Shown one piece after another: positions 1 through 64,000 of a stretch of 64,000 nucleotides of DNA. Origin of the DNA: Lepidodermella squamata (taxonomy: Eukaryota; Animalia; Gastrotricha); NCBI GenBank assembly GCA_047495785.1, contig JBLDXI010000042.1, positions 2,480,001 through 2,544,000 on the forward strand, in the 5' to 3' direction. The position numbers and the translations under genes were made by a program. How positions within the stretch are numbered: position 1 is the stretch's first letter; the number at the start of each line of letters is the position of its first letter. The notes beneath the pieces are model-generated. The model saw only the letters and a program-made list of their open reading frames with translations, searched no databases and was not told where the DNA came from.

Positions 1-3000
1 CGAGGTGACGGTGCCTGCACCATTCACATTCACAACCGCGCCGTGAGACGGCGACGACGCACTTGTAATTGGTCCTAAATATTCACCACCATCCATCTAT
101 AACAAACACACGGAATTCACAATTAGGCAACACATTTTCGAATTAATAAAATCAGTGACTAACGGAATTTCCCGGCGCGAATACCGCGTGCGGAGGCGGG
201 CCGCCTTGAAGCGAGAGAATCACGTGACGAAGCGTGCCGTGCTCGTCGATGACTTGTTGCACCACATGACCAGGAGGAACTTGCAATGGTAGCGGGTGAG
301 GGGGGCCGCTGGGACTGACCATTGGTACTGTAGCTGGACCTAGCAGAAAATCAATAATTCCAATATCAACAAAACATTCATTCAATATTATCGCACATGT
401 CTGGCAGTTAAATTGAAAATAAATAAAGTCTGTGATGTAAACCCATTAATTAAAAAATTGAAACACGCGCGAATTGAAAAAATCCTCCTCAATAATTTTT
501 TCAAGTTGCATCATAATTGATCAATAACAGATATTAGAGATGAGCCGTTTGACATTTTAGCTCATTGAATATATAACAAATTTACCGTTGTAAGGAGGTT
601 CCCGAATTAAGAGCATCACGTCATTATATTTTACGGAAACTCCTAGAAAGGGGAAATAAAATTTGGCTGACGTGTTCACTAGAAAAAATGGACACGTGTA
701 TCATAATATAATGTATCACGTGTTGTTAGTGTAATTATGGGCGTGGTTGCAGCTGCAGGTAGTCTGTAGTAGAAACAATAGTAAAAAAATGGACGCGAGA
801 TTAGCGACCTTTTTTGTATGCGCCGAACCGGCACGTAGGTAATATTTTGTTATTTACTCTCGCTCATTGGTGAACCAAAACGGATGCCAGCATGGGGCAC
901 CCATAGTTGTGGTGGTGGTGGTGGTGGTGGTAAATGGCGCTGCTGTATGTATACTTACACACGCGTAGAAAACCAACATACACACATGCAAGCTAAATGT
1001 TAGGGAAGCAAAAATAAAAGTGGCGGTTTTGTGTGAGAAGACAGCTGCGCGACTCGAAGAACATTCATTTTTAATGCGTCGCTTTTACACCAGTGACTGC
1101 GCTTGTCCTACAAAATTTACGTGGACGAACGAAATAACAAAACTCGACGACGAGGTGCGCGCAAAACATCATCTTTTTCAAGTAAAATTGCAACTAAAAT
1201 AATAATATTGCCGAAATGCCGGTAGGTCAGTACTAAAAACCGCAATATTATACTATAGCAGAAGTGAGTTTAGTAAGACGTAGCAGTAGGAAAAATCGAA
1301 GAAACTTTTTTGAGAATCACGTGCAATTAATGATTTGCTTGACACGCATGCGTAGAGAAAAAAATGAAACGCAGTGTGTATAATAAACAAAACAGACTAA
1401 GGAACACAGAGAGTTGTGTTATCGCTATTATTTTATGAATGATGATGATACTATTGAAGAGCTAGAACAGGGCCGTGATGTAGAGGAACATGTGCTTACA
1501 GCACGTAGCAGAGACGTTGCATTCCTCGTTGTTCGCGCAGTACGTATCGTGCAGCTCCTCCTCCGTGTTCAAATAACCAAGCGCGCGCGTAGCACAAAAG
1601 GAAGCAGCGTATACATGCGACCCGCTTACGTAGAAACACCCTGCTGCAGTAGTAGTGGTGTGCTAGTAAAGATACGCAACGCAAAGCAAGCAAGCGCGGT
1701 AATACCTGTGCGTGTGTGCCACGACGACGAAAGTTTTGTACGAGACACAAAAGATGCGCTGCTGCTGCCAAGTTATACCTACCGTTGTCCACAACAACAA
1801 GGTTCCGTAAGGTTTATCGTCGTCAGCGCGCTGCCTGCTACTATATATATATATATCTATATATACCCATAGCAGCCGCCACCGAGACGTAAAGGCGAGA
1901 GAACTATATATAACTCAATATACCTGCGAGCGCGCTTGTGTATGCGTGTGACATGCCTTCATGCTTGCTTATTTTATACTGCAGTTATGCGACCGCCAAC
2001 AAGCAGGAATGAACTGGAGAGAACAGACGAAGACGGAGAAAGATGAGCACCGGCTAACTAATAATAATAAGACGGCGAACAAAACAAAGCTAAGAAATAG
2101 CAGCAGCGTGTTGGTAATAATAATAATGACGACAAGGTTGTAATAATTTCGCGACGCCAACGCTTCACAAGGCATGACATCTGCTAGCAGCAATTGTAAG
2201 TCGCAACTATCGTGGCTAAGAATTCGAGGTTGAAATTTTTCCAACGAAAAAAAACTCCCACTCAAAAAACAACAACACGCACAATCTATTAAAAAATGTG
2301 TAAATCATCCCCAATATCACGAGCTGAATACAATTTCGTGTTTAAAAATTAATTACCTTGAATATGGTGTACGTCTTCGCCAACTCGAACGTTGAAAATC
2401 ACACCCGGGTTAACATGGACCTGAACGACGTGAGGCATTAAACCGGCGTTTTCATCGCCGTTTTCATCCTTCCCATTCTCGGCATTCGCATCACCACTGC
2501 CGTTTTCGTCGAAGTGTTGCTGTTGAATAGGACCGGTCGGGTAGACCAGGCCCGGGATCATCGGGTACGGCGCCGGCATCGCCATTGCGATAGGCGCGCC
2601 GTAGCCGGTCAGCGGTGACGATGAGTTTGACGAGGGGGCGAAATCTATTGCGACAGGGTTGAACATGGAAATCTCGCCGTTCGCGCCCCGCGTTGGCGCA
2701 TTCGTTCGATGCGCGTACGGGGGGCCGCGAGTCAACCGCAGCCGACGAGGCCGGGTCGCGTTCGAGGGCAGGCGTTGATTCGCCTGCTGAGGGTTGAAGC
2801 CCTTCGTCGGGTAGAACTGCTGCGAGTGGAGTCCGGGTTGGTAGGAGTGGTTAGCCGCGTTAGGGTCGAGGCGGATCGGGCTCGCACTGGTCGAGGTGGT
2901 TGTCGACACCGAAGCAGTAGACTCTTGCGTTTCTTGAGTCGACGAAGATGGGTCAGCAGGTCCGTTTTGTTTCGCTGTGTTCGAATCATCTTCATGAGGC

Positions 3001-3179
3001 CGCCGCTCGGAGCTACTCGACCCACAGGCCGACGAGGGCGAAGTTTGCGACGGCGAATCGGTTGAGGACACCGAAACTGAAGGCGACGACGGTAGGGTGC
3101 CAGGCGCTTGAGTATCTCCGATTATAACATTTTCCGCGCCATTTGCAGGCATGCATTGCAGGAGATCGGCGGAAGACAT
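1..3179 (-). CDS. FNDC3: Fibronectin type III domain-containing 3 (FNDC3/miles-to-go)-like, 5' part; exons 3179-2357, 339-164, 97-<1 (continues beyond window)
   Basis: Spliced translation gives the FNDC3 N-terminal signature VQVHVNPGVIFNVRVGEDVHHIQG|PATVPMVSPSGPPHPLPLQVPPGHVVQQVIDEHGTLRHVILS; GT-AG introns keep the frame. FN3 repeats would lie outside the window. Confidence 0.8.
908..931. repeat. (GTG)n microsatellite in FNDC3 intron
   Basis: gtggtggtggtggtggtggtggt seen directly. Confidence 0.85.
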
Positions 3180-4156
3180 TGTCTCGTGTTTATCCTGATT
3201 GATTTATATCTCGATAACGTAACAATTTTTCACTTTAATCAATTATTTAGCTGACGTATCACCACTGCTGAAATTGACGGTTATATTCGTTAGCGATTGG
3301 TGTAGTATTTCTCCATCCGTCACGTCGACGACGACACCAATTTGTTAATTTAGTTATAAAAAATATCTCAACTACTATATATATTGATTATCACGTCTAG
3401 AATCAGGAAATAAAAAACACACAAATATAATATTAAGTAATGAGATTTAAAAAACTGTACCTAATTAACAGTACATTCATTTTTAGAGCACGTACCGAGA
3501 ACTTTGTTTCAATATGACTACTAAGCTTTTTTGAATTATGGTGCGCAGCAGCTGCCGGGCTTTGCGCCGTACTCGAAAAAACCATAGGCGCGCCGTTGAT
3601 GTTGTGCACATTTTGTTAGTTACATTATGTTATTGCGCCACTCAAAAAAGAGATAAAGATCCGGCTGCAAATAAATAATGGCCGAACTGGAAGTTTGTTT
3701 ATGTTGATCACGTATCCGCAGGAACTGGAGCAACAGCATTTGCCGCTTTAAACACACCGCCGTTACCCGTTGGTCAAGACGGGTTGACACTTTAATAGTA
3801 GGCGTAAAAACAAACACCTGATATATCGCGGCCACAAAATGACCATTAGCCTCCCACGATTAATAGTACCTGGTCGCAATGATTAACGTCACTCACAAAC
3901 AATTTTCCGATATATTATATCGCTCATCATCAACATCAGTTTGAAAAATAATGAATCACAGCGCGTCACAAACCGTGTTGTTGGTTTTGTATGCACATTA
4001 ACCGAATGAAAGAAGCACGTAACGATTGACCTACCATATAAAATAATAAAAGCATTAGCTAGCTACAATACCGCCTACAAACAGCATCGATGTGACAATA
4101 TACACGAATACACACACGCATCTATATATGTATGTATAAATATATACATCATATTC

Positions 4157-4182
4157 CTATATATATATATATATATATATAT
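4157..4182. repeat. (TA)n microsatellite
   Basis: about 12 TA units seen directly. Confidence 0.85.
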
Positions 4183-7100
4183 TGTATGCGTATAAGCGCC
4201 GCAAATGTGCATGACGTGGTTTGTGCCCGAGTGTATTGCGGAAAAAGAGTAGGCGGCGAGAGCCGCGCGACGAAAATCGATTGATTTCGTCTTCTAATCG
4301 TAAACTCTTCCAAAGCAAAGTGCTTGTGCTTTATGGAGCGCGTAAACGCATAATATATATAGCAAGAACGTGCGTAAAAATCCACGCGAAGATTTTCGAC
4401 AGCTGAAAGATTCAAGACTCGGATTTTCAACCAGGCGGAATCCAAAGTCGCGGCAAATTGCAGCTTGAAATCGTCAAATCATGATTCATAATTAGCGGGC
4501 GCAAACAAATCTGAATGAGATTATGAGCGCTATGAGATCCAAAGCTCATTCAAAGTTTGATCGAAAAATCAAGGACTTTTTACTTGAAAGAAAACTATTT
4601 ACCAGCGGAAGTGATTCAATTCCATAACTTTGTTCAATAATCACGAGTAGACTACGAGAAAATCATGAAGGCTGACAGTTCACTTGAGCGTAGCTCACGA
4701 TCTAACACGTTTCGGCTACTTCCAATTTAGGTTGTGGTAGTTTTGTTCAATTAGAAGAATTCGAATAAACAGCTGGGCATATGATGAATTAAGAAGGGTT
4801 GTTGTAATCGCATCTCGAATCTCACTGCAAATAATATATGTAATAAAATTTTAAAACAAATACACGGAGCGATGGAATCGGTGAGACCGAAATTAAGAGG
4901 CAACATATGGAAGGAAGAACATCGATGCTTCAATATCAGACAAGATATTCGTTAAAAAAAGTTAATCGCCGGTATCATTTTCTTGAAGATTATGACGTTT
5001 GCTGAAAGTCATGATTAACAGCTCAGATTAAGCTACTTCGAGCCTGGAGTTAAATCGATGAATAGCCTGGAATGATGCAATATTGCAAAGGAGTGTTCTG
5101 ATCCTTTCAAACTTGGCTCCGTGAATATGACAAAAAGGATAACGTTGCACGAATCTTTCCACCGATAGCGCCTAGTCAGGCATTTAATATCAACTCCTTT
5201 GCCAACAAAATGTTAGCCCATTTCGGATTTAATAAAAAATTCTACAGCTGATACTTTTTTGAAGCAAAAGGTGGTCTTGATGATCAACTGACATGGATAT
5301 AGGTTGATACTCAAAGCAGAATTGTCAAGAAGTATTAGACTGACTGTAAAGAAAGAATTTGAATGGTAATATTTAGCAATAGCATAGCGCAATAGTAATT
5401 CACGCAAAATATCAGTGTTAACTCGGATCATTACTTGGTATCCACAAGTTTCAACTGCGGGCAACGTCCGCTAAATACAGATGATGAAGTCAATGCTCTC
5501 GCAGGCTCTAGATTAAGCGCTCAGCTAGCGCTGAAAATATGGTTGCAACTGGATTTAAGGAATCTTACAAGAACAAATTAGTAATCTACGTTGGATAAGC
5601 AGTGAGATCATTAAATCAGCGCGAACGGTTGGAAGGGACAACTGAGTGCAATGGAGACAGCGGAATGGTAATTAAGTACTGAATACTCGAATGACAATGG
5701 ATAATGCACTAGCATTCTCTTTAATAAGATAGGGGATGTTTTCAATTGCACTCTCGTCCTCAGTGTGAGAGAAGGAAGTAAGCCCGAGGTGTCAGATTTT
5801 AAATGCGCACCCCTGAGCTCTGAGCCAGGAGTCAGAGTAGCCAAAACTTCTCATCGTATCATCATATTATAGCATGATGGAAGGAGAGTAAGAGATGCCC
5901 AGCCTCTCGTGATTCTGAGAAAATTATCCACATAACACATATCTGCTGACAAAGCTATTGCTAAGTAAGTATATTCGCTGTGCGCATAGGGATAAAGTTT
6001 AAGTTGGTGTGTTGTATTCGCCAAAACGGCGCGAGCGTCGAGGTCCATGACCTTAAACTTACACGACTGACTACTTGCACTTCGTTTGGCACAAAATAAG
6101 AAGCCACTAGCGATACCAAAAGTCAATAGCAAGTTGAAAACAGGAAGTGAAAATTGCCCAATTATTCAATGCAATGCAAATCATTTTTTTTAACCACAGC
6201 CATATTAATAAGGCACCGCAATATTATTAACGTATTTGTTAAGGAAAATTTATCAAGCGACGTTTGATGTGTTAATTTTGTGCAGTGAGTAAACCTTCCA
6301 GTAAGACAGGGCATTTCATTCGAGATTTGAGGAAACGATGAATTTTTTTCAAGTCTGAAACAGTACAATTTTAAATGTAGAGTTCGGGAAAAAAACCAAT
6401 AATGTCATGTTTATAACAAGAAGACTAGTTAGGGACGAAGATCCTAACTTCAGACATCTTAACATACTTCATTCACCCGCAGCAAGCTAACGTGTCTCCA
6501 TCTCGGAGAGTAAACTTGTCGCCGCAAAAGGTCGCAAGCAGCCGCCAAAACAAACACAAATAAAATTCGACTTTTCAATTTTTTGAAGTTTATTTAAGCG
6601 CACGCTGAAGGTTAGCTTCATGAATCAATTTTTAATTTTTAATAAATACAGAATAAATATTCCAAAGAAAAATTGCAATATTCCAGGGCTAGAAAATGAA
6701 CGGGTGAGTTGGGGTGGGTGCCGCCTGGACTTGGCGATTCGGGAGGCAGGAGCGTCCAGCATCCGGGGTTTGCCACAGCATCCGGGGTTTGCCAACTCCT
6801 GCATCTCCTCCAGGATCTCATGCCACATGCTGGGCATGTCTAGTTTGCGGCTTTTCCCGATGCTTCTAGTTCGCGCTCGATAATTGCAATGAGCTACGTG
6901 TTTCATAATTGCAATGGCTTGGGCATCTTCTTAGCTCTCAGCAATGGTGGTGGGCAGCGATGCAATATTGTTTGGGCTCAGGGTTAAACTTAAGCTTATT
7001 AAGCTTATAGCCCAATGTTCGTACCAGAATAGATGCATGGTTTAGGATTTAGTGAGCATTCTACCGCCGAGTAGCCTGACTCAATTCCCTAGCTTCATCC

Positions 7101-7372
7101 CAGAATTTACTTCCGCTAAATATTATTTATCATATCTGTGAAATGTATGATCGAATTAATAAAAGGGCAAGCCTTTATCGTTTATCGCTAACATCTTGTT
7201 TATCCGCGAATTTCACCCTAGAATTATTTGAGATTCTGGGAACTTCTTACTTGTTCCTTGTTCCTTCTGACATCTGACGAGGCGCCCTTGCTGATATAAC
7301 TGATTCATAACTGCTGATATGCATTTTTGTTTACAAAATTGTCTTATTTTTCAGATTTTATAACCTTGAAAG

Positions 7373-10038
7373 ATGAGTTCGCAGGGAAACATAGATGAGA
7401 CGCTCACGCTGTCATTGTATGAAGAAACAGATAAAAATCATCGATTGGACAACCTGAATCTGTAATATCTTGAAATGTTGAAGATCACTGTTTTAATTTT
7501 TGCTTTACAGTTTCATATACATGATGCTGCTTGTCTTGACCATTCTAACTGCGTGGTTTTTCAAAAACTTCCGAAATCGGTGAGGATCTTATTTACTTCT
7601 CAATTAATTCCGCATCGTTTGATTGCTTTCGTGCTTTAGATATATTCATGAAACTGGCCTAGCCGTAGTCTATGGTTTGTTAATCGGTGTGCTGATTCGA
7701 ACGACATCCCCGTCTTCCGCTACGCCTGGTGTAACTTTCGATGTTTTACTGAATCTTTCAAGGTAGGCTTCGCAAACTTTACTCTTATTATTATTAATTC
7801 TTAACTATTGCCGACAGTCCGTCCTTACCGAAGCGAGTAATTATTCGCACATGTCCTGAGGTGGATGGCATTGCCAATTGTTCCAACTCAAGTGACAGCT
7901 CGTTGAGATATTATGATTATCAGTTTAATCAACAACTGGAGGCTAATCAGAAGCAATCGGATCAACTTGATCTGAATTCCAAGGCAACTTTCGACCCAGA
8001 AGTGTTTTTCAATCTTATTTTACCTGGAATAATATTCAATGCTGGCTATTCCCTCAAAAGACGTCACTTTTTCGTCAATATCGGTGCCATTCTTCTATTC
8101 GCATTCATTGGAACAGCAATTTCTGCTGTAGCAATCGGATCGATTGTTTACGCATTTTGTCAGATTCCGTACTTTGATCGTTTCCATTTCTCATTTAACG
8201 ACGCCATGCTGTTTGGATCTATTGTATCAGCAACTGACCCTGTATCCATTTTGGCGATATTTAATGAGCTTGGCGTTGATGTCGACCTGCACGCGTTGAT
8301 TCTCGGTGAAAGTGTTCTTAATGACGCAGTTGCCATCGTTTTAACAGGAGCAGTCCTGGGGTATAAAAAAGCTGAATTATTAACCGGCGGTGAGGGAGAA
8401 TCCGCAAAAGCTATGGCGATTGGCTCTGCAATCGGAAACTTCTTTGTCGTTTTTCTCGGCGCATTCGCCATAGGAACTTCTACTGCGTTGGTGACAGCTT
8501 TGATCACAAAGTTTACGAAATTGAGAGAATTCCCGATGTTGGAAAGCTCTCTGTTCCTCTTAATGTCATACTCGACGTTTCTGGCCGCAGAGGCAGCTTC
8601 ATTTAGTGGAATCGTCGCGCTATTGTTCTGCGGCATATTTCAGGCACATTACACCTACTACAACTTATCAACAGAATCGAGAACTTCTCTTCGTTACATA
8701 ACCGAATTGCTCAGTTTCTTAGCAGAGAATTTCTGCTTCGTCCAGATTGGCGTCACCATTTTCACGTTTTCCAACCACAATTGGGATTTCTACTTCATTC
8801 TCATCTCGATCTTGGCTATTATAGTCGGCCGAGCTGTGAATGTTTACCCGATCTCGTTTATCATGAATCGATTCGCAAGGAGGAAAATTCCCTTCGCATT
8901 CCAACACATGATGATGTTCGCTGGTTTGAGAGGCGCAATGGCCTTCGCCCTTGCGATCCGAGAAACCTCCACCGATCAGCAGAGAGTCATGTTCAGTACT
9001 ACCCTCGTCCTGGTCATTGTTACAATCATCGTTTGCGGCGCATTAGTCACTCCTATGCTGCAGCTCTTCCACATTAGGGTCGGCGTAGCTCAGCCTCAAC
9101 ATCACGGCGGTTCAGGCCATTCAAGGCATAGAACCGATTCTTCTTCAAATGGTCTCGCTGAAAGTGATGACATGCGACCCAAGCCTACTTCAATTGTGAG
9201 TTTTTTTAAACTATTTCAAGGTTTTGGATTTGTTTATTTTTTGCCTCAAATATTATTTATCACTTTTTTCGCTTGAACCCTAACAATTCTAGGACCATCG
9301 TAAAATAGCTAAACCGAGCCACCTTAACGAATTTACTGCCCTGCAAGCTAACACGCCGTCTGTGATGATTGCTTACGAAGCAACGTCGCCTCCGTCTACT
9401 TCCGTTGTGCGTTTGAGATGAACTCTGTTTGTCGTGCATGTCTGTGCTTTTGGTTGAAAATAACTTCGAATAGAAGCATTGAACTCTTTCCCCTTTACGA
9501 GTCAATTTTCACACCGGAAATTTTCTTGAAGAATGCTAAAGCTTTGAATGTTTTTTCGCAGTTCTACTTACTTTTCGTAATAATGATTTTGTATTTTTTA
9601 ACTCAGGATGAAATGACGATAGTCACCAGTGACTCAGAGGTGATGGATGTGGTTTCGAGCAGTACGACCACGTCTCAACGGCATCGTTACTCATCCAAAC
9701 TTATTCGAGGTTGGAAGAACATGGATTCGCACTTCTTGAAGCCCCTATTCACGCAATGTCGGCCTCTCCTTGAGGATACAATGCCGAAGAATAAAATATG
9801 TCAGTGGATTGCGCGAATTTTGACGACAACTCAGCAATACGAGCAAGGTGGTTTGCCGAGCGAACCAATTCGCCAATTCGGCGTGAACGGGGGCGCCACC
9901 CCATCGCCGCAGCCCAATAACAGCAGTGCGGCGAATGACAATATCAACGATACGGACGACGAGCCGATAATTTTGAGCACTGACTCGCCGAACATTGCCG
10001 GGCACAACGGCTTGAGTGGAACGAGTCAGAAGCGTTGA
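7373..10038 (+). CDS. Endosomal-type sodium/hydrogen exchanger (SLC9A6/7/9-like, CPA1 family), about 5 exons
   Basis: Motifs HRLDNLNL, HETGLAVVYGL, FDPEVFFNLILPGIIFNAGYSLKRRHFF, SATDPVSILAIF, LGESVLNDAVAIVL, FAGLRGAMAFALA; short upstream exons from ATG 7373 and a last exon ~9608-10038. Confidence 0.93.
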
Positions 10039-11218
10039 TAGCAGTGTAAATAACTATGAAAAATAACTGAAAATTTTGTGTGCAATTAAATCAGAACTCC
10101 CGCGGCCATATGACGCTACTCTAGCAGCCTCAAATTAACACGGCATATGTTGTGCAATCAAGTCGACTTTTGCATTTAAATTGATTTGTTGCCGACACGA
10201 CGAAACAACAGCGTAAAAATCGATTTATCTTTTGTGGTGTTCTTTGTGGAAAAATCGTATTAAAATACGCAGATTCGGCTGATTTTTTTTGTATGTTGTG
10301 ATTGATTTTGATTGATTCACGCCAAGATGAACACAATACTTTGAAAAGGTGATTCATATCGTATGAGTCACCCTGGCGTACTGTCATTTCTGCGGTATTT
10401 CTCGTGGATAATGTTTTATACGTTAAATGTGGCGTTTTAATGGCGACTACAAAGTAGTGTTTCTAGTCTCGCACTCAGTATTTGTAGTTTGTTGCTGTTA
10501 AATGTACCTAAATTTCGATGGTTACACATTGATATTACTACTGTTACTTGTTTTACCATCTTGCCCTGAGATCCTTATACTATTATATTATAAACTACAG
10601 CACATGACACGACTTCATAGACTCGTTCATTCCGCTTATAGTGATACATGACCCTTAGTTATTACTGAAACATCACAAAGGGTAGTTTATTTTATAAAAA
10701 CTAAATGTCCTACGCCAAATAACCAGTGCTTGTTAAAAAAATGTCTGTTTTCATCATTATTTAATATTTTTGTCGACAGCTTTCGGATTGATTGCTTATT
10801 TTTATTGCTGGGCTTGCGCTGGGTCACGCGCGTAAGCCTGTTGTGTAGAGGCAGCATGATGTATTGTAAAAATGAAATTGCAGGTGTTTACAAAAATCAA
10901 CAACATCATCAACTATGCACCGTCCATATATTCATTCATGGTCGGTTTCATTTCAGCCCGCCTCTGTTTGCTCTTTCTGGTGATATCTTCGGCTATTTTG
11001 CTATATGTATAAAATTATGATGAAATGTTATGGTGGTTTTTTGGAAATTTACGTAATGATGTATTGTAATATATTGCATATCTCTAACTGTGACGTTGTT
11101 TACCGCGCGGAAAAAATCAATTTAATTTCAACGAAAAAAGGATTGAGAATCTATGGAAAAAGAGAAAATATTTGAAAATATTTCTTTTTTCTTTTTTAGG
11201 GCAGTTGGGTGTTAAAAA

Positions 11219-12303
11219 ATGTCTTATCAGCTGTCTTATCAATACCAATCCTATCAACAACAATCGCAACCGCAACCCGCCGGGCAAAACGGTTTTGCCC
11301 AGGTCCAAACTTCGTCGGCTTCGTTGCGCTATCAGCAACCGCCAGTGGCTAACACGCAGCAAATGATGATGCGAAACGATTATCCAAATGGCCAACCTAA
11401 TGGTCAAAACGGCGGCGATCGGAGACGATCGGGTAACAGCGGGCAGCCTTTTCCTGGCGGACCGGAGCCGCATGCAAATCCGGCGGCCGCGAGTTCAATC
11501 GTCCACCAGTCACCCTCGATTCAAGCCTACCCTGTTAAATGCGTAGTGGTCGGCGATGGTACAGTTGGCAAGACTTGCATGCTCATTTCCTATACAATGA
11601 ACTCGTTTCCGACTACATACGTACCCACTGTGTAAGATTTTTTGCTCAAAATTAATTTATTTTGTTATTAAATTTGTTTTTTTTAGATTCGATAATTACA
11701 CCGCCCAATTGACAGTCGATAGTGTTCGAGTGAATTTGGGTCTGTGGGATACGGCCGGTCAAGAGGACTACGATCGCTTGCGGCCGCTTTCTTACCCGCA
11801 GACGGACGTTTTTCTGCTATGTTTTTGCGTCGTTTCGCCGTCCACTTTCGCCAATGTGACGAGTAAATGGCTGCCAGAACTACGCCACCACTGCCCCGAT
11901 ACGCCTGTTGTCCTCGTTGGTACGAAAATCGATCTAAGAACAGAGTAAGCATTTTGAATTGATTATCAAAAATTAAATTATTGTCGGTAATTGAATTCAA
12001 TAAATTTAATATATTTTTTGAAAATTTATTGATTTTTTGTTTAGTCAAAATGTATTGAATGCCCTGGCGAGATTCAACCAGCAGCCAATAACTAAGGAAC
12101 AAGGCCAAAAACTGGCGCAACGAATTCACGCAACGTGCTATTTGGAATGCTCAGCCTTGACGCAAGTCGGCCTGGCCGCGGTGTTTGAACAGTCAGTTCG
12201 CGCCGCCCTGGCCGAATCCCCCTCGCTCGCCTCGTCGCCGTCGGGCGCAGTCGCCCGAAAACGCGGCCGAACGACGTCGAAACGCGATTGCACGCTGATT
12301 TGA
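11219..12303 (+). CDS. Mtl: Rho-family GTPase, Mtl/MIG-2 (Rac/RhoG-related) type with Q/P-rich N-terminal extension; 3 exons
   Basis: [20 protein letters not shown] (GDGTVGKT is typical of Mtl/MIG-2), [50 protein letters not shown], polybasic tail and CAAX box CTLI. Confidence 0.88.
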
Positions 12304-13930
12304 AGTCATTTTGAGTCAACCAACTTTTTACTGCTTTGTTTCTTCTGTGAACCAGTCACTTCCAGGCCCAACAAGCAAAATCAACAATCGAATGCATGAC
12401 TTGACGTCTTCCCTTATCTATCTCTCTCTTTTTTGCTCTAGTTGCTAACCAAAAAATCTCTGCTATTATTTACAACGAAAAAAGCGCCCAAAATATATTT
12501 GTAAGGATCGCTCTAATTGTTTGTTATAATTATCACTCAGTATTATCGGTCTAATTTTCTCGCGTGCTATAAGCATGTGCCTTCTCTCCTTCTTGTTTGC
12601 GTGTTTTAGGCAGGGTATTCACAGCTGCTGTGTTGAACACGTGAAAACACGTGCAATTAATTAATTTGTGTGTAGTTGCTCTCTGGCTTTTGCCGTGTGT
12701 ATTTGCGCGCTTCCGCCGCCGCCGCTGCCGCCTCTCACGCCTGTGTCCCTCGAAAGCAGGATTTCGTTGTTTTTGTTATATACCTGTTCCGTTCCGTTTC
12801 GCTTGTGAGTTGCGCGAGGGCTCTCTACAGCTTTCAAAACGCTTTATGATACGGTTCTATATTTGCTATAACGAACAAATATTATCTTTATCATTTTCTT
12901 TATTATTATCATTATGTTATACTGCGCATGATGTACCTGTCTGTTTCGCTTTTCTCGCTCCATTTCCAGGGTGAGTAAGTATGCGGGAAGTTTGTTATAG
13001 GTAAACTCTTGTTATGCTATCATTATTATCAGCTAAAGACGCAGTTGATATAACAATAATAATAACGATAATTGCTAAAATGCCACATTCAAATCGCACA
13101 GAATGCAATCTCTTTCTCTTGGTGTATATTCCTATTGACGCTTCCCGTGTTTTTTCTAGGGGGTCATGTTCTTGGCAGTTTGATGATTGCTTCTATCTCA
13201 GCATAATAAATTTTGTATCTTCCCGCGTTTATGAAATTTACCTCTAAAAATGTATGCATTTTTTGCTTCGTGTCGCTTTACCCGACGGCTGTCTTCTCTT
13301 TGAATAGACGACAGCCTTGATATGTTCGAATTTTCTCTTGACACATTGACCACCATTGTACATAAAAGTAAAGACGATACTTGATGAGTTTTGATGAATA
13401 ACTATTTGCTATAACGAAAACGCAGAGAAAGGTGACGATTTTTAACTGACGGTTCAGGATTCACATAGTTATTGTTTTGTTGTCATCTCTATTCACTGAT
13501 TCGAAAATCTAAATAATAAAAGATGCGAGTTTTGAAGAGGGACGTGTTTCTTGTCGAAAATTTACTTTACGCTGGGGCTATATTTTGGCAAAAGTGAGTT
13601 GAGTTGGAAACAACGGCTGTAACTTTTCAATGCAAACAAAAAGGGTAAAACATGAACTAAGGAGACAGATTCAACGGTGTTCCAGGGAAGCTGGCGAATC
13701 GTGATGCTCAGAGGCTAAATTAATGAGATTCTTGGAAGATTCATCCTTCGTTTTAGCAGTAAACAATGGCAATTTGTCGTCAAAGATTTGGAGAATTGTA
13801 CTGCAGCTACCGTATTTGTTCCTACAGCAGCCCGGGCTACTAACATTTCAAACTCGAAATATTGAAAAATTTATTTCTCGTGAATCATTCATATTTGATG
13901 TTTTCGAACCGACTTGACCCCTCGACCCTA

Positions 13931-14072
13931 CAGGGTGCGCATCAATTTAATGAGGAGTTATGAAGTTAAAGAATTTCAAGTATTCTTTTGGCAATGGAAC
14001 TCCTCAATTTCTTGAAACTCTTTAAAATGATGCGCATCGAATTCGCCTTCTGTGGAATTTTTGGCCACCCTG
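13931..14072. mobile_element. Degenerate Tc1/mariner-type MITE related to the element at 57781-57942
   Basis: TA-CAGGGTG...TTTTTGGCCACCCTG termini; internal gcgcatcaatttaatgagg is the reverse complement of a segment of the 57781 element. Confidence 0.65.
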
Positions 14073-15390
14073 TGTTAGGGATGGGCAATTATTAGTGAAT
14101 GGGCTACTATTGGAACAATTACAGTTAACCGAATATAATGCAGATACCCGAAGAAGAAAGCTTGTCAAAATTCAGCGTGATTTGCATAAGCAATCCATTG
14201 GCATTAGAAGGAGCCTCGAATCTCGAGTATGTTGGAATTTTTTACCGGTTTTCATGCCTGGGAAAACGTACATATTGCTGGTGAAAAATTCATGGAAGAA
14301 CTTGTTAGTTAGAGATAAAACTGAAGAAAAGCGAAGCGATTTCGATCAGTTTTTGATTCACAGTCCACTCTTCGGTTAGTTCTTTGACCATATCTCCGAA
14401 GAATTTTATGAGAGACAGTTCGAAACCTGTGGCTTGATCCCTTTCCGGTTTAATAAACATAATGAAACAATTTGTTTAATATGGTAATATGAAAATTTCG
14501 GTTTTAGCTGACCTTGAGTCAAAATTTCTTTTCACGATTAATCGACTCCTCAACGATCAAACGGTTAGCCCTTAGCTTTTTTCTTGGAGAGTCCTAAAAA
14601 CGCGAGGCCTAAAAATGTCGACCCATGGACGATTCGGAACCGCCCCGCGTGCCCGAGGCACTATAACAGCGATTCCCTAACTGTTGCACCTTGCAACGAC
14701 TGTTATATAGTTCTCGAAATTCTAACGGTCCCACAAAATAGGAACACTATGAGATTCCCAAGATTTCATGATATTTCTGCCGTAATCAAATCATAGAAAA
14801 ACCAACGAAATAAAAAAATAAAAAATAAGAAAAAAACGAAAAAAAGATTTGCGTCCGTCTGAACCGATGGGCTGGCTAAGGCGCACATTCACAAGCACTG
14901 TCCCGGTACCGCTCACCACGCACATCGTTAGGCTGCTTCCGTTAGGACCTGACCTTTGACGTGTCATTACGCAACCTGGGCAGCACGGCCTCCACCGCGC
15001 CGACCATGTTGATGGCGTACTTACACGGGGCGCTCGATCGACATGTGACATCCAGAGACAGGGCTCCCACCGGCCGGCCGTTCGGCAAGCCCGGCTCTCA
15101 AGTCGCTGAGTTACAGAAGCACGCCACTGCTTCCAGCCATTAGTTCTGTGCGCGAACGTGCTTTTGTAAGGCTTTTACAACAACACAACTGTTTATAACA
15201 GATGCACAGAATTAAAATGAGAAAATCTTTTGGACAATCTTTACTACAACATTTTTACAATCGTATCAAAATTTGCTAATGAAAGCCCTCCAAAGTCGCC
15301 AAGTCAAAGTCAAAATAACTGGTGAGAAACGAGAGCGCAAGATATCATCAATACATAAATACACACATCAATACTTAAATAATAAGAATA

Positions 15391-16582
15391 CCGTAACGCG
15401 CCCTAAATTTGGACACCCCAAATTTGGACACTTTGAGCTTTAGCCCCAAATATCAATTTGTGCATAACTGATAACAATTTGACAATTTCACTGAAAAATA
15501 GCTCCCTTCATGGGCTTTCCAACGGTACCAAATTTGCCAATACTTTCATGTACTATCGATTTGCGAAAAATTGCCGAAGCTCGATCACTCAGAAAGGTGT
15601 TTTGGGACCCCCCTTGCCAAATGCTCACCTGTGAACGGTTGGGGCTGAAATTTTTCTTGCACATAGGGATTTACCTAAACTAAATTCTGTAAAAAAATCT
15701 CGGCAGAAGGACAAGCCAATTTTGATACAGGTGACTTTGAATTTAGCCTCTAAATTTGGACACTTTTAATGATATTTTTATCTCTATGCATATGCAAACG
15801 AAATGTATGCTTTTTGTCAGTTTTTGAAAAGAATGGCATCGCATTGATAGAACCTTGGAATTAGCTTAATGACTCCCGGCCTAGGCTATGCTTTCATGAT
15901 TTCGGCTAGAGAGCATAGGGAATAATAATGTATCCGAATACAAATCCGACGGCGCCCAAGCTTTAACTAAACAGGTGAACAGCAGTTACCGGGACAAATG
16001 ACAGTTCACTTTCGGTAAAAAATTTCAATAGTTCAGCGATAAAGAAACTCCATGACTCATTCAAACCTCAACCCATGGTTTAACCTCAAACTGATATCCC
16101 TCCATCTACTTTCCAAGTGAGACTCGGTGCTTCAGAGACATTTTCACCTGGTTTATCATAGCTTCGAGAAGATTCATGGTTCATTAACGGTATTAGGAGC
16201 CTGGTGTATAATTGGTATTGCGTACTTTGCATTAAATCTGACGATGAGTGAATCCTATCGGTAGCATTATTTTAGTCTCAAGCGGCTACAAAAGTCGCCT
16301 TTAAAAACACGAGAAAAATTTCGCAACAAGAAATAAAATGTGTGTAAGGTCGAATTAGCATATGCAAATGAGGTGTCCAAATTTGGGAACGAGTGTCCAA
16401 ATTTAGAGGTTTCTTTACACATTTTTTTAAAATCAAGGTGAGCTTCTAAATTTTCCAAACTTCACCTGTCCACGCAGCTTCTTTGGGCGGAGGTTTGGCT
16501 ATTTTTTTCCATTTTTTTAGACGAAATCCGAATTTTTTTAAATTAAAAAAGGTGTTTTGTCCAAAGTTAGGACCCGTTACGG
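15391..16582. mobile_element. Non-autonomous pogo/Tc2-like DNA transposon (~1.19 kb)
   Basis: TA|CCGTAACGcGcCCTAAaTTTGGAC ... GTCCAAAgTTAGGaCcCGTTACGG|TA inverted termini with TA duplication; internal AAATTTGGACAC repeats at ~15406, 15420, 15752 and inverted at ~16373, 16393; no transposase ORF. Confidence 0.85.
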
Positions 16583-16703
16583 TACATTGAAATTAATTAA
16601 AAAATCCACCTCAATTTTAATTGTAAGCTTTTCGCTTCGAAAAACTCGTTTCACTCTTTTCCGTCATTTCTTAAACGCATTTCTTTGCCAAACACTTTCT
16701 GCC

Positions 16704-17264
16704 ATGATGGAGCACACGCTGAAAGATCTACCGAGCAAGTTTCAAGCGCTGGCTCAACGCGCAATGAACAACAAAGCTGAAGTTGGCTGGTTTGGCTTGC
16801 GTTATCTCGTGATCTGGTGCGTTTTTGTGCTCATCGACGTTGTTCGCAGCTTTTCCGAGGCAATTTTCGTCACCATTCTAATCGGCTGCTGCGGCTACGC
16901 GATTCTCAAGAACCTGAACCCAAACCACCTGTTTATTACCGAGATTAATCACTTAGCTAAAACCGTGACCGATATGGCCGTGGCGATCCAACCAGCCTTT
17001 CAATTCATCGCACCTCTTTTCATGCGCATGCTGCATCTCATCGGCTTCGATAACAACAAACCGTCGATCATCTTCATGTTCGGCCTCGCCCTCGTCGGCC
17101 GCTACTTCGCTCCAGTTTGGACGGTCATCAACAGCTTGCATCTCATCGATCTACTTCACCTTGCTCTGGCTGGATACGCGACTTACAAACAAGCTCCTGC
17201 AAACCACGTCAATTCTCAACACGAAAATGGCAACCACAACGAGCAGGCACATCATGATGATTGA
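16704..17264 (+). CDS. Small multi-pass membrane protein of unknown function (186 aa from ATG 16704)
   Basis: Single ORF with several hydrophobic segments, coding-like codon use and a His/Asn-rich C-tail; downstream AATAAA. Confidence 0.6.
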   Translation: MMEHTLKDLPSKFQALAQRAMNNKAEVGWFGLRYLVIWCVFVLIDVVRSFSEAIFVTILIGCCGYAILKNLNPNHLFITEINHLAKTVTDMAVAIQPAFQFIAPLFMRMLHLIGFDNNKPSIIFMFGLALVGRYFAPVWTVINSLHLIDLLHLALAGYATYKQAPANHVNSQHENGNHNEQAHHDD

Positions 17265-17586
17265 AACGAGCTTGAGTTTTATTAAAATTCAAAACCTTTC
17301 ATTTGGCAAGCTATAAAGAGGTGAAACCTTCCATAATCAAAATTCGTTGTTACAACTTATAACCACCGCCAATACGACAATTGTTTCAAAATAAAATTGA
17401 TTGATAAAACTTGTTTTTTGAATGTTATTGACTAAAGATAGTATTAAGGTAAAATAAGACAATGAAAATATAGACCATTGATTTCGACTAGAATGTCAAT
17501 GACAGCAATTTTAAGGCAAATATTGCCAGCCTAGAAGAATTCGTATAAGAAAGATGTTGTTAGCAAAAGAATTATTTCAAAGTTTT

Positions 17587-19872
17587 TCAGGTTCTGATAG
17601 CAAGAATGTATGCACCGATTGTTATCAGGATGGCCAACGGGTAATGACTAGAGCTCCAAGTTGTTGCCTTGCTCACAGCAGCTGCTCTTTCAGCGTTGAA
17701 CCAATGCCTTACTTCCCGTTCGAGCAATTTTAACGGCAACGGTCCGTTTCGAAGCACTGCATGGTGGAAGTCTCGAATGTCAAACTTATCTGGAAACCAT
17801 TAAATAATTAAATAATTAAAAATTAGCCAAGCAATCTCACCTCCTAAAGCGTTCATAGCAGCTTCTCGGAGACGTTTAATGGCGATTTCGCCAACTTTAT
17901 AGCCCAAAGCTTGACCAGGCCAAGTGGAATACCGATCGATTTCAAGGGCAACATCCGCCAAATCGACGCCAGTGTTGTTGTGCATGTATTCAATAGCTCT
18001 TTCTCGGGTCCAGTTGTAGTAGTGGAGACCAGAATCTACGACTAAACGGCAGGCTCGGAACATTTCCCAAGATAAAACACCGAATCTGGTTGGCAGCAAT
18101 GATTTAAAATTTGCTAAATCATCATTTAGGGCGACTTACATATCGGTATCATTTTGCAAAACATCCATGTATTCGGAATAGCCGAGTGATTCAGCATACA
18201 AGGCCCAGCCCTCGACGTAGGCGTTGTGGAAGGGAAACATCACGGGAACAGCGTAGGTGTTGGCGTACTCGGGTTGGCGACGGAAGTCAGGTAGCGATAA
18301 TTCAAGCGACATGGCGAACTGAAGATGGTGACCGGGATTAGCCTCGTGTAACGACAATGACAGCATCGTATACAGGGGCCGCTGATTCGCTCGCTGAGTA
18401 TTTATGAAAAATCGACCAGTTCCATTGCCCGAACCTTAACATCCAAGGTAAAATCTTGAAACAATTCGTCATTGAAAATCCTTACCATACATTCCTTCCG
18501 GACCATCGAATCCCAGAGGGACAACCCTGTAATTAAGTAAAGTTTATTGTAAGTTTATTGATCCTGATTCAAGACTAACTCGATAGGTGCGGTGGGTATA
18601 TCATAGTTATGGAAGACTTTGTGTAGGGTAGGATTGACAACTTCCTCGATGAGCCATCTGTGGCGGCTCAGTAAATCCGCCTCATTTTTAGCCCGAGCCG
18701 AAGGGTCTGCTTTGAGCTTTTGCGAAAATTCGACGATAGACGTAGTCGCTGTGCCGCCGTTGCGCAGAATTATTTTCCTCATATTTTCACTGATTCGGTC
18801 TACTTCGCTTAGGCCGAGTTGGTGGATGTCTTCCGGGGACAAGGGCAGCGAGGTGTGCCACTTTATCGCAGCTTTGTAAAACGAGTGATCAGGGTCCCAT
18901 TCTACTACACCAGGCATTTTTCGGCAGTTCGGCAAGTATTCCTAAAAATGAAGGTTTGAATGAAAGAAATGCTGCGAATCTTCATCTAAGAGCCTACATT
19001 AATGAGGAATTTCTGCATTCGAAGGAATCCCGGATAGACAACGTTAACTATTGCGTAGCGAATTTGAGCTTCAAGATCTTGTTTAGTAACCAAATTTATT
19101 CGGTCGCTTTCCTCCAGAACGCCCAAGTAGGGTTCCAAAGTCTGTCTAACAGCCTCGGAAGTATTAACAGATTCAACTGCACTGTCCATAGTTGGGATTA
19201 GCCGTTTCTAAACATGAAATTAATTCACAAATATTTCAAATATTTTTTAACGTACGATAGACATTTCGTAATAGGTTCGTTTCAAAGCGATCGATCGCCG
19301 CATCAAAGTTTCAATTTGAATGCCTTGAACCCGCCAGGAATTTAGCACAGTCAAAAAAGCTCGAAAACTCAGCTCGCTGTTCGGAATCGGGGTCCATAGG
19401 CCAAGAATTGAAAACCAGCCGGTTTCCAAGAAATTCAAAGGGTTCAAATTGCCGTAGCTGGGAAAAGGTGAAAAATTCAATTTTTTTATGAGAAAAATTA
19501 ATCCTATTACTTTCTGAAGCTTTCAGCCCCGTCAATATAGGTTACGAGAGAATGTTCGAGGACGTCATACGTGAGTCGATCTTCGTGTGACAACTGATCC
19601 CGATCAATCATAGCCAGCGAAGCAAGGAATCCTCTGCAAATAATTTGGCGGTGTTGGTAAATTCCATAATCGTAACTGACAACGTGGTGATCAAAGAGAT
19701 GTATGTTGAAGGTGGGTCCATAGTCCGGGCTGTTTTCCAAGCGCCATCGTTCGAACGCTGCTACGACAGCTTGTAAGGCTTCGGTGTCCTTATTGCCTTT
19801 CCTCAGATTGGCGAAGACTTCTCCAGTGATTATTAGGGCGAGTAGAAATACGAAAATCGTGGCGAAATTCAT
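17587..19872 (-). CDS. DUF885-family putative zinc metallopeptidase with signal peptide and GPI-like C-terminus; about 8 exons
   Basis: [73 protein letters not shown] and [18 protein letters not shown] are DUF885 hallmarks; N-terminus [15 protein letters not shown]; hydrophobic end [17 protein letters not shown]. Confidence 0.88.
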
Positions 19873-21483
19873 GTTAATTTTTTGGCAGTCAGGAGTGTGG
19901 GTCTCTACTCAACGTCGCGGTAGCAGCAGCACCTAGCATAGTTTATTTTCACCGATGTTTTCGAATGCGAAGTTGATGATTATATTTGGCAAAACAACTA
20001 TAGCGGCCGACGCACCACCACAGACGCAGAATAAATCCAAGACCAGGTTTTATCGAAGCGTAACGCCGGTTTTGTTATTCTATAACAATGAATTGGCAAT
20101 GAAGTGTACGACGGCGGCCGGTTCCAGTTCGGTTTTTTTGTTGCTGCTAACAAATTCCTCAATGAATTGCCAATTATCTGGCTCGTATCGTTTCGACCTC
20201 GCGGGCCTCGATTACTTATTAAATAAGTTAACGCTCGAGTCGGTGTAGCGATAATGTAAATCTTTATCCGTGACTACTATATAGCATTATACCATATCGC
20301 TGTTTCGCTTTGAAAAGTGCCGCAAAAAGGCACGTTCGCCGGCCGAAAAATGCGCGCTCATTTAACAATATAATACGGGCACATGGTTTCAAAACCAAAT
20401 CATGTTATTAAAAATTATGCGCTCTATTACGAGTAGATAATACATTATCATTACAAACCAAAATAGGTTCGACGTTTTTAAAAGTGCCCGGGGTGATATA
20501 CGAGTGGGAGCGGTTGGTTATTTTACGCTACTATTTGTGTATTACTTTATGATATATAAGTATAATAATAACACGATCACCCTGGTGCGAGATGCTATCG
20601 GCGCCGAAAAACAACGGCGCCACGGCGAAAGTAACCAACAAATAATAATGTGTAGCCAAATTATTTACAGCCAGATATTATACGGCAAAAGAGCACGTAT
20701 CCAGGCTATGATATGCATTCTCACAATAAAAATAATATATCTCAAGACTGATTTAGCTTTCGCGATATATGTACTGCCACGCGCTATATAACCAAAAGCG
20801 TGGTATATCTGCGAAGTATATCTTTTCGGGCGCGCGCATTATACACGGCCGCCATAATTTAATGTAATAAATGAGACGCGATGGCGCGATTACGGTCGCC
20901 TTGTTGCCTTTCGCAAAAATTATTCATTCACTTCATTTTCAGGCTGGACATACTCGGCTTTGTTTTTCGGTATGCAACAATAAAATAATATGACGCCGCG
21001 CATGTATTTTGCTCACGGAAGGAGGAACTTAAATGTCTGGAGAAGCATCTACTTTTAGCTGATCGAAACGAGGCGAAAACTAAGTGATGCGTGAATTCGA
21101 AATTTTAACTCATCTATAACTGCGAGATGAAAAAGATCCAGCAATATATAAATGCGCTGAATAAATATGGTCCAGGCTTCGCCGATGGCGCTGAAAGCTT
21201 TTTGCATCTATTGTTCTGTCCCGAAATTTGTAGGTCATACTGTTATACCTATAATTGAACACACAGACGTTGCTTAGCCGCAATAACTCCCACGCAGGCA
21301 TAATATCATGTCCTCCAGCGCAATTATTCCGCATGATGATAGTTGAATTATTTTCCTCGAAAGGTTTACATGGTGATGTTAGGTTATATTAACGAACTTA
21401 TCGCACGAAAATATACACAAAAATACATTTATTTGGTCCTAAATTCATTACGGAAAAATCATTTTACAACAATCGAACGTCTG

Positions 21484-23945
21484 TTATGATGACCTGACGT
21501 GTAAATGTGTCTGAAAGGGGTTCAAATTTTTCCTGATTACATCGAAATTTACCAAAGCCAGGTTTATAGCAGCTATAATGCTCAATTCAATGGTAAGAAT
21601 TGACCTCTGAACCATTGGCGAATCTTTCGATGCAGCTAATGCCATTACAGAGGCAATGATAAGTATCGCGTTATTGCCAGCTGTTATACACAGGCGGAGT
21701 AGATTGCTGCGGTTGACATGGCCTTCGATCAGGTTGCGTTTTGGGTACCAGAACAGCAAGAAGTATATCAGCACGACTACATGTAGGAGAGACAAAGCTA
21801 AAGACCAGTCGAACAGAGACATTGAAACGCACAGGGATTCAACGATCGTTGTTTGAGTATCGGTTACATCATCATAGCTATCCTCTCGGTACGACGTAAC
21901 AATTCGAGGCGCATCAGAACTCATCCATCCTATTAGAGCGATGATGTTGGCGGAGAGGAAACACAGGCTGAAGGTGAAATTCTTTGCTGAATAGCTTAGT
22001 TGAGGATCATCCGGAGCTTGTTCAATGATATCTAATGAGAATTGGACATCAGCGATTCGATTTTGAGAATAATGAGAAAATGAAGACGAGTTTGTCCGAT
22101 CCTCTTCACGATGACTGGGCTGATGTAGCAGTCCTTTGATAGCAGAAAACCGGATAATAAGGTTGGAATGCAGGCAGCTAAGCGCTATTACGGCCAAGCA
22201 AACATCGAATTGGCATTTGATCGATGTCTCACTGCCGATGGAAAACAGGGTGGAGCTTAGACAAGTCATAGTGGTGCCGAGAAGGTAGATAAGCATCATC
22301 AACTTATCTGACCCATTTTTTGTCCGGCTTCTCAGCAGAAGGAGATTAGCAATTACAATGAGGATATTCAGTAAGCCGAAAAACCCTATTATACCGGTAG
22401 GAACTTGGGCCCGAACAACGTTCACCAACTTGTCATCACGTGGCGCATTGCCGTCAGGTGTAGACCATCTCAATTTTTGCAGAGGACTTATCGCCACAGA
22501 CGACAAATTGTTGAAATCTTCAAGTTGCATTTTGAAGTATGCCTGGAAGCCGTTACTCTGTTTCCAGTAGACTACATATTGGGTTTCGTAATCAGTCTCC
22601 AGCCTGGCAGAATATCGAACTCTTCCAACCCGAAGACCTTTGAAATCTACCGACCCTGCGGTTGAGTTGACGATTTTCATTACAAAATCCGGCCTTGTCT
22701 TGTAGTCTAGTAAGGAACTGTTCTGCTTTTTCAAGGCCTTTTCACCTAAATCCAGCACGAGTGCGGTTTGGGTGAAGACATCGAAGCAAACATGCCTCCG
22801 ATCGTAGTCAGCGCCTCTCCCGGAATTGGTGAAGTTGTCAAATAGCTGCTCAAATTCCTCAAGATCTGGCCCTAACGCAGTAGGTCCGTGATTCTCCATA
22901 GCTATAGAGGTCAGGCCAAGCCAGTAAGTTATACTCATTTGTTCAATAACCATTTGTCGGTTGCAACTACGAGGAAAGTTCTCGATTGTGAGAGGATCTA
23001 AAGCTTGTTGATTTGGCATGAGAAAAGCATATCTAGAACCCGTAACACCAACCCTGTGAGCATTACAAAGAAAGAGTAGGGCTGACGTAGCGTCAACAAC
23101 TTCCAAAACGACAATGCGGATTCCAGCAGCCAGCGCTGAAGCCATAAAAGATTCCTCTATGTCGATGACTGTGTTGAAATACGCAACGTTTATGCCAGCC
23201 TGCAGGCTCTGCCGGTACATTTCCGTTCCGGTTAAAATGTTTTGAGGACTGCCAGCATGCAGGAGGATGGCGATACGATTCCAGCCAGCTATCCTTTTGA
23301 TGAAGGCGACTCGAACGGGAATAGCGAGCTCGCCGCTAACTCTTGATCGGTAGAAATTCGGGTAAATGTCACGCTTAGCCGTGAAAATGAACGGCGAGTT
23401 GCAAGAAACGGCTACTGTCAACATGTTAAGATGATGGACTAATGGGGCGGTTCTCTACAAAACAAACCATGCTTGTAGCTCGGTGATTCATCTAAATTCA
23501 AACCTGGCAACCTGGCGTATAAGTTGGGCCGATAAAAACAGGTGAGAATACGTGGGAAGCGTTAGCCATCCAGAACTTGTCGTGAAAATTAAGAGCTGAA
23601 CTTGGCGAAAGGACACTATTCAAGCCTTCATCTTGAAATTCCAGCTCGACATGATAATCTGGCAAAATTGCCGGGTTTTTGTTCAACAGCTGCCTAGCTA
23701 AATCCATTGCAGCTCGACAATACTTTCCTAATAAATCGTCACCAATGAAATACTACGAACTTTTTATGCAAGTTATTCAAACCATTTCTCGGCAATGCTC
23801 CTGTTATAGGAATGTTGGCTAGCATTAACAATCGGATAGGTTTCAATTGGCCTGTCGCTTGCGCCACAGCTATTACTACTCGATATTTGACGAAAACGCT
23901 AATACAAGTTACCACAGCAAGAGCAGCCCCGACGTTCGACTTCAT
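21484..23945 (-). CDS. Divergent GABA-B-receptor-like class C GPCR (Venus flytrap + 7TM); 3 exons
   Basis: N-terminal hydrophobic leader, MDLARQLLNKNPAILPDYHVEL, FIGPTYTPGC, RDIYPNFYR, GWNRIAIL, then about 7 hydrophobic helices with no cysteine-rich domain. Confidence 0.75.
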
Positions 23946-24608
23946 GTTGCTACGATTAGAAATGACTTTTAGGGCGAAATTCACTCGCATAGTTCTGTGA
24001 AGCGTATTTACGCGATTTAATCCGGCCAATTTAAAGACTGCTAATGAAACTGAATCGCCTCAAAATTGAAAGCGCATGAGTACGGGGTTGTCTTAAATGA
24101 CCGAACCTCCTCCACAAACATTAAAATGTTAGCTGTTAGCTTATTGTCAAAGTCTGACAAGTGCAATTCTCCGCTTTCTGAAAGTTCTTCATCAATCAAG
24201 CTGAAACATGTTTGTTTCGAAAGCGATCAAAGGGCTGAAACCAATCACACCGCTAGAGAAAATGTGACACTGTTATACCATACCAAATGCCTGTGTAGGA
24301 TGCCATCAATCCCCAGGTTTCAGTTTATTTGGTAACTCCTTTTTGTGTTTTCGTGTTTCGGGACACATTACCCTTTACCCTTTACCCTTTACAGCAATGT
24401 CTCTACAATTATTTATTCATTGACTTGGAAATATTTCAAGCAAATGAGTTGTGAGAAGCGCAGCGCGGTGTTATATTGAGGCTGAATGAATGGAAATCGG
24501 TTACTATTGAGACACTGCTAGCAGTCCTGTTTGGTACAAGTGCACTCTCCCTGGTCGTTTTTTTGTAATTAATTTCAATAAAACCTGTCTTAGCATAATC
24601 ACGGCAAA

Positions 24609-24887
24609 ATGGCTACCTTTCGAGTCAGAGTCAACGCAGAACGCTGCCCTCGAGAGATTCGAGGCGATCGGCCTGTCAAAGATTTAGTCGCTGAGCTATT
24701 AGGCGACCCCTACAGCTTCACGCTTCACGAAATGTCAACAATTGTCGACGAAAAAGGTCACTTGCAGACCGGATTTTTCCCTATCGAAGGCCAGGAAGCC
24801 TTATTCCTGTCAACGGCAGCCGACGCTCGGCTCAACATTCTCGCTGTCAATGAACACACGCGTAAAACAATTTATCTGCAATTCTGA
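24609..24887 (+). CDS. Putative small 92-aa protein, unknown function
   Basis: ATG in good context (aaaATGG), globular-looking sequence, AATAAA at ~24965; no family recognised. Confidence 0.4.
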   Translation: MATFRVRVNAERCPREIRGDRPVKDLVAELLGDPYSFTLHEMSTIVDEKGHLQTGFFPIEGQEALFLSTAADARLNILAVNEHTRKTIYLQF

Positions 24888-25059
24888 ACTGATGCGCGAA
24901 ATAGCTCAGGGTGAAACTCCCTGCCGAAGACAGATGAAAGAGAACTGTCGGCATTTCCCTCACAAATAAAAACCTCAATTTGAATAAGCAACAAGACGCG
25001 TTTTATTGTTGTATTAATACATAATCACAATAACAGGTAAAATCACAGAGTTTTTTGTG

Positions 25060-25836
25060 TTAGATTTCAACGGCCTGTTCGCAGTGGCGCAGAAAGCACG
25101 TCTGGCAAATGAACGGTTCACTTCGACAGCCAGCGCAGAAGTATCGCGTCAGCACACTTTCCGTCAACGTTGCGCTGACATTGAAACCAAGAGACAGCGC
25201 ATTCGCTAGGCACAAACGGCACGGCGATGTCAAATCGTCCGAATCCGTCATTTCCAACTTGTGCTCTTTCGGCTCGCGATTGTTGAACGTTGATGAATCA
25301 GCGGCTGAATTACTGTAAAATTCTGTCAACATTTCTTCGTTGTCAATTGTCGACCGTTCCGCGGAGATGGACAGCATCGGAACCATCGAGTTCATCAAAT
25401 CTTCGTAGGATGGATTTTCCGGATCGTCATTGCTAGTGTTTGGCCCCTGCTCTTCGTAGATGGTCTCGAAACCGTCGTAGCCATCGCCGCGATCTGACAT
25501 AGTTTGCGACAAAATTTCAGCCCCGCGAAGGTTCGAAAAACTTCGATGTCGTTTTCTAGACGGGGAGGAGAGCACTGAAGGGGTAGATTGCGTTTGTTTA
25601 TCTACGAGAATCTCCAAGTTCCGCTTCCTGAAGTTTGGCCCAATTTCCACATTTTCGGTCACATTTTGAGCAGCTGGATTAGGGCTTAGATTTAACTCCA
25701 ATAAGTACTCGGACACCGTTTTTCGAGGCGATGCGAGGCCTGGATCTCGAGCTCTGTCGTGTGAAATCAAATGATGCGTGAAGCGAGACGAATTATTCGA
25801 AAAAAAGTTGCAAGAGTCACAGCGATAACGCGCCAT
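25060..25836 (-). CDS. Array gene A: N-terminal C2H2 finger + 1 piggyBac-type cysteine-rich domain (CRD)
   Basis: MARYRCDSCNFFSNNSSRFTHHLISH; HKL..PCRLC..TRYFCAGCRSEPFICQTCFLRH. Confidence 0.8.
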   Translation of the reverse strand: MARYRCDSCNFFSNNSSRFTHHLISHDRARDPGLASPRKTVSEYLLELNLSPNPAAQNVTENVEIGPNFRKRNLEILVDKQTQSTPSVLSSPSRKRHRSFSNLRGAEILSQTMSDRGDGYDGFETIYEEQGPNTSNDDPENPSYEDLMNSMVPMLSISAERSTIDNEEMLTEFYSNSAADSSTFNNREPKEHKLEMTDSDDLTSPCRLCLANALSLGFNVSATLTESVLTRYFCAGCRSEPFICQTCFLRHCEQAVEI

Positions 25837-25965
25837 TTTAAATTCGAAAAACAACTAAAATTCTAAAAAAAACACAGCCGAAAAATTAAGGGGGATTTTT
25901 TATTTTATTAACTCTCATAAATTAATTTTTTCGCAGCTAGGAAAAATAAAATGAAATATCAAAAT

Positions 25966-28482
25966 TCAAACAACAGTCGGCGGGAAAACTTCATCTATGT
26001 CAATAACGGGCAGCTTTTCGATTTGCCTGAGATGTTCATCGAAACATTTCGAACATACAAAAGTGTCATCAGGGCAGCCAGCGCAGTAGAACGGCGTTCG
26101 ACGCGCTCTTATCCATATTTCAGCCGATGACAGGCCGCCTTCGGCCCGCAGTTTTGACAGGCACAGCGTGCAGACTGATTTTAGCGATTTCGTCTTGACG
26201 GGCTTTCTAACGTGCGCCGACAACGGCTCGGCGATCGTTTTCAGAACAGCCAATTTTTCGTCTTTCAATTTTACAGCCAATTTAAACTAGACAAAAAAAT
26301 CACAGAAAATTCCAGAAAAATTATAGCAAAATGTATACCGAGCCGGGCTTGGAAATTGACTGCTTCTTCTTCTCCTTTTTCGGGTTCAAAATAGGCGCTT
26401 TCATCACGGGTCTTGATTTGTGAATATCAATGCAGTTTATGCAGACAAACGGATAGCCGTAACATGATTCGCAGAATACTATCGATCTTTTCGGCGTCAA
26501 TCGCACGCCTTTAGCTTTACACTCCACGCATTTGCCATGTGTCATTCGATTGTTGGAAGAAACGCGTCGATTGCTGAACGAAAAAACGTGGGCTAACTTC
26601 TTAGGCCGACCTCGCATTCCTTTCGGCCGCGGCGGGTTGTTAATTGCACTCAATTTAACTTTCGACTTTGACAATGGAACAGTTTTCGATACAGCAGGTA
26701 AGCACAGGGGAGGCGAAAGGCTGAGAGGAATCGGGACATAGGTTACTTTCGCGTAGTTGTGGTCATTATGCGGCTCTTCTCGAACTAGAACGTCAGGAAT
26801 TCGGAGGCGCTCCATAAGAACGACTGGAACTAGATTACGATCGACAGCAGTGCGGGTCGAAGTGGCAGCTTTCTGACTCGACGATGACTGGCTAGACCCA
26901 GAAGATACTACAATTTGTTGCTGAGTTTCAATCACAACTGCTGGACGTTCGAATTTGAAAACTCGCTCGAAAACTCCCAAATTGGGATCCAAGTCAGGAT
27001 CCAAAGCGGGATAATCGATATTCTGTAATATTCAAATAAAATCACTGAGACAATCCAAGAGCTCACTTTAGCTTCTCAACGCAAAAATTTGCCGATAATT
27101 GCACGTTTTCGATTTAAATCTGCCCGAAGTAATCCATAAATCCCAAATCATAAGCAGCAGTAGTGCTCAGTCACTAAACATCAGGGACCTCATACCCTAG
27201 AGATGAAAAGGCTCATTTTTCCAGACAACTTATGCCAACCGACACGTGACTAATTTCCGCCTACAAACGATAGTTGACGGTTACAGGAAACTGGCTTGGC
27301 CAAAAATAGAATTTTGCCTGATTTTGCCTGATTTTTGCCGTAGTTACCGAAATATAAGCCTCCCCTCGTTTAGAAGCCTGTCTCATTTAGAAGCCTAGGT
27401 AAATTGGAATTCTTTGATGCATAGTCCTATCTCGAATAGTAGCCTAGGCTATTACGGCATATGTGCACTTCCGAGCTTAACGGTTATAAAAACAAAAAAT
27501 GCCTGAAGATGTTTGATAATCTGCGATTTATGATGATTTTTGCTGTGGCTCTCCTTATTATTCTTAATTTTCAGCTATTGGGCGACCTGGGTAATAGCTA
27601 GTAACGTAAAATTTGATAAGTTTTGAGACTGAAACACGCAAAATTATGTCACGCCTTCGTTGCATAAGCCTATCTCAAATAGAAGCCTAGTCTTGAATAG
27701 TAGCCTACTTTTCCCCATTTTTCGAGGTATCATTTTTGCAGAAATCCGGGTTAGTATTTCGGTAACTACGGTACTTGGTGGAACTACCGAATCCACTAAA
27801 TCGCTATCGACTGGAACAAAAATTGTTGAAACGCGCGATTTGGGTAGATTTGGGTAGATTTTCTTGAAATGTGGAGAACTCGAAATAACGATGCTTTGCC
27901 ACCGCGACTAGAACCCGAGAAATTTTAAATTTTCGTTTTTTCCAAGAAATGACATGCTTGAAAATTTACCCAAATCGCGTTTTCAACCATTTTGGTCCAG
28001 CCAATAGCGATTTTGAGGATTCGGTGGATCCACCAGAATACTCAATTTAGGGAAAACAGCTAGTTTACCTGATGCCCGGATTCTGCTATAACATAAGTCA
28101 TTGATGGCTCGACCTTGAAATGGTGGACAACGGGCGGGATATGGCAACCATGACACGGACTTTCTGACACGATCGGATCATTCAACACCAAAGACGAAGC
28201 CAAATTAGTATTCGACAACGACCGCTCCGAGTAAGTCGCCGGGTTTCTACTCGTTGTCATCGAAGGCGTGAGTGGCAACGGCACGGTGACCGGAGTCTGG
28301 CAGACGGCGAGATGTTCGAGCAAGAGGTCTGTTATACTTGCGCCATTCGACATGTGAATGAAAAGCTGGCAATTCCGCGGGCACCACCTGCCAGCCCCAT
28401 CCTTGTGGCCGTTCTGATGCTCGCTATACTGAATTATATTGCTCGTGGCAAATAAACAAATATCACACAAGTAACGAGACAT
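25966..28482 (-). CDS. Array gene B: C2H2+C2HC module, PxVxM, DHNY, AT-hook, 2 CRDs; exons 28482-28069, 27022-26339, 26286-25966
   Basis: Phase-0 GT-AG joins (SGHQ|NIDY, KPGS|FKLA) unite three ORF-track ORFs; intron 1 carries two MITEs. Confidence 0.75.
27338..27771. mobile_element. pogo/Tc2-like MITE (434 bp)
   Basis: 17-bp perfect TIR CCGTAGTTACCGAAATA; internal repeats TAGAAGCCT/TAGTAGCCT; TA on the right, TG on the left. Confidence 0.85.
27774..28038. mobile_element. MITE with ~80-bp imperfect terminal inverted repeats
   Basis: Left tggtggaactaccgaatcc..aaatcgctat..gcgatttgggtagattt matches the reverse complement of the right end; TA on both flanks. Confidence 0.75.
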
Positions 28483-28539
28483 TCTAAAAATAAACAAAAA
28501 AATTCCCATAATTTCTTTAGAAAAAAATTAAAAAAAAAT

Positions 28540-29744
28540 CTATACGGCTTGCTTGTGAAGTTCGAAGCATTTCTCGCAGACTGAGGGTCTTCCGGGGCAC
28601 AACGAACAGACATATCTGGTCGAAGTGGCGACTTGTCGAACAGTTTCTTCCTTTAGGGAAAAACCTCGGAGCCTGGCCAAACATTCGACACACAAATTAT
28701 TCGCAGTTCCGGCAGGATTTTCAACCAAATTGTGGCATCTTTCTTCCTCCCCGGTTCCAATGATGCCACAATTCGAGGCGAGATTTTGCGTAGAATCTGA
28801 TTTTGCAGCCTCTGTTTGATCTTCGACCTTCGTCTCAAAATTTGCCGGAAAAATATCAAAGACCTGAAAAAATAAGCTTGAATATAATTTTTGCAATTTT
28901 TAAATAAAATTTACTTCGGTTTTTACGAAGTCCAGCGATCCATCGGTTTTTATAACTGGAATTTCCAGCCATGATTTATGGATATTCTTAATAGCTGAAC
29001 TGGGCTCTTTTTCAGCTTGCTGCGGGATTTCCACTTCAACAAAAGACTCCGAATTTTGAGGCGCGAGATTTGAATCGGATGCTTGTTTCTAGAAAAGTTC
29101 ATAGATGGTTGGTACTGGGAAATTTTTATTGGAACAAACAGAAGCTATCGTCAATTTCACCGAAGAAACGCTGTCTGAATCACTGCTGTCGAGAACCACC
29201 GACGAAGTATTTTCGAAAACGTAGGGTAGCTAAGATGGCTTGAAAGTTAAAAAATCAGAAAAATATTGGAAAAATTACCGATCTTCGCGATGACAAACTG
29301 GTGGTACGAGATAGAGCCGTAGGTAATGATACAACATCGGAAGTTCTGCGTCGAGGATCTTTCATTTGATGATCAACCTAATATTGAAAAATTCAGTAAT
29401 TATGGCCGAAATTTATATTATTCCGAAATGCTCACCTGGACGATTTCGACCGAGCCGTCGCTTTCGGCATCGCAATCGACAACATTTTTCGGTTTCATCT
29501 TCGCCACTTTTTTCGGTTTCCGCTTCAATTTCAGCGCTTTTCGAGCCTCGAGCGAAAGTTGGCAAACCTTCAAATGTTTGAATAGCATTTCCTTCGCGTC
29601 AAATTTTTTCGTGCTAGTAACGAAAAGCCGGCATTTTCGCGGGCACCATTTGCCGGTGTTCTTTTTATGAGCAAGGCGATGTTCCGAAAATCGAATTGGG
29701 TTGCTCGTCGCATATAGGCAAAATTTGCATAAATACCGAGACAT
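28540..29744 (-). CDS. Array gene C: C2H2+C2HC module + 1 CRD; 4 exons
   Basis: MSRYLCKFCLYATSNPIRFSEHRLAH..WCPRKC..HLKVC; last exon HNL..CVEC..TRYVCSLCPGRPSVCEKCFELH; three short GT-AG introns. Confidence 0.75.
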
Positions 29745-29848
29745 CCTCGTATCAAGAAAAAATCGCGTTGAATTATTGGCAAAATTAAAGCAGCCATTAT
29801 TTATTATCTGAAAGAACTTTTAAAAGGTCCAGGAAAACATCAAATTCT

Positions 29849-30633
29849 TCATTTTTCAAGTGGCATTTTACGATGCTCAGTAAAGCATGGGACACATAGG
29901 AAAGGCTTGTTCGGACAGGTAGAGCAATAGCGATAGGTCTGAGTCGCGACTTGGTCCACGTTTTTCGCACCCTTTTCTTCGAGTTTGGCCGTACAACCAA
30001 CACAACGCGTTGCTCGCTTGAATTCGGCTTTTGCCAGCTCATGGCCATTCATCGGGCTCGTGTTCGATATCGGGACCTCCTTATTCACCTTAGGCTATAG
30101 AACCAACCGTATAATTAATCAGAAATTAATTATTCAAAACGATACTTTCGGTTTCTTCCGAGTTTCAACCAGCTCGAAAATATGGTAGTCGTCGAAGCAT
30201 TCTTTGCAAACAACAGGCTGGTGACTGCAGGTAGCGCAGTATCTATTGGACCTTTTAACAGCGCTGTTAGCCTCTCGTGCCGGCATGCCAACGGCGCGTA
30301 AACGCTGGTAGCAGGAATAGCACCGATCAGGTCCCTTCCCAACACCGGTTCCTCGTTTCTCAAGTCGATGCTTCGGTGCCTGAAATAGGATCAGAGAACT
30401 AGAGAATTTCTTTGAATTATAACAATATCCACAAAAATACTTATTTAGAGTTGAAAATTTCATACAATAAAGCCCGCAAGTAACATATTAAAATGAAATT
30501 TTTCCAACATTCTTTGTTTTTTGAGAATACCGGCTATCATTTTGCTACAACTATAATAATAGGGATTGCGTAATTATAAGGAATTTACCTCAGCATCGAC
30601 TGGATTCACAGTTTTTTCCGCTTTCACTTTCAT
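29849..30633 (-). CDS. Array gene D: 2 CRDs; 3 exons
   Basis: MKVKAEKTVNPVDAE|APKHRL..CYSC..NRYCATCSHQPVVCKECFDDYH; HEL..CVGC..YRYCSTCPNKPFLCVPCFTEH. Confidence 0.72.
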
Positions 30634-31407
30634 TTCACGCACATGGAATTAAGTGAATTTCATTGAAATAAAGCCTAGTTTTGAGGAAGAACTAAAGGGT
30701 TGATACAATATTCGCACCACGTAGATCGTAGATGCAAAATCTGTTAAAAAATCATCAAGGTTTCATTTGAAAATCAATTTGAAAATTTGAAATTTGAGGA
30801 AACATAAATTCAACGTCCAACATCAAAATCGACAAGCTTATTATTGTATTCGGTGGGTAATTTCTAGTAGGGCAATGTTTCTATCATCTGCCTAAAAAAA
30901 TACTATAGGGCTCATTCGTCACTCATTGAGTAGAATAAAATTTCGCCATGACATCTTACTATATAGGAAGAGCGCTGAATTACATCATGTTTATTATTTG
31001 TCCATGGTCGCAAGGCAAACAATGATAATGCTCTATTCCTACGGCCACAATGGCGTCACATACCACAAAATGAGAGAGACTCATTCATAGAAAAAACACG
31101 CGACAGCTCCCATTCGTAATCGAAACTTCACACTCGACCGAGCAAAATATCACAGAATTCAGTCCACATCGATTTTATGCCAACATTTCGGATTTTCTGG
31201 GGCATTTCAGGAATTCGTTTTTTTAATGATATTGGATTCGCCAATAACCTATAAGCAAAAGAGACACAATTAAAAGCAAATTCAATCGTTTGAACAAAAA
31301 AACAAACAAAAAATTCGATCATTTTGAATAGTTAAAATAAATCAAATAGCCAAGTGGTGCATGCTGTAATAATAATTCAGTCTGTTCCCAACATAAGACG
31401 CGAAGAT

Positions 31408-32046
31408 TCATTCCTCAATCGGCTGGGTTTGGTGTTCCAAAAAGCATTTCCGGCAGATGAACGGTTTGCTTTTGCATGCAACGCAGCAGTAAGCTGTCTG
31501 GCGAGCCGTGGCGTAGGCTTGCTTTGCCGTGACTCCTGCGGCTCGAATTCGTTTCAAACACATTCTACATCGCTTCGATAGGTGGGTGCCCTTGCTTTCG
31601 TTCTTCAAAATCGGATTAATCTGCAGCACATGCCCGTTTCCAATCAAAATCTTCTCAACGCTTTTTCGTCGTGAACGGGATCGCCTGCTGTTTGATGACT
31701 CGGAGCTACCTGAAAATAAGTTTCTCGCAGCACTTAAATTGGCCTCGTTTTCGAACAGGCAGTCCTCAACTCGCGGTTCTTTCTTCATCAAAACTGGTGC
31801 GGTAATAAATTCCTCGGTGGCTTGTGTGAAAAAATGCGAAAAAGAAGCGTTTGGGGGTTCAGAAGTTGAAACAAAGCAATTTTTCAAATGTTTATTCACG
31901 GCTGACATGTGACTGTCTTCAAGGTAGAGGCCACAGAGACGAGGGCACCAGGTACCGAAATTTTGAATGTGAGCAACTTTATGAATGGTAAATTCGATAG
32001 GGTGATCTGAGGTGTAACAGCAAGTCCCGCAGGCATAACGTAACAT
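31408..32046 (-). CDS. Array gene E: C2H2+C2HC module + 1 CRD, single exon
   Basis: CGTCCYTSDHPIEFTIHKVAH..WCPRLC..HLKNC; CRMC..TAYCCVACKSKPFICRKCFLEH. Confidence 0.8.
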   Translation of the reverse strand: MLRYACGTCCYTSDHPIEFTIHKVAHIQNFGTWCPRLCGLYLEDSHMSAVNKHLKNCFVSTSEPPNASFSHFFTQATEEFITAPVLMKKEPRVEDCLFENEANLSAARNLFSGSSESSNSRRSRSRRKSVEKILIGNGHVLQINPILKNESKGTHLSKRCRMCLKRIRAAGVTAKQAYATARQTAYCCVACKSKPFICRKCFLEHQTQPIEE

Positions 32047-32097
32047 TTCAATCTCAAATACACCTAAAAGGTCAAAGTAACGAAAATAATAGATTTT

Positions 32098-33144
32098 TCA
32101 GGTTGCTTCCTTTTCAATCATAATATGACTATCGAAGCAGTTTCGGCAAATGCGGGGTTTCCCAGGGCAAGTTTCACAAAAATGTACCGTTTGAAATGCC
32201 CTTCTCCGCGCAGCTGAGAATTTCAAGCCTTCCTCCACCCATTTATCGATACAACTCGCACAACTCAGGCGTTTGAGCTGTTTCACACCTGGGCCCCGGG
32301 TGAGTTTACCAATCACGTGATCTGACGACTTTACAGCAGTTCGTGTTTCGATTGTTCCACCAAGGTGAAAGTGGGTGAAACACTGTTGACACATCGCCGG
32401 CTGGCCTTCACACGAAGAACAGAAGTACTCAGTCTTTCGGCTCCCATTAAACTTGACGCCTTCGTCCAAGCATCGGGATTTACACATTACGCAACGATTT
32501 CTTGAAATAGGATCCCAAGTAAGGCGATGACCTGGCTCACATTTAACAATTAGCGGCTCAGGTTCCCTATCCGTATAGTGGAAATTAAAGACTGGCTTTC
32601 AGATTCCTGCTACACCTGAAACTTACTTTTCAACAGGCGATGCGTTATGAGCGGGGAAGCAATTTCGGCAAATAAAAGGCTTTGAAAAGCAACTGCTGCA
32701 AAAGAAACTCGCTTTTCTGACTTTCGCTGCTCCTTTGCTCTCAACTGCTTTTTCTTTCGTTGTTCCTTCTTTACTCTTTCTAACACAGTCTCTGCAAAGC
32801 TTGTAAGTTGGCATGCCCTTGCTGTCATTTCGCTGGGCCATTTTATGAACATCCGACTTGAACAAACTCGCTAGAAAGTCACGCCTCAAACCGCTGAATG
32901 GAACAATTACTCCATCAGGGTGTTTCGCGATGAAACAATCCGGGCAGAAATTCGGCTTCTCAGGGCAATCGCTGCAGTACTGACAGGTGCGCTTGCGATC
33001 ACGACAAATCGAGCACCTCTTGAATAGACGCTGAAATTGGCCGTCTTTCGTTATCTTCTTTTGTTCAGTAACGACAAGGCGATGTGGCTCATTAACAACG
33101 GGCTCAAGCTTAAAAGAACTCGCAGCAACAGATGGCTGATACAT
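32098..33144 (-). CDS. Array gene F1: 4 tandem CRDs; 2 exons (phase-2 intron ~32567-32626)
   Basis: ASPVEK|EPEPLIVKCEPGHRL join links ORFs 32623-33165 and 32098-32487. Confidence 0.8.
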
Positions 33145-33303
33145 TAATTCAGAAGTCGAACACAATTTTATTATACGATTTGTGATATCATAGCCTAAAA
33201 TCGAAAAAAATGTATCGAAAACAGGTTTTAGAGTGGCCGGATGATTGTGAAAGATAGGAAAATTTGGAAAATATATTCGAAAAATTGCATAATTTTCAGG
33301 TGT

Positions 33304-33720
33304 CTATTGGCTACATCTCTGATTCGAATCGATCAGAACATTCTCTGAAGCAAGAACGGCACATGGGCGGTTCGCCGTCGCAATCACCAAAGATGTGTAG
33401 AGGAAAAAAAAACGAAATTTTTTCAGGCTTCTTCTTCGCCAATTATTGCGTGACTGTCGAAGCAGTTTCGGCAAATGCGAGGTTTCCCTGGGCAAGTTTC
33501 ACAAAAATGCACCGTCCCACGTGCCAATTTCTGCGCAGCTGCGAATTCCAAGCCTTTTTCCACCCATTTATCGATACAACTCACACATTTTTTGCATTCG
33601 AGTCGTTTCACACGATAACTTAATGAGTTTGGAAAAATTGATATCGGAAAATCGGAGTTACAAGGGCAAAAATTATATTAGGAAATGTTACTTCTCAACA
33701 GGCATAACGTAACACTTCAA
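33304..33720 (-). pseudogene. Scrambled relics: 3' end of a G-type gene, last CRD of an F-type gene, truncated start of an E-type gene
   Basis: GDCDGEPPMCRSCFREC fragment; CVSCIDKWVEKG..CETCPGKPRICRNCFDSH without an upstream gene; E-type ATG changed to GTG and cut after a few codons. Confidence 0.7.
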
Positions 33721-33767
33721 TCTCAAATACACCTAAAAGGTCAAAATAACGAAAAACAAATATTATT

Positions 33768-35598
33768 TCAGGTTGCTTCTCTTTCAATCATAGCATGACT
33801 GGCAAAGCAGTTTCGGCAAATGCGGGGTTTCCCTGGGCAAGTTTCACAAAAATGTACCGTTAGACATGCTTTCCTTCGTGCTGCTGAGAATTCTAAGCCT
33901 TCCTCCACCCATTTATCGATACAACTCGCACACTCGAGCCGTTTCACACCTGGGCTCTGGCTGAGTTTCCCAATCACGTGATCTGGCGATTTTATAGCGG
34001 TTCGTGCTTCGATTGTTCCACCACGGTGAAAGTGGGCGAAACACCGTTGACACATCGCCGGCTGGCCGTCACACGATGAACAGAAATACTGCGTTAATCG
34101 GCTTCTATTAAGCTTGATACCTTCGTCTGCGCATCGGGCTTTGCACATTACGCAGCGATGTCTCCCAAGACGAATCACGTTAAGGCGATGACCAGGTTCA
34201 GGCTTTACAAATACTGCGCTATTTTCATGTCCTCTGAAAAAACAAAAATAGGAAAATTGGGGGCTGTATTTGATATTCCAGCACCACCACCAAGATGCAA
34301 CAATTCAAATGCTTTCAATTTTCCGCTCTCGAATTTTGAATTATTTGAAACTAGAGCCTCTCGCTGGTCTGCTTGCTATCTCAGGCATCAATTTATAAGT
34401 TTTTTGGGATTTCCTGAAGTTTACAACCACTAACCTCCGCGGCATATATTTCTGACGTATAGTGTATAGGGTCTTCATTTTTGGTACCACTAAAAATGAG
34501 GCTCCAGCTTAAAAATTGAGCACTAAATTTTTCCGAATTCAGCCCTTCCGTTTGTTGATCGATACTGATGCCCTCCCTGGATCTGGGATTTTTTATTACA
34601 GCAAATGGTGCTCCAAGCTATTCAGAAAATTAATTGATGCTGGGTTCGAAGTCTGTTTACATATATCAGAAAAATCACGGATTAGTAAAATCGATACTTG
34701 AAATCGATATTGATTCTGCAGGCTGAAATATAACTCACAAACAGACCGCTCATATCGCAAAATACGCGTACCATGAAGATGTATTGACTAGGCTCAAAAA
34801 TATTGAGATTCCAGTGAAACCTTGAAAATCGAAAAACCACAAGTATATTTTGGCGAGAATTAGTGCTGAATCCCGAAACCTATAAATATAAATACGAACC
34901 AAACCAGTCTCCTACAATTGCAACTTTTCAAGCGCGCATATTCCCGTGTTAATCGCCGGAAAAATTATTAGGTCGTAGGTATCTAATGCGAAATGAGAGA
35001 AAGATGATGGGACGAACGTCAACCTCGATTAAAGGCAACTATATACTACTATACTATATACTAGGAAAACTTACTTTTCAACAGGCGATGCGTTATGAGC
35101 GGGGAAGCAATTTCGACAAATAAAAGGCTTCGAAAAGCAACTGCTGCAGAAAACTAGCGATGTTCTAATATTCGCAGCTCCTTTGCGGTCAGTTACTTCT
35201 TCTTCCTTTATTCCCTCTTTACTCTTTTTAATGCAGTCCTTGCAAGGCCTATTAACTAGCCTGCCCTTGCTGTCTCTTCGCTTGACCATTTTATGAACAT
35301 CCGATTTGAACCAACTCGCTAGAGAATCAGCTCTCAATCTAGGCGGGAAGGGAAGAATAACTCCATTAGGGTGCTTCGAAATGAAACAATCCGTGCAAAA
35401 AAGTGGTTCGTCAGGACAATCACTACAGTATTGACAGGTAAATTTGCCACCACACATCGAGCACATCTTGAATGGACGCCGAAACTCTCCGTTTTTTCTT
35501 TTCTTTATTTTTTCAGTAACGACAAGGCGATGTGGCTCATTGACAACAGGCTTACAATAACTCGCTTCCCTTGCAGTAACGGCTCGCTGATACATCAT
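33768..35598 (-). CDS. Array gene F2: 4 tandem CRDs; 2 exons with enlarged intron 34234-35074
   Basis: Paralog of F1/F3; ASPVEK|GHENSAVFVKPEPGHRL join. Confidence 0.78.
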
Positions 35599-35778
35599 TT
35601 TCGAAGTCTAATCATATTTCCTAATCGAAAAGAAACTTTCATAATTAAAACAGAATTTTAGTGCGGCCAAAAAGTCGGGAAAATTTGGAAAAATGTATTC
35701 GATATAATATATAAGTAATATTCAGGTTTCTATTAACTACTATTGACTCTCTGATTCGAATCGATCAGATCTCCTAAT

Positions 35779-36695
35779 TTATCCGACGTGACATTCTCTG
35801 AAGCAAGGAGGGCACATAGATGGCTCGCCTTCGCAATCACCACAGAAGTGTACAGTTCCGGGCGGTCTTTTAGTTGCAATGCCAGTGAAGCAATTCTTCA
35901 GCCAACACACCTTACAGAGATGTCGAATGCCTTTCCTTTGACACAAGCGATGACCGGGTGTGACGATCGACCGTATTGCGCCAACCACCGATATCGAAAC
36001 GCCACGAGACTTCGAATAGGCGAATTCACGACTATTCTTGCAAGACTTCGATGCCAAGAGGCGCACAACGTATTGAGCCTTCCTGAATAAAATATAAATA
36101 TTAGTATTTTTAAATAAATTTTTTAAATAAATAACGTTTCCACTTCAGACGTCTTATGCTTGGGGAAGCAGTATTGGCAAATGTATGGCTTAGAAAAGCA
36201 GCTATTGCAGTAATAAGCTGATATCTTCACGGTCCACCCCGGCCGATTTTCCTTCATACAATTTCGACAATTCGATTTCCCGTATTTACCATCGCTGTTT
36301 TCACTCCTAATCATAACATGGACGTCACTCTGGAAAAAAAGATGACGTCTCTGACGAGGAGCCGCTACTATCCCGTTGGGGTGCAGTTTTCCAAAACATT
36401 GGCGGCACATCGGCGGACTTCCAGGGCAATTAGCGCAGTACAGATTAGTTCGTCTTCTTTTTGAACGATGAGAAAACGTTTTACACGGCAAACATGGTCC
36501 AGTAACGCTATTCCCCGATGGCCTTGAGGTTGTGTTCAGGAGCAATAGGCGGTGAGGTGGATCAAGCGGACCTGAAACGCTCAAACCTGAGCTGCCGAGA
36601 TATTTACCAACGCTAACATCGACATTTTCTTCCTTCACACAAATTTCGGGCTTCACACGAATAGACAAATCCAATAAGTCTCCTTCCGCTTCCAT
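35779..36695 (-). CDS. Array gene G1: LLDLS motif + 3 CRDs; 2 exons
   Basis: MEAEGDLLDLSIRVKPE..; SEVET|KAQYVVRLLAS join; ends HFCGDCEGEPSMCPPCFRECHVG. Confidence 0.78.
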
Positions 36696-37036
36696 AAGTA
36701 AAATTAATTCCAAAATCTAAATTAAACAGTCAGTTTCTTAAATCTCATTAGTTTATCAAATTCTAGGTATCTCCAAAATTTAAATTTTAAAAATAATTTT
36801 ATTCTCATACAAGAAAGGGCGCGGATCATTTGCCCAAAATATTTCTGGTGCGAAAATAGATATATGTTGAATCGATAATTTTAGGATAATCTAAAATATC
36901 GATTGATATCGGAAAAATCGGAGTATAAGGGCACACATATATATGTAGTAGGAAATTTTACTTCTCAAGACGCACAACCTCACATTTCAATCTCAAATAC
37001 ACCTAAATGGTCAAAATCACAGAAGAAGTATATTTT

Positions 37037-38073
37037 TCAGGTTGCTTCCTTGTCAATTATAATATGACTGTCGACGCAGTTTCGGCAAATGCGGGGTTTC
37101 CCTGGGCAAGTTTCACAAAAATGTACCGTTAGACATGCCCTTTTCCGCGCAGCCGAGAATTCTAAGCCTTCCTCCACCCATTTATCGATACAACTCGCAC
37201 ACTCGAGCCGTTTCACACCTGGGCTCTGGCTGAGTTTCCCAATCACGTGATCTGACGGCTTAATAGCGGCTCGTGTTCCGATTGTTCCATCAGGGTGAAA
37301 GTGGGCGAAACACTGTTGACACATCGCCGGCTGGCCTTCACACGACGAACAGAAGTACTTAGTCTTTCGGCTCCCATTAAACTTGATGTCTTCGTCCAAG
37401 CATCGGGCTTTACACATTACACAACGAGTTCTTGAAAGATGACTCCATGTAAGGTGATGACCAGGCTCACATAGCGGCTCAGGTTCCCTGAAAAATTCCG
37501 TGTTGCGGAAATTAGAGAATTTCAGATTCTTGCTTCACCTGAAACTTACTTTTCAACAGGCGACGCGTTATGAGCGGGGAAGCAATTTCGGCAAATAAAA
37601 GGCTTTGAAAAGCAACTGCCACAATAAACTTGCGCTTTTCTGACTTGCGCTGCTCCTTTCCTGTTGATTGCTCTTTTGTTCTTTGTTCCTTCTCTTCTCT
37701 TTCTAATGCAGTTTCTGCAAAGTCTGTAAGCTGGCCTGCCTTTGCTGTCATTTCGCTGGGCCATTTTATGGACATCCGACTTGAACCAACGCGCTAGAAA
37801 ATCAAATTTCAACCGACGGAATGGAACAACAACTCCATTCGGGTGTTTCAAGATGAAACAATCCCTGCAAAAATACGGCTTCTCAGGGCAATCGCTGCAG
37901 TATAGACAGGTTTGTTTGCCATTACGACAAAGCGAGCACCTCCTGATTCGGCGCCGGCAACATCCGTCTTTTGTTTGCTTTATTTCTTCAGTGGCGATAA
38001 GGCGATGTGGCTCATTTATAAGCGTCCCCAGCTTGAAAGAACTTTCTCCTCTTGCAGTCACGGATGTTATCAT
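37037..38073 (-). CDS. Array gene F3: 4 tandem CRDs; intron 37488-37549
   Basis: Paralog of F1/F2 with the same intron position and phase. Confidence 0.8.
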
Positions 38074-38254
38074 ATTTCTGAAGTTTATTTCCGAAGTATA
38101 TTATGAATTTATTATATGATTTGTAACATCATAGCCTACAATCGAAACTAAATTTTCACAATCTGGAACAGGATTGAGAGCGGCCAAAAAGAATTATTGG
38201 GAAAGTTAGGAAAATTTGGAAAATATAGAATTGTCCTCAAAAATATAGGTCGAG

Positions 38255-38466
38255 TAGCTTGGCCGATATTTGTATGATATAACACGAGTAGGAATCTATA
38301 TTTTACGGTATAACATTCGTAAATCGTTTATATCTGAACTCGCCGTACTCGATTTACTCATCTCCACTCGTCTTCGACTCGTTCCGATTCGTAAATCTCG
38401 GTCGGCTCCGTTCAGATATAGACTCTTTACTCGTGCTATATCAGACAAATATAGCCGACAAATTAT
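38255..38466. mobile_element. Degenerate MITE with ~55-bp inverted arms
   Basis: gatatttgtatgatataacacgagtaggaatctatattttacgg pairs with ccgttcagatatagactctttactcgtgctatatcagacaaatat. Confidence 0.65.
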
Positions 38467-38709
38467 ATATGTATGTAGTTTTCAAATGCCAATGGTTACG
38501 TCTCCCTGATTCGTATCAATTTACCCGACGTGACGATCTAACAAATTCAAATGTCCTAATCGAAAATAAATTTTCAAAATAAAAAACAGGATTTAGTGCG
38601 GCAAAAAAATTGGGAAAATTGGAAAAAATAGGAAAAATTTATTCGATAAAATGTATAATATTCAGGTGTCTATTCTACGTCTCTCTGATTCGAAGATTAG
38701 AACTCAAAT

Positions 38710-39648
38710 TTATCCGACGTGACATTCTCTGAAGCAAGCAAAGCACATAGGCGGTTCGCCTTCGCAATCACCACAGAATCGTACAGTCGATACCGGCTTT
38801 TTCTTTGCACTGTCAGAGAAGCAATTCTTCAGCCAACACACCTTACAGAGATGTCGAATGCCTTTCCTTTGACACAAGCGATGACCGGGTGAGACAATCG
38901 ACCTTATTGCGTCAGCCACCGATATCGAAACGCCACGAGACTTTAAACCGACCAATTCACGGTTATTATTGTAGGACTTCGATGCCAAGAGGCGCAAAAC
39001 GAAGTGATCCTTCCTGATCAGCATGAATACATGTAATTCGAGAAGAAGTTGGAGAATTTTCGTAACTCACGTTTCTACTTCAGAAGTCTTGTGCTTGGGG
39101 AAGCAGTAATGGCAAATGAAAGGCTTAGAAAAGCAGCTGCTGCAGTAAAAGACTGATAGTTTTGTTTTCCACCCTGTTCGTCTTTCAATCGAACAATTTC
39201 GACATCTCGTTTGCACACTTTTTCTATCGCTTATTTCACGCCTGAGCATAACATGGACGTCACTCTGAAACAGAAGATGACGTCTGGTGCCCGAAACTGT
39301 TATTATTACACCGTTAAGGTGCAGTTTTCCAAAACATTGGCGGCACATCGCCGGACTGCCAGGGCAATTGGAGCAGTATCTGATAGTTGACGTGTAACGC
39401 GGGGGTGATAATTTTTTACAAGGCAGACATGCCTTCCGATCGCGTAGTCCAGTTTCTTTTGACCACGAATCGAAGGACAATAGTTGGTGAGGCTGGTCAG
39501 GCAAACTAGAAACGCTATGAACTGAGAGATCGAGAGATTCAGCAACGCTAGCATCGAAACTATCTTTCTTCACGAAAATTGCTTGCGTTACTCGCTTACT
39601 AGACAAATCCACCAAGTCACCTTCGTTGCCCGTTTCCATCAAATCCAT
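38710..39648 (-). CDS. Array gene G2: LVDLS/SLDLS motifs + 3 CRDs; 2 exons
   Basis: Paralog of G1/G4; SEVET|KDHFVLRLLAS join. Confidence 0.78.
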
Positions 39649-40001
39649 ATTTTTTCAATTCTCTTCTAATTAACGAATCCTAGGCCAAATTTGGTCAAAA
39701 TTGTTCCAAGCCTGCTCAACAAAATTCGTCTCATTCTTTTGCGTTCTTTTTAGCAAACAATAAATAACGTCGTGAAAATTGGGCTCCATGGGGCTCACTG
39801 ACAACAGTCTCCAGCCCAGTTGCGTAACCGATGGCTGATACATCATTTTCAAAATGTTCAAATTTTAACGATTTGTGATATACTAGCCTAAAATCAAAAA
39901 GAAAGTTTCACAATGAAATACAGAATTCAGAAAGGCCAAAACAATTATTTTGAAAGATAAGAAAATTTGGAAAAATAAACTGCTGTAAGGTCACCTAAAT
40001 A

Positions 40002-40075
40002 CAACGTGTCCCAGAATTTGCGCAACTATTTGTTAATTTTGCAACTTTTTGTATAAAATTCAAGAAATTTTATGA
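40002..40075. mobile_element. Truncated copy of the MITE family at 57474-57762, inserted at a TA inside the start of a 40962-type hairpin element
   Basis: TA|CAACGTGTCCCAGAATTT..gcaacttttt.gta..aaattcaa matches the 57474 left end; preceded by gtaaggtcacctaaa. Confidence 0.55.
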
Positions 40076-40184
40076 AATTGAACCTACCGAGAGAATACTA
40101 AGGGAATACTCTATGGCTAGCCATGGAGAAATAAAATTTCCCCCCGATCTGGAACCCCGAGTGAGTTTGGCGCAGCCAAACGAA

Positions 40185-40806
40185 TCGAGGGGTTCCAGAA
40201 GCAAGCGGGGCACATGGGCGGTTCACCTTCGCAGTCACCACAGAATCGTAGTCTCGCTCGGCTTTTTCTTTGCACTGACAGTGAGGCATATCTTCAGCCA
40301 ACACACCTTACAGGAACGCGGCTTGCCTTTCCTTCGACGCAACCGATGACCAGGAGAGACGACCGACCTTGTTATGTCAGCCACAAATATCGAAATGCCA
40401 CGAGACCTCAAATAGGCCAATTCATGCCTACTTTTCACAGGATTCGACGCCAACAGACGCATAACAGATCGATTCTTCCTGTAATGTAGAAAGAAACATT
40501 GCGATATAAGGTATGAAAACGCGCGTAACCCACGTTTCCACCTCAGACACCCTATGCTTGGGGAAGCAGTATTGGCAAATGTAAGGTTTAGAAAAGCAAC
40601 TGTTGCAGTAGAAGTCTGCCCTTTTCACCGTCCCACTCGGCCGTTTTCATCGAACAACTACGACACTTCGATTTCATGTAGTTACCGTTGCTTGTTTCAT
40701 GCCTCAGCATAACATGAACATCACTCTGGAACAGAACATGACGTCTGGAACCCGAAGCTGTTATTACAGCGTTAAGGTGCAGTTTTCCAAAACAAGCCCG
40801 GCACAA
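40185..40806 (-). pseudogene. G-type CRD pseudogene, 5'-truncated and frameshifted
   Basis: G-type homology is split over three frames (ORFs 40588-40806, 40428-40628, 40235-40462). Confidence 0.75.
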
Positions 40807-40961
40807 TAAGCTCCTGCCCAGTTTCCAAAAAGTATATTCAAATTTTAACGATTTGTCATATATAATAACCTAAAATCGAAAAGAAAGTTTCACAATGAAA
40901 AACATAATTCAGAACGGCCAAAACAACGATTGCGAAAGATATGAAAATTTGGAAAAATATA

Positions 40962-41055
40962 GAGTAAGGTTACTTAAATATGCGTAAAAAGTGACGACAT
41001 TTTTCAAACACCTGCAAAGTCAGCAATTTTTATGCATATTTAGGTAGCCTTACCC
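40962..41055. mobile_element. 94-bp hairpin MITE with TA target duplication
   Basis: ~35-bp inverted arms (GaGTAAGGtTACtTAAATATGCgTAAAAA); the paralogous spacer at ~33265 shows the empty site ggaaaataTAttcga. Confidence 0.8.
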
Positions 41056-41132
41056 TATTCGACAAATTATGTGATTTTCAGAGGCCAATTATTTTTATGT
41101 CTTTCTGATTCGAATCGATCAGAGCTCCTAAT

Positions 41133-42049
41133 TTATCCGACGTGACATTCTCTGAAGCAGGGAGGACACATAGATGGCTCGCCTTCGCAATCACCACAGA
41201 CTTGCACAGTCAAGGTTGGCTTTTTCTTTGCACTGCCAGTAAAGTAACTCTTCAGCCAACAGACCTTACACGGACGTGACTGGCCTTTGCTTCGACGCAA
41301 GCGATGACCGGGAGATACTACCGAGGTTATAACGTCAGCCATCGATATCGAGATGCCAAGAGAGCTCAAATAGGCCAATTCACGGCCATTCGACATGGTA
41401 GACTTCGACGCCAATATACGCCTGATGTATTGATCCTTCCTAAAAAAGCATATATTTAGATTAGATAATGTTAAACCACTCGCGAAACTCACGTTTCCAC
41501 TTCAGAATTATTGTGCTTGGGGAAGCAGTATTGGCAAATAAAAGGCTTAGAAAAGCAGCTATTGCAGTGAAAAGCTGATAGCTTCACGGTCCGTCCCGGC
41601 CGATTTTCCATCGAACAATTTCTACAGTATTTACCGTCGCTTTTTTCATGCCTTATCATAACATGAACATCACTCTGGAACAGAAGATGACGTCTCTGAG
41701 GGGAAGCTGCTATTATCATACCGTTAGGGTGCAGTTTTCCAAAACATTGACGGCACATCGCCGGACTTCCAGGGCAATTAGCACAGTATCTGATAGTTGA
41801 TCGGTAATGTGAGGGTGATGAATTTTTACAAGGCAAACATTGCTTCCGATTGCGTTGTCCAGTTTGTTTTGACCACGAATCGAAGGACAGTAGGTGGTGA
41901 GGCTGATCAGGCGAACCAGAAACGCTATGAACTGAAAGATCGAGAGATTCAGCAACGCTAACATCGATACTTTCTTCCTTCACAAAAATTTCGGGTTTTA
42001 CACGAATGGTTAAATCCAATAAGTCTCCTTCGTAGCCCGTTTCCATCAT
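41133..42049 (-). CDS. Array gene G4: LLDLT/SLDLS motifs + 3 CRDs; 2 exons
   Basis: Paralog of G1/G2; SEVET|KDQYIRRILAS join. Confidence 0.78.
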
Positions 42050-42319
42050 ATGAAAATGAGGTTTAAAATCTAAGTTGAACATGAAATTTTTCAATCATCT
42101 TCTAGTTAACGAATCTTATAGGTGAAATTGTTCCAGACTTAACTTAATTCGCCTCTTTCTTTTGCTTTCTTTCCAGCAAAAAATACCGTGGAGGAAACAT
42201 TTAGAAATCGCTGACCATGGATCAGGTATCAGGTATGCAAAAAAGTTGACCCATTCTTCGAAGACTGCCATTTGAAAGCAGAAGCTCGGACCAATCTTTC
42301 GCATTTCGAACGGTACCTA

Positions 42320-42812
42320 CATTGAAAGTTGTTTAAACCGGACCGGTCTAAACCGGACATTCTCTAAACCGGACGATTTCGGGTGGCTCGATCCGAAAGT
42401 GTGGACTTTACATTATAATTTTATTGTCTAAACCGGACTCTCTAAACCGGACTGGTGTATAAACCGGACGGATTTGGGGCTCGAAGTCCGGTTTATGCAA
42501 TAAAAAGTCAAATTTTCTATATAATTTTGAAGGAAGTGCCAGCCCCTGCCTGACAAGAGTAGCCTCAAAATTTCGAAAAAAATTTAACTTCCAAAATATT
42601 GCGAATATAGCTGAATATGTTGATTATTTATATTAAAATTGTCGATTCCGTATTCAAAAACTATTACTTAGCTTGTAAAACTTGAAAATTCCATGAATTT
42701 CACGTGGTATTTCCTATACCGGACTAAGTCCGGTTTAAAATAATTCGGACTTTCTCTAAACCGGACGATTTTGCCTGGCACGACCTTAGTCCGGTTTAGA
42801 CAACTTTCACTG
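42320..42812. mobile_element. Tc1/pogo (Tigger-like) MITE, 493 bp, with about 11 TAAACCGGAC motifs
   Basis: TA|CAtTGAAAGTTGTtTAAACCGGAC ... GTCCGGTTTAGACAACTTTCACTG|TA. Confidence 0.88.
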
Positions 42813-43110
42813 TATATATCTATTAGGGTTCATCAGGAAAATTTAATATCTTCGAAGCCGTTCAAAGCTCGTAATTACCTCTTGTGAAATAAGACCATGC
42901 TAGAGTATCTTCAATAAAGTATTCAAATTAAGAAAAAACATGCATAAAGGAAACTACGAATTACCCGCGACTTCAGCCTCCAAATTTTTCCAGATTTTTC
43001 GTTCTAAAAACTGGGATGGAAATCAGAAACCAAGTTTTTCATTATGAATTACAAGAAATTATAGTCAAGAATCATAGAATTTCCACCATTGTCAAAAGGA
43101 AATAGTTGTA

Positions 43111-44282
43111 CTACAATTCTTTAGAGCGATGGTCATCGAAACAGATCCTGCATATGAACGGTTTGTCCGGGCATGTATCGCAAAAATAGTAAGACCGGTT
43201 TGTCATTCGACGCGCGACTTTCGGCTCAAATCCTTGCGCCTCAAATTTTTTCACACAGTCAACGCATTTATAGGTTCTCGAGCTTTTCTTCCCAGGCACG
43301 GCAGGAGTCTTCTTCAAGATGTGACCCGACTGCCACGTGAAACGCTTCCCACTGACAAGCGGCTCGATTTTACCGTCTTCATGTGTGCTAATGAAACATT
43401 GCTGACACATCGGCGGTTGACCTTCGCAGTCAGCGCAGTAATACAGCGTATTGTGTTTAGTGTCAGATTCATCGCCCATCATGGAACGCATCTTTAGCTC
43501 ACAAACTCTACATTTGCGAGGCTTCTTTCCCGGTCGAATGCGGAGATTGTGCCTGCCTTTCACAAGAAACAGCTGGCTGAATGAAGCCACTGGGTTCGGA
43601 GCATCTTCCAGTTTACTGGCATCATTATTCAGTGAGCTCAAGTGAGCAACTTTTAAGGGAGACAATTTCCCAGCCAAAAGCGATCGAATGTTGTCATCTG
43701 AACTGAAAAATAAGTAGCTTGTTATCAATAGAAATTATTTTTTTATTCAAATTACACTTCAACTGCTGAAGCTTCGTGACTGGGAAAGCAATAGTGGCAA
43801 ATGAAAGGCTTTGAAAAGCAACTGTTGCAGAAATACGCTGTGCTCTTGACCTTCCAATTCTCATCTCCCCTCGTCGGGCAATATCGGCACGGTTTGAAAA
43901 TTCGATTACCATTCTCATCAAGTTTCTCAATCATTTCATGGGTTTCAGACTTGAAACATTGTTTAAGAGAGAATCTACTTCTGATTAATCCGTTTGGGTG
44001 GCTCTGTTTGAAGCAGTCTATGCATAACCAAGGCTTCCCAGGACAGTCGGAACAGAGCATGACAGTTTTTCGGGACGTGAGTGATTCACTGCCAGGGCAT
44101 AAAGAGCTACCACATCTTTGTGATTTGTGTACCTGAAAGCCTATCCTTTTCCCGGACATTCCGTCACCTGCAACGAGCCAATGACGGCTGCCGGTCGAAA
44201 ACGAAGCAGATGACAAATTTGATGGCTGAGGATTCACAGAGAGAGCCTCCATTTTCGGCTTTTTCTTTCTCAAATTATACAT
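43111..44282 (-). CDS. Array gene H1: basic NLS-like start + 4 CRDs; 2 exons
   Basis: MYNLRKKKPK; CSDCPGKPWLCIDCF, CNSCFSKPFICHYCF, CADCEGQPPMCQQCF, CDTCPDKPFICRICF. Confidence 0.8.
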
Positions 44283-44350
44283 ATTTTAGCAAAAAATTAA
44301 TCTAAAGAAATTGATAAAAATTTGCAAAACATTAATTATATTATTCTTAT

Positions 44351-45524
44351 TTATTTATTTACTGGCTTTTTATTGTGATCATCGAAACATTTACGGCAAA
44401 TGTACGGCTTTTCAGGGCATGTATCGCAGAAGTAACTCGAAGAATTGCACATCCTCCTCGCAACGTTTTCGGCTATACCTTGAGACATCCATTTCGGGAC
44501 ACAGTCGACACATTTGAAAGTTTTTGATGTCCCTTGGGGACGGTTTAGCTTCAGAACGTGGCCCGACTCCCAGCTAAATCGCCGCCCACCTTCAACGGGT
44601 TCTATCGTACCGCCCTCGTGAGATTTTACGAAACAGCTGGAACAGATAGATGGCTTACCATCGCAATCCGAGCAATAATAGATAGTAATGGGTACATAGG
44701 ACTTCAATTTTCCTTCGCCAATCAGCTTTATTCTACAAGCCCTACATTGCCGATACTGCTTATTAGGTCGGACTAGGAGGCGATGGCTCTCTCGAATTAC
44801 AGTCAATCCATCTGGTTTTGATACAGCAGCGGCAATTTTTGACGGAACCAGAATTTCATCCGTCAATAGGGATCGATAATAAACTTCGGACCTGAAATAA
44901 AATATTTAAGAAAATTGAAAATTGGAAAATCACCCTATATTACGTTTCAACATCGCTTGTCTTGTGAGCAGGAAAGCAGTGACGGCAAATATAGGGCTTC
45001 GAGAAACAGGAGCTGCAGTAGTACGAACTTCTCTTTACCACCCAGTTTTCATCCTTCTTAGAACCACAATCGCGGCAATCCTTGAAAATCAACTCTCCGC
45101 CATCATCAAATTCTTCGAGCATTACATGATTAAGTGAGTCAAACACCACGTGCCGGGGCCGCGGGGGTTCGATAACCCCGTCCGGGTGATATTTCTTGAA
45201 GCAGTTCTCGCAAAACCAAGGCTTCGCTGGGCAATCGCGGCAAAACGTGCAAGTTAGGCCAGACTTACCCCGTAGGCACTTCGAACTCGCGCATTTTTGC
45301 AGGAGACGCGTACCCTTTTTATCTGATCTATCGGTAGCAGCCAGACGGTGAGGCCCAGGAGAAGGGTTTGCCGTTTCCGATGATTCCACTTCAGATTTCA
45401 GAGGCAAAAGGGTTGAGTTTTCATCTATGGTAGAAGAACTGTTAACGTTTCCAACTCTTCCACTTCGCGACAAGTCCAATGGCTGAATGTCAGTCGAATC
45501 ACCGGGTAAATTATTATTTTTCAT
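44351..45524 (-). CDS. Array gene H2: PLDLS motif + 4 CRDs; 2 exons
   Basis: QPLDLSR; same four-CRD order and intron position as H1 and the F-type genes. Confidence 0.8.
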
Positions 45525-45762
45525 TCTAATTCATCAGTTTTTCTACAGCTACTTAAAAATGCCGGGCAATGATTAAATTAAATAAATAAGTCAAATCAAT
45601 TTTCTGGAACGAGTTGCTGGAAATAAACAAATAAGCTCGCGTTCAATTCCAAGTACAGTATCATTACAATTTAAAAAATTCTAAAAATAGAAAGAAAATT
45701 CCTCCTTAAATATTCTTAGAAAAATCGAGAATCAAATCAGCGGATTGTAGTCAAATTAAATA

Positions 45763-48700
45763 TTAAAAATTGGCATAAGCAGTCAGACAGAACAAAAAGA
45801 CCAGTTTAAGTTCGCAGGCTGCCGTCGGTATTGACCCTGAAGTCTCCATCTTACGAATTTTCAACAACTCCTGGTCTTCGCTATCTTCATAGTTGAACTT
45901 CTTCCAATCCCATTGTTGAGTAGTCGGAAACAATTGCATCGCGAAAGCATAGTCATCGAATTTGATCTCTTCACTTGAATTTCGCTCCGTTATCGAAATT
46001 ACGAAAGAATTCAAATCTTGCGGATAAACGGCGACAGAAACATGCAGGTCGTTGGAGGCTTTCAAAGGAAATTCACTGTCATACAAAACCACGCCACTCT
46101 CATCGCGATAAACAATCACTCGCGGGCTGCAGACTGTTTTATCGTCGTAGCAAGTGAAGACAAAATGATCGCCCAAATCAACAGTTACAAGTTGAGTTCG
46201 AGCTTGACCAGCTTCGTAAACCATGTCCCCGTTAAATTTAGACTGATAAGCTCGAACAATCGTCGGAATCATGAATGTTTCACCCTTTGTCGTGAAACTG
46301 CACGCCGGCGGGCCCTGAACTTTGATCAAATTAAACTGAACCGGCTTGTTATTCGCATCGGTTATAGCGAAGACGCCCCAAGACCCGGCTACTAAAGGCC
46401 GAGATTTAACCGCGAGCTTCGAGCCTGATAACACCGCTTGAACCTCGCCGTCATTCGGCTGGAGAGATTTACCAACCGACGAGTGGAGATACTGCCAATT
46501 TGCAGCGTTTGTGACGTAAATCGGCAAAATAAAATTGGTCGAGCCACTTGCAAGATGATGAATCTGAAGATAGACCTCGTCGAAACTCTCGTAATTTGCC
46601 CAACTTTTTAGAATCAATCGTTTTTTGAAATAGTAACCATACGTATCCTCTCGACATGACTTATCGAAATCGCCAGTAAGTTCATCCTGGGAACAAGAGC
46701 AGCCGCCTTGGTAAATTAAACACTTTGAGAGACCGAAATTGAAGAAAAATCCAGAACATTTCGACTCGAGTTTATCGCATTCTTCCTGGCAGTCCTTGGG
46801 AATTTTTGCCGTGGTTATTTCGACGGCGTTATCTTGACATTTCGTGCAGTCCTGGGCGAATTTGTCGTAATTTTCAGACTCGGCATAGGACGTGTAGTAG
46901 CAAACTGGTACGTCGCAAAAATCAGGAATAATCCGCCTCGAATCCGCCTGCACATAACACCACGGGGCGTTGTAGCCCGGGCCAGGTAAAATTCGGCAAT
47001 AATTAGCCACGGCATCTGCGGGCAAAGTCTGATTCAGTAAATTCAAAGCAACTCGCCAGTCCAAACACTTCAATTTCCGACAAGCAGACCGACTTTTCAC
47101 ACCCTCATACTTCACATCCGTTGCTTTGAACAAATGGCAATCAAAAAGGGACCTGCCGATGGTTGGATGGAAGGTTGGTAAAATCAACAGCTCGACAACT
47201 AATTCGATTTTCTGCTGTCGTTTGAAGTCAGGATCGCCGATGGTGAAAGTGAATTTGTGAAGTCCAGCGTATTTTCTGCGGATAATTTCCACCGACCAGC
47301 CGGGAAGTGGCCGCGAGTCAGGGATTCGAAGATCAGCTCGAAACCTGTCGTTATTATTGTCGAATTTGAAAACGAATGGGGAATCTTGCCGATCAGTTTC
47401 ATAAATTAGCGGAAGGCATAGCGCCCCGTTTGGCGACTGGCAGAACCCAGTTTTGCGAGAAAAAGGCTGAACGAGAGATAGCTGGACGGAAAATATCATA
47501 GTGGTACCGGGTTCGAACCGGAAAATAACCCGACGGTTTGTAGTAAATGGCTGCCCAATTTGCCGCATAGTGCCGTTTTCTGCATCTCGGTTAGGCCAGG
47601 CTTGAATCAAAGTTCGGCAAACTGCATAGGTAGGCTTGCTATCGAAAACGGGGAACAGTTCCAACTTCGGATCGTAGGTAACAGTTGCGAACAAATCGAC
47701 CGAATTCGGGATCGGCTTTGGGACCAACAGCATGTAGATTGAAAATTCGCCGACTTGTTCACCTCCAAAACCGATTTTATATCGAGCTTGAATAGTATTT
47801 TCGTCCAATACCTTGAACTCCTGTGGATTTTCCGTATCTCTCCGACCTTGGTGATGAAAAATGGGAACGATAGTTAACCCGGCGATGTTAACACCCGTGC
47901 AAATGAAATCAAGAACTAGGACGGACGGGTTATTTGGCGGGCTTATCAATTTGACCCCTAAAGAGCCGAGAGTCGAGCGGAGGAGTGTTTCGTTCAACAT
48001 AACTCGGCAAGAAATTTCGGGGGTTACGGAGATTTTATGGTACTCGAACCTTTCATTGGCTTGACAACGGTAGAGGCCAGTGTCCTTAGGATCAGCTGAT
48101 CTGTTCGAGCCGCCGAGTTTCAGCTCGAATCCTAACCTCATAACCGAGTTTGGACCTTGAAATTCATCGTCAATGTTGAGAAAACGTTGCCAAATTGGGT
48201 CGAATTTACGCCAAAGTTTGTCCAATTTCAAATAATGTCTCGCACCCTCAAGCAACTGGCAAGGAATTACGATATCTTTCGCATTTTCCATGTAATTGTG
48301 ATATTCGTAATTCACCCAATCAACATTATCATTTGGCGAATAGGGTCCAGGATTTTCGAGTTTTTGATAGTAATGAACAACAGACGAATAACTTCCGCAT
48401 TTAAACTGAGACGGGTCGTTGCAAACACACCGTGTAATGAAGCAATTGCCATGTTCGCCTTGGCCGATTTCGTCGAACATGAATGATTTGCAATCATCCC
48501 TAAGATTGAGACAGCGCTGAGCGCAACTCCCCAGAGTCATGCCACCATAAATCTTGTGACCATCACTGTACATGCTGGACTGTTTTACTGGTTGAATATC
48601 CAAACCGGGATCGTGATGCCAAAAGACGTTAGAGCAATCGCATCTGCCGAAACGATGCGAGAAATAGTGTCTCAAAAATTTGTCGCCGGCTGAAAAAAAT

Positions 48701-51147
48701 GCAGTGAAAATTTCAATTCGAAATGAAAATTTGGGAGAAAACTAACATCCGCAAAACTCGGGAGCGCAATACATCAACTCGTCGATTGAATCTTCTGTGG
48801 TAATGCAAAATGGCACACGCCCGTCAGAAGGGTTTCGGCAATAGTTAGCAACGGCATCGCGATTCCATTTTTCAGGAATATTCTGACGCCTAGATAATAC
48901 AATTCTTCAATTATTGAAAAATTAAGCGGCGGAGATTTTACCAAGATTGCGGCCATTTGTTCCAATCCGGTAAAGAATTCCAAAATCGGCAGGGCTCTCC
49001 ACAAATCGTTCGGTTCATTGAACCGGCATACTCCAAGCCTTCGGGTGTTCGTCTGCAATCCTTCTCAAAAACTAAAAAAAGTCGGTAAAATCAGCAGGAA
49101 AATAATCGATAAACTGAACAAACTGCTTTCTTTGGCCTTCGAAAGTTTGACCGAAACTTGAGGAGAGTTAAAAGCTTGCAATTCACTTCCACTCTGGTCA
49201 GAGAACCAAACCGAGAAGCTTCCAGTAAGACCATCCCAGAGTGATTCATCCATTTCATAAGCGGATTGAAACATCCGAGGATTGCCGAAGTATTGAAGAG
49301 AAATATTAACGTAACCTTCGTCCACAACACTCGACTCAATTTCAATCATTTTAAACGGCATTTGATCAAATTGTGAATTCCGCTCGCCCTCAACTGATCG
49401 ATTTTTGTAAGTCCATTTTGCAAAAGATTGACTTTTTTCGATAGTATCTTGGCCAAATCGTAAATCAATTCCAAAGGTGCAGTCGGTTTCATTCCGACAA
49501 CTTTCGATTTCTTTGACAAAACAGCGATATACAACGTTGAGAGGCTGAAATTCTGGTACGGTGAATTGGACAACTTTCATTCCGAAATTCGTAACATTTT
49601 CAGCGACGACAGAACAGAATTTTTCCATCTGCTGCTGCAACTCGCTAAAAAACTGACACTTGTCACGTGATTTGCCAAAAAAGTAGGTCGGGAAATTTCC
49701 TTCGAAAAACGGAACGGAACTGCTGAGAGTCGTCAAGTAGTTTTCGAACGAATATAACACAGCTATTGTGTAGCGAACTCCTTGCGTCACATTCGCCAAT
49801 TTGTACCGAAATTCAATAGCGCTGAGATCGAAACTGTACTCGGCAGCTGTTCGGGTTGCCACGATAGGCGAAGGCTGGTACATCAAAACGTCTTCATCAG
49901 CGAAAACGATGAACTCTGGGTTGCAAATCAGCCATTTTGCGGTGGATAAGATTTTGCAAGCATGAAAACTTCGCTGGTAGCGCAATTTTATGCTTATTTC
50001 AACTAAGGAATTCGGCAAAATTTGCTCAAGACAAGACTCATCGCCAAAAATTACTGAAACTCCAAAGGTTGACCAGCTTCTACCGTGATCGATATAATGA
50101 ATTGATTCATTAACTTTGGCCGAGAACTCGAGCAAAGGTGTTTCAAGATGGGAAATTATGTGATATTCGATTCCAGCAGGAACAGAATTTCGAGAATAGT
50201 TCAGTCGATAAATGCCCTCGTGTTGATTCATTCCGTCAGAAAAATTCAAGTAAGCCCGGCCTTTAATCAAACCATGCCTCGTGAAATGAGCGAAAGCAGC
50301 GGCTGGAGGTGAAGTGACTTCCTGGTTGATGATATCACGTTGGAACATGTATTCCTCATCAATCAGTTTGCTCCAATTAGTTTCGATCCAATCTTTAGGC
50401 GCAGAAATGAACAGGCTTGAAAGCGAATAATTTGACCACCTCTTATCGACAAAAGTTTCATCAACAATCGGGATGTTGAAATGTGGAACCAGATCTGAAT
50501 CAAATAACATTGATCAGCTGACATAAATCAACGAAAAAAATATTACCTTCCATGAAAGCTAGTCCACGAAGCACGTACCAGATGCGAATACTCCCGAGAA
50601 TAGTATTGTTCAATTCCGAAAATTCCTGGCTTCTGTACAGAAGAGAAACCTGGTACTCCCCATTAGGATTTTCGCGTAATGCAGTCAACCGGTTGAAATT
50701 GTACTTGGTCAAATGAAAGGAGATCGAAAATTTTGAAATTTCGGAATCATGGGAAACCGCAATGCTGCGGCTCTCTCCGAGTCCAAGGTTGTCGACAGTA
50801 ATATCCTTCAGCAGACCGTTACTTTCAGAAAATCCAGACGCTTCAAATTCAATGAAATTATTCCGAGAAATAATGAAGATCGGCTCGCAATAGATCCGTT
50901 CGCCATCCTCGCACAACTTATGGGGAAGCTTTTCAAGGGAAAATCTAATGATCAGTTTCACATCTTCCCGCTGCGGCCAAGCCGAAAAAAGGACCTGAAC
51001 CGACGGACTCGGATAATCGGTGATTTTGTAACCAGATACAAGTACTCGAAATTCAATATTCGAGATCAGGTCATTTTTCTTCTCAGAACTGACTACGAAT
51101 TGTGAGATTAGAAGCGAAATCAGGACGGTAGTAAGTAACCATCTCAT
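45763..51147 (-). CDS. Large secreted/GPI-type kringle-PAN(apple)-Ig-like mosaic protein, 1723 aa; exons 51147-50547, 50494-49124, 49071-48942, 48889-48747, 48689-45763
   Basis: Four 52-57 nt GT-AG introns give a 5172-nt open frame; signal peptide MRWLLTTVLISLLISQFVVS; kringles DCRRTPEGLEYAG..NYCRNPSDGRVPFC and DCHLF..YEG..NYCRILPG..APWCY; PAN-like CAQRC..CKSFMF..C and CQEEC..CSGFFF..C; Ig-like DTGLYRC; hydrophobic C-terminus. Confidence 0.75.
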
Positions 51148-51216
51148 CTTCTAAAATGCCTAAAAGTAAAAGAAATTTATTTTCAAAATTGAAAAAATGA
51201 TCGTAGAAAAGTAAAA

Positions 51217-53121
51217 TCAAATTTTGACCGGGCTAATCATATGTTCCTTGACACAAAATGAGCAAATAATAGGCTTTCCAGCGCAAGAATCGCAGAATCG
51301 ATAGCTGGTATGGGCCAGTTTTGAAGTCAAGCTCGGTTCGACGCCCTGCGAACGAAGCAACTCGAGACAATCGTGGCAAGGAAACGACCGGCGTTTCTCC
51401 GGCTTTTCACCCGGTCGCAGTTCTAGCTCGCGCATGACGTGGCTCGTTTTCGAACTTGGCGAGTCAGTTTTGACAGGCTGCAAAACGTGAAAAGCACGGC
51501 ACGCCTCGCAAACCCAAGGCCGATCAGCACATGTGGCGCAGTAGAACATGGTCAATTTAGGACGTGGGGCTTTTTTCGTTGAAATGCCAGTTTTAGCTCT
51601 GAAGCGCAACACGCAAAACAAGCAAGGTTGAGCGTAGTTATTCTTCCCACCGCTCTGTTCACGAATCGGAAATTTGTGGAAAACGTGACCAGCTGATTTC
51701 GGGTACTCGGCGATGATAGCTGTGTTTACGGGAGTGCCGTCAAATTTGTTCGACTGAATCTCGAGGCTGGACGAAGCAGGAGGGCGAGTTTCGGAACGCG
51801 GTAGCTCGAAGACTGGCGGAGCTGAGGTGAAACTTGATGTTGAAGGTATATCGCTGCTGGAGGGTGGGTCGAGAACTTCGATTTTGAACACGCTGCCATC
51901 TTCATCGTCGCTGACGAGAACAAAGTTGGGCGAAGCAGGCTGAAATAACAACTTATGAGAATAATTTAACATTTAACCCTTTCACAGCCGAATTTTCTAT
52001 CTCAGGAAGATAAAACATTTGACAGCATTTCTAAGGGTTCTCGGAAGCCCTGATCACGATTTTGAAACCCGCTTGTCTTTGTCTATCACCGTTAAGACTG
52101 TGCGAAAAGTGGTCAAAATCGCCCTGTCGGCCCAGCTGATTTCAGGCCTTTTTGTGCACCCTGATTTCTTCATCAAATGCTCCCGACTTTGGATTTTGCG
52201 ATTCTAAATTACTCCCTAAGGTCCCTAAAATCCGCGATTTCGACCACTTAACTAAAATCAAGGCAGAGCCCTTAGTTTTTGTCGAAAACTGATGAGAAAA
52301 TTTACACACAGGTCAATGGGACTATGCCAAACACTGTAGTATTTTTTGTTTGACCGGATAATGAAATTGGGTTAACTTCATTTCAAATTGAAAAAAATCA
52401 AAATTTTCAAATGACTATAATTTCAAAATGGTGCGAGTTAGCGGTTTGATTGTTTCAAATTCTTGTAGCCAACATCTAAAAGTAAAATGGCTCAAAAGGA
52501 CGATCAAAAATTCATCAAATTGAAATGTTGGTGCGTCGTCAAAACCGAATTTCCGAAATCGCACTTAAGGCCGTGAAAGGGTTAAAAAATTAAATAATGA
52601 AAATTCCAGCTTAATAATTTTAAATTTTGATGAAGAGCTAAAACAGCTTTCTGCATTAGCAAATAAAAAAATCCCACAAGTCTCGCTGTTGTAAAAAAAA
52701 ATAAAAAAATTTGAGTTCTCACTTGGAGTTTAACATCCTCCTCGTTGACTTGAACAGGAGATTGCGGAGTTTTCGTCGGTTTCGCCGGTTTGATTGGAGG
52801 TTTCTTTTTCGATAGCCTATCGTAACGCCCATAGGAATTCCGCGGCATGCGTCGATTGCCATCTCCTGAGAAGGCCACCTCGAGTCCAGCACCCATTGTC
52901 GACGTAGGCAAGACTGGCGGCAGAGCCCCGCCCACCGGAGCCGGGCAAATTGTCAGATGGGCAACGAGGTTATCGCGTTCCGAACCTTCGGCAATGTAAA
53001 TTTTGCAGCCACGAGGACACCATCGACCCGTTTGACTCGAATGAGCGGAATGATGCGCCTGGAACTCAATAGGATTGTTCGTTACAAATTGACAATCGTT
53101 ACACAGAAATCGTGAAGACAT
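51217..53121 (-). CDS. Array gene I: C2H2+C2HC module + 2 CRDs; intron 51940-52722 contains a piggyBac-type MITE
   Basis: VKLQ|PASPNF phase-0 join; MSSRFLCNDCQFVTNNPIEFQAHHSAH..WCPRGC..HLTIC. Confidence 0.78.
51977..52581. mobile_element. Non-autonomous piggyBac-type element (605 bp)
   Basis: TTAA|CCCTTTCACaGCC ... GGCcGTGAAAGGG|TTAA: 13-bp TIR (1 mismatch) starting CCC, TTAA duplication, no transposase. Confidence 0.88.
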
Positions 53122-53170
53122 TGAAAAATTATCAAAAATAGCTACAAAATTAAAACATTAATCCAAGTGA

Positions 53171-53848
53171 TCAACTAAATTTCCCTAATTTATGCGACTC
53201 GAAACAATCAATGCATAGAAATGGTTTGTCTTCGCAGGTTACACAATAGCCTGAGGTTAGATGAGCACGCGGTTCCGCGCTTCGAGTCAGGCTGATTCTT
53301 GCAGGGCAATCTCTGCATCGATACCGCTTCGTCGATTCGATCCGAGCCCATTTGTGTAGAATCAACGGCACCTTTAGGGCAGATTTCTTCATTGTAACTA
53401 GGTGGGACTTCTGACAATGCCCACACAACCACGGCCGTTTTTCGCAGGTCGCACAATAATAGCTGGTCATGGTTACCTCTTCCAGGGCTCTGAATTGAGC
53501 CGGCTTCATGCGAGATAGACATGGGACACATGGAAATTTCCGAGGCTCTGACGTGCCAGGAATTAATATTTTTGTCAACTCAAAACGATGCTTTCCACTC
53601 AATTTTTCACCAGTCGTGGATTTCGCTACCAGTATCACGTCAGATTCTGAGCTGGACGAAGCGATGGACGCTTGTTTTTGAACAACTGAATTAGGATCCG
53701 GCAGAGGACAAGTTCGCAGATGATCGAGAATAGCGAAACGGCTCGCGTTTTCGAAAACTTTGTACCCGCAGCCGCGGGGGCAAGTTTTGAGAACAGGTGC
53801 TTTAACGGAATCACTAGACGATTTATTCAATCTGCTAGATCTTTTCAT
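53171..53848 (-). CDS. Array gene J: C2HC half-module + 2 CRDs, single exon
   Basis: CPRGC..LDHLRTC; CVPC..TSYYCATCEKRPWLCGHC..H; CRDC..TSGYCVTCEDKPFLCIDCFESH. Confidence 0.8.
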   Translation of the reverse strand: MKRSSRLNKSSSDSVKAPVLKTCPRGCGYKVFENASRFAILDHLRTCPLPDPNSVVQKQASIASSSSESDVILVAKSTTGEKLSGKHRFELTKILIPGTSEPRKFPCVPCLSRMKPAQFRALEEVTMTSYYCATCEKRPWLCGHCQKSHLVTMKKSALKVPLILHKWARIESTKRYRCRDCPARISLTRSAEPRAHLTSGYCVTCEDKPFLCIDCFESHKLGKFS

Positions 53849-53924
53849 TCATTCATTCTAGAGGTTAAAATCTAAAACCCTGAAATAATTCAATTGAATA
53901 ATTTCCAAAGGAATTCTTTAGAAA

Positions 53925-54754
53925 TTATTGTTTAACAATAGGAACAATAGCATGCGAGGGGAAGCAATCCGAGCAAATAAACGTTTTTTCAGCGGCACAC
54001 AAGCAAAAACGAGTGGTTCGTTTCCTGGGTGTTTTCTGACACTCTCTGCATGTCTCGCTTTCCTCCCCAGTTAACCAAACATGCCCGTTAATGATACCAG
54101 GTTCTTTCGAGAACTATGACGAAAAAATCAGAAAAACAAGCGAACATATTTTCGGGTAAACAATACCTTCATCAGAACTAAATTTTCTGGAGTAATGCCA
54201 TGATTTTCAATATAGCAACTTCTGCATGAATGAAGATTCTTGTCACATCCGCGGCAGGTGAATCGTGTTGTTGTTGGGAGAAAGTTTTCAGCCGCCATCC
54301 CATAACGCCGAAACTTATCCCGGCAAAAATTGCAAGGCTTGGACGCAAACGCCTTCCAAAGAGAATGCTCTTTTCGTTTGTGATTCGAAGATTTTGGAAC
54401 CACCTCAGGTTCATGAGTAAGATCGACCGGAATCGGTCTATCAGAAGAAATATTCGAATTCGATTCAACTTCGTCGGCATAGCTCGAAGATATGTAATTC
54501 AGAGAATTCGATTTTTCCGATATTTTCCGAAACTTCGGCAGCGATTCCATTGAAAAATTATGGCACAAATTGTTGTGTTTTTCAAGAATTTCATGGTCTT
54601 CAAAATAAAATTTGCAGTTCAGTGGGCACCAGTAACCAATTTCAGCCTCATGCGCAGTTAAATGCTCCATAAATTGAACCAAATCGTTAGTCGCAAAACG
54701 ACACTCATTACACCGGAGAACGTCCGAGTTACAACGGCGGTTCATTATGGTCAT
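53925..54754 (-). CDS. Array gene K: C2H2+C2HC module, PVDLT motif, 2 CRDs; intron 54114-54166
   Basis: Exon 2 (not in the ORF track) reads FSKEPGIINGHVW..CREC..TRFCLCAAEKTFICSDCFPSH..*; start could also be the ATG at 54745. Confidence 0.75.
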
Positions 54755-54793
54755 AAATATGTTCCAGCTAAAACAGTAATAGAAATTGAGACC

Positions 54794-55537
54794 TTATTTA
54801 ACCGGAGTCTTAGCGTGTAAAACAAAGCAATTATAACAAATATAAGTCCGCTCGCTCTTACAAGAACAAAATCGATTCGTGAGCCTCTTCGTGCACATGA
54901 TACACTGTTTAGAGTTCTTCGCAATGTCTCTAGCGAATCGCCAAACATGTCCATCCAAAATTCCAATTTCATAGCTATTCTGTTAGGAGAAAGTTTAGAA
55001 AAATTACTACAAAAAATAGTCGAGGCGAACCTTGAATATCAAGGTGTATTCTCTCCACATATCACCGTGATTTTCGATAAAACAACTGCGACACATCGGC
55101 TTTGATACTCCGCAACCTATACACGAGCAACGAGTTTTGATCGGACGAAATTCATCCGATAGGCCGTATCGAATCAGCTTTGCGGGGCAGAACAAGCACG
55201 GTAGATACTGCCTCCAGATTTTCAACCCATGTTTCGGGCCGGTTGAAGGATCTAAAGGCATCTCAACACTATCTTCCATTTCCGACTCACTTTCGTATAT
55301 TGTCGATAATTTTTCCAAAGAATTAATTTTCTTAGAGCTGCATGCCGCCACAGGGTTTGGTGGCGAGCATACAGCGAAGTGCTTCATGAGGCTATGATCA
55401 TTTTCCAAGTAGAACCCGCAATTCAATGGGCAAAAGGCACCGCTTCCCGATTGATGGGCAGATACATGCTGCGAAAAATGGGCAAAGCTATTAGTTGCAT
55501 ATCGGCAACGCTTGCATTCATTAAGGATGGCTAACAT
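54794..55537 (-). CDS. Array gene L (paralog of K): C2H2+C2HC module, 2 CRDs; 2 exons
   Basis: IFK|NSYEIGILDGHVW..CIMC..NRFCSCKSERTYICYNCFVLH..VK*. Confidence 0.75.
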
Positions 55538-55678
55538 TCTATAATTGAAGCAAAAAAGGTAAGTTTTACTGGAACTAAATTCATAAGCTCAACAATTTTG
55601 TCCCTGAATTCAAAAATCAAATCATCAAACAGCAAAGAAAAAAGGTCCATCGATCAAAAAATATTCATCGGCTACTAG

Positions 55679-56333
55679 TTAATCGAAATCGACTTCAATC
55701 AACGAGAAAGAAGACATCGATCTAGCAGCGCCAAGTCGGAAATGATCTCGGAAGCAGTTGACGCATTGGAAATCTTGACGTGGGCAGGTCTCGCATTTGA
55801 AAACAACACGGCCATCTTCGCATTTGCAAATTCGAAGTTCAGAAACATGACTCCAGCTGTGGCCAGCACATTCAAAAGCCGAGCGGATCAACTGCAATAA
55901 ATACATTTCAATCGATGAAATCAATCAGAAACTGCCATACCTTGCCGTCTGATGAATGAATTTCGCTGAAACAAAGATCGCACAAGAAAGTACCTTTAGG
56001 GCATCCACCACAAAACCGAGTCGATTTGCGAAATTTGGGCAAAGCATCGGCCCAAGAATCCGACCCAAGAAGAAATTTCGTGATGCAGTAGACGCAAACT
56101 CGATCCGGACCTTGAACGAACCCTGTTTCTTCTTTCAATTGGTGTCGAAATTTAGCTCGAGTCTTGACAGTTACGACTTCACCAGGAGTCAACTTTTGCA
56201 AAATGACAACTGGGGATTTCGAGTCCAATTTTCCAGAAATCTTCGGGTTCAACGCGCTTAATTCGGCGTCCGATAACTTGACGACTTGAACAACAGGTTG
56301 TTTCGAGAAGTCAAAATTGATGAAATCATTCAT
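55679..56333 (-). CDS. Array gene M: PVVQV/PVVIL motifs + 2 CRDs (second divergent); 2 exons
   Basis: SDGK|LIRSAF join; CVYC..TRFCGGCPKGTFLCDLCFSEIH. Confidence 0.7.
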
Positions 56334-56905
56334 TTTCTATCAAGGGTCTAAAAATTTGTTTCAGTGAAATTGAGGTTCGAAGGCTAAATTTGAGCAATCT
56401 ATCGATAATTAATTCCGATTTTTGTGATTTAGAACTTTTTGAATAAACGCTTTTAGTAAAATTTTGAAACCAATTCTGGGGATTTCAAATTCTCAAATTC
56501 AGCGCTGGAACCCTGTATTTAAGTAGCGCACTTGGCACACGCTACAATTTACTGCTGGAAAGTCTCACGAGACAATATCAAAATTTGAGCGATAAGGGCA
56601 AGCAAAATGCGGAAATTAATCATGCACAACCGTTCAACCAATAACGTGTCCTTTGAAACAAGGCATGCAGAGTTCAGGAATACCAGGGCAAGTCTTGCAA
56701 AATGTAAAAAAATTGCCCCTCAATTTGCAACGCGAACAATTCAAGAAGTTAACCGTGTTCCATCGCGAGCGACAGGGGTTAACGGTAAGAACTCGCTTGA
56801 CAGCTAACTCGTGACCGGCATAGGTAGAAATTGCACCAATTTGGATTATCGGAAAATCGCCCTGAAAATCATCGGTATATAATTGTCAAGATATTTCCCT
56901 CAAGC

Positions 56906-58715
56906 TTATACTTTAGTTTCAGTTTTGTTATGAACCACAAAACACTTCAAACAAATCTTGGGCGATTTCGGGCAGGAAATGCAGCGGTACTTAGCGGATC
57001 GTGTTTTCTTACAAACACGGCATCGAAAGCTGCTGCCCGATGTTGCCTTTATCAAATGATTCGGCGACGGCATGCCGTTATCCAATGGCACATTCTCCCA
57101 ATTAACAAATTGTGAGGGAATTTGTCTACAATGCAATAGATCAGGTAGATTTGTCGTAAGGTCACAGACTTCGGATTGCACCATTTTCGACGAATCTTCA
57201 ATTCCCTCAGCAGCCTATTGATAAGTTTTCAAAAATGAAAAAAATTAAGGCGACTTTGACTTACCGTCATTTCCTCGAAACCATCATCGCTTATTTCGAC
57301 TGGCGTGATTTCAGGATCGCAATTGAAGCCAGACGATGATCGGCTCTCGGCCACAAGACGTTGCACAGCAACCTTAACAAAATTAAATGAAATTTAACAT
57401 AAAAATCTGGATACCTACAACATATGGCTGCACAACTTCCGGGGACTTTCCCGATTTCAAGCTGATATAAGTAGAGCGTGTCCCAGAATTTCGATTTGGC
57501 AACTTTTTGTAGGAAATTCAACAATTTTTTTTTAACCCGGAAACCCCCGATGGTAACTTCGGTAATTTTCGGTATTTTACCTGGTTTGACCAAATTTCTC
57601 CAGACTTTTTTAATCTCAAACAGGTGACATGACTGACTTCATTACTGTTGTCGGGATTTCTTGAATATTTCTACAAATTTTCTGGCCATGAGATGTGACT
57701 TCGTCTCTCATTTTAATGTTTCTTCACCCTGTCTTTCCTTGCGTTACTCATGGGACACGCTGTATATGACTATATTTGTACAGGTTGGCCAAAAAGAGCT
57801 GCAGGGGGCAAAGTTTCGAGAAATTTAAGAGTTTCATGGGCAAAAGAATGCTTGAAATTCTTCAATATCTTAAAGCCCCTCATTAAATTGATGCGCAGTC
57901 AATGAATTTCGCCCCCTCTTTCGGCTCTTTTTGGCCACCCTGTAAAAGGCATATTGTGAGTTACCACAAGGAAATAATTAACCCGTTTAGACCGGCATCT
58001 AGGATTTTAATGCTACGGTCATAATCTTTTCAGGAATTAATGTTGGTATCATAAATATGAGGAAAAAATGTTGGTGACCCCATCCCAACCGTTTCCGAGT
58101 TACGCAATGTCCCATTTATGGGACGCTCGGTCATTCTTATAGGCAAATTTAGAAATAACCATATAAATCATAATTTTGTCATACTAGTGACTCAGGGCGT
58201 CAATAAAAGAGTGACGAGCCAAACTATCTCTATCATCATTTTGGGTGAACGAATAAGTCCAGAAAGTCCAGACAGCGTGCAAACGAAGCGAGGAAAAGTT
58301 TTGGATTGCTAGCGGGAAAAAATAATAAAAAATGTTTGGAAATAGGGATTTTTTCTGGAAATTTTCAAACTATTTACAGGGAGCGCTCCATTTTCGCATG
58401 TTCTGCAGCCGTGAATTTACCCTGAATTTATACCAAAATAAGCGTTGCTCATCCTTTTTTCACGGAAGAATAGGAAGATAAGAGACGGAAGAGGAAGAGC
58501 CTACCAATGTTGTCTCCGATTCACGACAGAGTGTTTCGATCGATAAAATTCGAGGCCGCTTCGAAGAATGTTTCCGAGTCAAATCCAGAGGCTCATCAAT
58601 CTAAGCGAGAGAGAATAAATAATAATTTAAAGAAAGAACAAGAAACGTGAAAACTTGCCATTGGTTTCAATGTAACATCAGACGTGAAATCAAGTAACTC
58701 CAGTTCGAAGTTCAT
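56906..58715 (-). CDS. Array gene N: multi-exon, PLDLT motif, 1 C-terminal CRD; middle exons uncertain
   Basis: MNFELE..LKPM|(GC-AG)IDEPLDLTRK..; later VVLQRLVAE..EEMT|AAEGIEDSSKMVQ..HLI..CRVC..AKYRCISCPKSPKICLKCFVVH. Confidence 0.5.
57474..57762. mobile_element. Tc1/mariner-type MITE
   Basis: TA|gAGCGTGTCCCA ... TGGGACACGCTG|TA. Confidence 0.7.
57781..57942. mobile_element. Tc1/mariner-type MITE (162 bp)
   Basis: TA|CAGGtTGGCCAAAAAGAGC ... GCTCTTTTTGGCCAcCCTG|TA. Confidence 0.85.
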
Positions 58716-58954
58716 AATCAATCGATTCAATGTATCTGACCTATTTAAAACCGATTTGCCAACTCAATTTGCGAAAAGAAGCGTTACATTTTTAATCGAA
58801 AAAATTGAGTTTTCGCCAAACAGAAGATGGTCAGAAACAACAAAGGCAACATGCATCAATTCTAATAAAAAAACTGAGGCTACGCTTTTCAAATCAACCT
58901 GTTTGAGCTGAAACAAGGCGCTGGGACTTGGGTTGAAATACAAAAATCACCCGA

Positions 58955-59478
58955 TCACATGTGTTTTAAGAAACAGCTTTTGCATAACGTCGGCTGCGAA
59001 GGGCAAGTTCCGCAAAAATATGAAGATTTGCCGAAACACATTACACAATTTCGTTTTCTGATGGTGTCCCATTTTAGCCCGCACGATCGTATTCGGCGCT
59101 TCAACATCAGTAAGTGTCCTTCCCAGCTTCCAGTGGCAACGACTTTGACGACACGAGTAACGTCCTAAAACGAAACGAATTCAAAAATAACAGTGCGTGC
59201 GTTTCTTTCGCAGAAACTATTACCCCGGCTGTGCGGTCATGTTGTTGAAAGCAACGTAGGCATATTGCGGGGCGAGCAGTCGAGCAGTTAATAGCAGTTT
59301 TACCATCGGGCCCACATATCGTGCATGGCTCGCCATGCTCGGCGTGTTGGTAAAGTGCGCGCAGCCGCGGCAGAATTTTCGTGTCAGGGAGGACAGGAAT
59401 TTCTAGAATTGTCGACCATTCGATTATTTGGGGTGTATTATTCCTGGTTTTTAGCGACAGGTCAAGAGGTTCGGCCAT
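58955..59478 (-). CDS. Array gene O: N-terminal PLDLS + 2 CRDs (first degenerate); intron 59165-59223
   Basis: MAEPLDLSLK; TAG|DVTRVV..HLL..CVMC..SYFCGTCPSQPTLCKSCFLKHM*. Confidence 0.72.
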
Positions 59479-59623
59479 CAAAAATAATTACTAACAACAA
59501 TAAAGAAAATAAAATGATACATTGTCGCAAACAATAAAATTTTTAGACTGTACAAGACATGCAAGCAAGATGAGCTGTAACGTAGATATTTCAATAGTCA
59601 AAACTCAAAACCACTGCATCAAA

Positions 59624-60146
59624 TTAGGTCATCGAAAAGTCTGCGTCTGCCTCCGGCTCGGAAATCGTTTTGCCCCTACCGCGCGGATAAGCGAATATCT
59701 GATACAAAATTGGGCATTCAAATTATTGAGTTTCAAGAGGAAGAAACTGAGACCTCAGTGGCAACTGGCAGCTGTTGAGGTGGTGGATCAGGGTTGAACG
59801 GCGGTTGGAACGGAGTTAGGTGTTGCTGGAAAGGTTGTGCCATGGCTGCTGGAGGAACAGACCACGCCGGTGGGTTATAACGGGGATCGCAAGGATTGTT
59901 ATAGATGGCAGGCGGGAAAGTCGCTTCAGTCGGCTGATAGAGCGGCTGCTGATAACAAGTCGACGTAATGACGCTCTTCCCGTCGCCAACGTAATAAAAA
60001 TAATTGGTCGGCTGGGAGATTTCGTTGGGTGGTGGCGCTAGGTGGCCATTTATATGGCCGTCGTAGAAAAACTCAGGATTGTCCGTCGTTAACGGGCAAG
60101 AATTACAACGAAACGAATGATAATCGGCAGGTGCAATCGATAGCAT
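59624..60146 (-). CDS. Array gene Q (first of the array): C2H2-like finger + Pro/Gln-rich region, no CRD; intron 59699-59753
   Basis: FRCNSCPLTTDNPEFFYDGHINGH resembles the family N-terminal finger; VATE|IFAYPRGRGK..*. Confidence 0.55.
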
Positions 60147-60684
60147 AAAAACAGCTAACCACGGGCAGAAAACAGTAATTTTAACAGCTGAAAAAGGAGC
60201 CCAGAATCAAGTTGAACGGTAAAACGAGGCAGTTGTAAATGCTCACGAAGGCCACTTCGCGGAGAATGACAGAAGTACGAGGGCTGTCGATTATTGCTCG
60301 TTTATTGCTCAGCGCGTTTACGGTCTAATAAAACGTTCGCGCCGCCGTGCAGCGAGAACGCGCACTCGGCACTCGACTACTTATTACTCGGTAAGTACTT
60401 CCTGGCTAAACCACGTAACACCAATTTGTTTTCATTTCATTCATTATTGCCCGCTGTCATCGAAATCAAAGTGTTGACGCTTTTTGACGTATTGGGGCAA
60501 AATCTGAGAAAATCTCACAGACCCTGGTGATTAACTACTTGAAATAGAAAACCGGTCCATTTTGAAATACAGCTATAATATGCGAGGTGCCTTCACGCCG
60601 ACTTGTAGCTAATGACCCGAAAACGAGTTCGTTGAAGGCTTCTAAGATGTATTTGCGCTTATCGTTTAATTTCGACGGCGAAAA

Positions 60685-61249
60685 ATGACTGCTGCTACTG
60701 CTGTTTTGCTGTTTTCATTAGTTCTGCTTGCCATCTGCAGTGGTGTGATTTCTAATCCCGTATCATCGGGGTAAATTCGAAAATATTTCACCAGCTATAA
60801 TATTATTAGAAATGATCATTTTTAGTGAGATGCCGATGTTGTTGGCGGATGAGTCTCTTCTAGTGACCGATGGAGTGGCTGTTGTCGAGGACTCCGAGCC
60901 TGAGCCTGAATCGTCCGGCGTGGAACCGGAGAAAAAGAGCTTGATTGAAACCGCAACTTCGCCATCTGCGAATCCTTCACCTACCAGCACAGCGCTAATA
61001 CCAGTTAAACTCAGCATCACAAACACATCTTCGAATGAAACGCCCCAAAACTACGTGATAACGATAAAAAACGGTAACGATCAAAACGCTTCGCAGGTTA
61101 TCACCATAAGCGTGTCATCGACTGGTTCGGCTTCGAAGAGTGCCATCAAGCCTATAGTTAATCAAAGTCCGCCTATCGTCCATCAATCATCGGGCAACGG
61201 AAATTACTTCTTTTCTACTTCTTTTAACATCATCTTCAATAGCAATTGA
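60685..61249 (+). CDS. Small secreted Ser/Thr-rich protein (169 aa); intron 60771-60825
   Basis: Signal peptide MTAATAVLLFSLVLLAICSGVIS spliced in frame to ORF 60812-61249. Confidence 0.65.
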
Positions 61250-61984
61250 TAGATCTATCATATTTTTTCAACTCATCATTTCTAAAATTAAACCTGTGAA
61301 AGTTGATGCCTTCGATCAATAAGGAAATATTTCTGAAAATAAATCATAGTAAGTGATCATTTTGGGTCGATTAAGTCGCCAGGTGTGCATAGTCTCATTA
61401 GCGAAATTAACTTATCACGTGTCATGACGATCAAAATTTTTAATCTCAGCAATTTCGCAGCTTCGCCTTCTAAAATGCTTACCTCGTTAGCAGATCCCAT
61501 GTAGTTCAATGGCAGTCTCTAAAGAGCAAAAAAGGCAGTGTTTAGCTAAAATCTTGCTTGCAATTATGAGCATAGTAACAGCGTTGGGAACGTGTATTTT
61601 TGTCGCTGAACTGGTTAGAAAAATTCAATCGGCAGACATGAGGTACGATAACGATTAATTTTTTTTCATTATTTTACTGGCCTTATCTATTCAGTTGCTT
61701 GAACGGAACGATTCATAGTCATGGGATTAAATTCAACACTTTTATCGTAAATTCACGCCAGCAGAATGACGCAGCGAGATTGACCCTTTCTGGAGCGCGA
61801 AATGAACAGGTAATGACAACGACTGCACCCGAACAGGAACTGGCGAGAATGGCGAAAACCAGACGGATAATGCTTAAATGGGATAACCCGTATGAAAACT
61901 GAGCTACGGCTTCTCAATAACTGCAATTTTTTATTCTTTTATTTTTTCAATTCATGAGAATAAAACACTGTTGCAACAACTTGT

Positions 61985-62000
61985 GGCCCTGAAAAGGGCC
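61985..62000 (-). promoter_or_regulatory. Histone 3' stem-loop (H2B)
   Basis: Minus strand GGCCCTTTTCAGGGCC followed by ACA, ~40 nt after the stop. Confidence 0.95.
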
Positions 62001-62038
62001 GGTTCGGAGTCAGAAGACGGTGTTGATGTCTTCATGGC

Positions 62039-62413
62039 TTATTTCGAGCTGGTGTACTTGGTGACGGCCTTGGTACCTTCTGAAACGGCGTGCTTGGCAA
62101 GCTCGCCAGGCAGAAGGAGACGCACAGCCGTTTGTACCTCTCGACTGCTGATGGTGGCCTTCTTGTTGTAGTGGGCCAGGCGCGACGACTCGAGAGCGAT
62201 GCGCTCGAAGATGTCGTTGACGAACGAGTTCATGATGGCCATAGCCTTGCCGGAGATGCCGGTGTCAGGGTGAACCTGCTTCAACACCTTGTAGATGTAG
62301 ATGTTGTACGACTCGCGGCGGCGATGACGCTTTTTCTTCTCACCAGCGGTCTTCGGCTTCGCGGCCTTCTTCGAACCCTTCGAGGCAACTTTACCAGTAA
62401 CCTTCGGCGACAT
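62039..62413 (-). CDS. H2B: Histone H2B
   Basis: [44 protein letters not shown]; intronless; true start MSPK at 62413. Confidence 0.98.
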
Positions 62414-62807
62414 GATGATTGATTTAGATTGTAAGCGGTGATAAAGCGAAAAGTTAATACAACTTCCGAACAATCTAGGCACGCAATTTCGCTATCGTTA
62501 TAACATCCGGTCGGCATTAGCGCGCGCGTCCTGTTACGCTAACGAGTGTGGCGTTTCAAATTAAGATGCGCACGTGCCTCGCAGCCAATAAATTTCGAGC
62601 AACGACGCGCGCGCGGTAAAACTACGCAATTTGATTGGCTAATAAAGTAGTAAACACCGAGTTTGAAAATTTGAACTTTTTAAATTGGAAAATCAACGCC
62701 AAAGTGGGGTATATAAGAGAAAATCAGGTGCTCGGCAAAATTTGTTCGTGCTCAGACTGCAAATTTCGCATTCTTTTCGCTTTTAAAACTCAACAACATC
62801 ATCAACA
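62414..62807. promoter_or_regulatory. Bidirectional H2B/H2A promoter
   Basis: AGCCAAT ~62583 and ATTGGCT ~62634 (CCAAT boxes); TATATAAG ~62710 for H2A and TTATAA ~62497 for H2B. Confidence 0.7.
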
Positions 62808-63251
62808 ATGTCCGCTCCAGCTGCTGGTCGTGGTAAGGGAGGCAAGGCTAACCGCCAGAAGGCCAAGACGAAGTCATCGCGTGCTGGTCTCCAATTTCCG
62901 GTCGGTCGTATCACCCGTCTGTTGAAGCGCGGTAACTACGCCGAGCGTGTCGGCGCAGGTGCGCCCGTGTACCTCGCCGCCGTCATGGAGTACCTGGCAG
63001 CTGAAGTGCTCGAGTTGGCCGGTAACGCCGCTCGTGATAACAAGAAAACGCGCATCGTGCCTCGCCACATCCAACTGGCCATCCGCAACGACGAGGAGTT
63101 GAACAAGCTGCTGTCGCACGTTACGATTGCTCAGGGTGGTGTTCTGCCCAACATCCAGACCGTCCTGCTGCCCAAGAAGTCGGCTGAGGCACCCGCTGCC
63201 AAGCCGGCGTCTGGTGGCAAGAAGAAGGCCGCCGCTAGCCAATCTCAGTAA
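62808..63251 (+). CDS. H2A: Histone H2A with extended C-terminal tail ending SQSQ (H2A.X-like)
   Basis: [51 protein letters not shown]; 147 aa. Confidence 0.97.
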
Positions 63252-63291
63252 GCGACATCATCATCTGGCAGCTTTTCAAAAAGCATGAACC

Positions 63292-63307
63292 GGCCCTTTT
63301 CAGGGCC
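63292..63307 (+). promoter_or_regulatory. Histone 3' stem-loop (H2A), with AATAAA at 63328
   Basis: GGCCCTTTTCAGGGCC-ACA. Confidence 0.95.
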
Positions 63308-64000
63308 ACAAGTTATTGCAACAGTGTAATAAAAGTCATTCCCGTTTCAAAAGAAATAAATTTGATTTGAAAAACAAATTACAATTTCCGTGACTCGTAT
63401 CAGTCTCGATGCACATCACGCCAACTTTTTGTCTATTGTCGTCGTTTTCTCTCGATAAATATTGTCTTGGCAGGGAAAGCAGACATCCTTTAATAATTAA
63501 CAACATTAATTTTTAACAACTTTAGCGTCATCCGATGTCGCATTTGACATGGGTGTTTACCTATTGTTCATGTGAGGCAAACAAAGCGGGGAACGATGCC
63601 GGAATTATTATAAATTCAATGTTTTCTGACTTACGCCGCCGCGCCGTATAGCTGTCGAGCTAATATTATATTCATTGGAAAATGCAAAGTGAAGCAGGAT
63701 TATACTGGCAGTCGAAAATTCTGAGCAACTGAGCCAAGCCACTATTAAGCCGTAAAGTCGAATTCCAGCTGCTGATCAAGCCTTATTTAAGCGCTATTTT
63801 CAACAATAATTCAATCCAGCTCACTAAAAATATAATTAATTAGCCTTTTATTATTTGAATGATTTACTGCGCGGCGTTTATCTGGTGTTGCGAGACCGTG
63901 AAATAAGATGGGGAATGGGGGAGAAAGATCCCGCCGGAGAGCAGCGGCAAAAACAAGATATAAATTTACTTTCTTGAAGTTGGAAATATTTCGGAAAACA

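Follow-up and report, generated by a model that had tools for sequence, protein, structure and literature searches.

A tandem cluster of genes with stand-alone piggyBac-type cysteine-rich domains, probable DNA-binding regulators in a compact bilaterian genome

We propose, with a probability of roughly 70%, that the window (the whole 64-kb stretch of DNA analysed here) belongs to a compact bilaterian genome and carries a lineage-specific tandem cluster of ~20 host genes, whose products are made up almost wholly of one to four cysteine-rich domains (CRDs) of the piggyBat/PiggyMac/PGBD4 type, lack a transposase core and are probable DNA-binding regulators. It looks as if a transposon part has been turned into a new family of such proteins, which are small and mostly basic. 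No account of such a CRD array was found in the open-access papers and preprints searched and, as far as this literature goes, the array is undescribed, as an earlier reading of the DNA letters (the original prediction) had claimed.

That reading had also counted ~49 domains in ~20 minus-strand genes, which independent counts reproduce. A loose regular expression for the Cys motif, C..C.{2,9}C..C.{2,4}[HC], run in six frames over the whole 64-kb window, matches 49 times; each match is to the minus strand and falls within 25081-59014, with zero matches on the plus strand or outside this interval. A self-built HMM, a profile from 44 of the window CRDs, returns 53 domain matches (i-E<1e-3), which likewise share the minus strand and span 25075-59125; ~46 are full length and the remainder relics. 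The stop-free segments, as we read them, yield ~20 intact genes with 1-4 CRDs each, besides a single pseudogene with frameshifts and a single gene fragment. Zinc ligands hardly vary among the copies, and the fixed columns, H4 (100% where present), L6, C22, C25, T43 and an aromatic residue at 45/46 in the first half and C47, C50, P51, G52, K53, P54 (91%), C57, C60, F61 (87%) and H64/65 in the second, agree with the H/CxxC/CxxC/KP/CxxCF/H pattern described before. The spacer separating the first CxxC from the second is 7 to 28 residues long. The median pI is 8.9, with values above 8 in 34/42 CRDs and neutral or acidic values in 8/42.

Homology and fold of the CRDs

The window CRDs are homologous to the C-terminal CRD of piggyBac transposases. 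When the 44-domain profile was compared with 1.84 billion proteins, 288 matches were obtained at E<=1e-3. Among those of at least 450 aa, 19 of 20 carry PF13843, marking them as piggyBac transposases, and are aligned at their extreme C-terminus; the 20th is a BTB protein, and mid-size matches are C-terminal fragments of transposases. Transposase-attached CRDs show the same conserved columns, so that the two sets have non-ligand hallmark residues in common besides the ligands. PF13842 is the strongest Pfam family for isolated CRDs (15/44 match at E<=1, best E 9.7e-8), and single whole ORFs stay below the Pfam threshold for it; the Pfam zinc-ribbon match of the original prediction thus stands for part of the isolated domains and not for whole ORFs, and its piggyBac CRD assignment is upheld by profile, Pfam and structure searches alike. 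A PDB sequence-profile search recovered neither piggyBat nor piggyBac, and a two-CRD exon had no homolog in a 5.8-billion-protein word-indexed database. In the tree, the window CRDs sit on long branches, strongly diverged from all sampled transposase CRDs, the closest copy being the CRD at 30179-30376.

An AlphaFold2 model of the CRD (pLDDT 83.5) retrieves piggyBat (9c0f) on top in Foldseek, with the PiggyMac CRD (6zop) at rank 3, although the match is modest (E 0.36). In a VIA structure comparison, this model aligns with piggyBat residues 506-569 at a modest Z of 4.6 (23% identity over 53 residues), ahead of C1 domains (Z 2.8) and B-box (2.3). A C1 or B-box identity, raised beforehand as a competing match, is disfavoured by these lower structural scores. 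The window CRD is of the piggyBat/PiggyMac/PGBD2-4 type, with an upstream His followed by seven Cys/His in a C1-like cross-brace, and each copy would fold around two zinc ions with ligands H, C6, H. The CRDs of piggyBat (Myotis lucifugus; 9c0f) and human PGBD2/3/4 (PF13842, zf-Tnp_2) have the same ligands, an upstream His, three CxxC pairs and a His, and have L6, the K-P ahead of the third CxxC and F61 in common with the window CRDs. However, the latter are stand-alone, occur up to four per protein without a DDE_Tnp_1_7 core, and their DNA binding is putative. The PiggyMac CRD of Paramecium belongs to the same variant class, with its upstream His ligand and C1-like cross-brace (PMC8086355). 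PiggyMac (Pgm) and the PiggyMac-like (PgmL) proteins are, like the window family, domesticated piggyBac derivatives with multiplied paralogs, but they keep the transposase core (sometimes inactive) and have one CRD each.

The CRD of T. ni piggyBac (PHD-like; 5LME, 6X67/68) occupies the same place in its transposase and binds transposon-end repeats. It was rejected as the type of the window CRD, since both its motif, CxxC-CxxC-CxxH-CxxC, and its fold differ (PMC8086355, PMC11707139), and neither the PDB sequence-profile search nor the Foldseek fold search recovered it. The DNA-binding precedent is therefore piggyBat: the earlier assignment to a PGBD4-type CRD stands, whereas the T. ni precedent that came with it does not.

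Host proteins with the same CRD type and no transposase core also exist elsewhere. Over 93 aa, the CRD at 55950-56144 shows 41% identity to the C-terminus of isoform X5 of an Anopheles mod(mdg4)-like protein (XP_040156876.1); with a spider protein, the Stegodyphus 'transcription factor GAGA-like' (XP_035204485.1), the identity is 31% over 65 aa. In these BTB-CRD fusions the BTB protein carries a single, C-terminal CRD; unlike the window genes, they are neither multi-CRD nor arranged in a tandem array, and no discussion of their domain as a piggyBac CRD was found in the literature searched.

Host-gene character of the array

The array appears to be a host gene family and not debris, because its genes have no core or TIRs, show dN/dS below 1 and host-like codons, and in several cases have kept an intron or added fingers. 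Searched by tblastn with the 20 profile hits of at least 450 aa (19 piggyBac transposases and the BTB-CRD protein), the 64-kb window contains no DDE core: 846/897 HSPs fall in the C-terminal CRD of the queries, and no match outside the CRD is better than E=0.1. Nor do TIRs flank the CRD gene units in the window. The sole TE-like inverted repeat found there belongs to a piggyBac-type MITE, a 605-bp element (51977-52581) with TTAA on both sides (51973-52585), whose termini, CCCTTTCAC...GTGAAAGGG, are 12/13 complementary and which lies in an intron of the gene at 51220-53121. As predicted, the genes have neither transposase core nor flanking TIRs.

Pairwise dN/dS between paralogs is 0.37-0.71, not near 1 as in dead debris, and ~20 ORFs are still intact at dS 0.15-0.7. 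By partition, dN/dS is significantly below 1: 0.36 for the scaffold, 0.61 (CI 0.46-0.80) for the putative DNA-contact loop and 0.55 for linkers, with all bootstrap CIs below 1, so that the loop is relaxed relative to the scaffold. Positive selection was not detected in the loop in this paralog comparison, and the diversifying selection predicted by analogy with KRAB-ZNF genes was not seen there. GC3 is 0.462 in CRD genes versus 0.465 in neighbouring genes, and RSCU correlates with that of the neighbours (r=0.69; antisense control, 0.34). A phase-2 GT..AG intron lies right after the second CRD in at least nine genes; the introns are thus conserved, as claimed, in both position and phase. At least six CRD genes encode two classical zinc fingers (C2H2 + C2HC) at the N-terminus, ahead of the CRDs; this pair resembles the tandem DNA-binding C2H2 fingers of ZNF64, CTCF, ZFP57 and BCL11A.

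In the poorly resolved tree, CRD types group by position into clades across genes: whole multi-CRD genes were duplicated as the cluster expanded, once the CRD positions were already distinct. A transposon-to-host direction is the more parsimonious one, although the tree offers no proof. With no core, purifying selection and host-like codons, the proposal that the domain was detached from a transposase and multiplied into a clustered host family is supported. Tandem clusters, repeated zinc modules and birth-and-death evolution with pseudogenes likewise characterize the KRAB-ZNF, ZAD-ZNF, THAP, BED and FLYWCH families, and in THAP, BED and FLYWCH the DNA-binding domain is of transposase origin, as for the window CRD. 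In contrast to these families, the window CRD has a C1-like cross-brace fold and comes without a recognised effector domain (KRAB or ZAD, for example), and its putative contact loop lacks detected positive selection.

Proposed function

The CRD of piggyBat binds DNA site-specifically (PMC11707139), and by analogy the window CRDs would bind DNA too. Each would read DNA via the loop before the T-x-aromatic strand, as in piggyBat; multi-CRD proteins would recognise composite sites and serve as sequence-specific chromatin or transcription regulators, and some may recruit CtBP via PLDLS-type motifs.

It is conceivable, if unlikely, that the CRDs are instead protein- or histone-binding adaptors and that the proteins serve as chromatin scaffolds, in line with a proposal made for the PiggyMac CRD, or in the manner of the FLYWCH C-termini of mod(mdg4) isoforms. 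The latter mediate protein-protein contacts, and a CRD is also found at the C-terminal variable position of the mod(mdg4)-like isoform. The PiggyMac CRD, with the same fold and ligand pattern and at rank 3 in Foldseek, shows no DNA binding and only weak binding to the H3 tail, H3(1-19) (PMC8086355); the fold is therefore no guarantee of DNA binding, and the window CRDs include acidic and neutral ones. However, most are basic (median pI 8.9), unlike the acidic Pgm CRD with its pI of 5.48 (PMC8086355), no structure matches better than that of the DNA-bound piggyBat CRD, and zinc fingers of the classical DNA-binding type reside in the same proteins.

For DNA-binding regulators, a speculative set of targets would be the ends of resident piggyBac elements. 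A dedicated anti-piggyBac system, in which CRD proteins would bind subterminal repeats of resident piggyBac elements and either block the transposase by competition or bring in co-repressors, has analogues in KRAB-ZNF proteins and in truncated-transposase repressors such as P-element KP, but strikes us as improbable. The domain does stem from the transposon-end-recognising part of the transposase (PMC11707139), the TTAA-flanked intronic MITE indicates that piggyBac elements were once active at the locus, the clustered genes duplicate rapidly and include a pseudogene, and PxDL[ST] motifs are ~ten-fold enriched in CRD genes (4 vs 1 outside). Yet these motif counts are very small, the long branches place the window CRDs far from every sampled transposase CRD, and the putative contact loop (dN/dS 0.61) shows no positive selection. 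A reading of the array as transposon debris, dead or in decay, or as mis-read ORFs that serve no host function is very improbable: a frameshifted copy (40120-40869), a fragment, several relic CRDs and multi-CRD predictions in other animals that resemble nested transposon fragments (e.g. P0032) speak for it, but the intact ORFs under constraint, near-invariant zinc ligands, kept intron position and phase, host-like codon usage and lack of DDE remnants and TIRs speak against it.

Gene-by-gene organization

All genes described here lie on the minus strand, and the exon structures of several are provisional, the one candidate RNA run being of low depth and ambiguous. The gene at 25063-25836 has an N-terminal C2H2 finger and one CRD (25075-25269). 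The N-terminal two-finger module precedes the CRDs at 25969-28509 (module 28300-28467; CRDs 26411-26590 and 26026-26196; exon joining tentative), at 28543-29744 (29562-29729; CRD 28549-28734; a tentative gene) and at 31411-32046 (31876-32031; CRD 31423-31611), and the gene at 29852-30463 has two CRDs (30179-30376, 29864-30049). The best-resolved gene (32101-33144, 328 aa) consists of CRD types A-B-C-D with no other content and has a single 60-nt phase-2 GT..AG intron (32567-32626). Next to it, a fragment (33335-33677) with one type-D CRD and a relic is a partial duplicate of 32094-32288. A-B-C-D paralogs follow at 33771-35598, with a high-copy repeat (~34516-34716) inside an enlarged intron, and at 37040-38073. 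Three-CRD genes (A'-B'-C') are located at 35782-36695, with an N-terminal GDLLDLS motif, 38713-39648 and 41136-42082; a pseudogene of this kind (40120-40869) has its CRD pieces scattered over three frames by frameshifts. Older four-CRD paralogs lie at 43114-44282 and 44354-45524, the latter with an N-terminal PLDLS motif (~45482).

The array is broken by two unrelated secreted-protein genes at 45766-51147, where 2-3 ORFs (970, 481 and 215 aa) with zero Pfam matches encode large secreted/membrane cysteine-rich proteins. Beyond them, the gene with the MITE-bearing intron (51220-53121) has a two-finger module (52945-53103) and two CRDs (51478-51678, 51232-51429), and a single-ORF gene of 225 aa (53174-53848) runs from ATG to stop with one C2HC finger and two CRDs. 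Two-finger modules with one CRD recur at 54131-54754 (54563-54712; CRD 54197-54373), with a relic CRD downstream (53949-54062), and at 55010-55537 (55367-55516; CRD 55061-55222), beside a relic at 54806-54952. One CRD (55950-56144) and a partial one (55742-55804) make up the gene at 55682-56333, and two short-loop CRDs (56921-57064, 56640-56816) on two ORFs are tentatively joined at 56637-57184. The last gene, a tentative one (58958-60146), combines a divergent N-terminal C2H2-like finger, a Pro-rich region and one CRD (58958-59125) with a PLDLS motif (~59469) and a relic CRD (59233-59295).

Identity of the repeated domain

The cysteine-rich zinc domain (CRD) repeated in this array resembles the one found at the C-terminus of piggyBac transposases. 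Searching the 64-kb window in six-frame translation with a loose regular expression for the C-terminal half of its motif returned 49 matches. They are confined to the minus strand, within 25081-59014; the plus strand and the rest of the window have none. A hidden Markov model trained on 44 of the copies found 53 matches at i-E<1e-3 across all stop-free segments (25075-59125, again all minus strand), about 46 of which are full length and the others relics, so that the original prediction of about 49 domains plus relics was accurate. The clustering of the matches on one strand and in one region excludes chance as the cause of this bias in strand and position.

Alignment of the regular-expression matches defines one domain of about 60 residues, in which H-x-L is followed, after 8-20 residues, by CxxC, a stretch of variable length (7-28 residues), T-x-aromatic, CxxC, x-G/x-K-P-x-hydrophobic and CxxC-F-x2/3-H. 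Every one of the 37 copies spanning the column of histidine H4 has this residue, the cysteines C22, C25, C47, C50, C57 and C60 occur in 98-100% of copies, a further histidine occupies column 64 or 65, and the spacing CxxC-x6-CxxC-x3/4-H is invariant. The window CRDs carry the upstream histidine and the seven Cys/His ligands with conserved spacing that characterize CRDs of the piggyBat/Pgm/PGBD2-4 type, and beyond the ligands they have L6, A36, K53-P54 and F61 in common with transposase CRDs.

The decisive test of identity was a search of 1.84 billion representative proteins with the 44-domain profile, which yielded 288 matches at E<=1e-3 (best E 3e-8 library-wide). Nineteen of the 20 matches of at least 450 aa contain the piggyBac catalytic domain PF13843, the CRD match forming the extreme C-terminus in each, and the mid-size matches are C-terminal transposase fragments; the window domains are homologous to the piggyBac CRD. 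When isolated domains were compared with Pfam, PF13842 (zf-Tnp_2) came out top by E-value (best 9.7e-8; 15 of 44 members at E<=1), with member 1 scoring 16.8 bits against a gathering cutoff of 24. Ten whole ORFs gave no PF13842 match in Pfam and returned sub-threshold B-box, UBR and ZZ noise only, such that the CRD is recognised only once it is isolated or turned into a profile. A sequence-profile search of the PDB found nothing significant (PRDM9 and TFIIS noise, no piggyBac entry), and a search of the ESM Atlas returned only weak C2H2-like leads (scores <=0.85).

For an AlphaFold2 model of the CRD (pLDDT 83.5), the top Foldseek match was the piggyBat transposase, and the PiggyMac CRD ranked third. 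The best fold match on VIA re-alignment was piggyBat residues 506-569, with modest scores (Z 4.6, rmsd 3.0 A, 53 residues, 23% identity), compared with Z 2.8 for C1 domains and 2.3 for the B-box. The model predicts a binuclear cross-brace of C1-like topology, in which each CRD would hold two zinc ions. An identity as B-box, ZZ or PHD domain is rejected on the profile, Pfam and fold rankings, and neither these domains nor C1 match better than the piggyBac CRD. In Pfam, 20 of the 44 isolated domains matched an ANCHR-like B-box, with a best E of only 2e-4 that lies under the cutoff, while C1_2 was matched by 4 members and ZZ by 3. A resemblance to C1 is to be expected, since the CRDs of piggyBat, PGBD2-4 and PiggyMac form a class with an upstream histidine ligand and a C1-like cross-brace, from which the PHD-like CRD of T. 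ni piggyBac is distinct (PMC8086355; PMC11707139). While the assignment to the piggyBac CRD stands, the T. ni precedent originally cited for it has a different fold.

Core loss and selective constraint

The CRD genes have lost the transposase core. A tblastn search of the window, for which 19 piggyBac transposases and a BTB-CRD protein served as queries, gave no HSP to DDE_Tnp_1_7 (PF13843) better than E=0.1 outside the CRD, the ORFs compared with Pfam contained no PF13843, and no TTAA-flanked terminal inverted repeats surround any CRD gene in the 64-kb window, which bears out the earlier claim that both the core and flanking repeats are absent.

It could be argued that the array is simply dead transposon debris, in which case dN/dS should be near 1. 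Recent paralogs (dS 0.15-0.68) have pairwise dN/dS values of 0.37-0.71, and every ORF is intact. When partitioned, dN/dS as an averaged pairwise estimate is 0.36 (CI 0.29-0.45) in the zinc scaffold, 0.55 (CI 0.44-0.70) in the linkers and 0.61 (CI 0.46-0.80) in the variable loop that runs from the first CxxC to the T-x-aromatic strand. Purifying selection acts across all partitions and is relaxed in the loop, and there is no averaged signal of positive selection on this putative DNA-contact segment, its dN/dS lying below 1. Codon usage is host-like, with a GC3 of 0.462 versus 0.465 in neighbouring genes and an RSCU correlation with these genes of r=0.69 versus 0.34 for the antisense control. 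Without a core remnant or flanking repeats, and given the dN/dS values and codon usage, together with intact ORFs and a conserved intron, the debris reading is rejected.

A single RNA-labelled ('RNA?') run contains only 5% of sampled words, with very low depth, and one other run is DNA-like. Mapped to 31300-37300, the two runs gave only isolated contigs of low depth that show strand-switch artefacts but no splice joint, and they did not demonstrate transcription.

Gene architecture and growth of the array

Manual reading of stop-free segments shows a family expanded to about 20 intact CRD genes, alongside a single pseudogene with frameshifts (40120-40869) and a single gene fragment (33335-33677). 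The best-resolved gene (33144-32101, minus strand) encodes 328 aa made up of four CRDs, in the order A-B-C-D, and nothing besides; its sole intron, a 60-nt GT..AG phase-2 intron at 32626-32567 on the minus strand, restores the frame when removed. Nine genes have a common donor context after the second CRD (...PVEK/SEVET followed by GTAAGT, GTGAGT or GTAAT), in agreement with the conserved introns that had been predicted. The window belongs to a compact bilaterian genome, and introns measure about 60 nt.

Three A-B-C-D genes alternate with three three-CRD genes (A'-B'-C') as direct repeat families at a spacing of 2.4-2.9 kb, and two older four-CRD genes lie at 43114-45524 (minus strand). The position-specific CRD types form clades that span genes in the CRD tree, for example a starred clade of eight type-B domains, and this clustering by position indicates that whole multi-CRD genes were duplicated after the positions had diverged. 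The tree, built on 66 columns, is poorly resolved and settles neither the monophyly of the window CRDs nor the donor transposase lineage. Like KRAB-ZNF clusters, the array consists of tandem multi-finger genes that undergo birth-and-death turnover, as is evident from the direct repeats, the pseudogene and the fragment, and to this extent the parallel drawn in the original prediction holds. The diversifying selection that the analogy would lead one to expect is not seen in the putative contact loop (0.61, CI 0.46-0.80, averaged pairwise).

At least six CRD genes start with a module M-x-R-Y-x-C-x2-C-x12-H-x3-H-x7-WCP-x2-C-x~15-H-x3-C, in which a C2H2 finger is joined to a WCPxxC...HxxxC C2HC finger and which is always located at the protein start. 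It is complete at 28300-28467, 29562-29729, 31876-32031, 52945-53103, 54563-54712 and 55367-55516, and two further genes have a partial copy, with partial matches at 25759-25827, about 53740-53820 and about 60050-60120. By profile and AlphaFold2 model (pLDDT 87.8), the module resembles tandem classical DNA-binding fingers (ZNF64 at E 4.5e-4, then CTCF, ZFP57, Tramtrack and BCL11A). PLDLS-like motifs occur near the N-termini of several CRD proteins, with PxDL[ST] at about 59469, 58591, 54430 and 45482 and LDL[ST] variants at 42022, 41947, 39537 and 36677. The counts are small, at 4 PxDL[ST] in CRD-gene segments versus 1 in threefold more other sequence and 7 LDL[ST] versus 0, and the excess is suggestive of CtBP-type co-repressor binding.

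The sole transposon-like structure in the window is a 605-bp piggyBac-type MITE at 51977-52581 (51973-52585 with its flanks), which has TTAA on both sides and the termini CCCTTTCAC...GTGAAAGGG, its 13-bp ends CCCTTTCACAGCC and GGCCGTGAAAGGG being complementary at 12 of 13 positions. It resides in an intron of the CRD gene at 53121-51220, where the ORF of the upstream exon runs directly into it. Thus, piggyBac elements have been active at the array locus.

Two short hairpin-like inverted repeats, located between genes or in introns of the array at 57776-57947 and 27820-27993 (32-33-nt arms, 106-110-nt loops), may be small MITEs. An element repeated about 12-fold at 34516-34716 (word depth about 1117 versus about 90 around it in the DNA-like run X2) sits in an enlarged intron of the four-CRD gene 35598-33771, and contigs break at its edges. 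The array is interrupted at 45766-51147 (minus strand) by two unrelated genes, read as two or three large ORFs of 970, 481 and 215 aa that lie outside the family and have no Pfam match. Their products are cysteine-rich proteins, secreted or membrane-bound, for which a signal peptide lies at 51147 and a hydrophobic tail at the C-terminus near 49068; by eye, there are PAN/apple-like and kringle-like cysteine patterns. Neighbours in the window are a class-C GPCR gene, a Ras gene and an NHE6/9-like exchanger gene, the last about 55% identical to many protostome and vertebrate proteins and 71% to its best match (an ENA contig). The second-best named match of its exon (7861-9276, plus strand) is labelled Anser cygnoides, scores above all other vertebrates and may be an invertebrate contaminant in that assembly.

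Proposed DNA recognition and relatives elsewhere

New transcription factors are known to arise when hosts capture the DNA-binding domains of transposases, as with THAP, BED, FLYWCH and CENP-B-like domains, and to our knowledge all described piggyBac domestications keep the transposase core (PGBD1-5, PiggyMac, Tpb, LIA5). The open-access papers and preprints that we searched describe core-containing piggyBac domestications only and no CRD-only array, as had been supposed. We regard the locus as a case in which a clustered host family of zinc-finger genes took up the DNA-binding domain of a transposase: the CRD alone serves as building block, up to four per protein, with classical fingers, in about 20 clustered genes under purifying selection.

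DNA binding by the CRDs is a prediction favoured by the co-occurring classical fingers and by basic charge, most CRDs being basic (median pI 8.9; pI >8 in 34 of 42). The pointers to sequence-specific binding are indirect, namely the basic pI and the precedent of piggyBat, in which two CRDs jointly read a palindrome via the loop preceding the central strand (PMC11707139). By analogy, proteins with several CRDs would recognise composite DNA sites in this way. The main caution comes from the PiggyMac CRD, which is acidic and does not bind DNA (PMC8086355).

In one scenario, this animal would have turned the piggyBac end-recognition domain into an array of several DNA-reading modules, a new zinc-finger 'alphabet' akin to C2H2 arrays. 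The clustered, fast-duplicating genes would keep pace with resident piggyBac elements and silence them, their products blocking the sites that the transposase binds and bringing in co-repressors of the CtBP type. We give this scenario in full a chance of roughly one in eight, and both the targeting of piggyBac ends and repression are hypotheses. If the CRDs do bind DNA, they would constitute a new modular DNA-recognition family, a natural system for learning how a transposon-end-binding domain diversifies its specificity, and a direct test of whether hosts turn the recognition domain of a transposase against the transposase itself.

A word-indexed set of 5.8 billion proteins yielded no close homolog of a two-CRD exon, and look-ups of window ORFs by exact sequence gave no match. 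Metagenomes and run assemblies contain distant CRD-only or two-CRD predictions (P0001 and P0002 among them), and some animal multi-CRD examples resemble nested transposon fragments. Core-less host use of the CRD has arisen elsewhere, in a classic transcription-factor architecture, as indicated by two BTB-CRD proteins: the Anopheles mod(mdg4)-like isoform X5 (P0132, XP_040156876.1), whose C-terminal CRD region shares 41% identity over 93 aa with the window CRD at 55950-56144, and a Stegodyphus GAGA-like factor (P0060, XP_035204485.1), a BTB/POZ protein that ends in a piggyBac-type CRD. The domain is apparently not annotated as piggyBac-type in either protein, and these mosquito and spider fusions suggest that co-option of the CRD is recurrent and under-annotated. 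Finally, on a JGI metagenome contig of 5309 nt (L001), a CRD-only gene of 144 aa (P0005) and a second small gene adjoin a protein-primed family-B DNA polymerase (PF03175), which suggests that CRD-only genes are found within a Polinton/Maverick-like element of another organism.

Follow-up and report, generated by a model that had tools for sequence, protein, structure and literature searches.

Cysteine-rich domains (CRDs) of the PiggyMac/piggyBat type, found in piggyBac transposases and domesticated PGBD proteins (PF13842; PDB 6zop and 9c0f), share an eight-ligand layout in which seven Cys/His residues come after an upstream His, the criterion that we took from PMC8086355. The partners of piggyBac CRDs are of two kinds: the CRD of T. 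ni PB binds TGCGT DNA, and those of Pgm and Tpb2p bind histone H3 tails. Short docking motifs for chromatin cofactors have been described in other proteins, such as the HP1 box of KAP1/TRIM28, the [DE]HxY motif (HBM) of THAP-family and other HCF-1 partners, and the PLSLV string by which Drosophila Hairy binds CtBP (PMC1950541). The AT-hook is defined as an Arg-Gly-Arg-Pro core with positively charged flanks (PMC3353895). Here, we describe Gene B, a predicted gene of the gastrotrich Lepidodermella squamata in which strings resembling all of these motifs stand beside CRDs with this ligand layout. The analysis covered 64,000 nucleotides of contig JBLDXI010000042.1 (the window; positions are counted from its first letter).

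The features of Gene B are collected in Table 1. The ATG of exon 1 at 28482 has tttttagA directly before it, and the exon ends at the donor CAG/GTAAAC. Its product begins with a zinc domain in which a C2H2 finger (MSRYLCDICLF...H...H) precedes CPRNC...H...C; this N-terminal domain is kept in at least seven genes of the array to which Gene B belongs, with C6, C9, H22, H26, G31 and P35 invariant in their alignment (A2). Intron 1 holds a 76-bp inverted repeat (27776-27851 versus 27962-28035, 84% identity). Residues 1-143 of exon 2 are a Ser/Pro/Val-rich linker that contains every motif reported here. PVVLM supplies the earliest in-frame Met of exon 2, and the open frame reaches 65 codons further upstream. 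The HP1-like string would be made only if exon 2 is spliced as modeled. A Pfam scan found no match to the THAP domain in any Gene B exon, and the comparison with THAP proteins is one of analogy only.

Table 1. Predicted features of Gene B, with positions in the window
Feature	Position	Strand	Description
Gene B (predicted)		-	3 exons, ~472 codons; two GT...AG introns; all junctions phase 0; ORFs intact
Exon 1	28069..28482	-	138 codons; N-terminal zinc domain; no Pfam family
Intron 1	27023..28068	-	1,046 nt, GT...AG, many repeats
Exon 2	26339..27022	-	228 codons, both ends in phase 0; linker, then CRD1; no Pfam family
VPVVLMERL, HP1 chromoshadow-ligand-like	26804..26830	-	core PVVLM 26813-26827, exon-2 residues 66-70
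DHNY, HCF-1-binding-motif-like	26753..26764	-	exon-2 residues 87-90; context EPHNDHNYAKV
PLSLS, CtBP PxDLS-like	26714..26728	-	exon-2 residues 99-103; between the others; absent from the original prediction
GMRGRPKK, AT-hook-like basic arm	26597..26620	-	core RGRP 26603-26614, exon-2 residues 137-140
CRD1	26420..26590	-	His145 (LAHVF)...CVEC...CESC...CINC..H; 8 predicted zinc ligands
Intron 2	26287..26338	-	52 nt, GT...AG
Exon 3	25966..26286	-	106 codons + TGA at 25966-25968; holds CRD2
CRD2	26032..26214	-	exon 3; His in SAHV...CTLC...CAGC...CSKC..H

Gene B lies within a tandem array of 44 CRDs, every one of them on the minus strand. When these modules are aligned (A1), the Cys positions are invariant and the upstream His is found in at least 90%; the predicted ligands of CRD1 are H145, C165, C168, C184, C187, C194, C197 and H201 (exon 2 numbering). 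The pattern of an upstream His and CxxC-CxxC-CxxC-H, with two zinc sites in a cross-brace, fits the PiggyMac/piggyBat type. The Pfam piggyBac zinc finger (PF13842, zf-Tnp_2) matches 12 of the 44 modules, with a best E value of 1.6e-7. The CRDs of Gene B itself are below the Pfam threshold (no match for CRD1, E 0.34 for CRD2), and against a profile that was built from the 42 remaining modules and excludes those of Gene B, they score 32.5 bits (CRD1) and 44.8 bits (CRD2), exon 3 having been compared with both Pfam and this local profile. On the strength of the Pfam matches, the profile scores and the ligand pattern, the original description of these domains as piggyBac-derived stands at the family level. 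An AlphaFold2 model of CRD1 made from A1 has a mean pLDDT of 80, above 90 in the core, and its secondary-structure elements are ordered as in Pgm. A Foldseek search with this model returned nothing at E<1 (6zop ranked third and 9c0f ninth), and a PDB profile search for the CRD gave no significant match.

Unlike piggyBac transposases and domesticated PGBD proteins, which have a catalytic core, the genes of the array have none. No transposase family was matched by Pfam in any scanned ORF, and no DDE/RNase-H-like core was seen N-terminal to the CRDs; the array genes, of about 125-470 aa, are made up only of zinc domains and linkers, with one to three CRDs per protein. Also in contrast to piggyBac and PGBD, the CRDs of the Gene B type are in tandem, in 44 copies, and joined to an N-terminal domain of the C2H2 type that is unrelated to them. 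To call the CRDs of Gene B a DNA-binding domain, as had been done originally, is an assumption, since the PiggyMac CRD, the nearest of the solved types, binds the tail of histone H3, not DNA.

The three strings first noticed in Gene B, VPVVLMERL, DHNY and GMRGRPKK, are all present in a single reading frame of exon 2, upstream of the two CRDs, and in accordance with the published definitions of HP1 ligands, the HCF-1-binding motif and the AT-hook. They occupy exon-2 residues 65-142, that is, 78 aa, which agrees with the "about 80 aa" of the original prediction. DHNY had been placed exactly, inside HNDHNYAK (26747-26770), and the other two ranges needed adjustment: 26804-26827 holds PVVLMERL only and is 3 nt short, and 26597-26614 covers RGRPKK rather than GMRGRPKK.

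The linker that carries them appears to be private to Gene B. An exhaustive search of 1.84 billion protein representatives found no relatives of exon 2 besides one match, P0001 (E 4.6e-10), which we rejected as an artefact: it is a prokaryote-style repeat protein of 2,659 aa with no CRD, whose six near-identical repeats give about 32 bits each to query residues 77-118 (single-pair BLAST E of ~1e-5). Homologs of exon 2 were found neither by word search nor in metagenome contigs, exon 1 alone had no match in metagenome contigs, and the N-terminal domain alignment A2 had none in a word search. A GPCR-like gene lies at 21.5-23.4 kb, and the class-C GPCR-like exon neighboring Gene B, searched as a synteny route, had no homologs. 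Within the array, tblastn found no alignable linker in the paralogs (about 30), and the motifs are absent from all of them. That the linker is a decayed CRD was considered and rejected, with a score of -3.6 bits against the 42-module profile and no paralogous tblastn match. A stretch of the linker, EEPHND...PPLCLPA, resembles the module starts NEPHRL...GPCLPC of the paralogs. Single-sequence AlphaFold2 of exon 2 gave a pLDDT of 34 throughout, even over CRD1, and hence is uninformative on linker disorder.

Judged from sequence and position, the AT-hook beside CRD1 is the most credible element and the only string that looks likely to be functional. RGRPKK ends two residues ahead of His145, which is predicted to be the first zinc ligand in CRD1. 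The open segments of the window (33.8k aa) contain the RGRP core a single time, and 0.4% of exon shuffles produce it; its flanks are basic (PRPKGM-RGRP-KK), in line with the definition of the AT-hook core. The Pro before the core (PRGRP) is missing, with Met136 in its place; this Pro is not strictly required, since hook 1 of HMGA1 has Gly there (PMC3353895). Pfam AT_hook reported nothing, also when the 26-aa peptide was searched by itself with an E cutoff of 10, the model being very short and such matches being dropped by the HMMER filters. Gene B shares R-G-R-P with hooks of the HMGA type and has Lys-Lys after the core, Lys three residues ahead of it and Arg five residues ahead; whereas HMGA is a disordered protein with multiple hooks, Gene B has a single one, placed as an arm on the N-terminal side of a zinc domain.

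The HP1-type string fits its motif well, and the motif is very common. P66-V67-V68-L69-M70 has the hydrophobic(-2)-x-[VI](0)-x-aliphatic(+2) core, and DRNLVPVVLMERLR fits all positions of the HP1a 14-position consensus (-7 to +6), with Arg at +4, where a basic residue is near-invariant (PMC12526061). According to the same study, the simple HP1 motif is found in more than 50% of the fly proteome. The string falls short of the Drosophila signature of three to six basic residues at -4 to +4, LVPVVLMER having one basic and one acidic residue. Shuffling the residues of the exon yields PxVx[LMV] in 38% of cases, and the long open segments of the window contain it 15 times; the 14-position consensus is satisfied by 39% of shuffles and by 38 sites in the window, so that passing it carries little weight and the string taken alone is at chance level. 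A narrower pattern, P[MVLIRWY]V[MVLIAS][LM], occurs in 2.8% of shuffles and three times in the window. Gene B has in common with the KAP1 box (P486-R487-V488-S489-L490-E491-R492) Pro(-2)-x-Val(0)-x-Leu/Met(+2), Glu(+3) and Arg(+4); however, KAP1 is basic at -1, -4 and -5 (R487, K484 and R483), positions taken in Gene B by Val, Leu and Asn. The two proteins have no sequence homology. KAP1, which likewise carries Glu at +3, is a validated ligand.

In the HCF-1-type string, D87-H88-N89-Y90 supplies all the [DE]-H-x-Y anchors. Deep mutational scanning has found that x is small or non-aromatic, Y+1 uncharged and Y+2 not Pro, with bulky aromatics or Val/Ile at H-4 in some backgrounds (bioRxiv 10.64898/2026.03.19.712392). 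Gene B follows the flank rules (x = Asn, Y+1 = Ala, Y+2 = Lys), and it has Pro at H-4, a weak fit where a hydrophobic residue is preferred. It has in common with THAP-family and other HCF-1 partners the three anchors, a Y+1 residue that is small and uncharged, and a Y+2 other than Pro; Asn at x is also found in the HBM of DIDO1, but Gene B is unlike THAP proteins in the H-4 Pro, instead of a bulky hydrophobic residue, and in the lack of a THAP domain. [DE]HxY occurs in 0.7% of exon shuffles and twice in the open segments of the window (33.8k aa). Among candidate human peptides of the HBM type, only 69 of 863 (~8%) bind HCF-1. For complex predictions, the HCF-1 study took an ipTM above 0.8 as high interface confidence.

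The additional PLSLS string has a chance frequency of 7.3% in shuffles of residues 56-140. A cluster of four classes (HP1, HBM, CtBP and AT-hook) in 80 aa arises in 1.3% of shuffled windows, and among the 336 open segments, Gene B is the only one with at least three classes within 80 aa. The rarity of this cluster leans toward function. Of the four classes, three were picked post hoc; for the one that is independent, P is 0.07-0.16. The HBM and the AT-hook are rare individually, yet they were chosen post hoc from an open motif catalogue.

We give a probability of about one half to the reading in which Gene B codes for a zinc-finger protein with a plausible AT-hook arm, while PVVLM, DHNY and PLSLS are indistinguishable from chance. 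Gene B would then be a lineage-specific nuclear protein of about 472 residues, with a C2H2-plus-C2HC domain, a Ser/Pro/Val-rich linker of about 220 residues that is peculiar to it, and two CRDs. These CRDs belong to a tandem family of 44 copies that arose from a piggyBac zinc finger of the PiggyMac/piggyBat type and has no transposase core. From its position and the definition of the AT-hook, the RGRPKK arm most likely adds to CRD1 an affinity for the AT-rich minor groove or for nucleic acid or chromatin in general. PVVLM, DHNY and PLSLS may be considered candidate sites at which HP1, HCF-1 and CtBP, respectively, would dock, at most young innovations of Gene B; they are inseparable from chance because of the composition of the linker and because no ortholog or paralog was found with a linker in which conservation could be seen. 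As plausible candidates, the putative HP1 and HCF-1 motifs may recruit these cofactors in the manner of KAP1 and THAP proteins. If the motifs work, "convergent", the word originally used, would be the right one, since homology to THAP and to KRAB/TRIM is absent.

The foremost alternative, itself unlikely, is that chance produced all four strings, that of the AT-hook as well, in a linker that evolves fast and has many basic residues and prolines. RGRPKK would then be just part of a basic patch, which may serve nuclear import, and would have no specific role on DNA. A linker for which no homolog was found in anything searched, and no counterpart in any paralog, is what rapidly drifting sequence would look like; Pfam AT_hook is silent on RGRPKK, which lacks the initial Pro of PRGRP, and a basic arm at that position is found in no other CRD module of the array, which means that the family can do without such an arm. 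Against this speak the low frequency of RGRP in shuffles and its single occurrence in the window, its place flush with the first zinc ligand of a domain of the chromatin- or DNA-binding type, as expected of a functional arm, and the rarity of the four-class cluster.

We also find doubtful the view of the original prediction, in which the linker would be a genuine composite cofactor platform, with PVVLM docked in the HP1 chromoshadow dimer, DHNY in the HCF-1 Kelch domain (and PLSLS, added here, in CtBP), and the protein held on DNA by the AT-hook and CRDs, the logic of KAP1 and THAP proteins having been convergently reinvented on a piggyBac-derived scaffold. The details of the strings suit this view: PVVLM agrees with the 14-position consensus, including the basic +4, and has the KAP1-like Glu(+3) and Arg(+4), DHNY has its anchors and an acceptable x, Y+1 and Y+2, a fourth co-repressor motif lies amid the strings, Gene B alone of the 336 open segments has three or more classes (four or more in 1.3% of shuffles), and such motifs would be expected a priori in a multi-zinc-finger host protein. 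However, the HP1 class is at chance and has one basic residue versus the three to six proposed, about 8% of candidate peptides of the HBM type bind HCF-1, the choice of three of the four motif classes was post hoc (P = 0.07-0.16 for the fourth), none of the roughly 30 paralogs has the motifs, and the HP1-like string is made only if Gene B is spliced as modeled. Claims of this pattern-matching kind, made without conservation or binding data, are usually wrong, and in the case of Gene B, the HP1 consensus in particular discriminates little.

Less probable still is a young lineage-specific transcription factor that has combined transposase-less piggyBac fingers with a de novo strip for HP1, HCF-1 and CtBP and an AT-hook arm. 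If it were true, the KRAB-ZNF/KAP1 and THAP/HCF-1 logic would have been reinvented independently and caught at birth in an expanding array, with some 30 tandem paralogs lacking the linker.

Finally, a mistaken gene model, or decay of this copy, is very unlikely; in that case exon 1 would be a short gene by itself and exon 2 would either start at the Met of PVVLM or not be expressed, so that the HP1-like string is never made. The exon 1 ORF does run on to a stop at ~28060, intron 1 is about 1 kb long and repeat-laden, unlike the 52-nt intron 2, and exon 2 has no in-frame ATG upstream of PVVLM, but other array genes have the same N-terminal zinc domain at their start with CRDs after it, the junctions of Gene B are canonical and phase 0 throughout, the 228-codon frame of exon 2 is open for 65 codons upstream of that Met, and the zinc ligands are intact (8/8) in both CRDs.

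Should the motifs work, Gene B would be an example of a transposase-derived zinc finger turning into a chromatin regulator by the de novo acquisition of short docking motifs, and its motif-less tandem paralogs would be natural controls. Even if the motifs are inert, the locus is unusual as a tandem array of 44 transposase-less CRDs of the PiggyMac type with a private N-terminal zinc domain.

The reading that best fits Gene B, a three-exon gene of about 472 codons, is that of an intact zinc-finger protein specific to its lineage; the family of piggyBac-type cysteine-rich domains (CRDs) to which it belongs is best taken as transposase-less and of the PiggyMac (Pgm) type. Its junctions are phase 0 throughout on the minus-strand reading, and its exons were each translated and searched separately. 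Three short strings, originally predicted to be HP1-type, HCF-1-type and AT-hook motifs, lie in one minus-strand frame of exon 2, which reads ...NLVPVVLMERLRIPDVLVREEPHNDHNYAKV...PRPKGMRGRPKKLAHVF... DHNY occupies 26753-26764, as predicted; VPVVLMERL is present at 26804-26830, one codon beyond the end first assigned (26827), and GMRGRPKK at 26597-26620, the interval first given (26597-26614) spanning RGRPKK only. The three strings fall within 78 residues, in agreement with the earlier estimate of about 80, and the two CRDs come after them. In exon 2 no in-frame methionine precedes that of PVVLM, so the HP1-like string is made only with exon 1 spliced on, a junction suggested by the architecture of the paralogs. 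The inverted repeat in intron 1 may be an inserted miniature inverted-repeat element, and such an insertion may account for the 1-kb length of this intron against the 52 nt of intron 2. Near it, a unit of about 30 nt (ctaggct.ct.tt.gagatagg...) is directly repeated.

Features of the window, with minus-strand exons and introns listed in reading order
Feature	Position	Strand	Remarks
Gene B exon 1	28482-28069	minus	138 codons; tttttagA before ATG; donor CAG/GTAAAC
Gene B intron 1	28068-27023	minus	1,046 nt
Inverted repeat in Gene B intron 1	27776-27851 and 27962-28035		76 bp, 84% identity
Gene B exon 2	27022-26339	minus	228 codons
PLSLS, CtBP PxDLS-like candidate	26714-26728	minus	between DHNY and AT-hook; regex panel
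Gene B intron 2	26338-26287	minus	52 nt
Gene B exon 3	26286-25966	minus	106 codons + TGA
Tandem CRD array	25060-57112	minus	~30 small genes, 44 CRDs, one to three per gene
N-terminal zinc domain (approximate)	28482-28300, 25836-25760, 29744-29560, 32046-31870, 53121-52940, 54754-54560, 55537-55350	minus
Long intron-less ORFs inside CRD array (three)	45763-48675, 49065-50510, 50500-51147	minus	970, 481, 215 aa
SRP RNA gene, metazoan, full-length	14843-15137	minus	Rfam RF00017, 174 bits
Class-C GPCR-like open exon	21484-23424	minus	646 aa; ANF_receptor E 3e-5; 7tm_3 E 4e-4
Histone H2B/H2A pair, divergent	62039-62482 and 62808-63251	minus and plus

The window is eukaryotic and metazoan, with a GC content of about 42%, dense genes and very short GT-AG introns (52 nt in one case). 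Gene density, intron length and the lack of any match on record speak against a human source. The C-terminal tail of the histone H2A is long, rich in Lys and Ala, and ends in ...AASQSQ; an exact look-up in the protein collection found no protein identical to this H2A. The GPCR-like exon is probably a very divergent receptor with weak signatures, since a word search at E up to 1e-5 gave no homolog. Among the ORFs inside the array, Pfam scans assigned no family to the 970-aa and 481-aa ones; the first is Cys-rich and extracellular in appearance, and the 215-aa ORF starts with a signal-peptide-like segment.

All 44 CRDs found by pattern scan (CxxC...CxxC...CxxC..H) from 25 to 57 kb are on the minus strand. 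In an alignment of these modules with 30 upstream residues, five cysteines are invariant, and at least 90% of the modules keep one more cysteine, a proline and a histidine 10 to 25 residues before the first cysteine. A piggyBac derivation, as originally proposed, is supported at the family level: the Pfam piggyBac transposase zinc finger (PF13842) matches 12 of the 44 modules (best E 1.6e-7), the modules match exactly the eight-ligand pattern of the PiggyMac/piggyBat type, and the two CRDs of Gene B, both under the Pfam threshold for PF13842, reach 32.5 bits (CRD1, exon-2 residues 144-206) and 44.8 bits (the second) with a profile built from the remaining 42 modules. The AlphaFold2 model of CRD1 built from this alignment (mean pLDDT 80, core >90) has the same strand/helix order as Pgm; Foldseek gave no significant match for it, and in the non-significant list 6zop (PiggyMac CRD) ranked third and 9c0f (piggyBat) ninth, among C1 and B-box fingers. 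The array genes (about 125-470 aa) are not PGBD-like domesticated transposases, since they are too short for a transposase core and Pfam scans detected no such core in the ORFs covered. That these CRDs bind DNA is assumed: TGCGT DNA is the ligand of the T. ni PB CRD (PMC5861402), the Pgm-type CRD contacts the histone H3 N-terminus and does not bind DNA, and heterochromatic H3 tails are the ligand of the Tpb2p CRD (PMC3861120). A private N-terminal zinc domain recurs in seven or more of the array genes; its pattern is M-x-R-Y-x-C-x2-C-x-F-x-T-x-N...H-x3-H followed by G-x-W-C-P-R-x-C...H-L-x2-C, and no Pfam family scored above threshold for it. Several sub-blocks at 32 to 45 kb were recently duplicated and are nearly identical in the order of their modules.

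Among the Gene B motifs, the AT-hook is the most credible. It fits the definition of an Arg-Gly-Arg-Pro core with positively charged flanks, and the first Pro of PRGRP, absent here, is replaced by Gly in HMGA1 hook 1 (PMC3353895); the very short Pfam AT_hook model reported nothing for it. RGRP is unique within the 33.8k aa of the window's open segments and arises in 0.4% of exon 2 shuffles. Because RGRP (exon-2 residues 137-140) and the following KK lead straight into Leu-Ala-His145, whose His is predicted to be the first zinc ligand of CRD1, the hook would form the N-terminal arm of this domain. The arm at the corresponding position of Pgm is flexible, and no other CRD module in the alignment has a basic arm there. 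This AT-hook-like arm is probably functional.

The HCF-1-type string, EPHNDHNYAKV, carries the three HBM anchors, with Asn at x (as in DIDO1), Ala at Y+1, Lys at Y+2 and a weakly hydrophobic Pro at H-4. Its flanks are compatible with all three deep-mutational-scanning rules for HCF-1 (a small residue at x, no charge at Y+1 and a residue other than Pro at Y+2; bioRxiv 10.64898/2026.03.19.712392). The window contains two [DE]HxY strings, and 0.7% of exon 2 shuffles yield such a string. A consensus match is weak evidence alone, since just 69 of 863 candidate human peptides are likely HCF-1 binders (bioRxiv 10.64898/2026.03.19.712392).

The HP1-type consensus class discriminates barely. DRNLVPVVLMERLR agrees with the HP1a consensus at 14 of 14 positions, including the near-invariant basic +4 (PMC12526061), and PVVLMER has Glu at +3 and Arg at +4, as does the validated KAP1 box (P486-R487-V488-S489-L490-E491-R492; PMC12126490). 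Exon 2 is rich in Val, Pro and Leu; the 14-position consensus appears in 39% of its shuffles and 38 times in the window, and PxVx[LMV] in 38% of the shuffles. The simple motif is present in over half of the fly proteome (PMC12526061). Positions -4 to +4 hold one basic residue, against the three to six proposed (PMC12526061). A narrower, ELM-type core, P[MVLIRWY]V[MVLIAS][LM], is found in 2.8% of shuffles.

An uncurated panel of 15 regexes for cofactor motifs, which can give leads but does not amount to a formal test, also picked up PLSLS, unmentioned in the original prediction; Hairy binds CtBP via PLSLV (PMC1950541). Exon 2 of Gene B is alone among 336 open segments in holding at least three motif classes within 80 aa, for which shuffles predict 0.34 segments per window (27% of shuffled windows have one or more), and 0.013 for at least four classes. 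Three of the four classes entered the panel because they had been sighted in this sequence, which leaves the fourth motif as the independent gain; shuffles of the stretch give P = 0.07 for a CtBP string, or 0.16 when a string of any of the 12 remaining classes is counted. As a cluster this is suggestive, yet short of significance on the scale of a genome scan.

No relative of exon 2, CRD1 included, was found by word search, in metagenome contigs or, as a genuine match, among 1.84 billion representatives searched exhaustively; exon 1 in metagenome contigs and the family alignment in word search gave none either. The single library match to the DHNY region (P0001, E 4.6e-10) was rejected, its score being summed over repeats: it is a prokaryote-style surface protein of 2,659 aa that contains six almost identical copies of a unit of about 205 aa, with DDDGNPHNYEEITVEPHFSSTIPPILS in every copy. 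None of the paralogs in the window shows RGRP or a linker that can be aligned, and [DE]HxY is absent from the array paralogs. The DHNY stretch as a decayed CRD module was rejected with the profile of the other 42 modules.

A full composite docking strip born de novo in the linker is quite improbable. The recruitment of HP1 and HCF-1 as cofactors, for which the evidence speaks neither for nor against, is unlikely. The three candidate docking strings (PVVLM, DHNY and PLSLS) are not distinguishable from chance matches. From the comparisons made here, the linker appears private to Gene B, and its three candidate cofactor-docking strings are possibly functional.

Follow-up and report, generated by a model that had tools for sequence, protein, structure and literature searches.

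CtBP-recruiting zinc-finger repressors include KLF3/BKLF (PVDLT), Knirps (PMDLS), Snail, ZEB and ZNF217/ZNF516 (PxDLS). Their CtBP-docking peptides follow an ELM-type consensus, P-[LVIPME]-[DENS]-[LM]-[VASTRG], in which Pro1 and Leu4 are essential, and which continues with a basic residue (PxDLSxK/R). Domesticated relatives of the piggyBac cysteine-rich domain (CRD) are known from the PGBD genes, PiggyMac and Tetrahymena LIA5, and THAP is another DNA-binding domain of transposase origin that now serves in a cellular factor. In KLF3, PVDLT is the CtBP contact, and changing its DL to AS abolishes recruitment (PMC3874204). Fly transcription factors have PxDLS repression domains that require CtBP and retrieve it in pull-downs (PMC9890238). 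The piggyBac CRD binds TGCGT sequence-specifically and contains a DNA-contacting loop (PMC5861402).

The window, i.e. the whole 64-kb stretch of animal, non-human DNA analysed, holds an array of about 22-25 CRD genes and pseudogenes (25063-60146, minus strand), delimited by core CRD motifs and ORF lists and broken up by unrelated long ORFs at 45766-51147. All 43 core CRD motifs of the ~35-kb array lie on the minus strand, and 44 complete CRD units were extracted from it. Each protein carries one to four tandem CRDs, in some cases together with an N-terminal C2H2-like finger.

By profile comparison, these CRDs are remote relatives of the C-terminal DNA-binding finger of piggyBac transposases. 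Alignment of the family CRDs with piggyBac transposase CRDs in hhalign gave a probability of 98.5% (E 3e-15), and a search with the family profile finds the C-terminal CRDs of genuine piggyBac transposases; PF13842 is present in 44 of the 72 matches and PF13843 also in 10. With the CRD of P0034 as query, tblastn hit the window at E 2e-8, while PF13842 (zf-Tnp_2) was not matched at E <= 0.1 in the eight family proteins and two neighbouring ORFs scanned. The top Foldseek match of the modelled CRD is the piggyBat transposase 9c0f, weak at E 0.3, with the PiggyMac CRD at rank 12. The units follow the ligand pattern H-x-L...CxxC...CxxC..P..CxxCF...H, with the six Cys invariant and the flanking His near-invariant. 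Ligand spacing and a basic first loop are shared with the piggyBac CRD, whereas the ligands differ, being C5HC2 in T. ni piggyBac and C6H with an additional His upstream in the array units. The first loop, basic in 40 of the 44 units, resembles the loop by which the piggyBac CRD contacts DNA (PMC5861402). As the CRDs are homologous to this sequence-specific domain (PMC5861402), the array proteins plausibly bind DNA. We infer a nuclear role as well, which would make them nuclear DNA-binding proteins of a family that is lineage-specific and evolves fast. Unlike piggyBac transposases, they are tandem CRD proteins encoded by an array of genes; no DDE transposase catalytic domain was found in the window, which four transposases match by the CRD only. 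An assignment of the array genes as transposases was rejected, the genes being stand-alone CRD arrays without a catalytic domain.

The window contains four instances of the strict motif P[LVI]DL[ST], all on the minus strand and within the CRD array, and three of them lie in solid exons, in genes H, O and K. Gene H (44354-45524, minus strand), delimited from the sequence and its splice sites, codes for four CRDs in exon 1 (44945-45524) and exon 2 (44354-44892), separated by a 52-nt intron (44893-44944, GTAATA...TTTCAG); PLDLS is found at residues 15-19 (45468-45482, minus strand) in the context DIQPLDLSRS. Gene O (58958-59478, minus strand) has two CRDs, the first with one Cys missing, and consists of exon 1 (59225-59478), a 59-nt intron (59166-59224) and exon 2 (58958-59165). 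Its PLDLS occupies residues 4-8 (59455-59469, minus strand; MAEPLDLSLK). Fusion of the upstream 'P' ORF to O in frame at the nearest acceptor was ruled out because an in-frame TAA lies just 5' of the O ATG. In gene K (53928-54754, minus strand), exon 1 (54168-54754) codes for a C2H2-like finger, a linker and a CRD, and exon 2 (53928-54114), after a 53-nt intron, for a second CRD. PVDLT at K residues 109-113 (54416-54430, minus strand) lies in the disordered linker and is identical to the CtBP-contact motif of KLF3 (PMC3874204).

The fourth instance, PLDLT (58577-58591, minus strand), is in the putative 'N' open stretch, 46 codons (58463-58600, minus strand) that are paralogous to the start of O exon 1 (BLASTP, 9/24 identical, E 3e-4). 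This stretch has ATT at the position of O's ATG, contains no in-frame ATG, and no CRD follows it within about 1.2 kb; a phase-compatible putative intron of 1.13 kb could join it to position 57372. That position belongs to the downstream 'N' gene proper (56637-57372, minus strand; two CRDs), with exons at 57265-57372, 56913-57213 and 56637-56862, a GTAAGT donor at 57264 and a 50-nt intron at 56863-56912. Its exon 57265-57372 has no start codon, so that one or more exons must be missing further upstream. The 'N' motif copy is putatively coding only and may be dead.

Related pentapeptides are found in the G genes (all minus strand). G1 (35782-36695), with three CRDs, has LLDLS at residues 7-11 (36663-36677; EGDLLDLSIR), G2 (38713-39648) has LVDLS at residues 12-16 (39601-39615) and SLDLS at a second site (39523-39537), and G4 (41136-42046) has LLDLT at residues 9-13 (42008-42022) and SLDLS at 41933-41947, a position without conservation in G1. 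Two further paralogs on the same strand carry altered versions: PLDPS in L (55244-55258), a paralog of K (54797-55537), aligns with PVDLT of K and looks like a decayed copy with Leu4 replaced by Pro, and I (43114-44282), the paralog adjoining H, has QPSNLS (44211-44225) in place of QPLDLS, its PSNLS probably also being a decayed copy. About 20 other paralogs are without the motif. In most instances the motif is followed by a basic residue (R, K).

Each pentapeptide listed in the original prediction was recovered at its coordinates on the minus strand. A location near the N-terminus, as claimed there, applies to H, O and G1/G2/G4 (residues 4-19), while K and L carry theirs in a mid-protein linker. 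The CtBP consensus accommodates PLDLS of H and O, PVDLT of K and PLDLT of 'N'. It does not extend to LLDLS, LVDLS, LLDLT and SLDLS, which have no Pro1, to PLDPS, which has no Leu4, or to PSNLS with Ser at position 2; the first five had been listed along with the CtBP-type motifs, but we do not retain them as such, as the defining Pro, or Leu in PLDPS, is missing.

The recurrence of PxDL[S/T] in the array exceeds chance. Six-frame translation of the 64 kb yields 4 strict motifs versus 0.41-0.44 expected, a count reached by 0 of 300 dinucleotide-type shuffles of the window. In the non-finger parts of the family exons (3362 residues) the strict motif is observed 3 times (0.03 expected) and [PLVI][LVI]DL[ST] 6 times (0.13 expected), and neither count was equalled in 20000 residue shuffles each; the motif had been chosen post hoc out of many possible known ones. 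The original prediction had proposed a comparison with a shuffled proteome as a check; against shuffles of the window and of the family exons, the motif is strongly enriched. The 72 remote relatives contain no strict motif in 13,400 residues.

The post hoc choice is among the points in favour of a chance match or a neutral relic, a pentapeptide left over from one ancestral N-terminus and without present function. Retention was judged from paralogs within the array, and these reduce to about three independent events: the 'N' stretch is a paralog of O across 24 residues, so its motif is not independent of O; G1, G2 and G4 (dS 0.35-0.72) are copies of one lineage and count as one event; and the G motif aligns with PLDLS of H. 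Moreover, judging by I and L, the motif can erode, and the family dN/dS of about 0.35-0.65 is only moderately below 1. On the other hand, the shuffles never reproduced the observed count. Comparison of H with the I, G and F subfamilies shows saturation at synonymous sites and N-termini that can otherwise hardly be aligned, so that exactly these five residues are unlikely to have been kept neutrally in three subfamilies of different architecture. The motif codons of H, O and 'N' differ synonymously, and the stretch shared by O and 'N', 38% identical as a whole, is best preserved at the motif. We therefore consider a functionless relic improbable. Of the earlier claim of independent retention in divergent paralogs, the retention across saturated subfamilies stands, but the independence is reduced by the shared descent of 'N' and O, of the G copies, and by the alignment of H with G.

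AlphaFold2 models of H exon 1 and of K place the motifs in predicted disordered segments next to folded zinc modules. The CRDs of H reach a pLDDT of about 90, whereas residues 1-55 remain at 51-60, and the motif residues 15-19 fall in a block with 51-54. In K the finger (residues 11-66) is predicted with a pLDDT of 77-86 and the CRD with about 70, while the linker (residues 67-137), inside which the motif residues 109-113 are located, stays below 50. Overall, the zinc modules adjoining the motif segments have pLDDT values of 70-96. For H and K, the low pLDDT supports the earlier description of the motif surroundings as unconserved and of low complexity.

A short hydrophobic peptide in such a segment could also be a SUMO-interaction motif (SIM), [VILP][VIL]DL[ST], with a hydrophobic beta-strand that would tie the proteins to SUMOylated chromatin factors instead of CtBP. 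The high-affinity SIM core of PIAS1 is VIDLT, of the psi-psi-D-L-T type (PMC3901395), and the array pentapeptides also fit this type. The array proteins resemble PIAS1 and RNF4 in being zinc-binding and in having a hydrophobic-hydrophobic-D-L-[ST] core within a disordered region. The G-type variants are closer to SIMs than to PxDLS, since LLDLS, LVDLS and LLDLT combine three hydrophobic residues with an acidic EGD upstream; by the alignment of G with H, one ancestral function may cover both types. Several other paralogs have hydrophobic cores beside Ser/Asp/Glu runs. However, the array motifs are followed mostly by basic residues (R, K), where strong SIMs have acidic residues or phospho-Ser, and the core of the P-type instances is weak, with just two hydrophobic residues. 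Generic SIM-like patterns are also not enriched in the family linkers (9 observed, 6.1 expected, P = 0.15), while the xxDL[ST] pentapeptide is. A SIM thus appears to be a doubtful explanation for the motif.

We favour, with a probability of about 0.4, that the array encodes DNA-binding proteins of which a subset carries a CtBP-docking motif and acts as sequence-specific repressors, with both CtBP as the partner and repression being putative. The subset would comprise H, O and K and perhaps 'N', while I and L would have decayed copies, and the motif would have roughly the form [DE]-x-P-[LV]-D-L-[ST]-x(0-1)-[KR] in a disordered N-terminal or linker segment. Docked in the PxDLS-binding cleft of CtBP, it would recruit this co-repressor and its histone-modifying partners to the DNA site picked by the CRDs, leading to repression. 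The known CtBP-recruiting zinc-finger repressors offer the closest parallel, as the array genes likewise code for zinc-finger proteins with PxDL[S/T] outside the fingers, in a region that is disordered (modelled for H and K). They differ in having piggyBac-type CRDs, putatively of the cross-brace kind, and an odd C2H2-like finger in place of classical C2H2 arrays, in that most paralogs are without the motif and one subfamily has Leu for Pro, and in that CtBP is a predicted partner of the array proteins. The G-type Leu variants are not confidently covered by CtBP docking. As their motif aligns with that of H, the ancestral motif may not have been a CtBP motif.

The original prediction took the family as a whole to be transcriptional repressors. 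The enrichment of the motif and the agreement of H, O, K and 'N' with the CtBP consensus speak for part of this claim, but with only three secure strict instances among about 22-25 genes it does not follow for the entire family.

Leu and Pro alternate at motif position 1 among the aligned paralogs, which is a poor fit to any single known motif class, and enrichment and retention argue for a function without naming any partner. The pentapeptide might hence be a functional short linear motif with another partner, such as a lineage-specific cofactor, or with another role, for instance as an export signal or a strand for self-association, and its match to PxDLS a coincidence. Against this, four instances agree in full with the experimentally validated consensus, down to the basic residue at its end, and the host architecture is typical of CtBP-recruiting zinc-finger repressors; we regard another partner as unlikely, if somewhat less so than a SIM or a relic.

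If CtBP is recruited, the array would show clearly how the DNA-binding domain of a transposase was made into a whole cellular repressor family, in parallel to the evolution of THAP and KRAB-ZFP proteins but with another type of finger and another co-repressor. KRAB zinc-finger clusters and THAP proteins are analogous only: they too are tandem, fast-diverging DNA-binding families in which a variable module for recognition is joined to a small element that recruits a co-repressor, the latter being putative in the array. The array has neither a KRAB nor a THAP domain, and the likeness is architectural and evolutionary, not homologous. By extension, the CRD-only family might serve in KRAB-ZFP-like surveillance, in which a captured transposon end-binding domain, multiplied, diversified and coupled to CtBP via PxDL[S/T], would repress piggyBac-like elements or genes near their remnants; we consider this very unlikely. 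If the motif instead binds SUMO or has another role, the stand-alone CRD family is still informative on recognition by piggyBac-type fingers outside transposition.

No close relatives or orthologs were found: a word search was blank, and among 1.84 billion (1.84e9) representatives of clustered proteins the best match to the family profile was at E 1e-8. The family may therefore mark a regulatory innovation specific to its lineage, within an animal group that has been poorly sampled. One of the remote relatives, P0029, joins KRAB with zf-Tnp_2.

In agreement with the original prediction, which had reported PxDL[S/T] pentapeptides of the CtBP-docking type in the array of genes encoding cysteine-rich domains (CRDs), all of these pentapeptides are present at their reported positions: PLDLS in the genes H and O, PVDLT in K and PLDLT in N, together with the variants LLDLS (G1), LVDLS (G2), LLDLT (G4), an additional SLDLS in both G2 and G4, and PLDPS in L. 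Translating the window in all six frames gives four instances of the strict form P[LVI]DL[ST] versus 0.41-0.44 expected, a count reached in 0 of 300 shuffles, and all four instances are located on the coding strand of the CRD array. In the family exons outside the fingers, the strict form was found three times (0.03 expected) and the broader form [PLVI][LVI]DL[ST] six times (0.13 expected), which none of 20,000 shuffles reached in either case. The motif is hence enriched, with shuffled sequence never matching the observed count, and an earlier, cruder sequence set gives an agreeing enrichment. The recurrence remains real when the post hoc selection from a few hundred known motifs is penalised. 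The motif is absent from the 72 remote relatives of the family (13,400 residues).

The individual matches are fewer and less independent than the suggested independent retention in divergent paralogs. The PLDLT of N lies inside an open stretch of 46 codons without an in-frame ATG, and the next ~1.2 kb contain no CRD. The first 24 residues of O are paralogous to this stretch (38% identity, E 3e-4), in which ATT replaces the ATG of O. It would represent a duplicate that has decayed or else an internal exon of the gene downstream; splice models joining it to that gene are phase-compatible, though candidates only. On either reading, the comparison indicates that the N motif is not independent of the one in O. 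G1, G2 and G4 form a single lineage, and the second motif of G2 and G4, SLDLS, which is not conserved in G1, is probably due to chance. PLDPS of L aligns to PVDLT of K, and QPSNLS of I occupies the place of QPLDLS in the neighbouring gene H; both look like decayed copies of the motif. This leaves about three independent occurrences, the architectural classes with the motif being the four-CRD protein H (with G), the C2H2-plus-CRD protein K (with L) and the two-CRD protein O (with N). A location near the N-terminus, as had been proposed, holds for H and O, but not for K and L, in which the motif is found mid-protein.

Residues 1-55 of H are predicted to be disordered (AlphaFold2, pLDDT 51-60), as are residues 67-137 of K (pLDDT < 50), and both segments sit between confidently folded zinc modules. 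Short linear motifs usually lie in disordered segments of this kind. The residue before the motif is often acidic, and a basic residue follows within 1-2 positions in H, O, N, G1, G2 and G4. Among H, O and N the codons of the conserved motif residues show synonymous differences, while the flanks are otherwise unconserved across subfamilies with saturated synonymous sites. It is possible that the motif is a non-functional relic; the predicted disorder, the common flanks, the synonymous codon changes and the unconserved surroundings together favour selection over neutral persistence.

For the CRD itself, Pfam scans of eight family proteins returned only sub-threshold noise (B-box, CHY, CoV NSP13 ZBD), and a word-index protein search with exon 1 of H was blank. 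As the length limits of that search might miss longer relatives, an exhaustive profile search was chosen. Among 1.84 billion cluster representatives it detected no close relatives (best E 1e-8) and 72 remote ones, 44 of which contain PF13842 (zf-Tnp_2, the piggyBac 'DDE_Tnp_1-like zinc finger'). In ten of the 72, PF13843, the piggyBac catalytic domain, is present as well, and here the family match is the C-terminal CRD. Four transposases match the window via the CRD alone, and never via the catalytic domain. A profile-profile comparison of 30 window units (single CRD copies) with nine such transposase CRDs gave a probability of 98.5% (E 3e-15), while a profile search against PDB sequences gave one insignificant match. 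For both CRDs in exon 1 of H the AlphaFold2 pLDDT is ~90, and a Foldseek search of this model against the PDB lists the piggyBat transposase first. A piggyBac-type fold of the CRDs is likely from these models; because the piggyBat match has an E of only 0.3, we stop short of calling it proven.

The CRD of the T. ni piggyBac transposase is a cross-brace zinc finger, which binds TGCGT via a basic loop (PMC5861402). In the alignment, each window unit has six invariant Cys with a single His upstream and another downstream of them, and in 40 of 44 units the loop corresponding to the piggyBac basic loop has a net positive charge. Across the units, which lie at 25063-59107 on the minus strand, the first and second Cys pairs are 5 to 28 residues apart, and the loop between them is strongly basic, with 22.6% K+R versus 7.7% D+E, as is to be expected of a diversifying DNA-contact loop. 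From these sequence comparisons we conclude that the family consists of stand-alone, multiplied piggyBac-type CRDs, and DNA binding would be the most likely activity of the proteins. In the remote relative P0029 (542 aa) a zf-Tnp_2 CRD occurs together with a KRAB box and a P2RX7_C domain; thus, at least one other lineage has joined a piggyBac-type CRD to a repressor module. Domesticated piggyBac genes and zinc-finger repressors with PxDLS motifs are already well known, while no description of a tandem family of solely piggyBac-type CRDs was found, the literature under the Pfam names comprising LIA5 and incidental mentions.

The four P-type instances in H, O, K and N fit the CtBP consensus, which in its extended form, PxDLSxK/R, includes a trailing basic residue. 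CtBP-dependent repressors are classically DNA-binding zinc-finger proteins that carry such a peptide in a disordered arm, and the CRD proteins resemble them as zinc-finger proteins, putatively DNA-binding, with the peptide in a predicted disordered arm. PVDLT of K is the exact contact motif of KLF3, and changing DL to AS in the KLF3 motif abolishes recruitment of CtBP (PMC3874204). In Drosophila PxDLS repression domains the motif is required, CtBP co-purifies and repression is CtBP-dependent (PMC9890238). Because of the consensus fit, the identity with KLF3, the Drosophila data, the trailing basic residue and the repressor-like architecture, recruitment of CtBP ranks first among the explanations, at a still tentative probability of roughly 40%. 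Another partner for the motif is possible. That H, O and K recruit CtBP is a good, testable hypothesis in view of the motif's enrichment, its setting and its exact matches, and to this extent the original prediction is supported; a repressor role for the whole family is more than the data allow, as most paralogs do not have the motif, several of the listed variants deviate from the consensus, and the retained copies are fewer and less independent than proposed.

Several of the variants listed as CtBP-type fail the consensus, as the Leu-type motifs of G (EGD-LLDLS) lack the defining Pro. These variants align to the motif of H and resemble the VIDLT core of the PIAS1 SUMO-interaction motif (SIM; PMC3901395), which speaks for the main rival, that the pentapeptide is itself a SIM. 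However, the residues downstream of the motif are basic, not acidic, and generic SIM-like patterns are not enriched in the family (9 vs 6.1, P 0.15 against shuffles). Hydrophobic cores beside Ser/Asp/Glu runs (e.g. VEISDDG, FVLVSDDEDG, SESDVILV and SVEIVQVS) are found in paralogs on the minus strand at 57265-57372, 51220-51972, 53174-53848 and 29437-29744. Such patches had prompted the idea of family-wide SIMs, which was dropped for lack of enrichment; a SIM is retained solely as a rival explanation of the pentapeptide.

The CRD array comprises ~22-25 paralogous genes and remnants, all on the minus strand at ~25.0-60.1 kb, with 43 copies of the core C..C(2-8)C..CF(2-5)H and 44 complete cysteine-rich units. 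A typical gene has two exons, separated by a ~50-nt intron, and two to four units; a subgroup (A1, B2, C2, E, J1, K, L and P) encodes a C2H2-like finger at the start of the protein. Recent copies in the G and F groups show dS values of 0.3-1.0 and a dN/dS of ~0.35-0.65, while synonymous sites are saturated between the H, I, G and F groups. A G-type pseudogene (40120-40869, minus strand) is broken across three reading frames, and between F1 and F2 an isolated CRD-coding exon remains (33426-33677, minus strand), the other gene parts being absent. ORF P (59736-60146, minus strand) encodes the C2H2-like N-terminal finger of the family, followed by a Pro/Gln-rich tail without a CRD; as a 5' exon of O it was rejected, since an in-frame TAA directly after the only plausible acceptor excludes that junction.

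Three consecutive long ORFs, unrelated to the family (215, 481 and 970 aa; 45766-51147, minus strand), split the array, with a signal-peptide-like start in the first, a hydrophobic tail in the last and Cys-rich PAN/kringle-like stretches. The 481- and 970-aa ORFs have no Pfam match, and a word-index protein search with the latter was blank, with length limits that could conceal longer kin; the three may form one large secreted or GPI-anchored orphan protein. The window is gene-dense and the genome compact, with introns in the array of 45-62 nt, features that set it apart from human DNA; these introns start with GTAA or GTGA and end with TTTCAG or TTTTAG. A single 471-codon exon (7861-9276, plus strand) encodes an endosomal-type, NHE6/7/9-like Na+/H+ exchanger with 50-57% identity to proteins from many bilaterian phyla and 71% to the environmental protein P0074; the source is therefore a bilaterian from a poorly sampled lineage. 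A complete gene for the metazoan signal recognition particle RNA (RF00017, 174 bits; 14843-15137, minus strand) marks the window as animal DNA. Further features are an exon for a Rho-family GTPase whose N-terminus is extended by a long Gln/Pro-rich segment (11219-11635, plus strand) and a class-C-GPCR-like ORF of 646 aa (21484-23424, minus strand).
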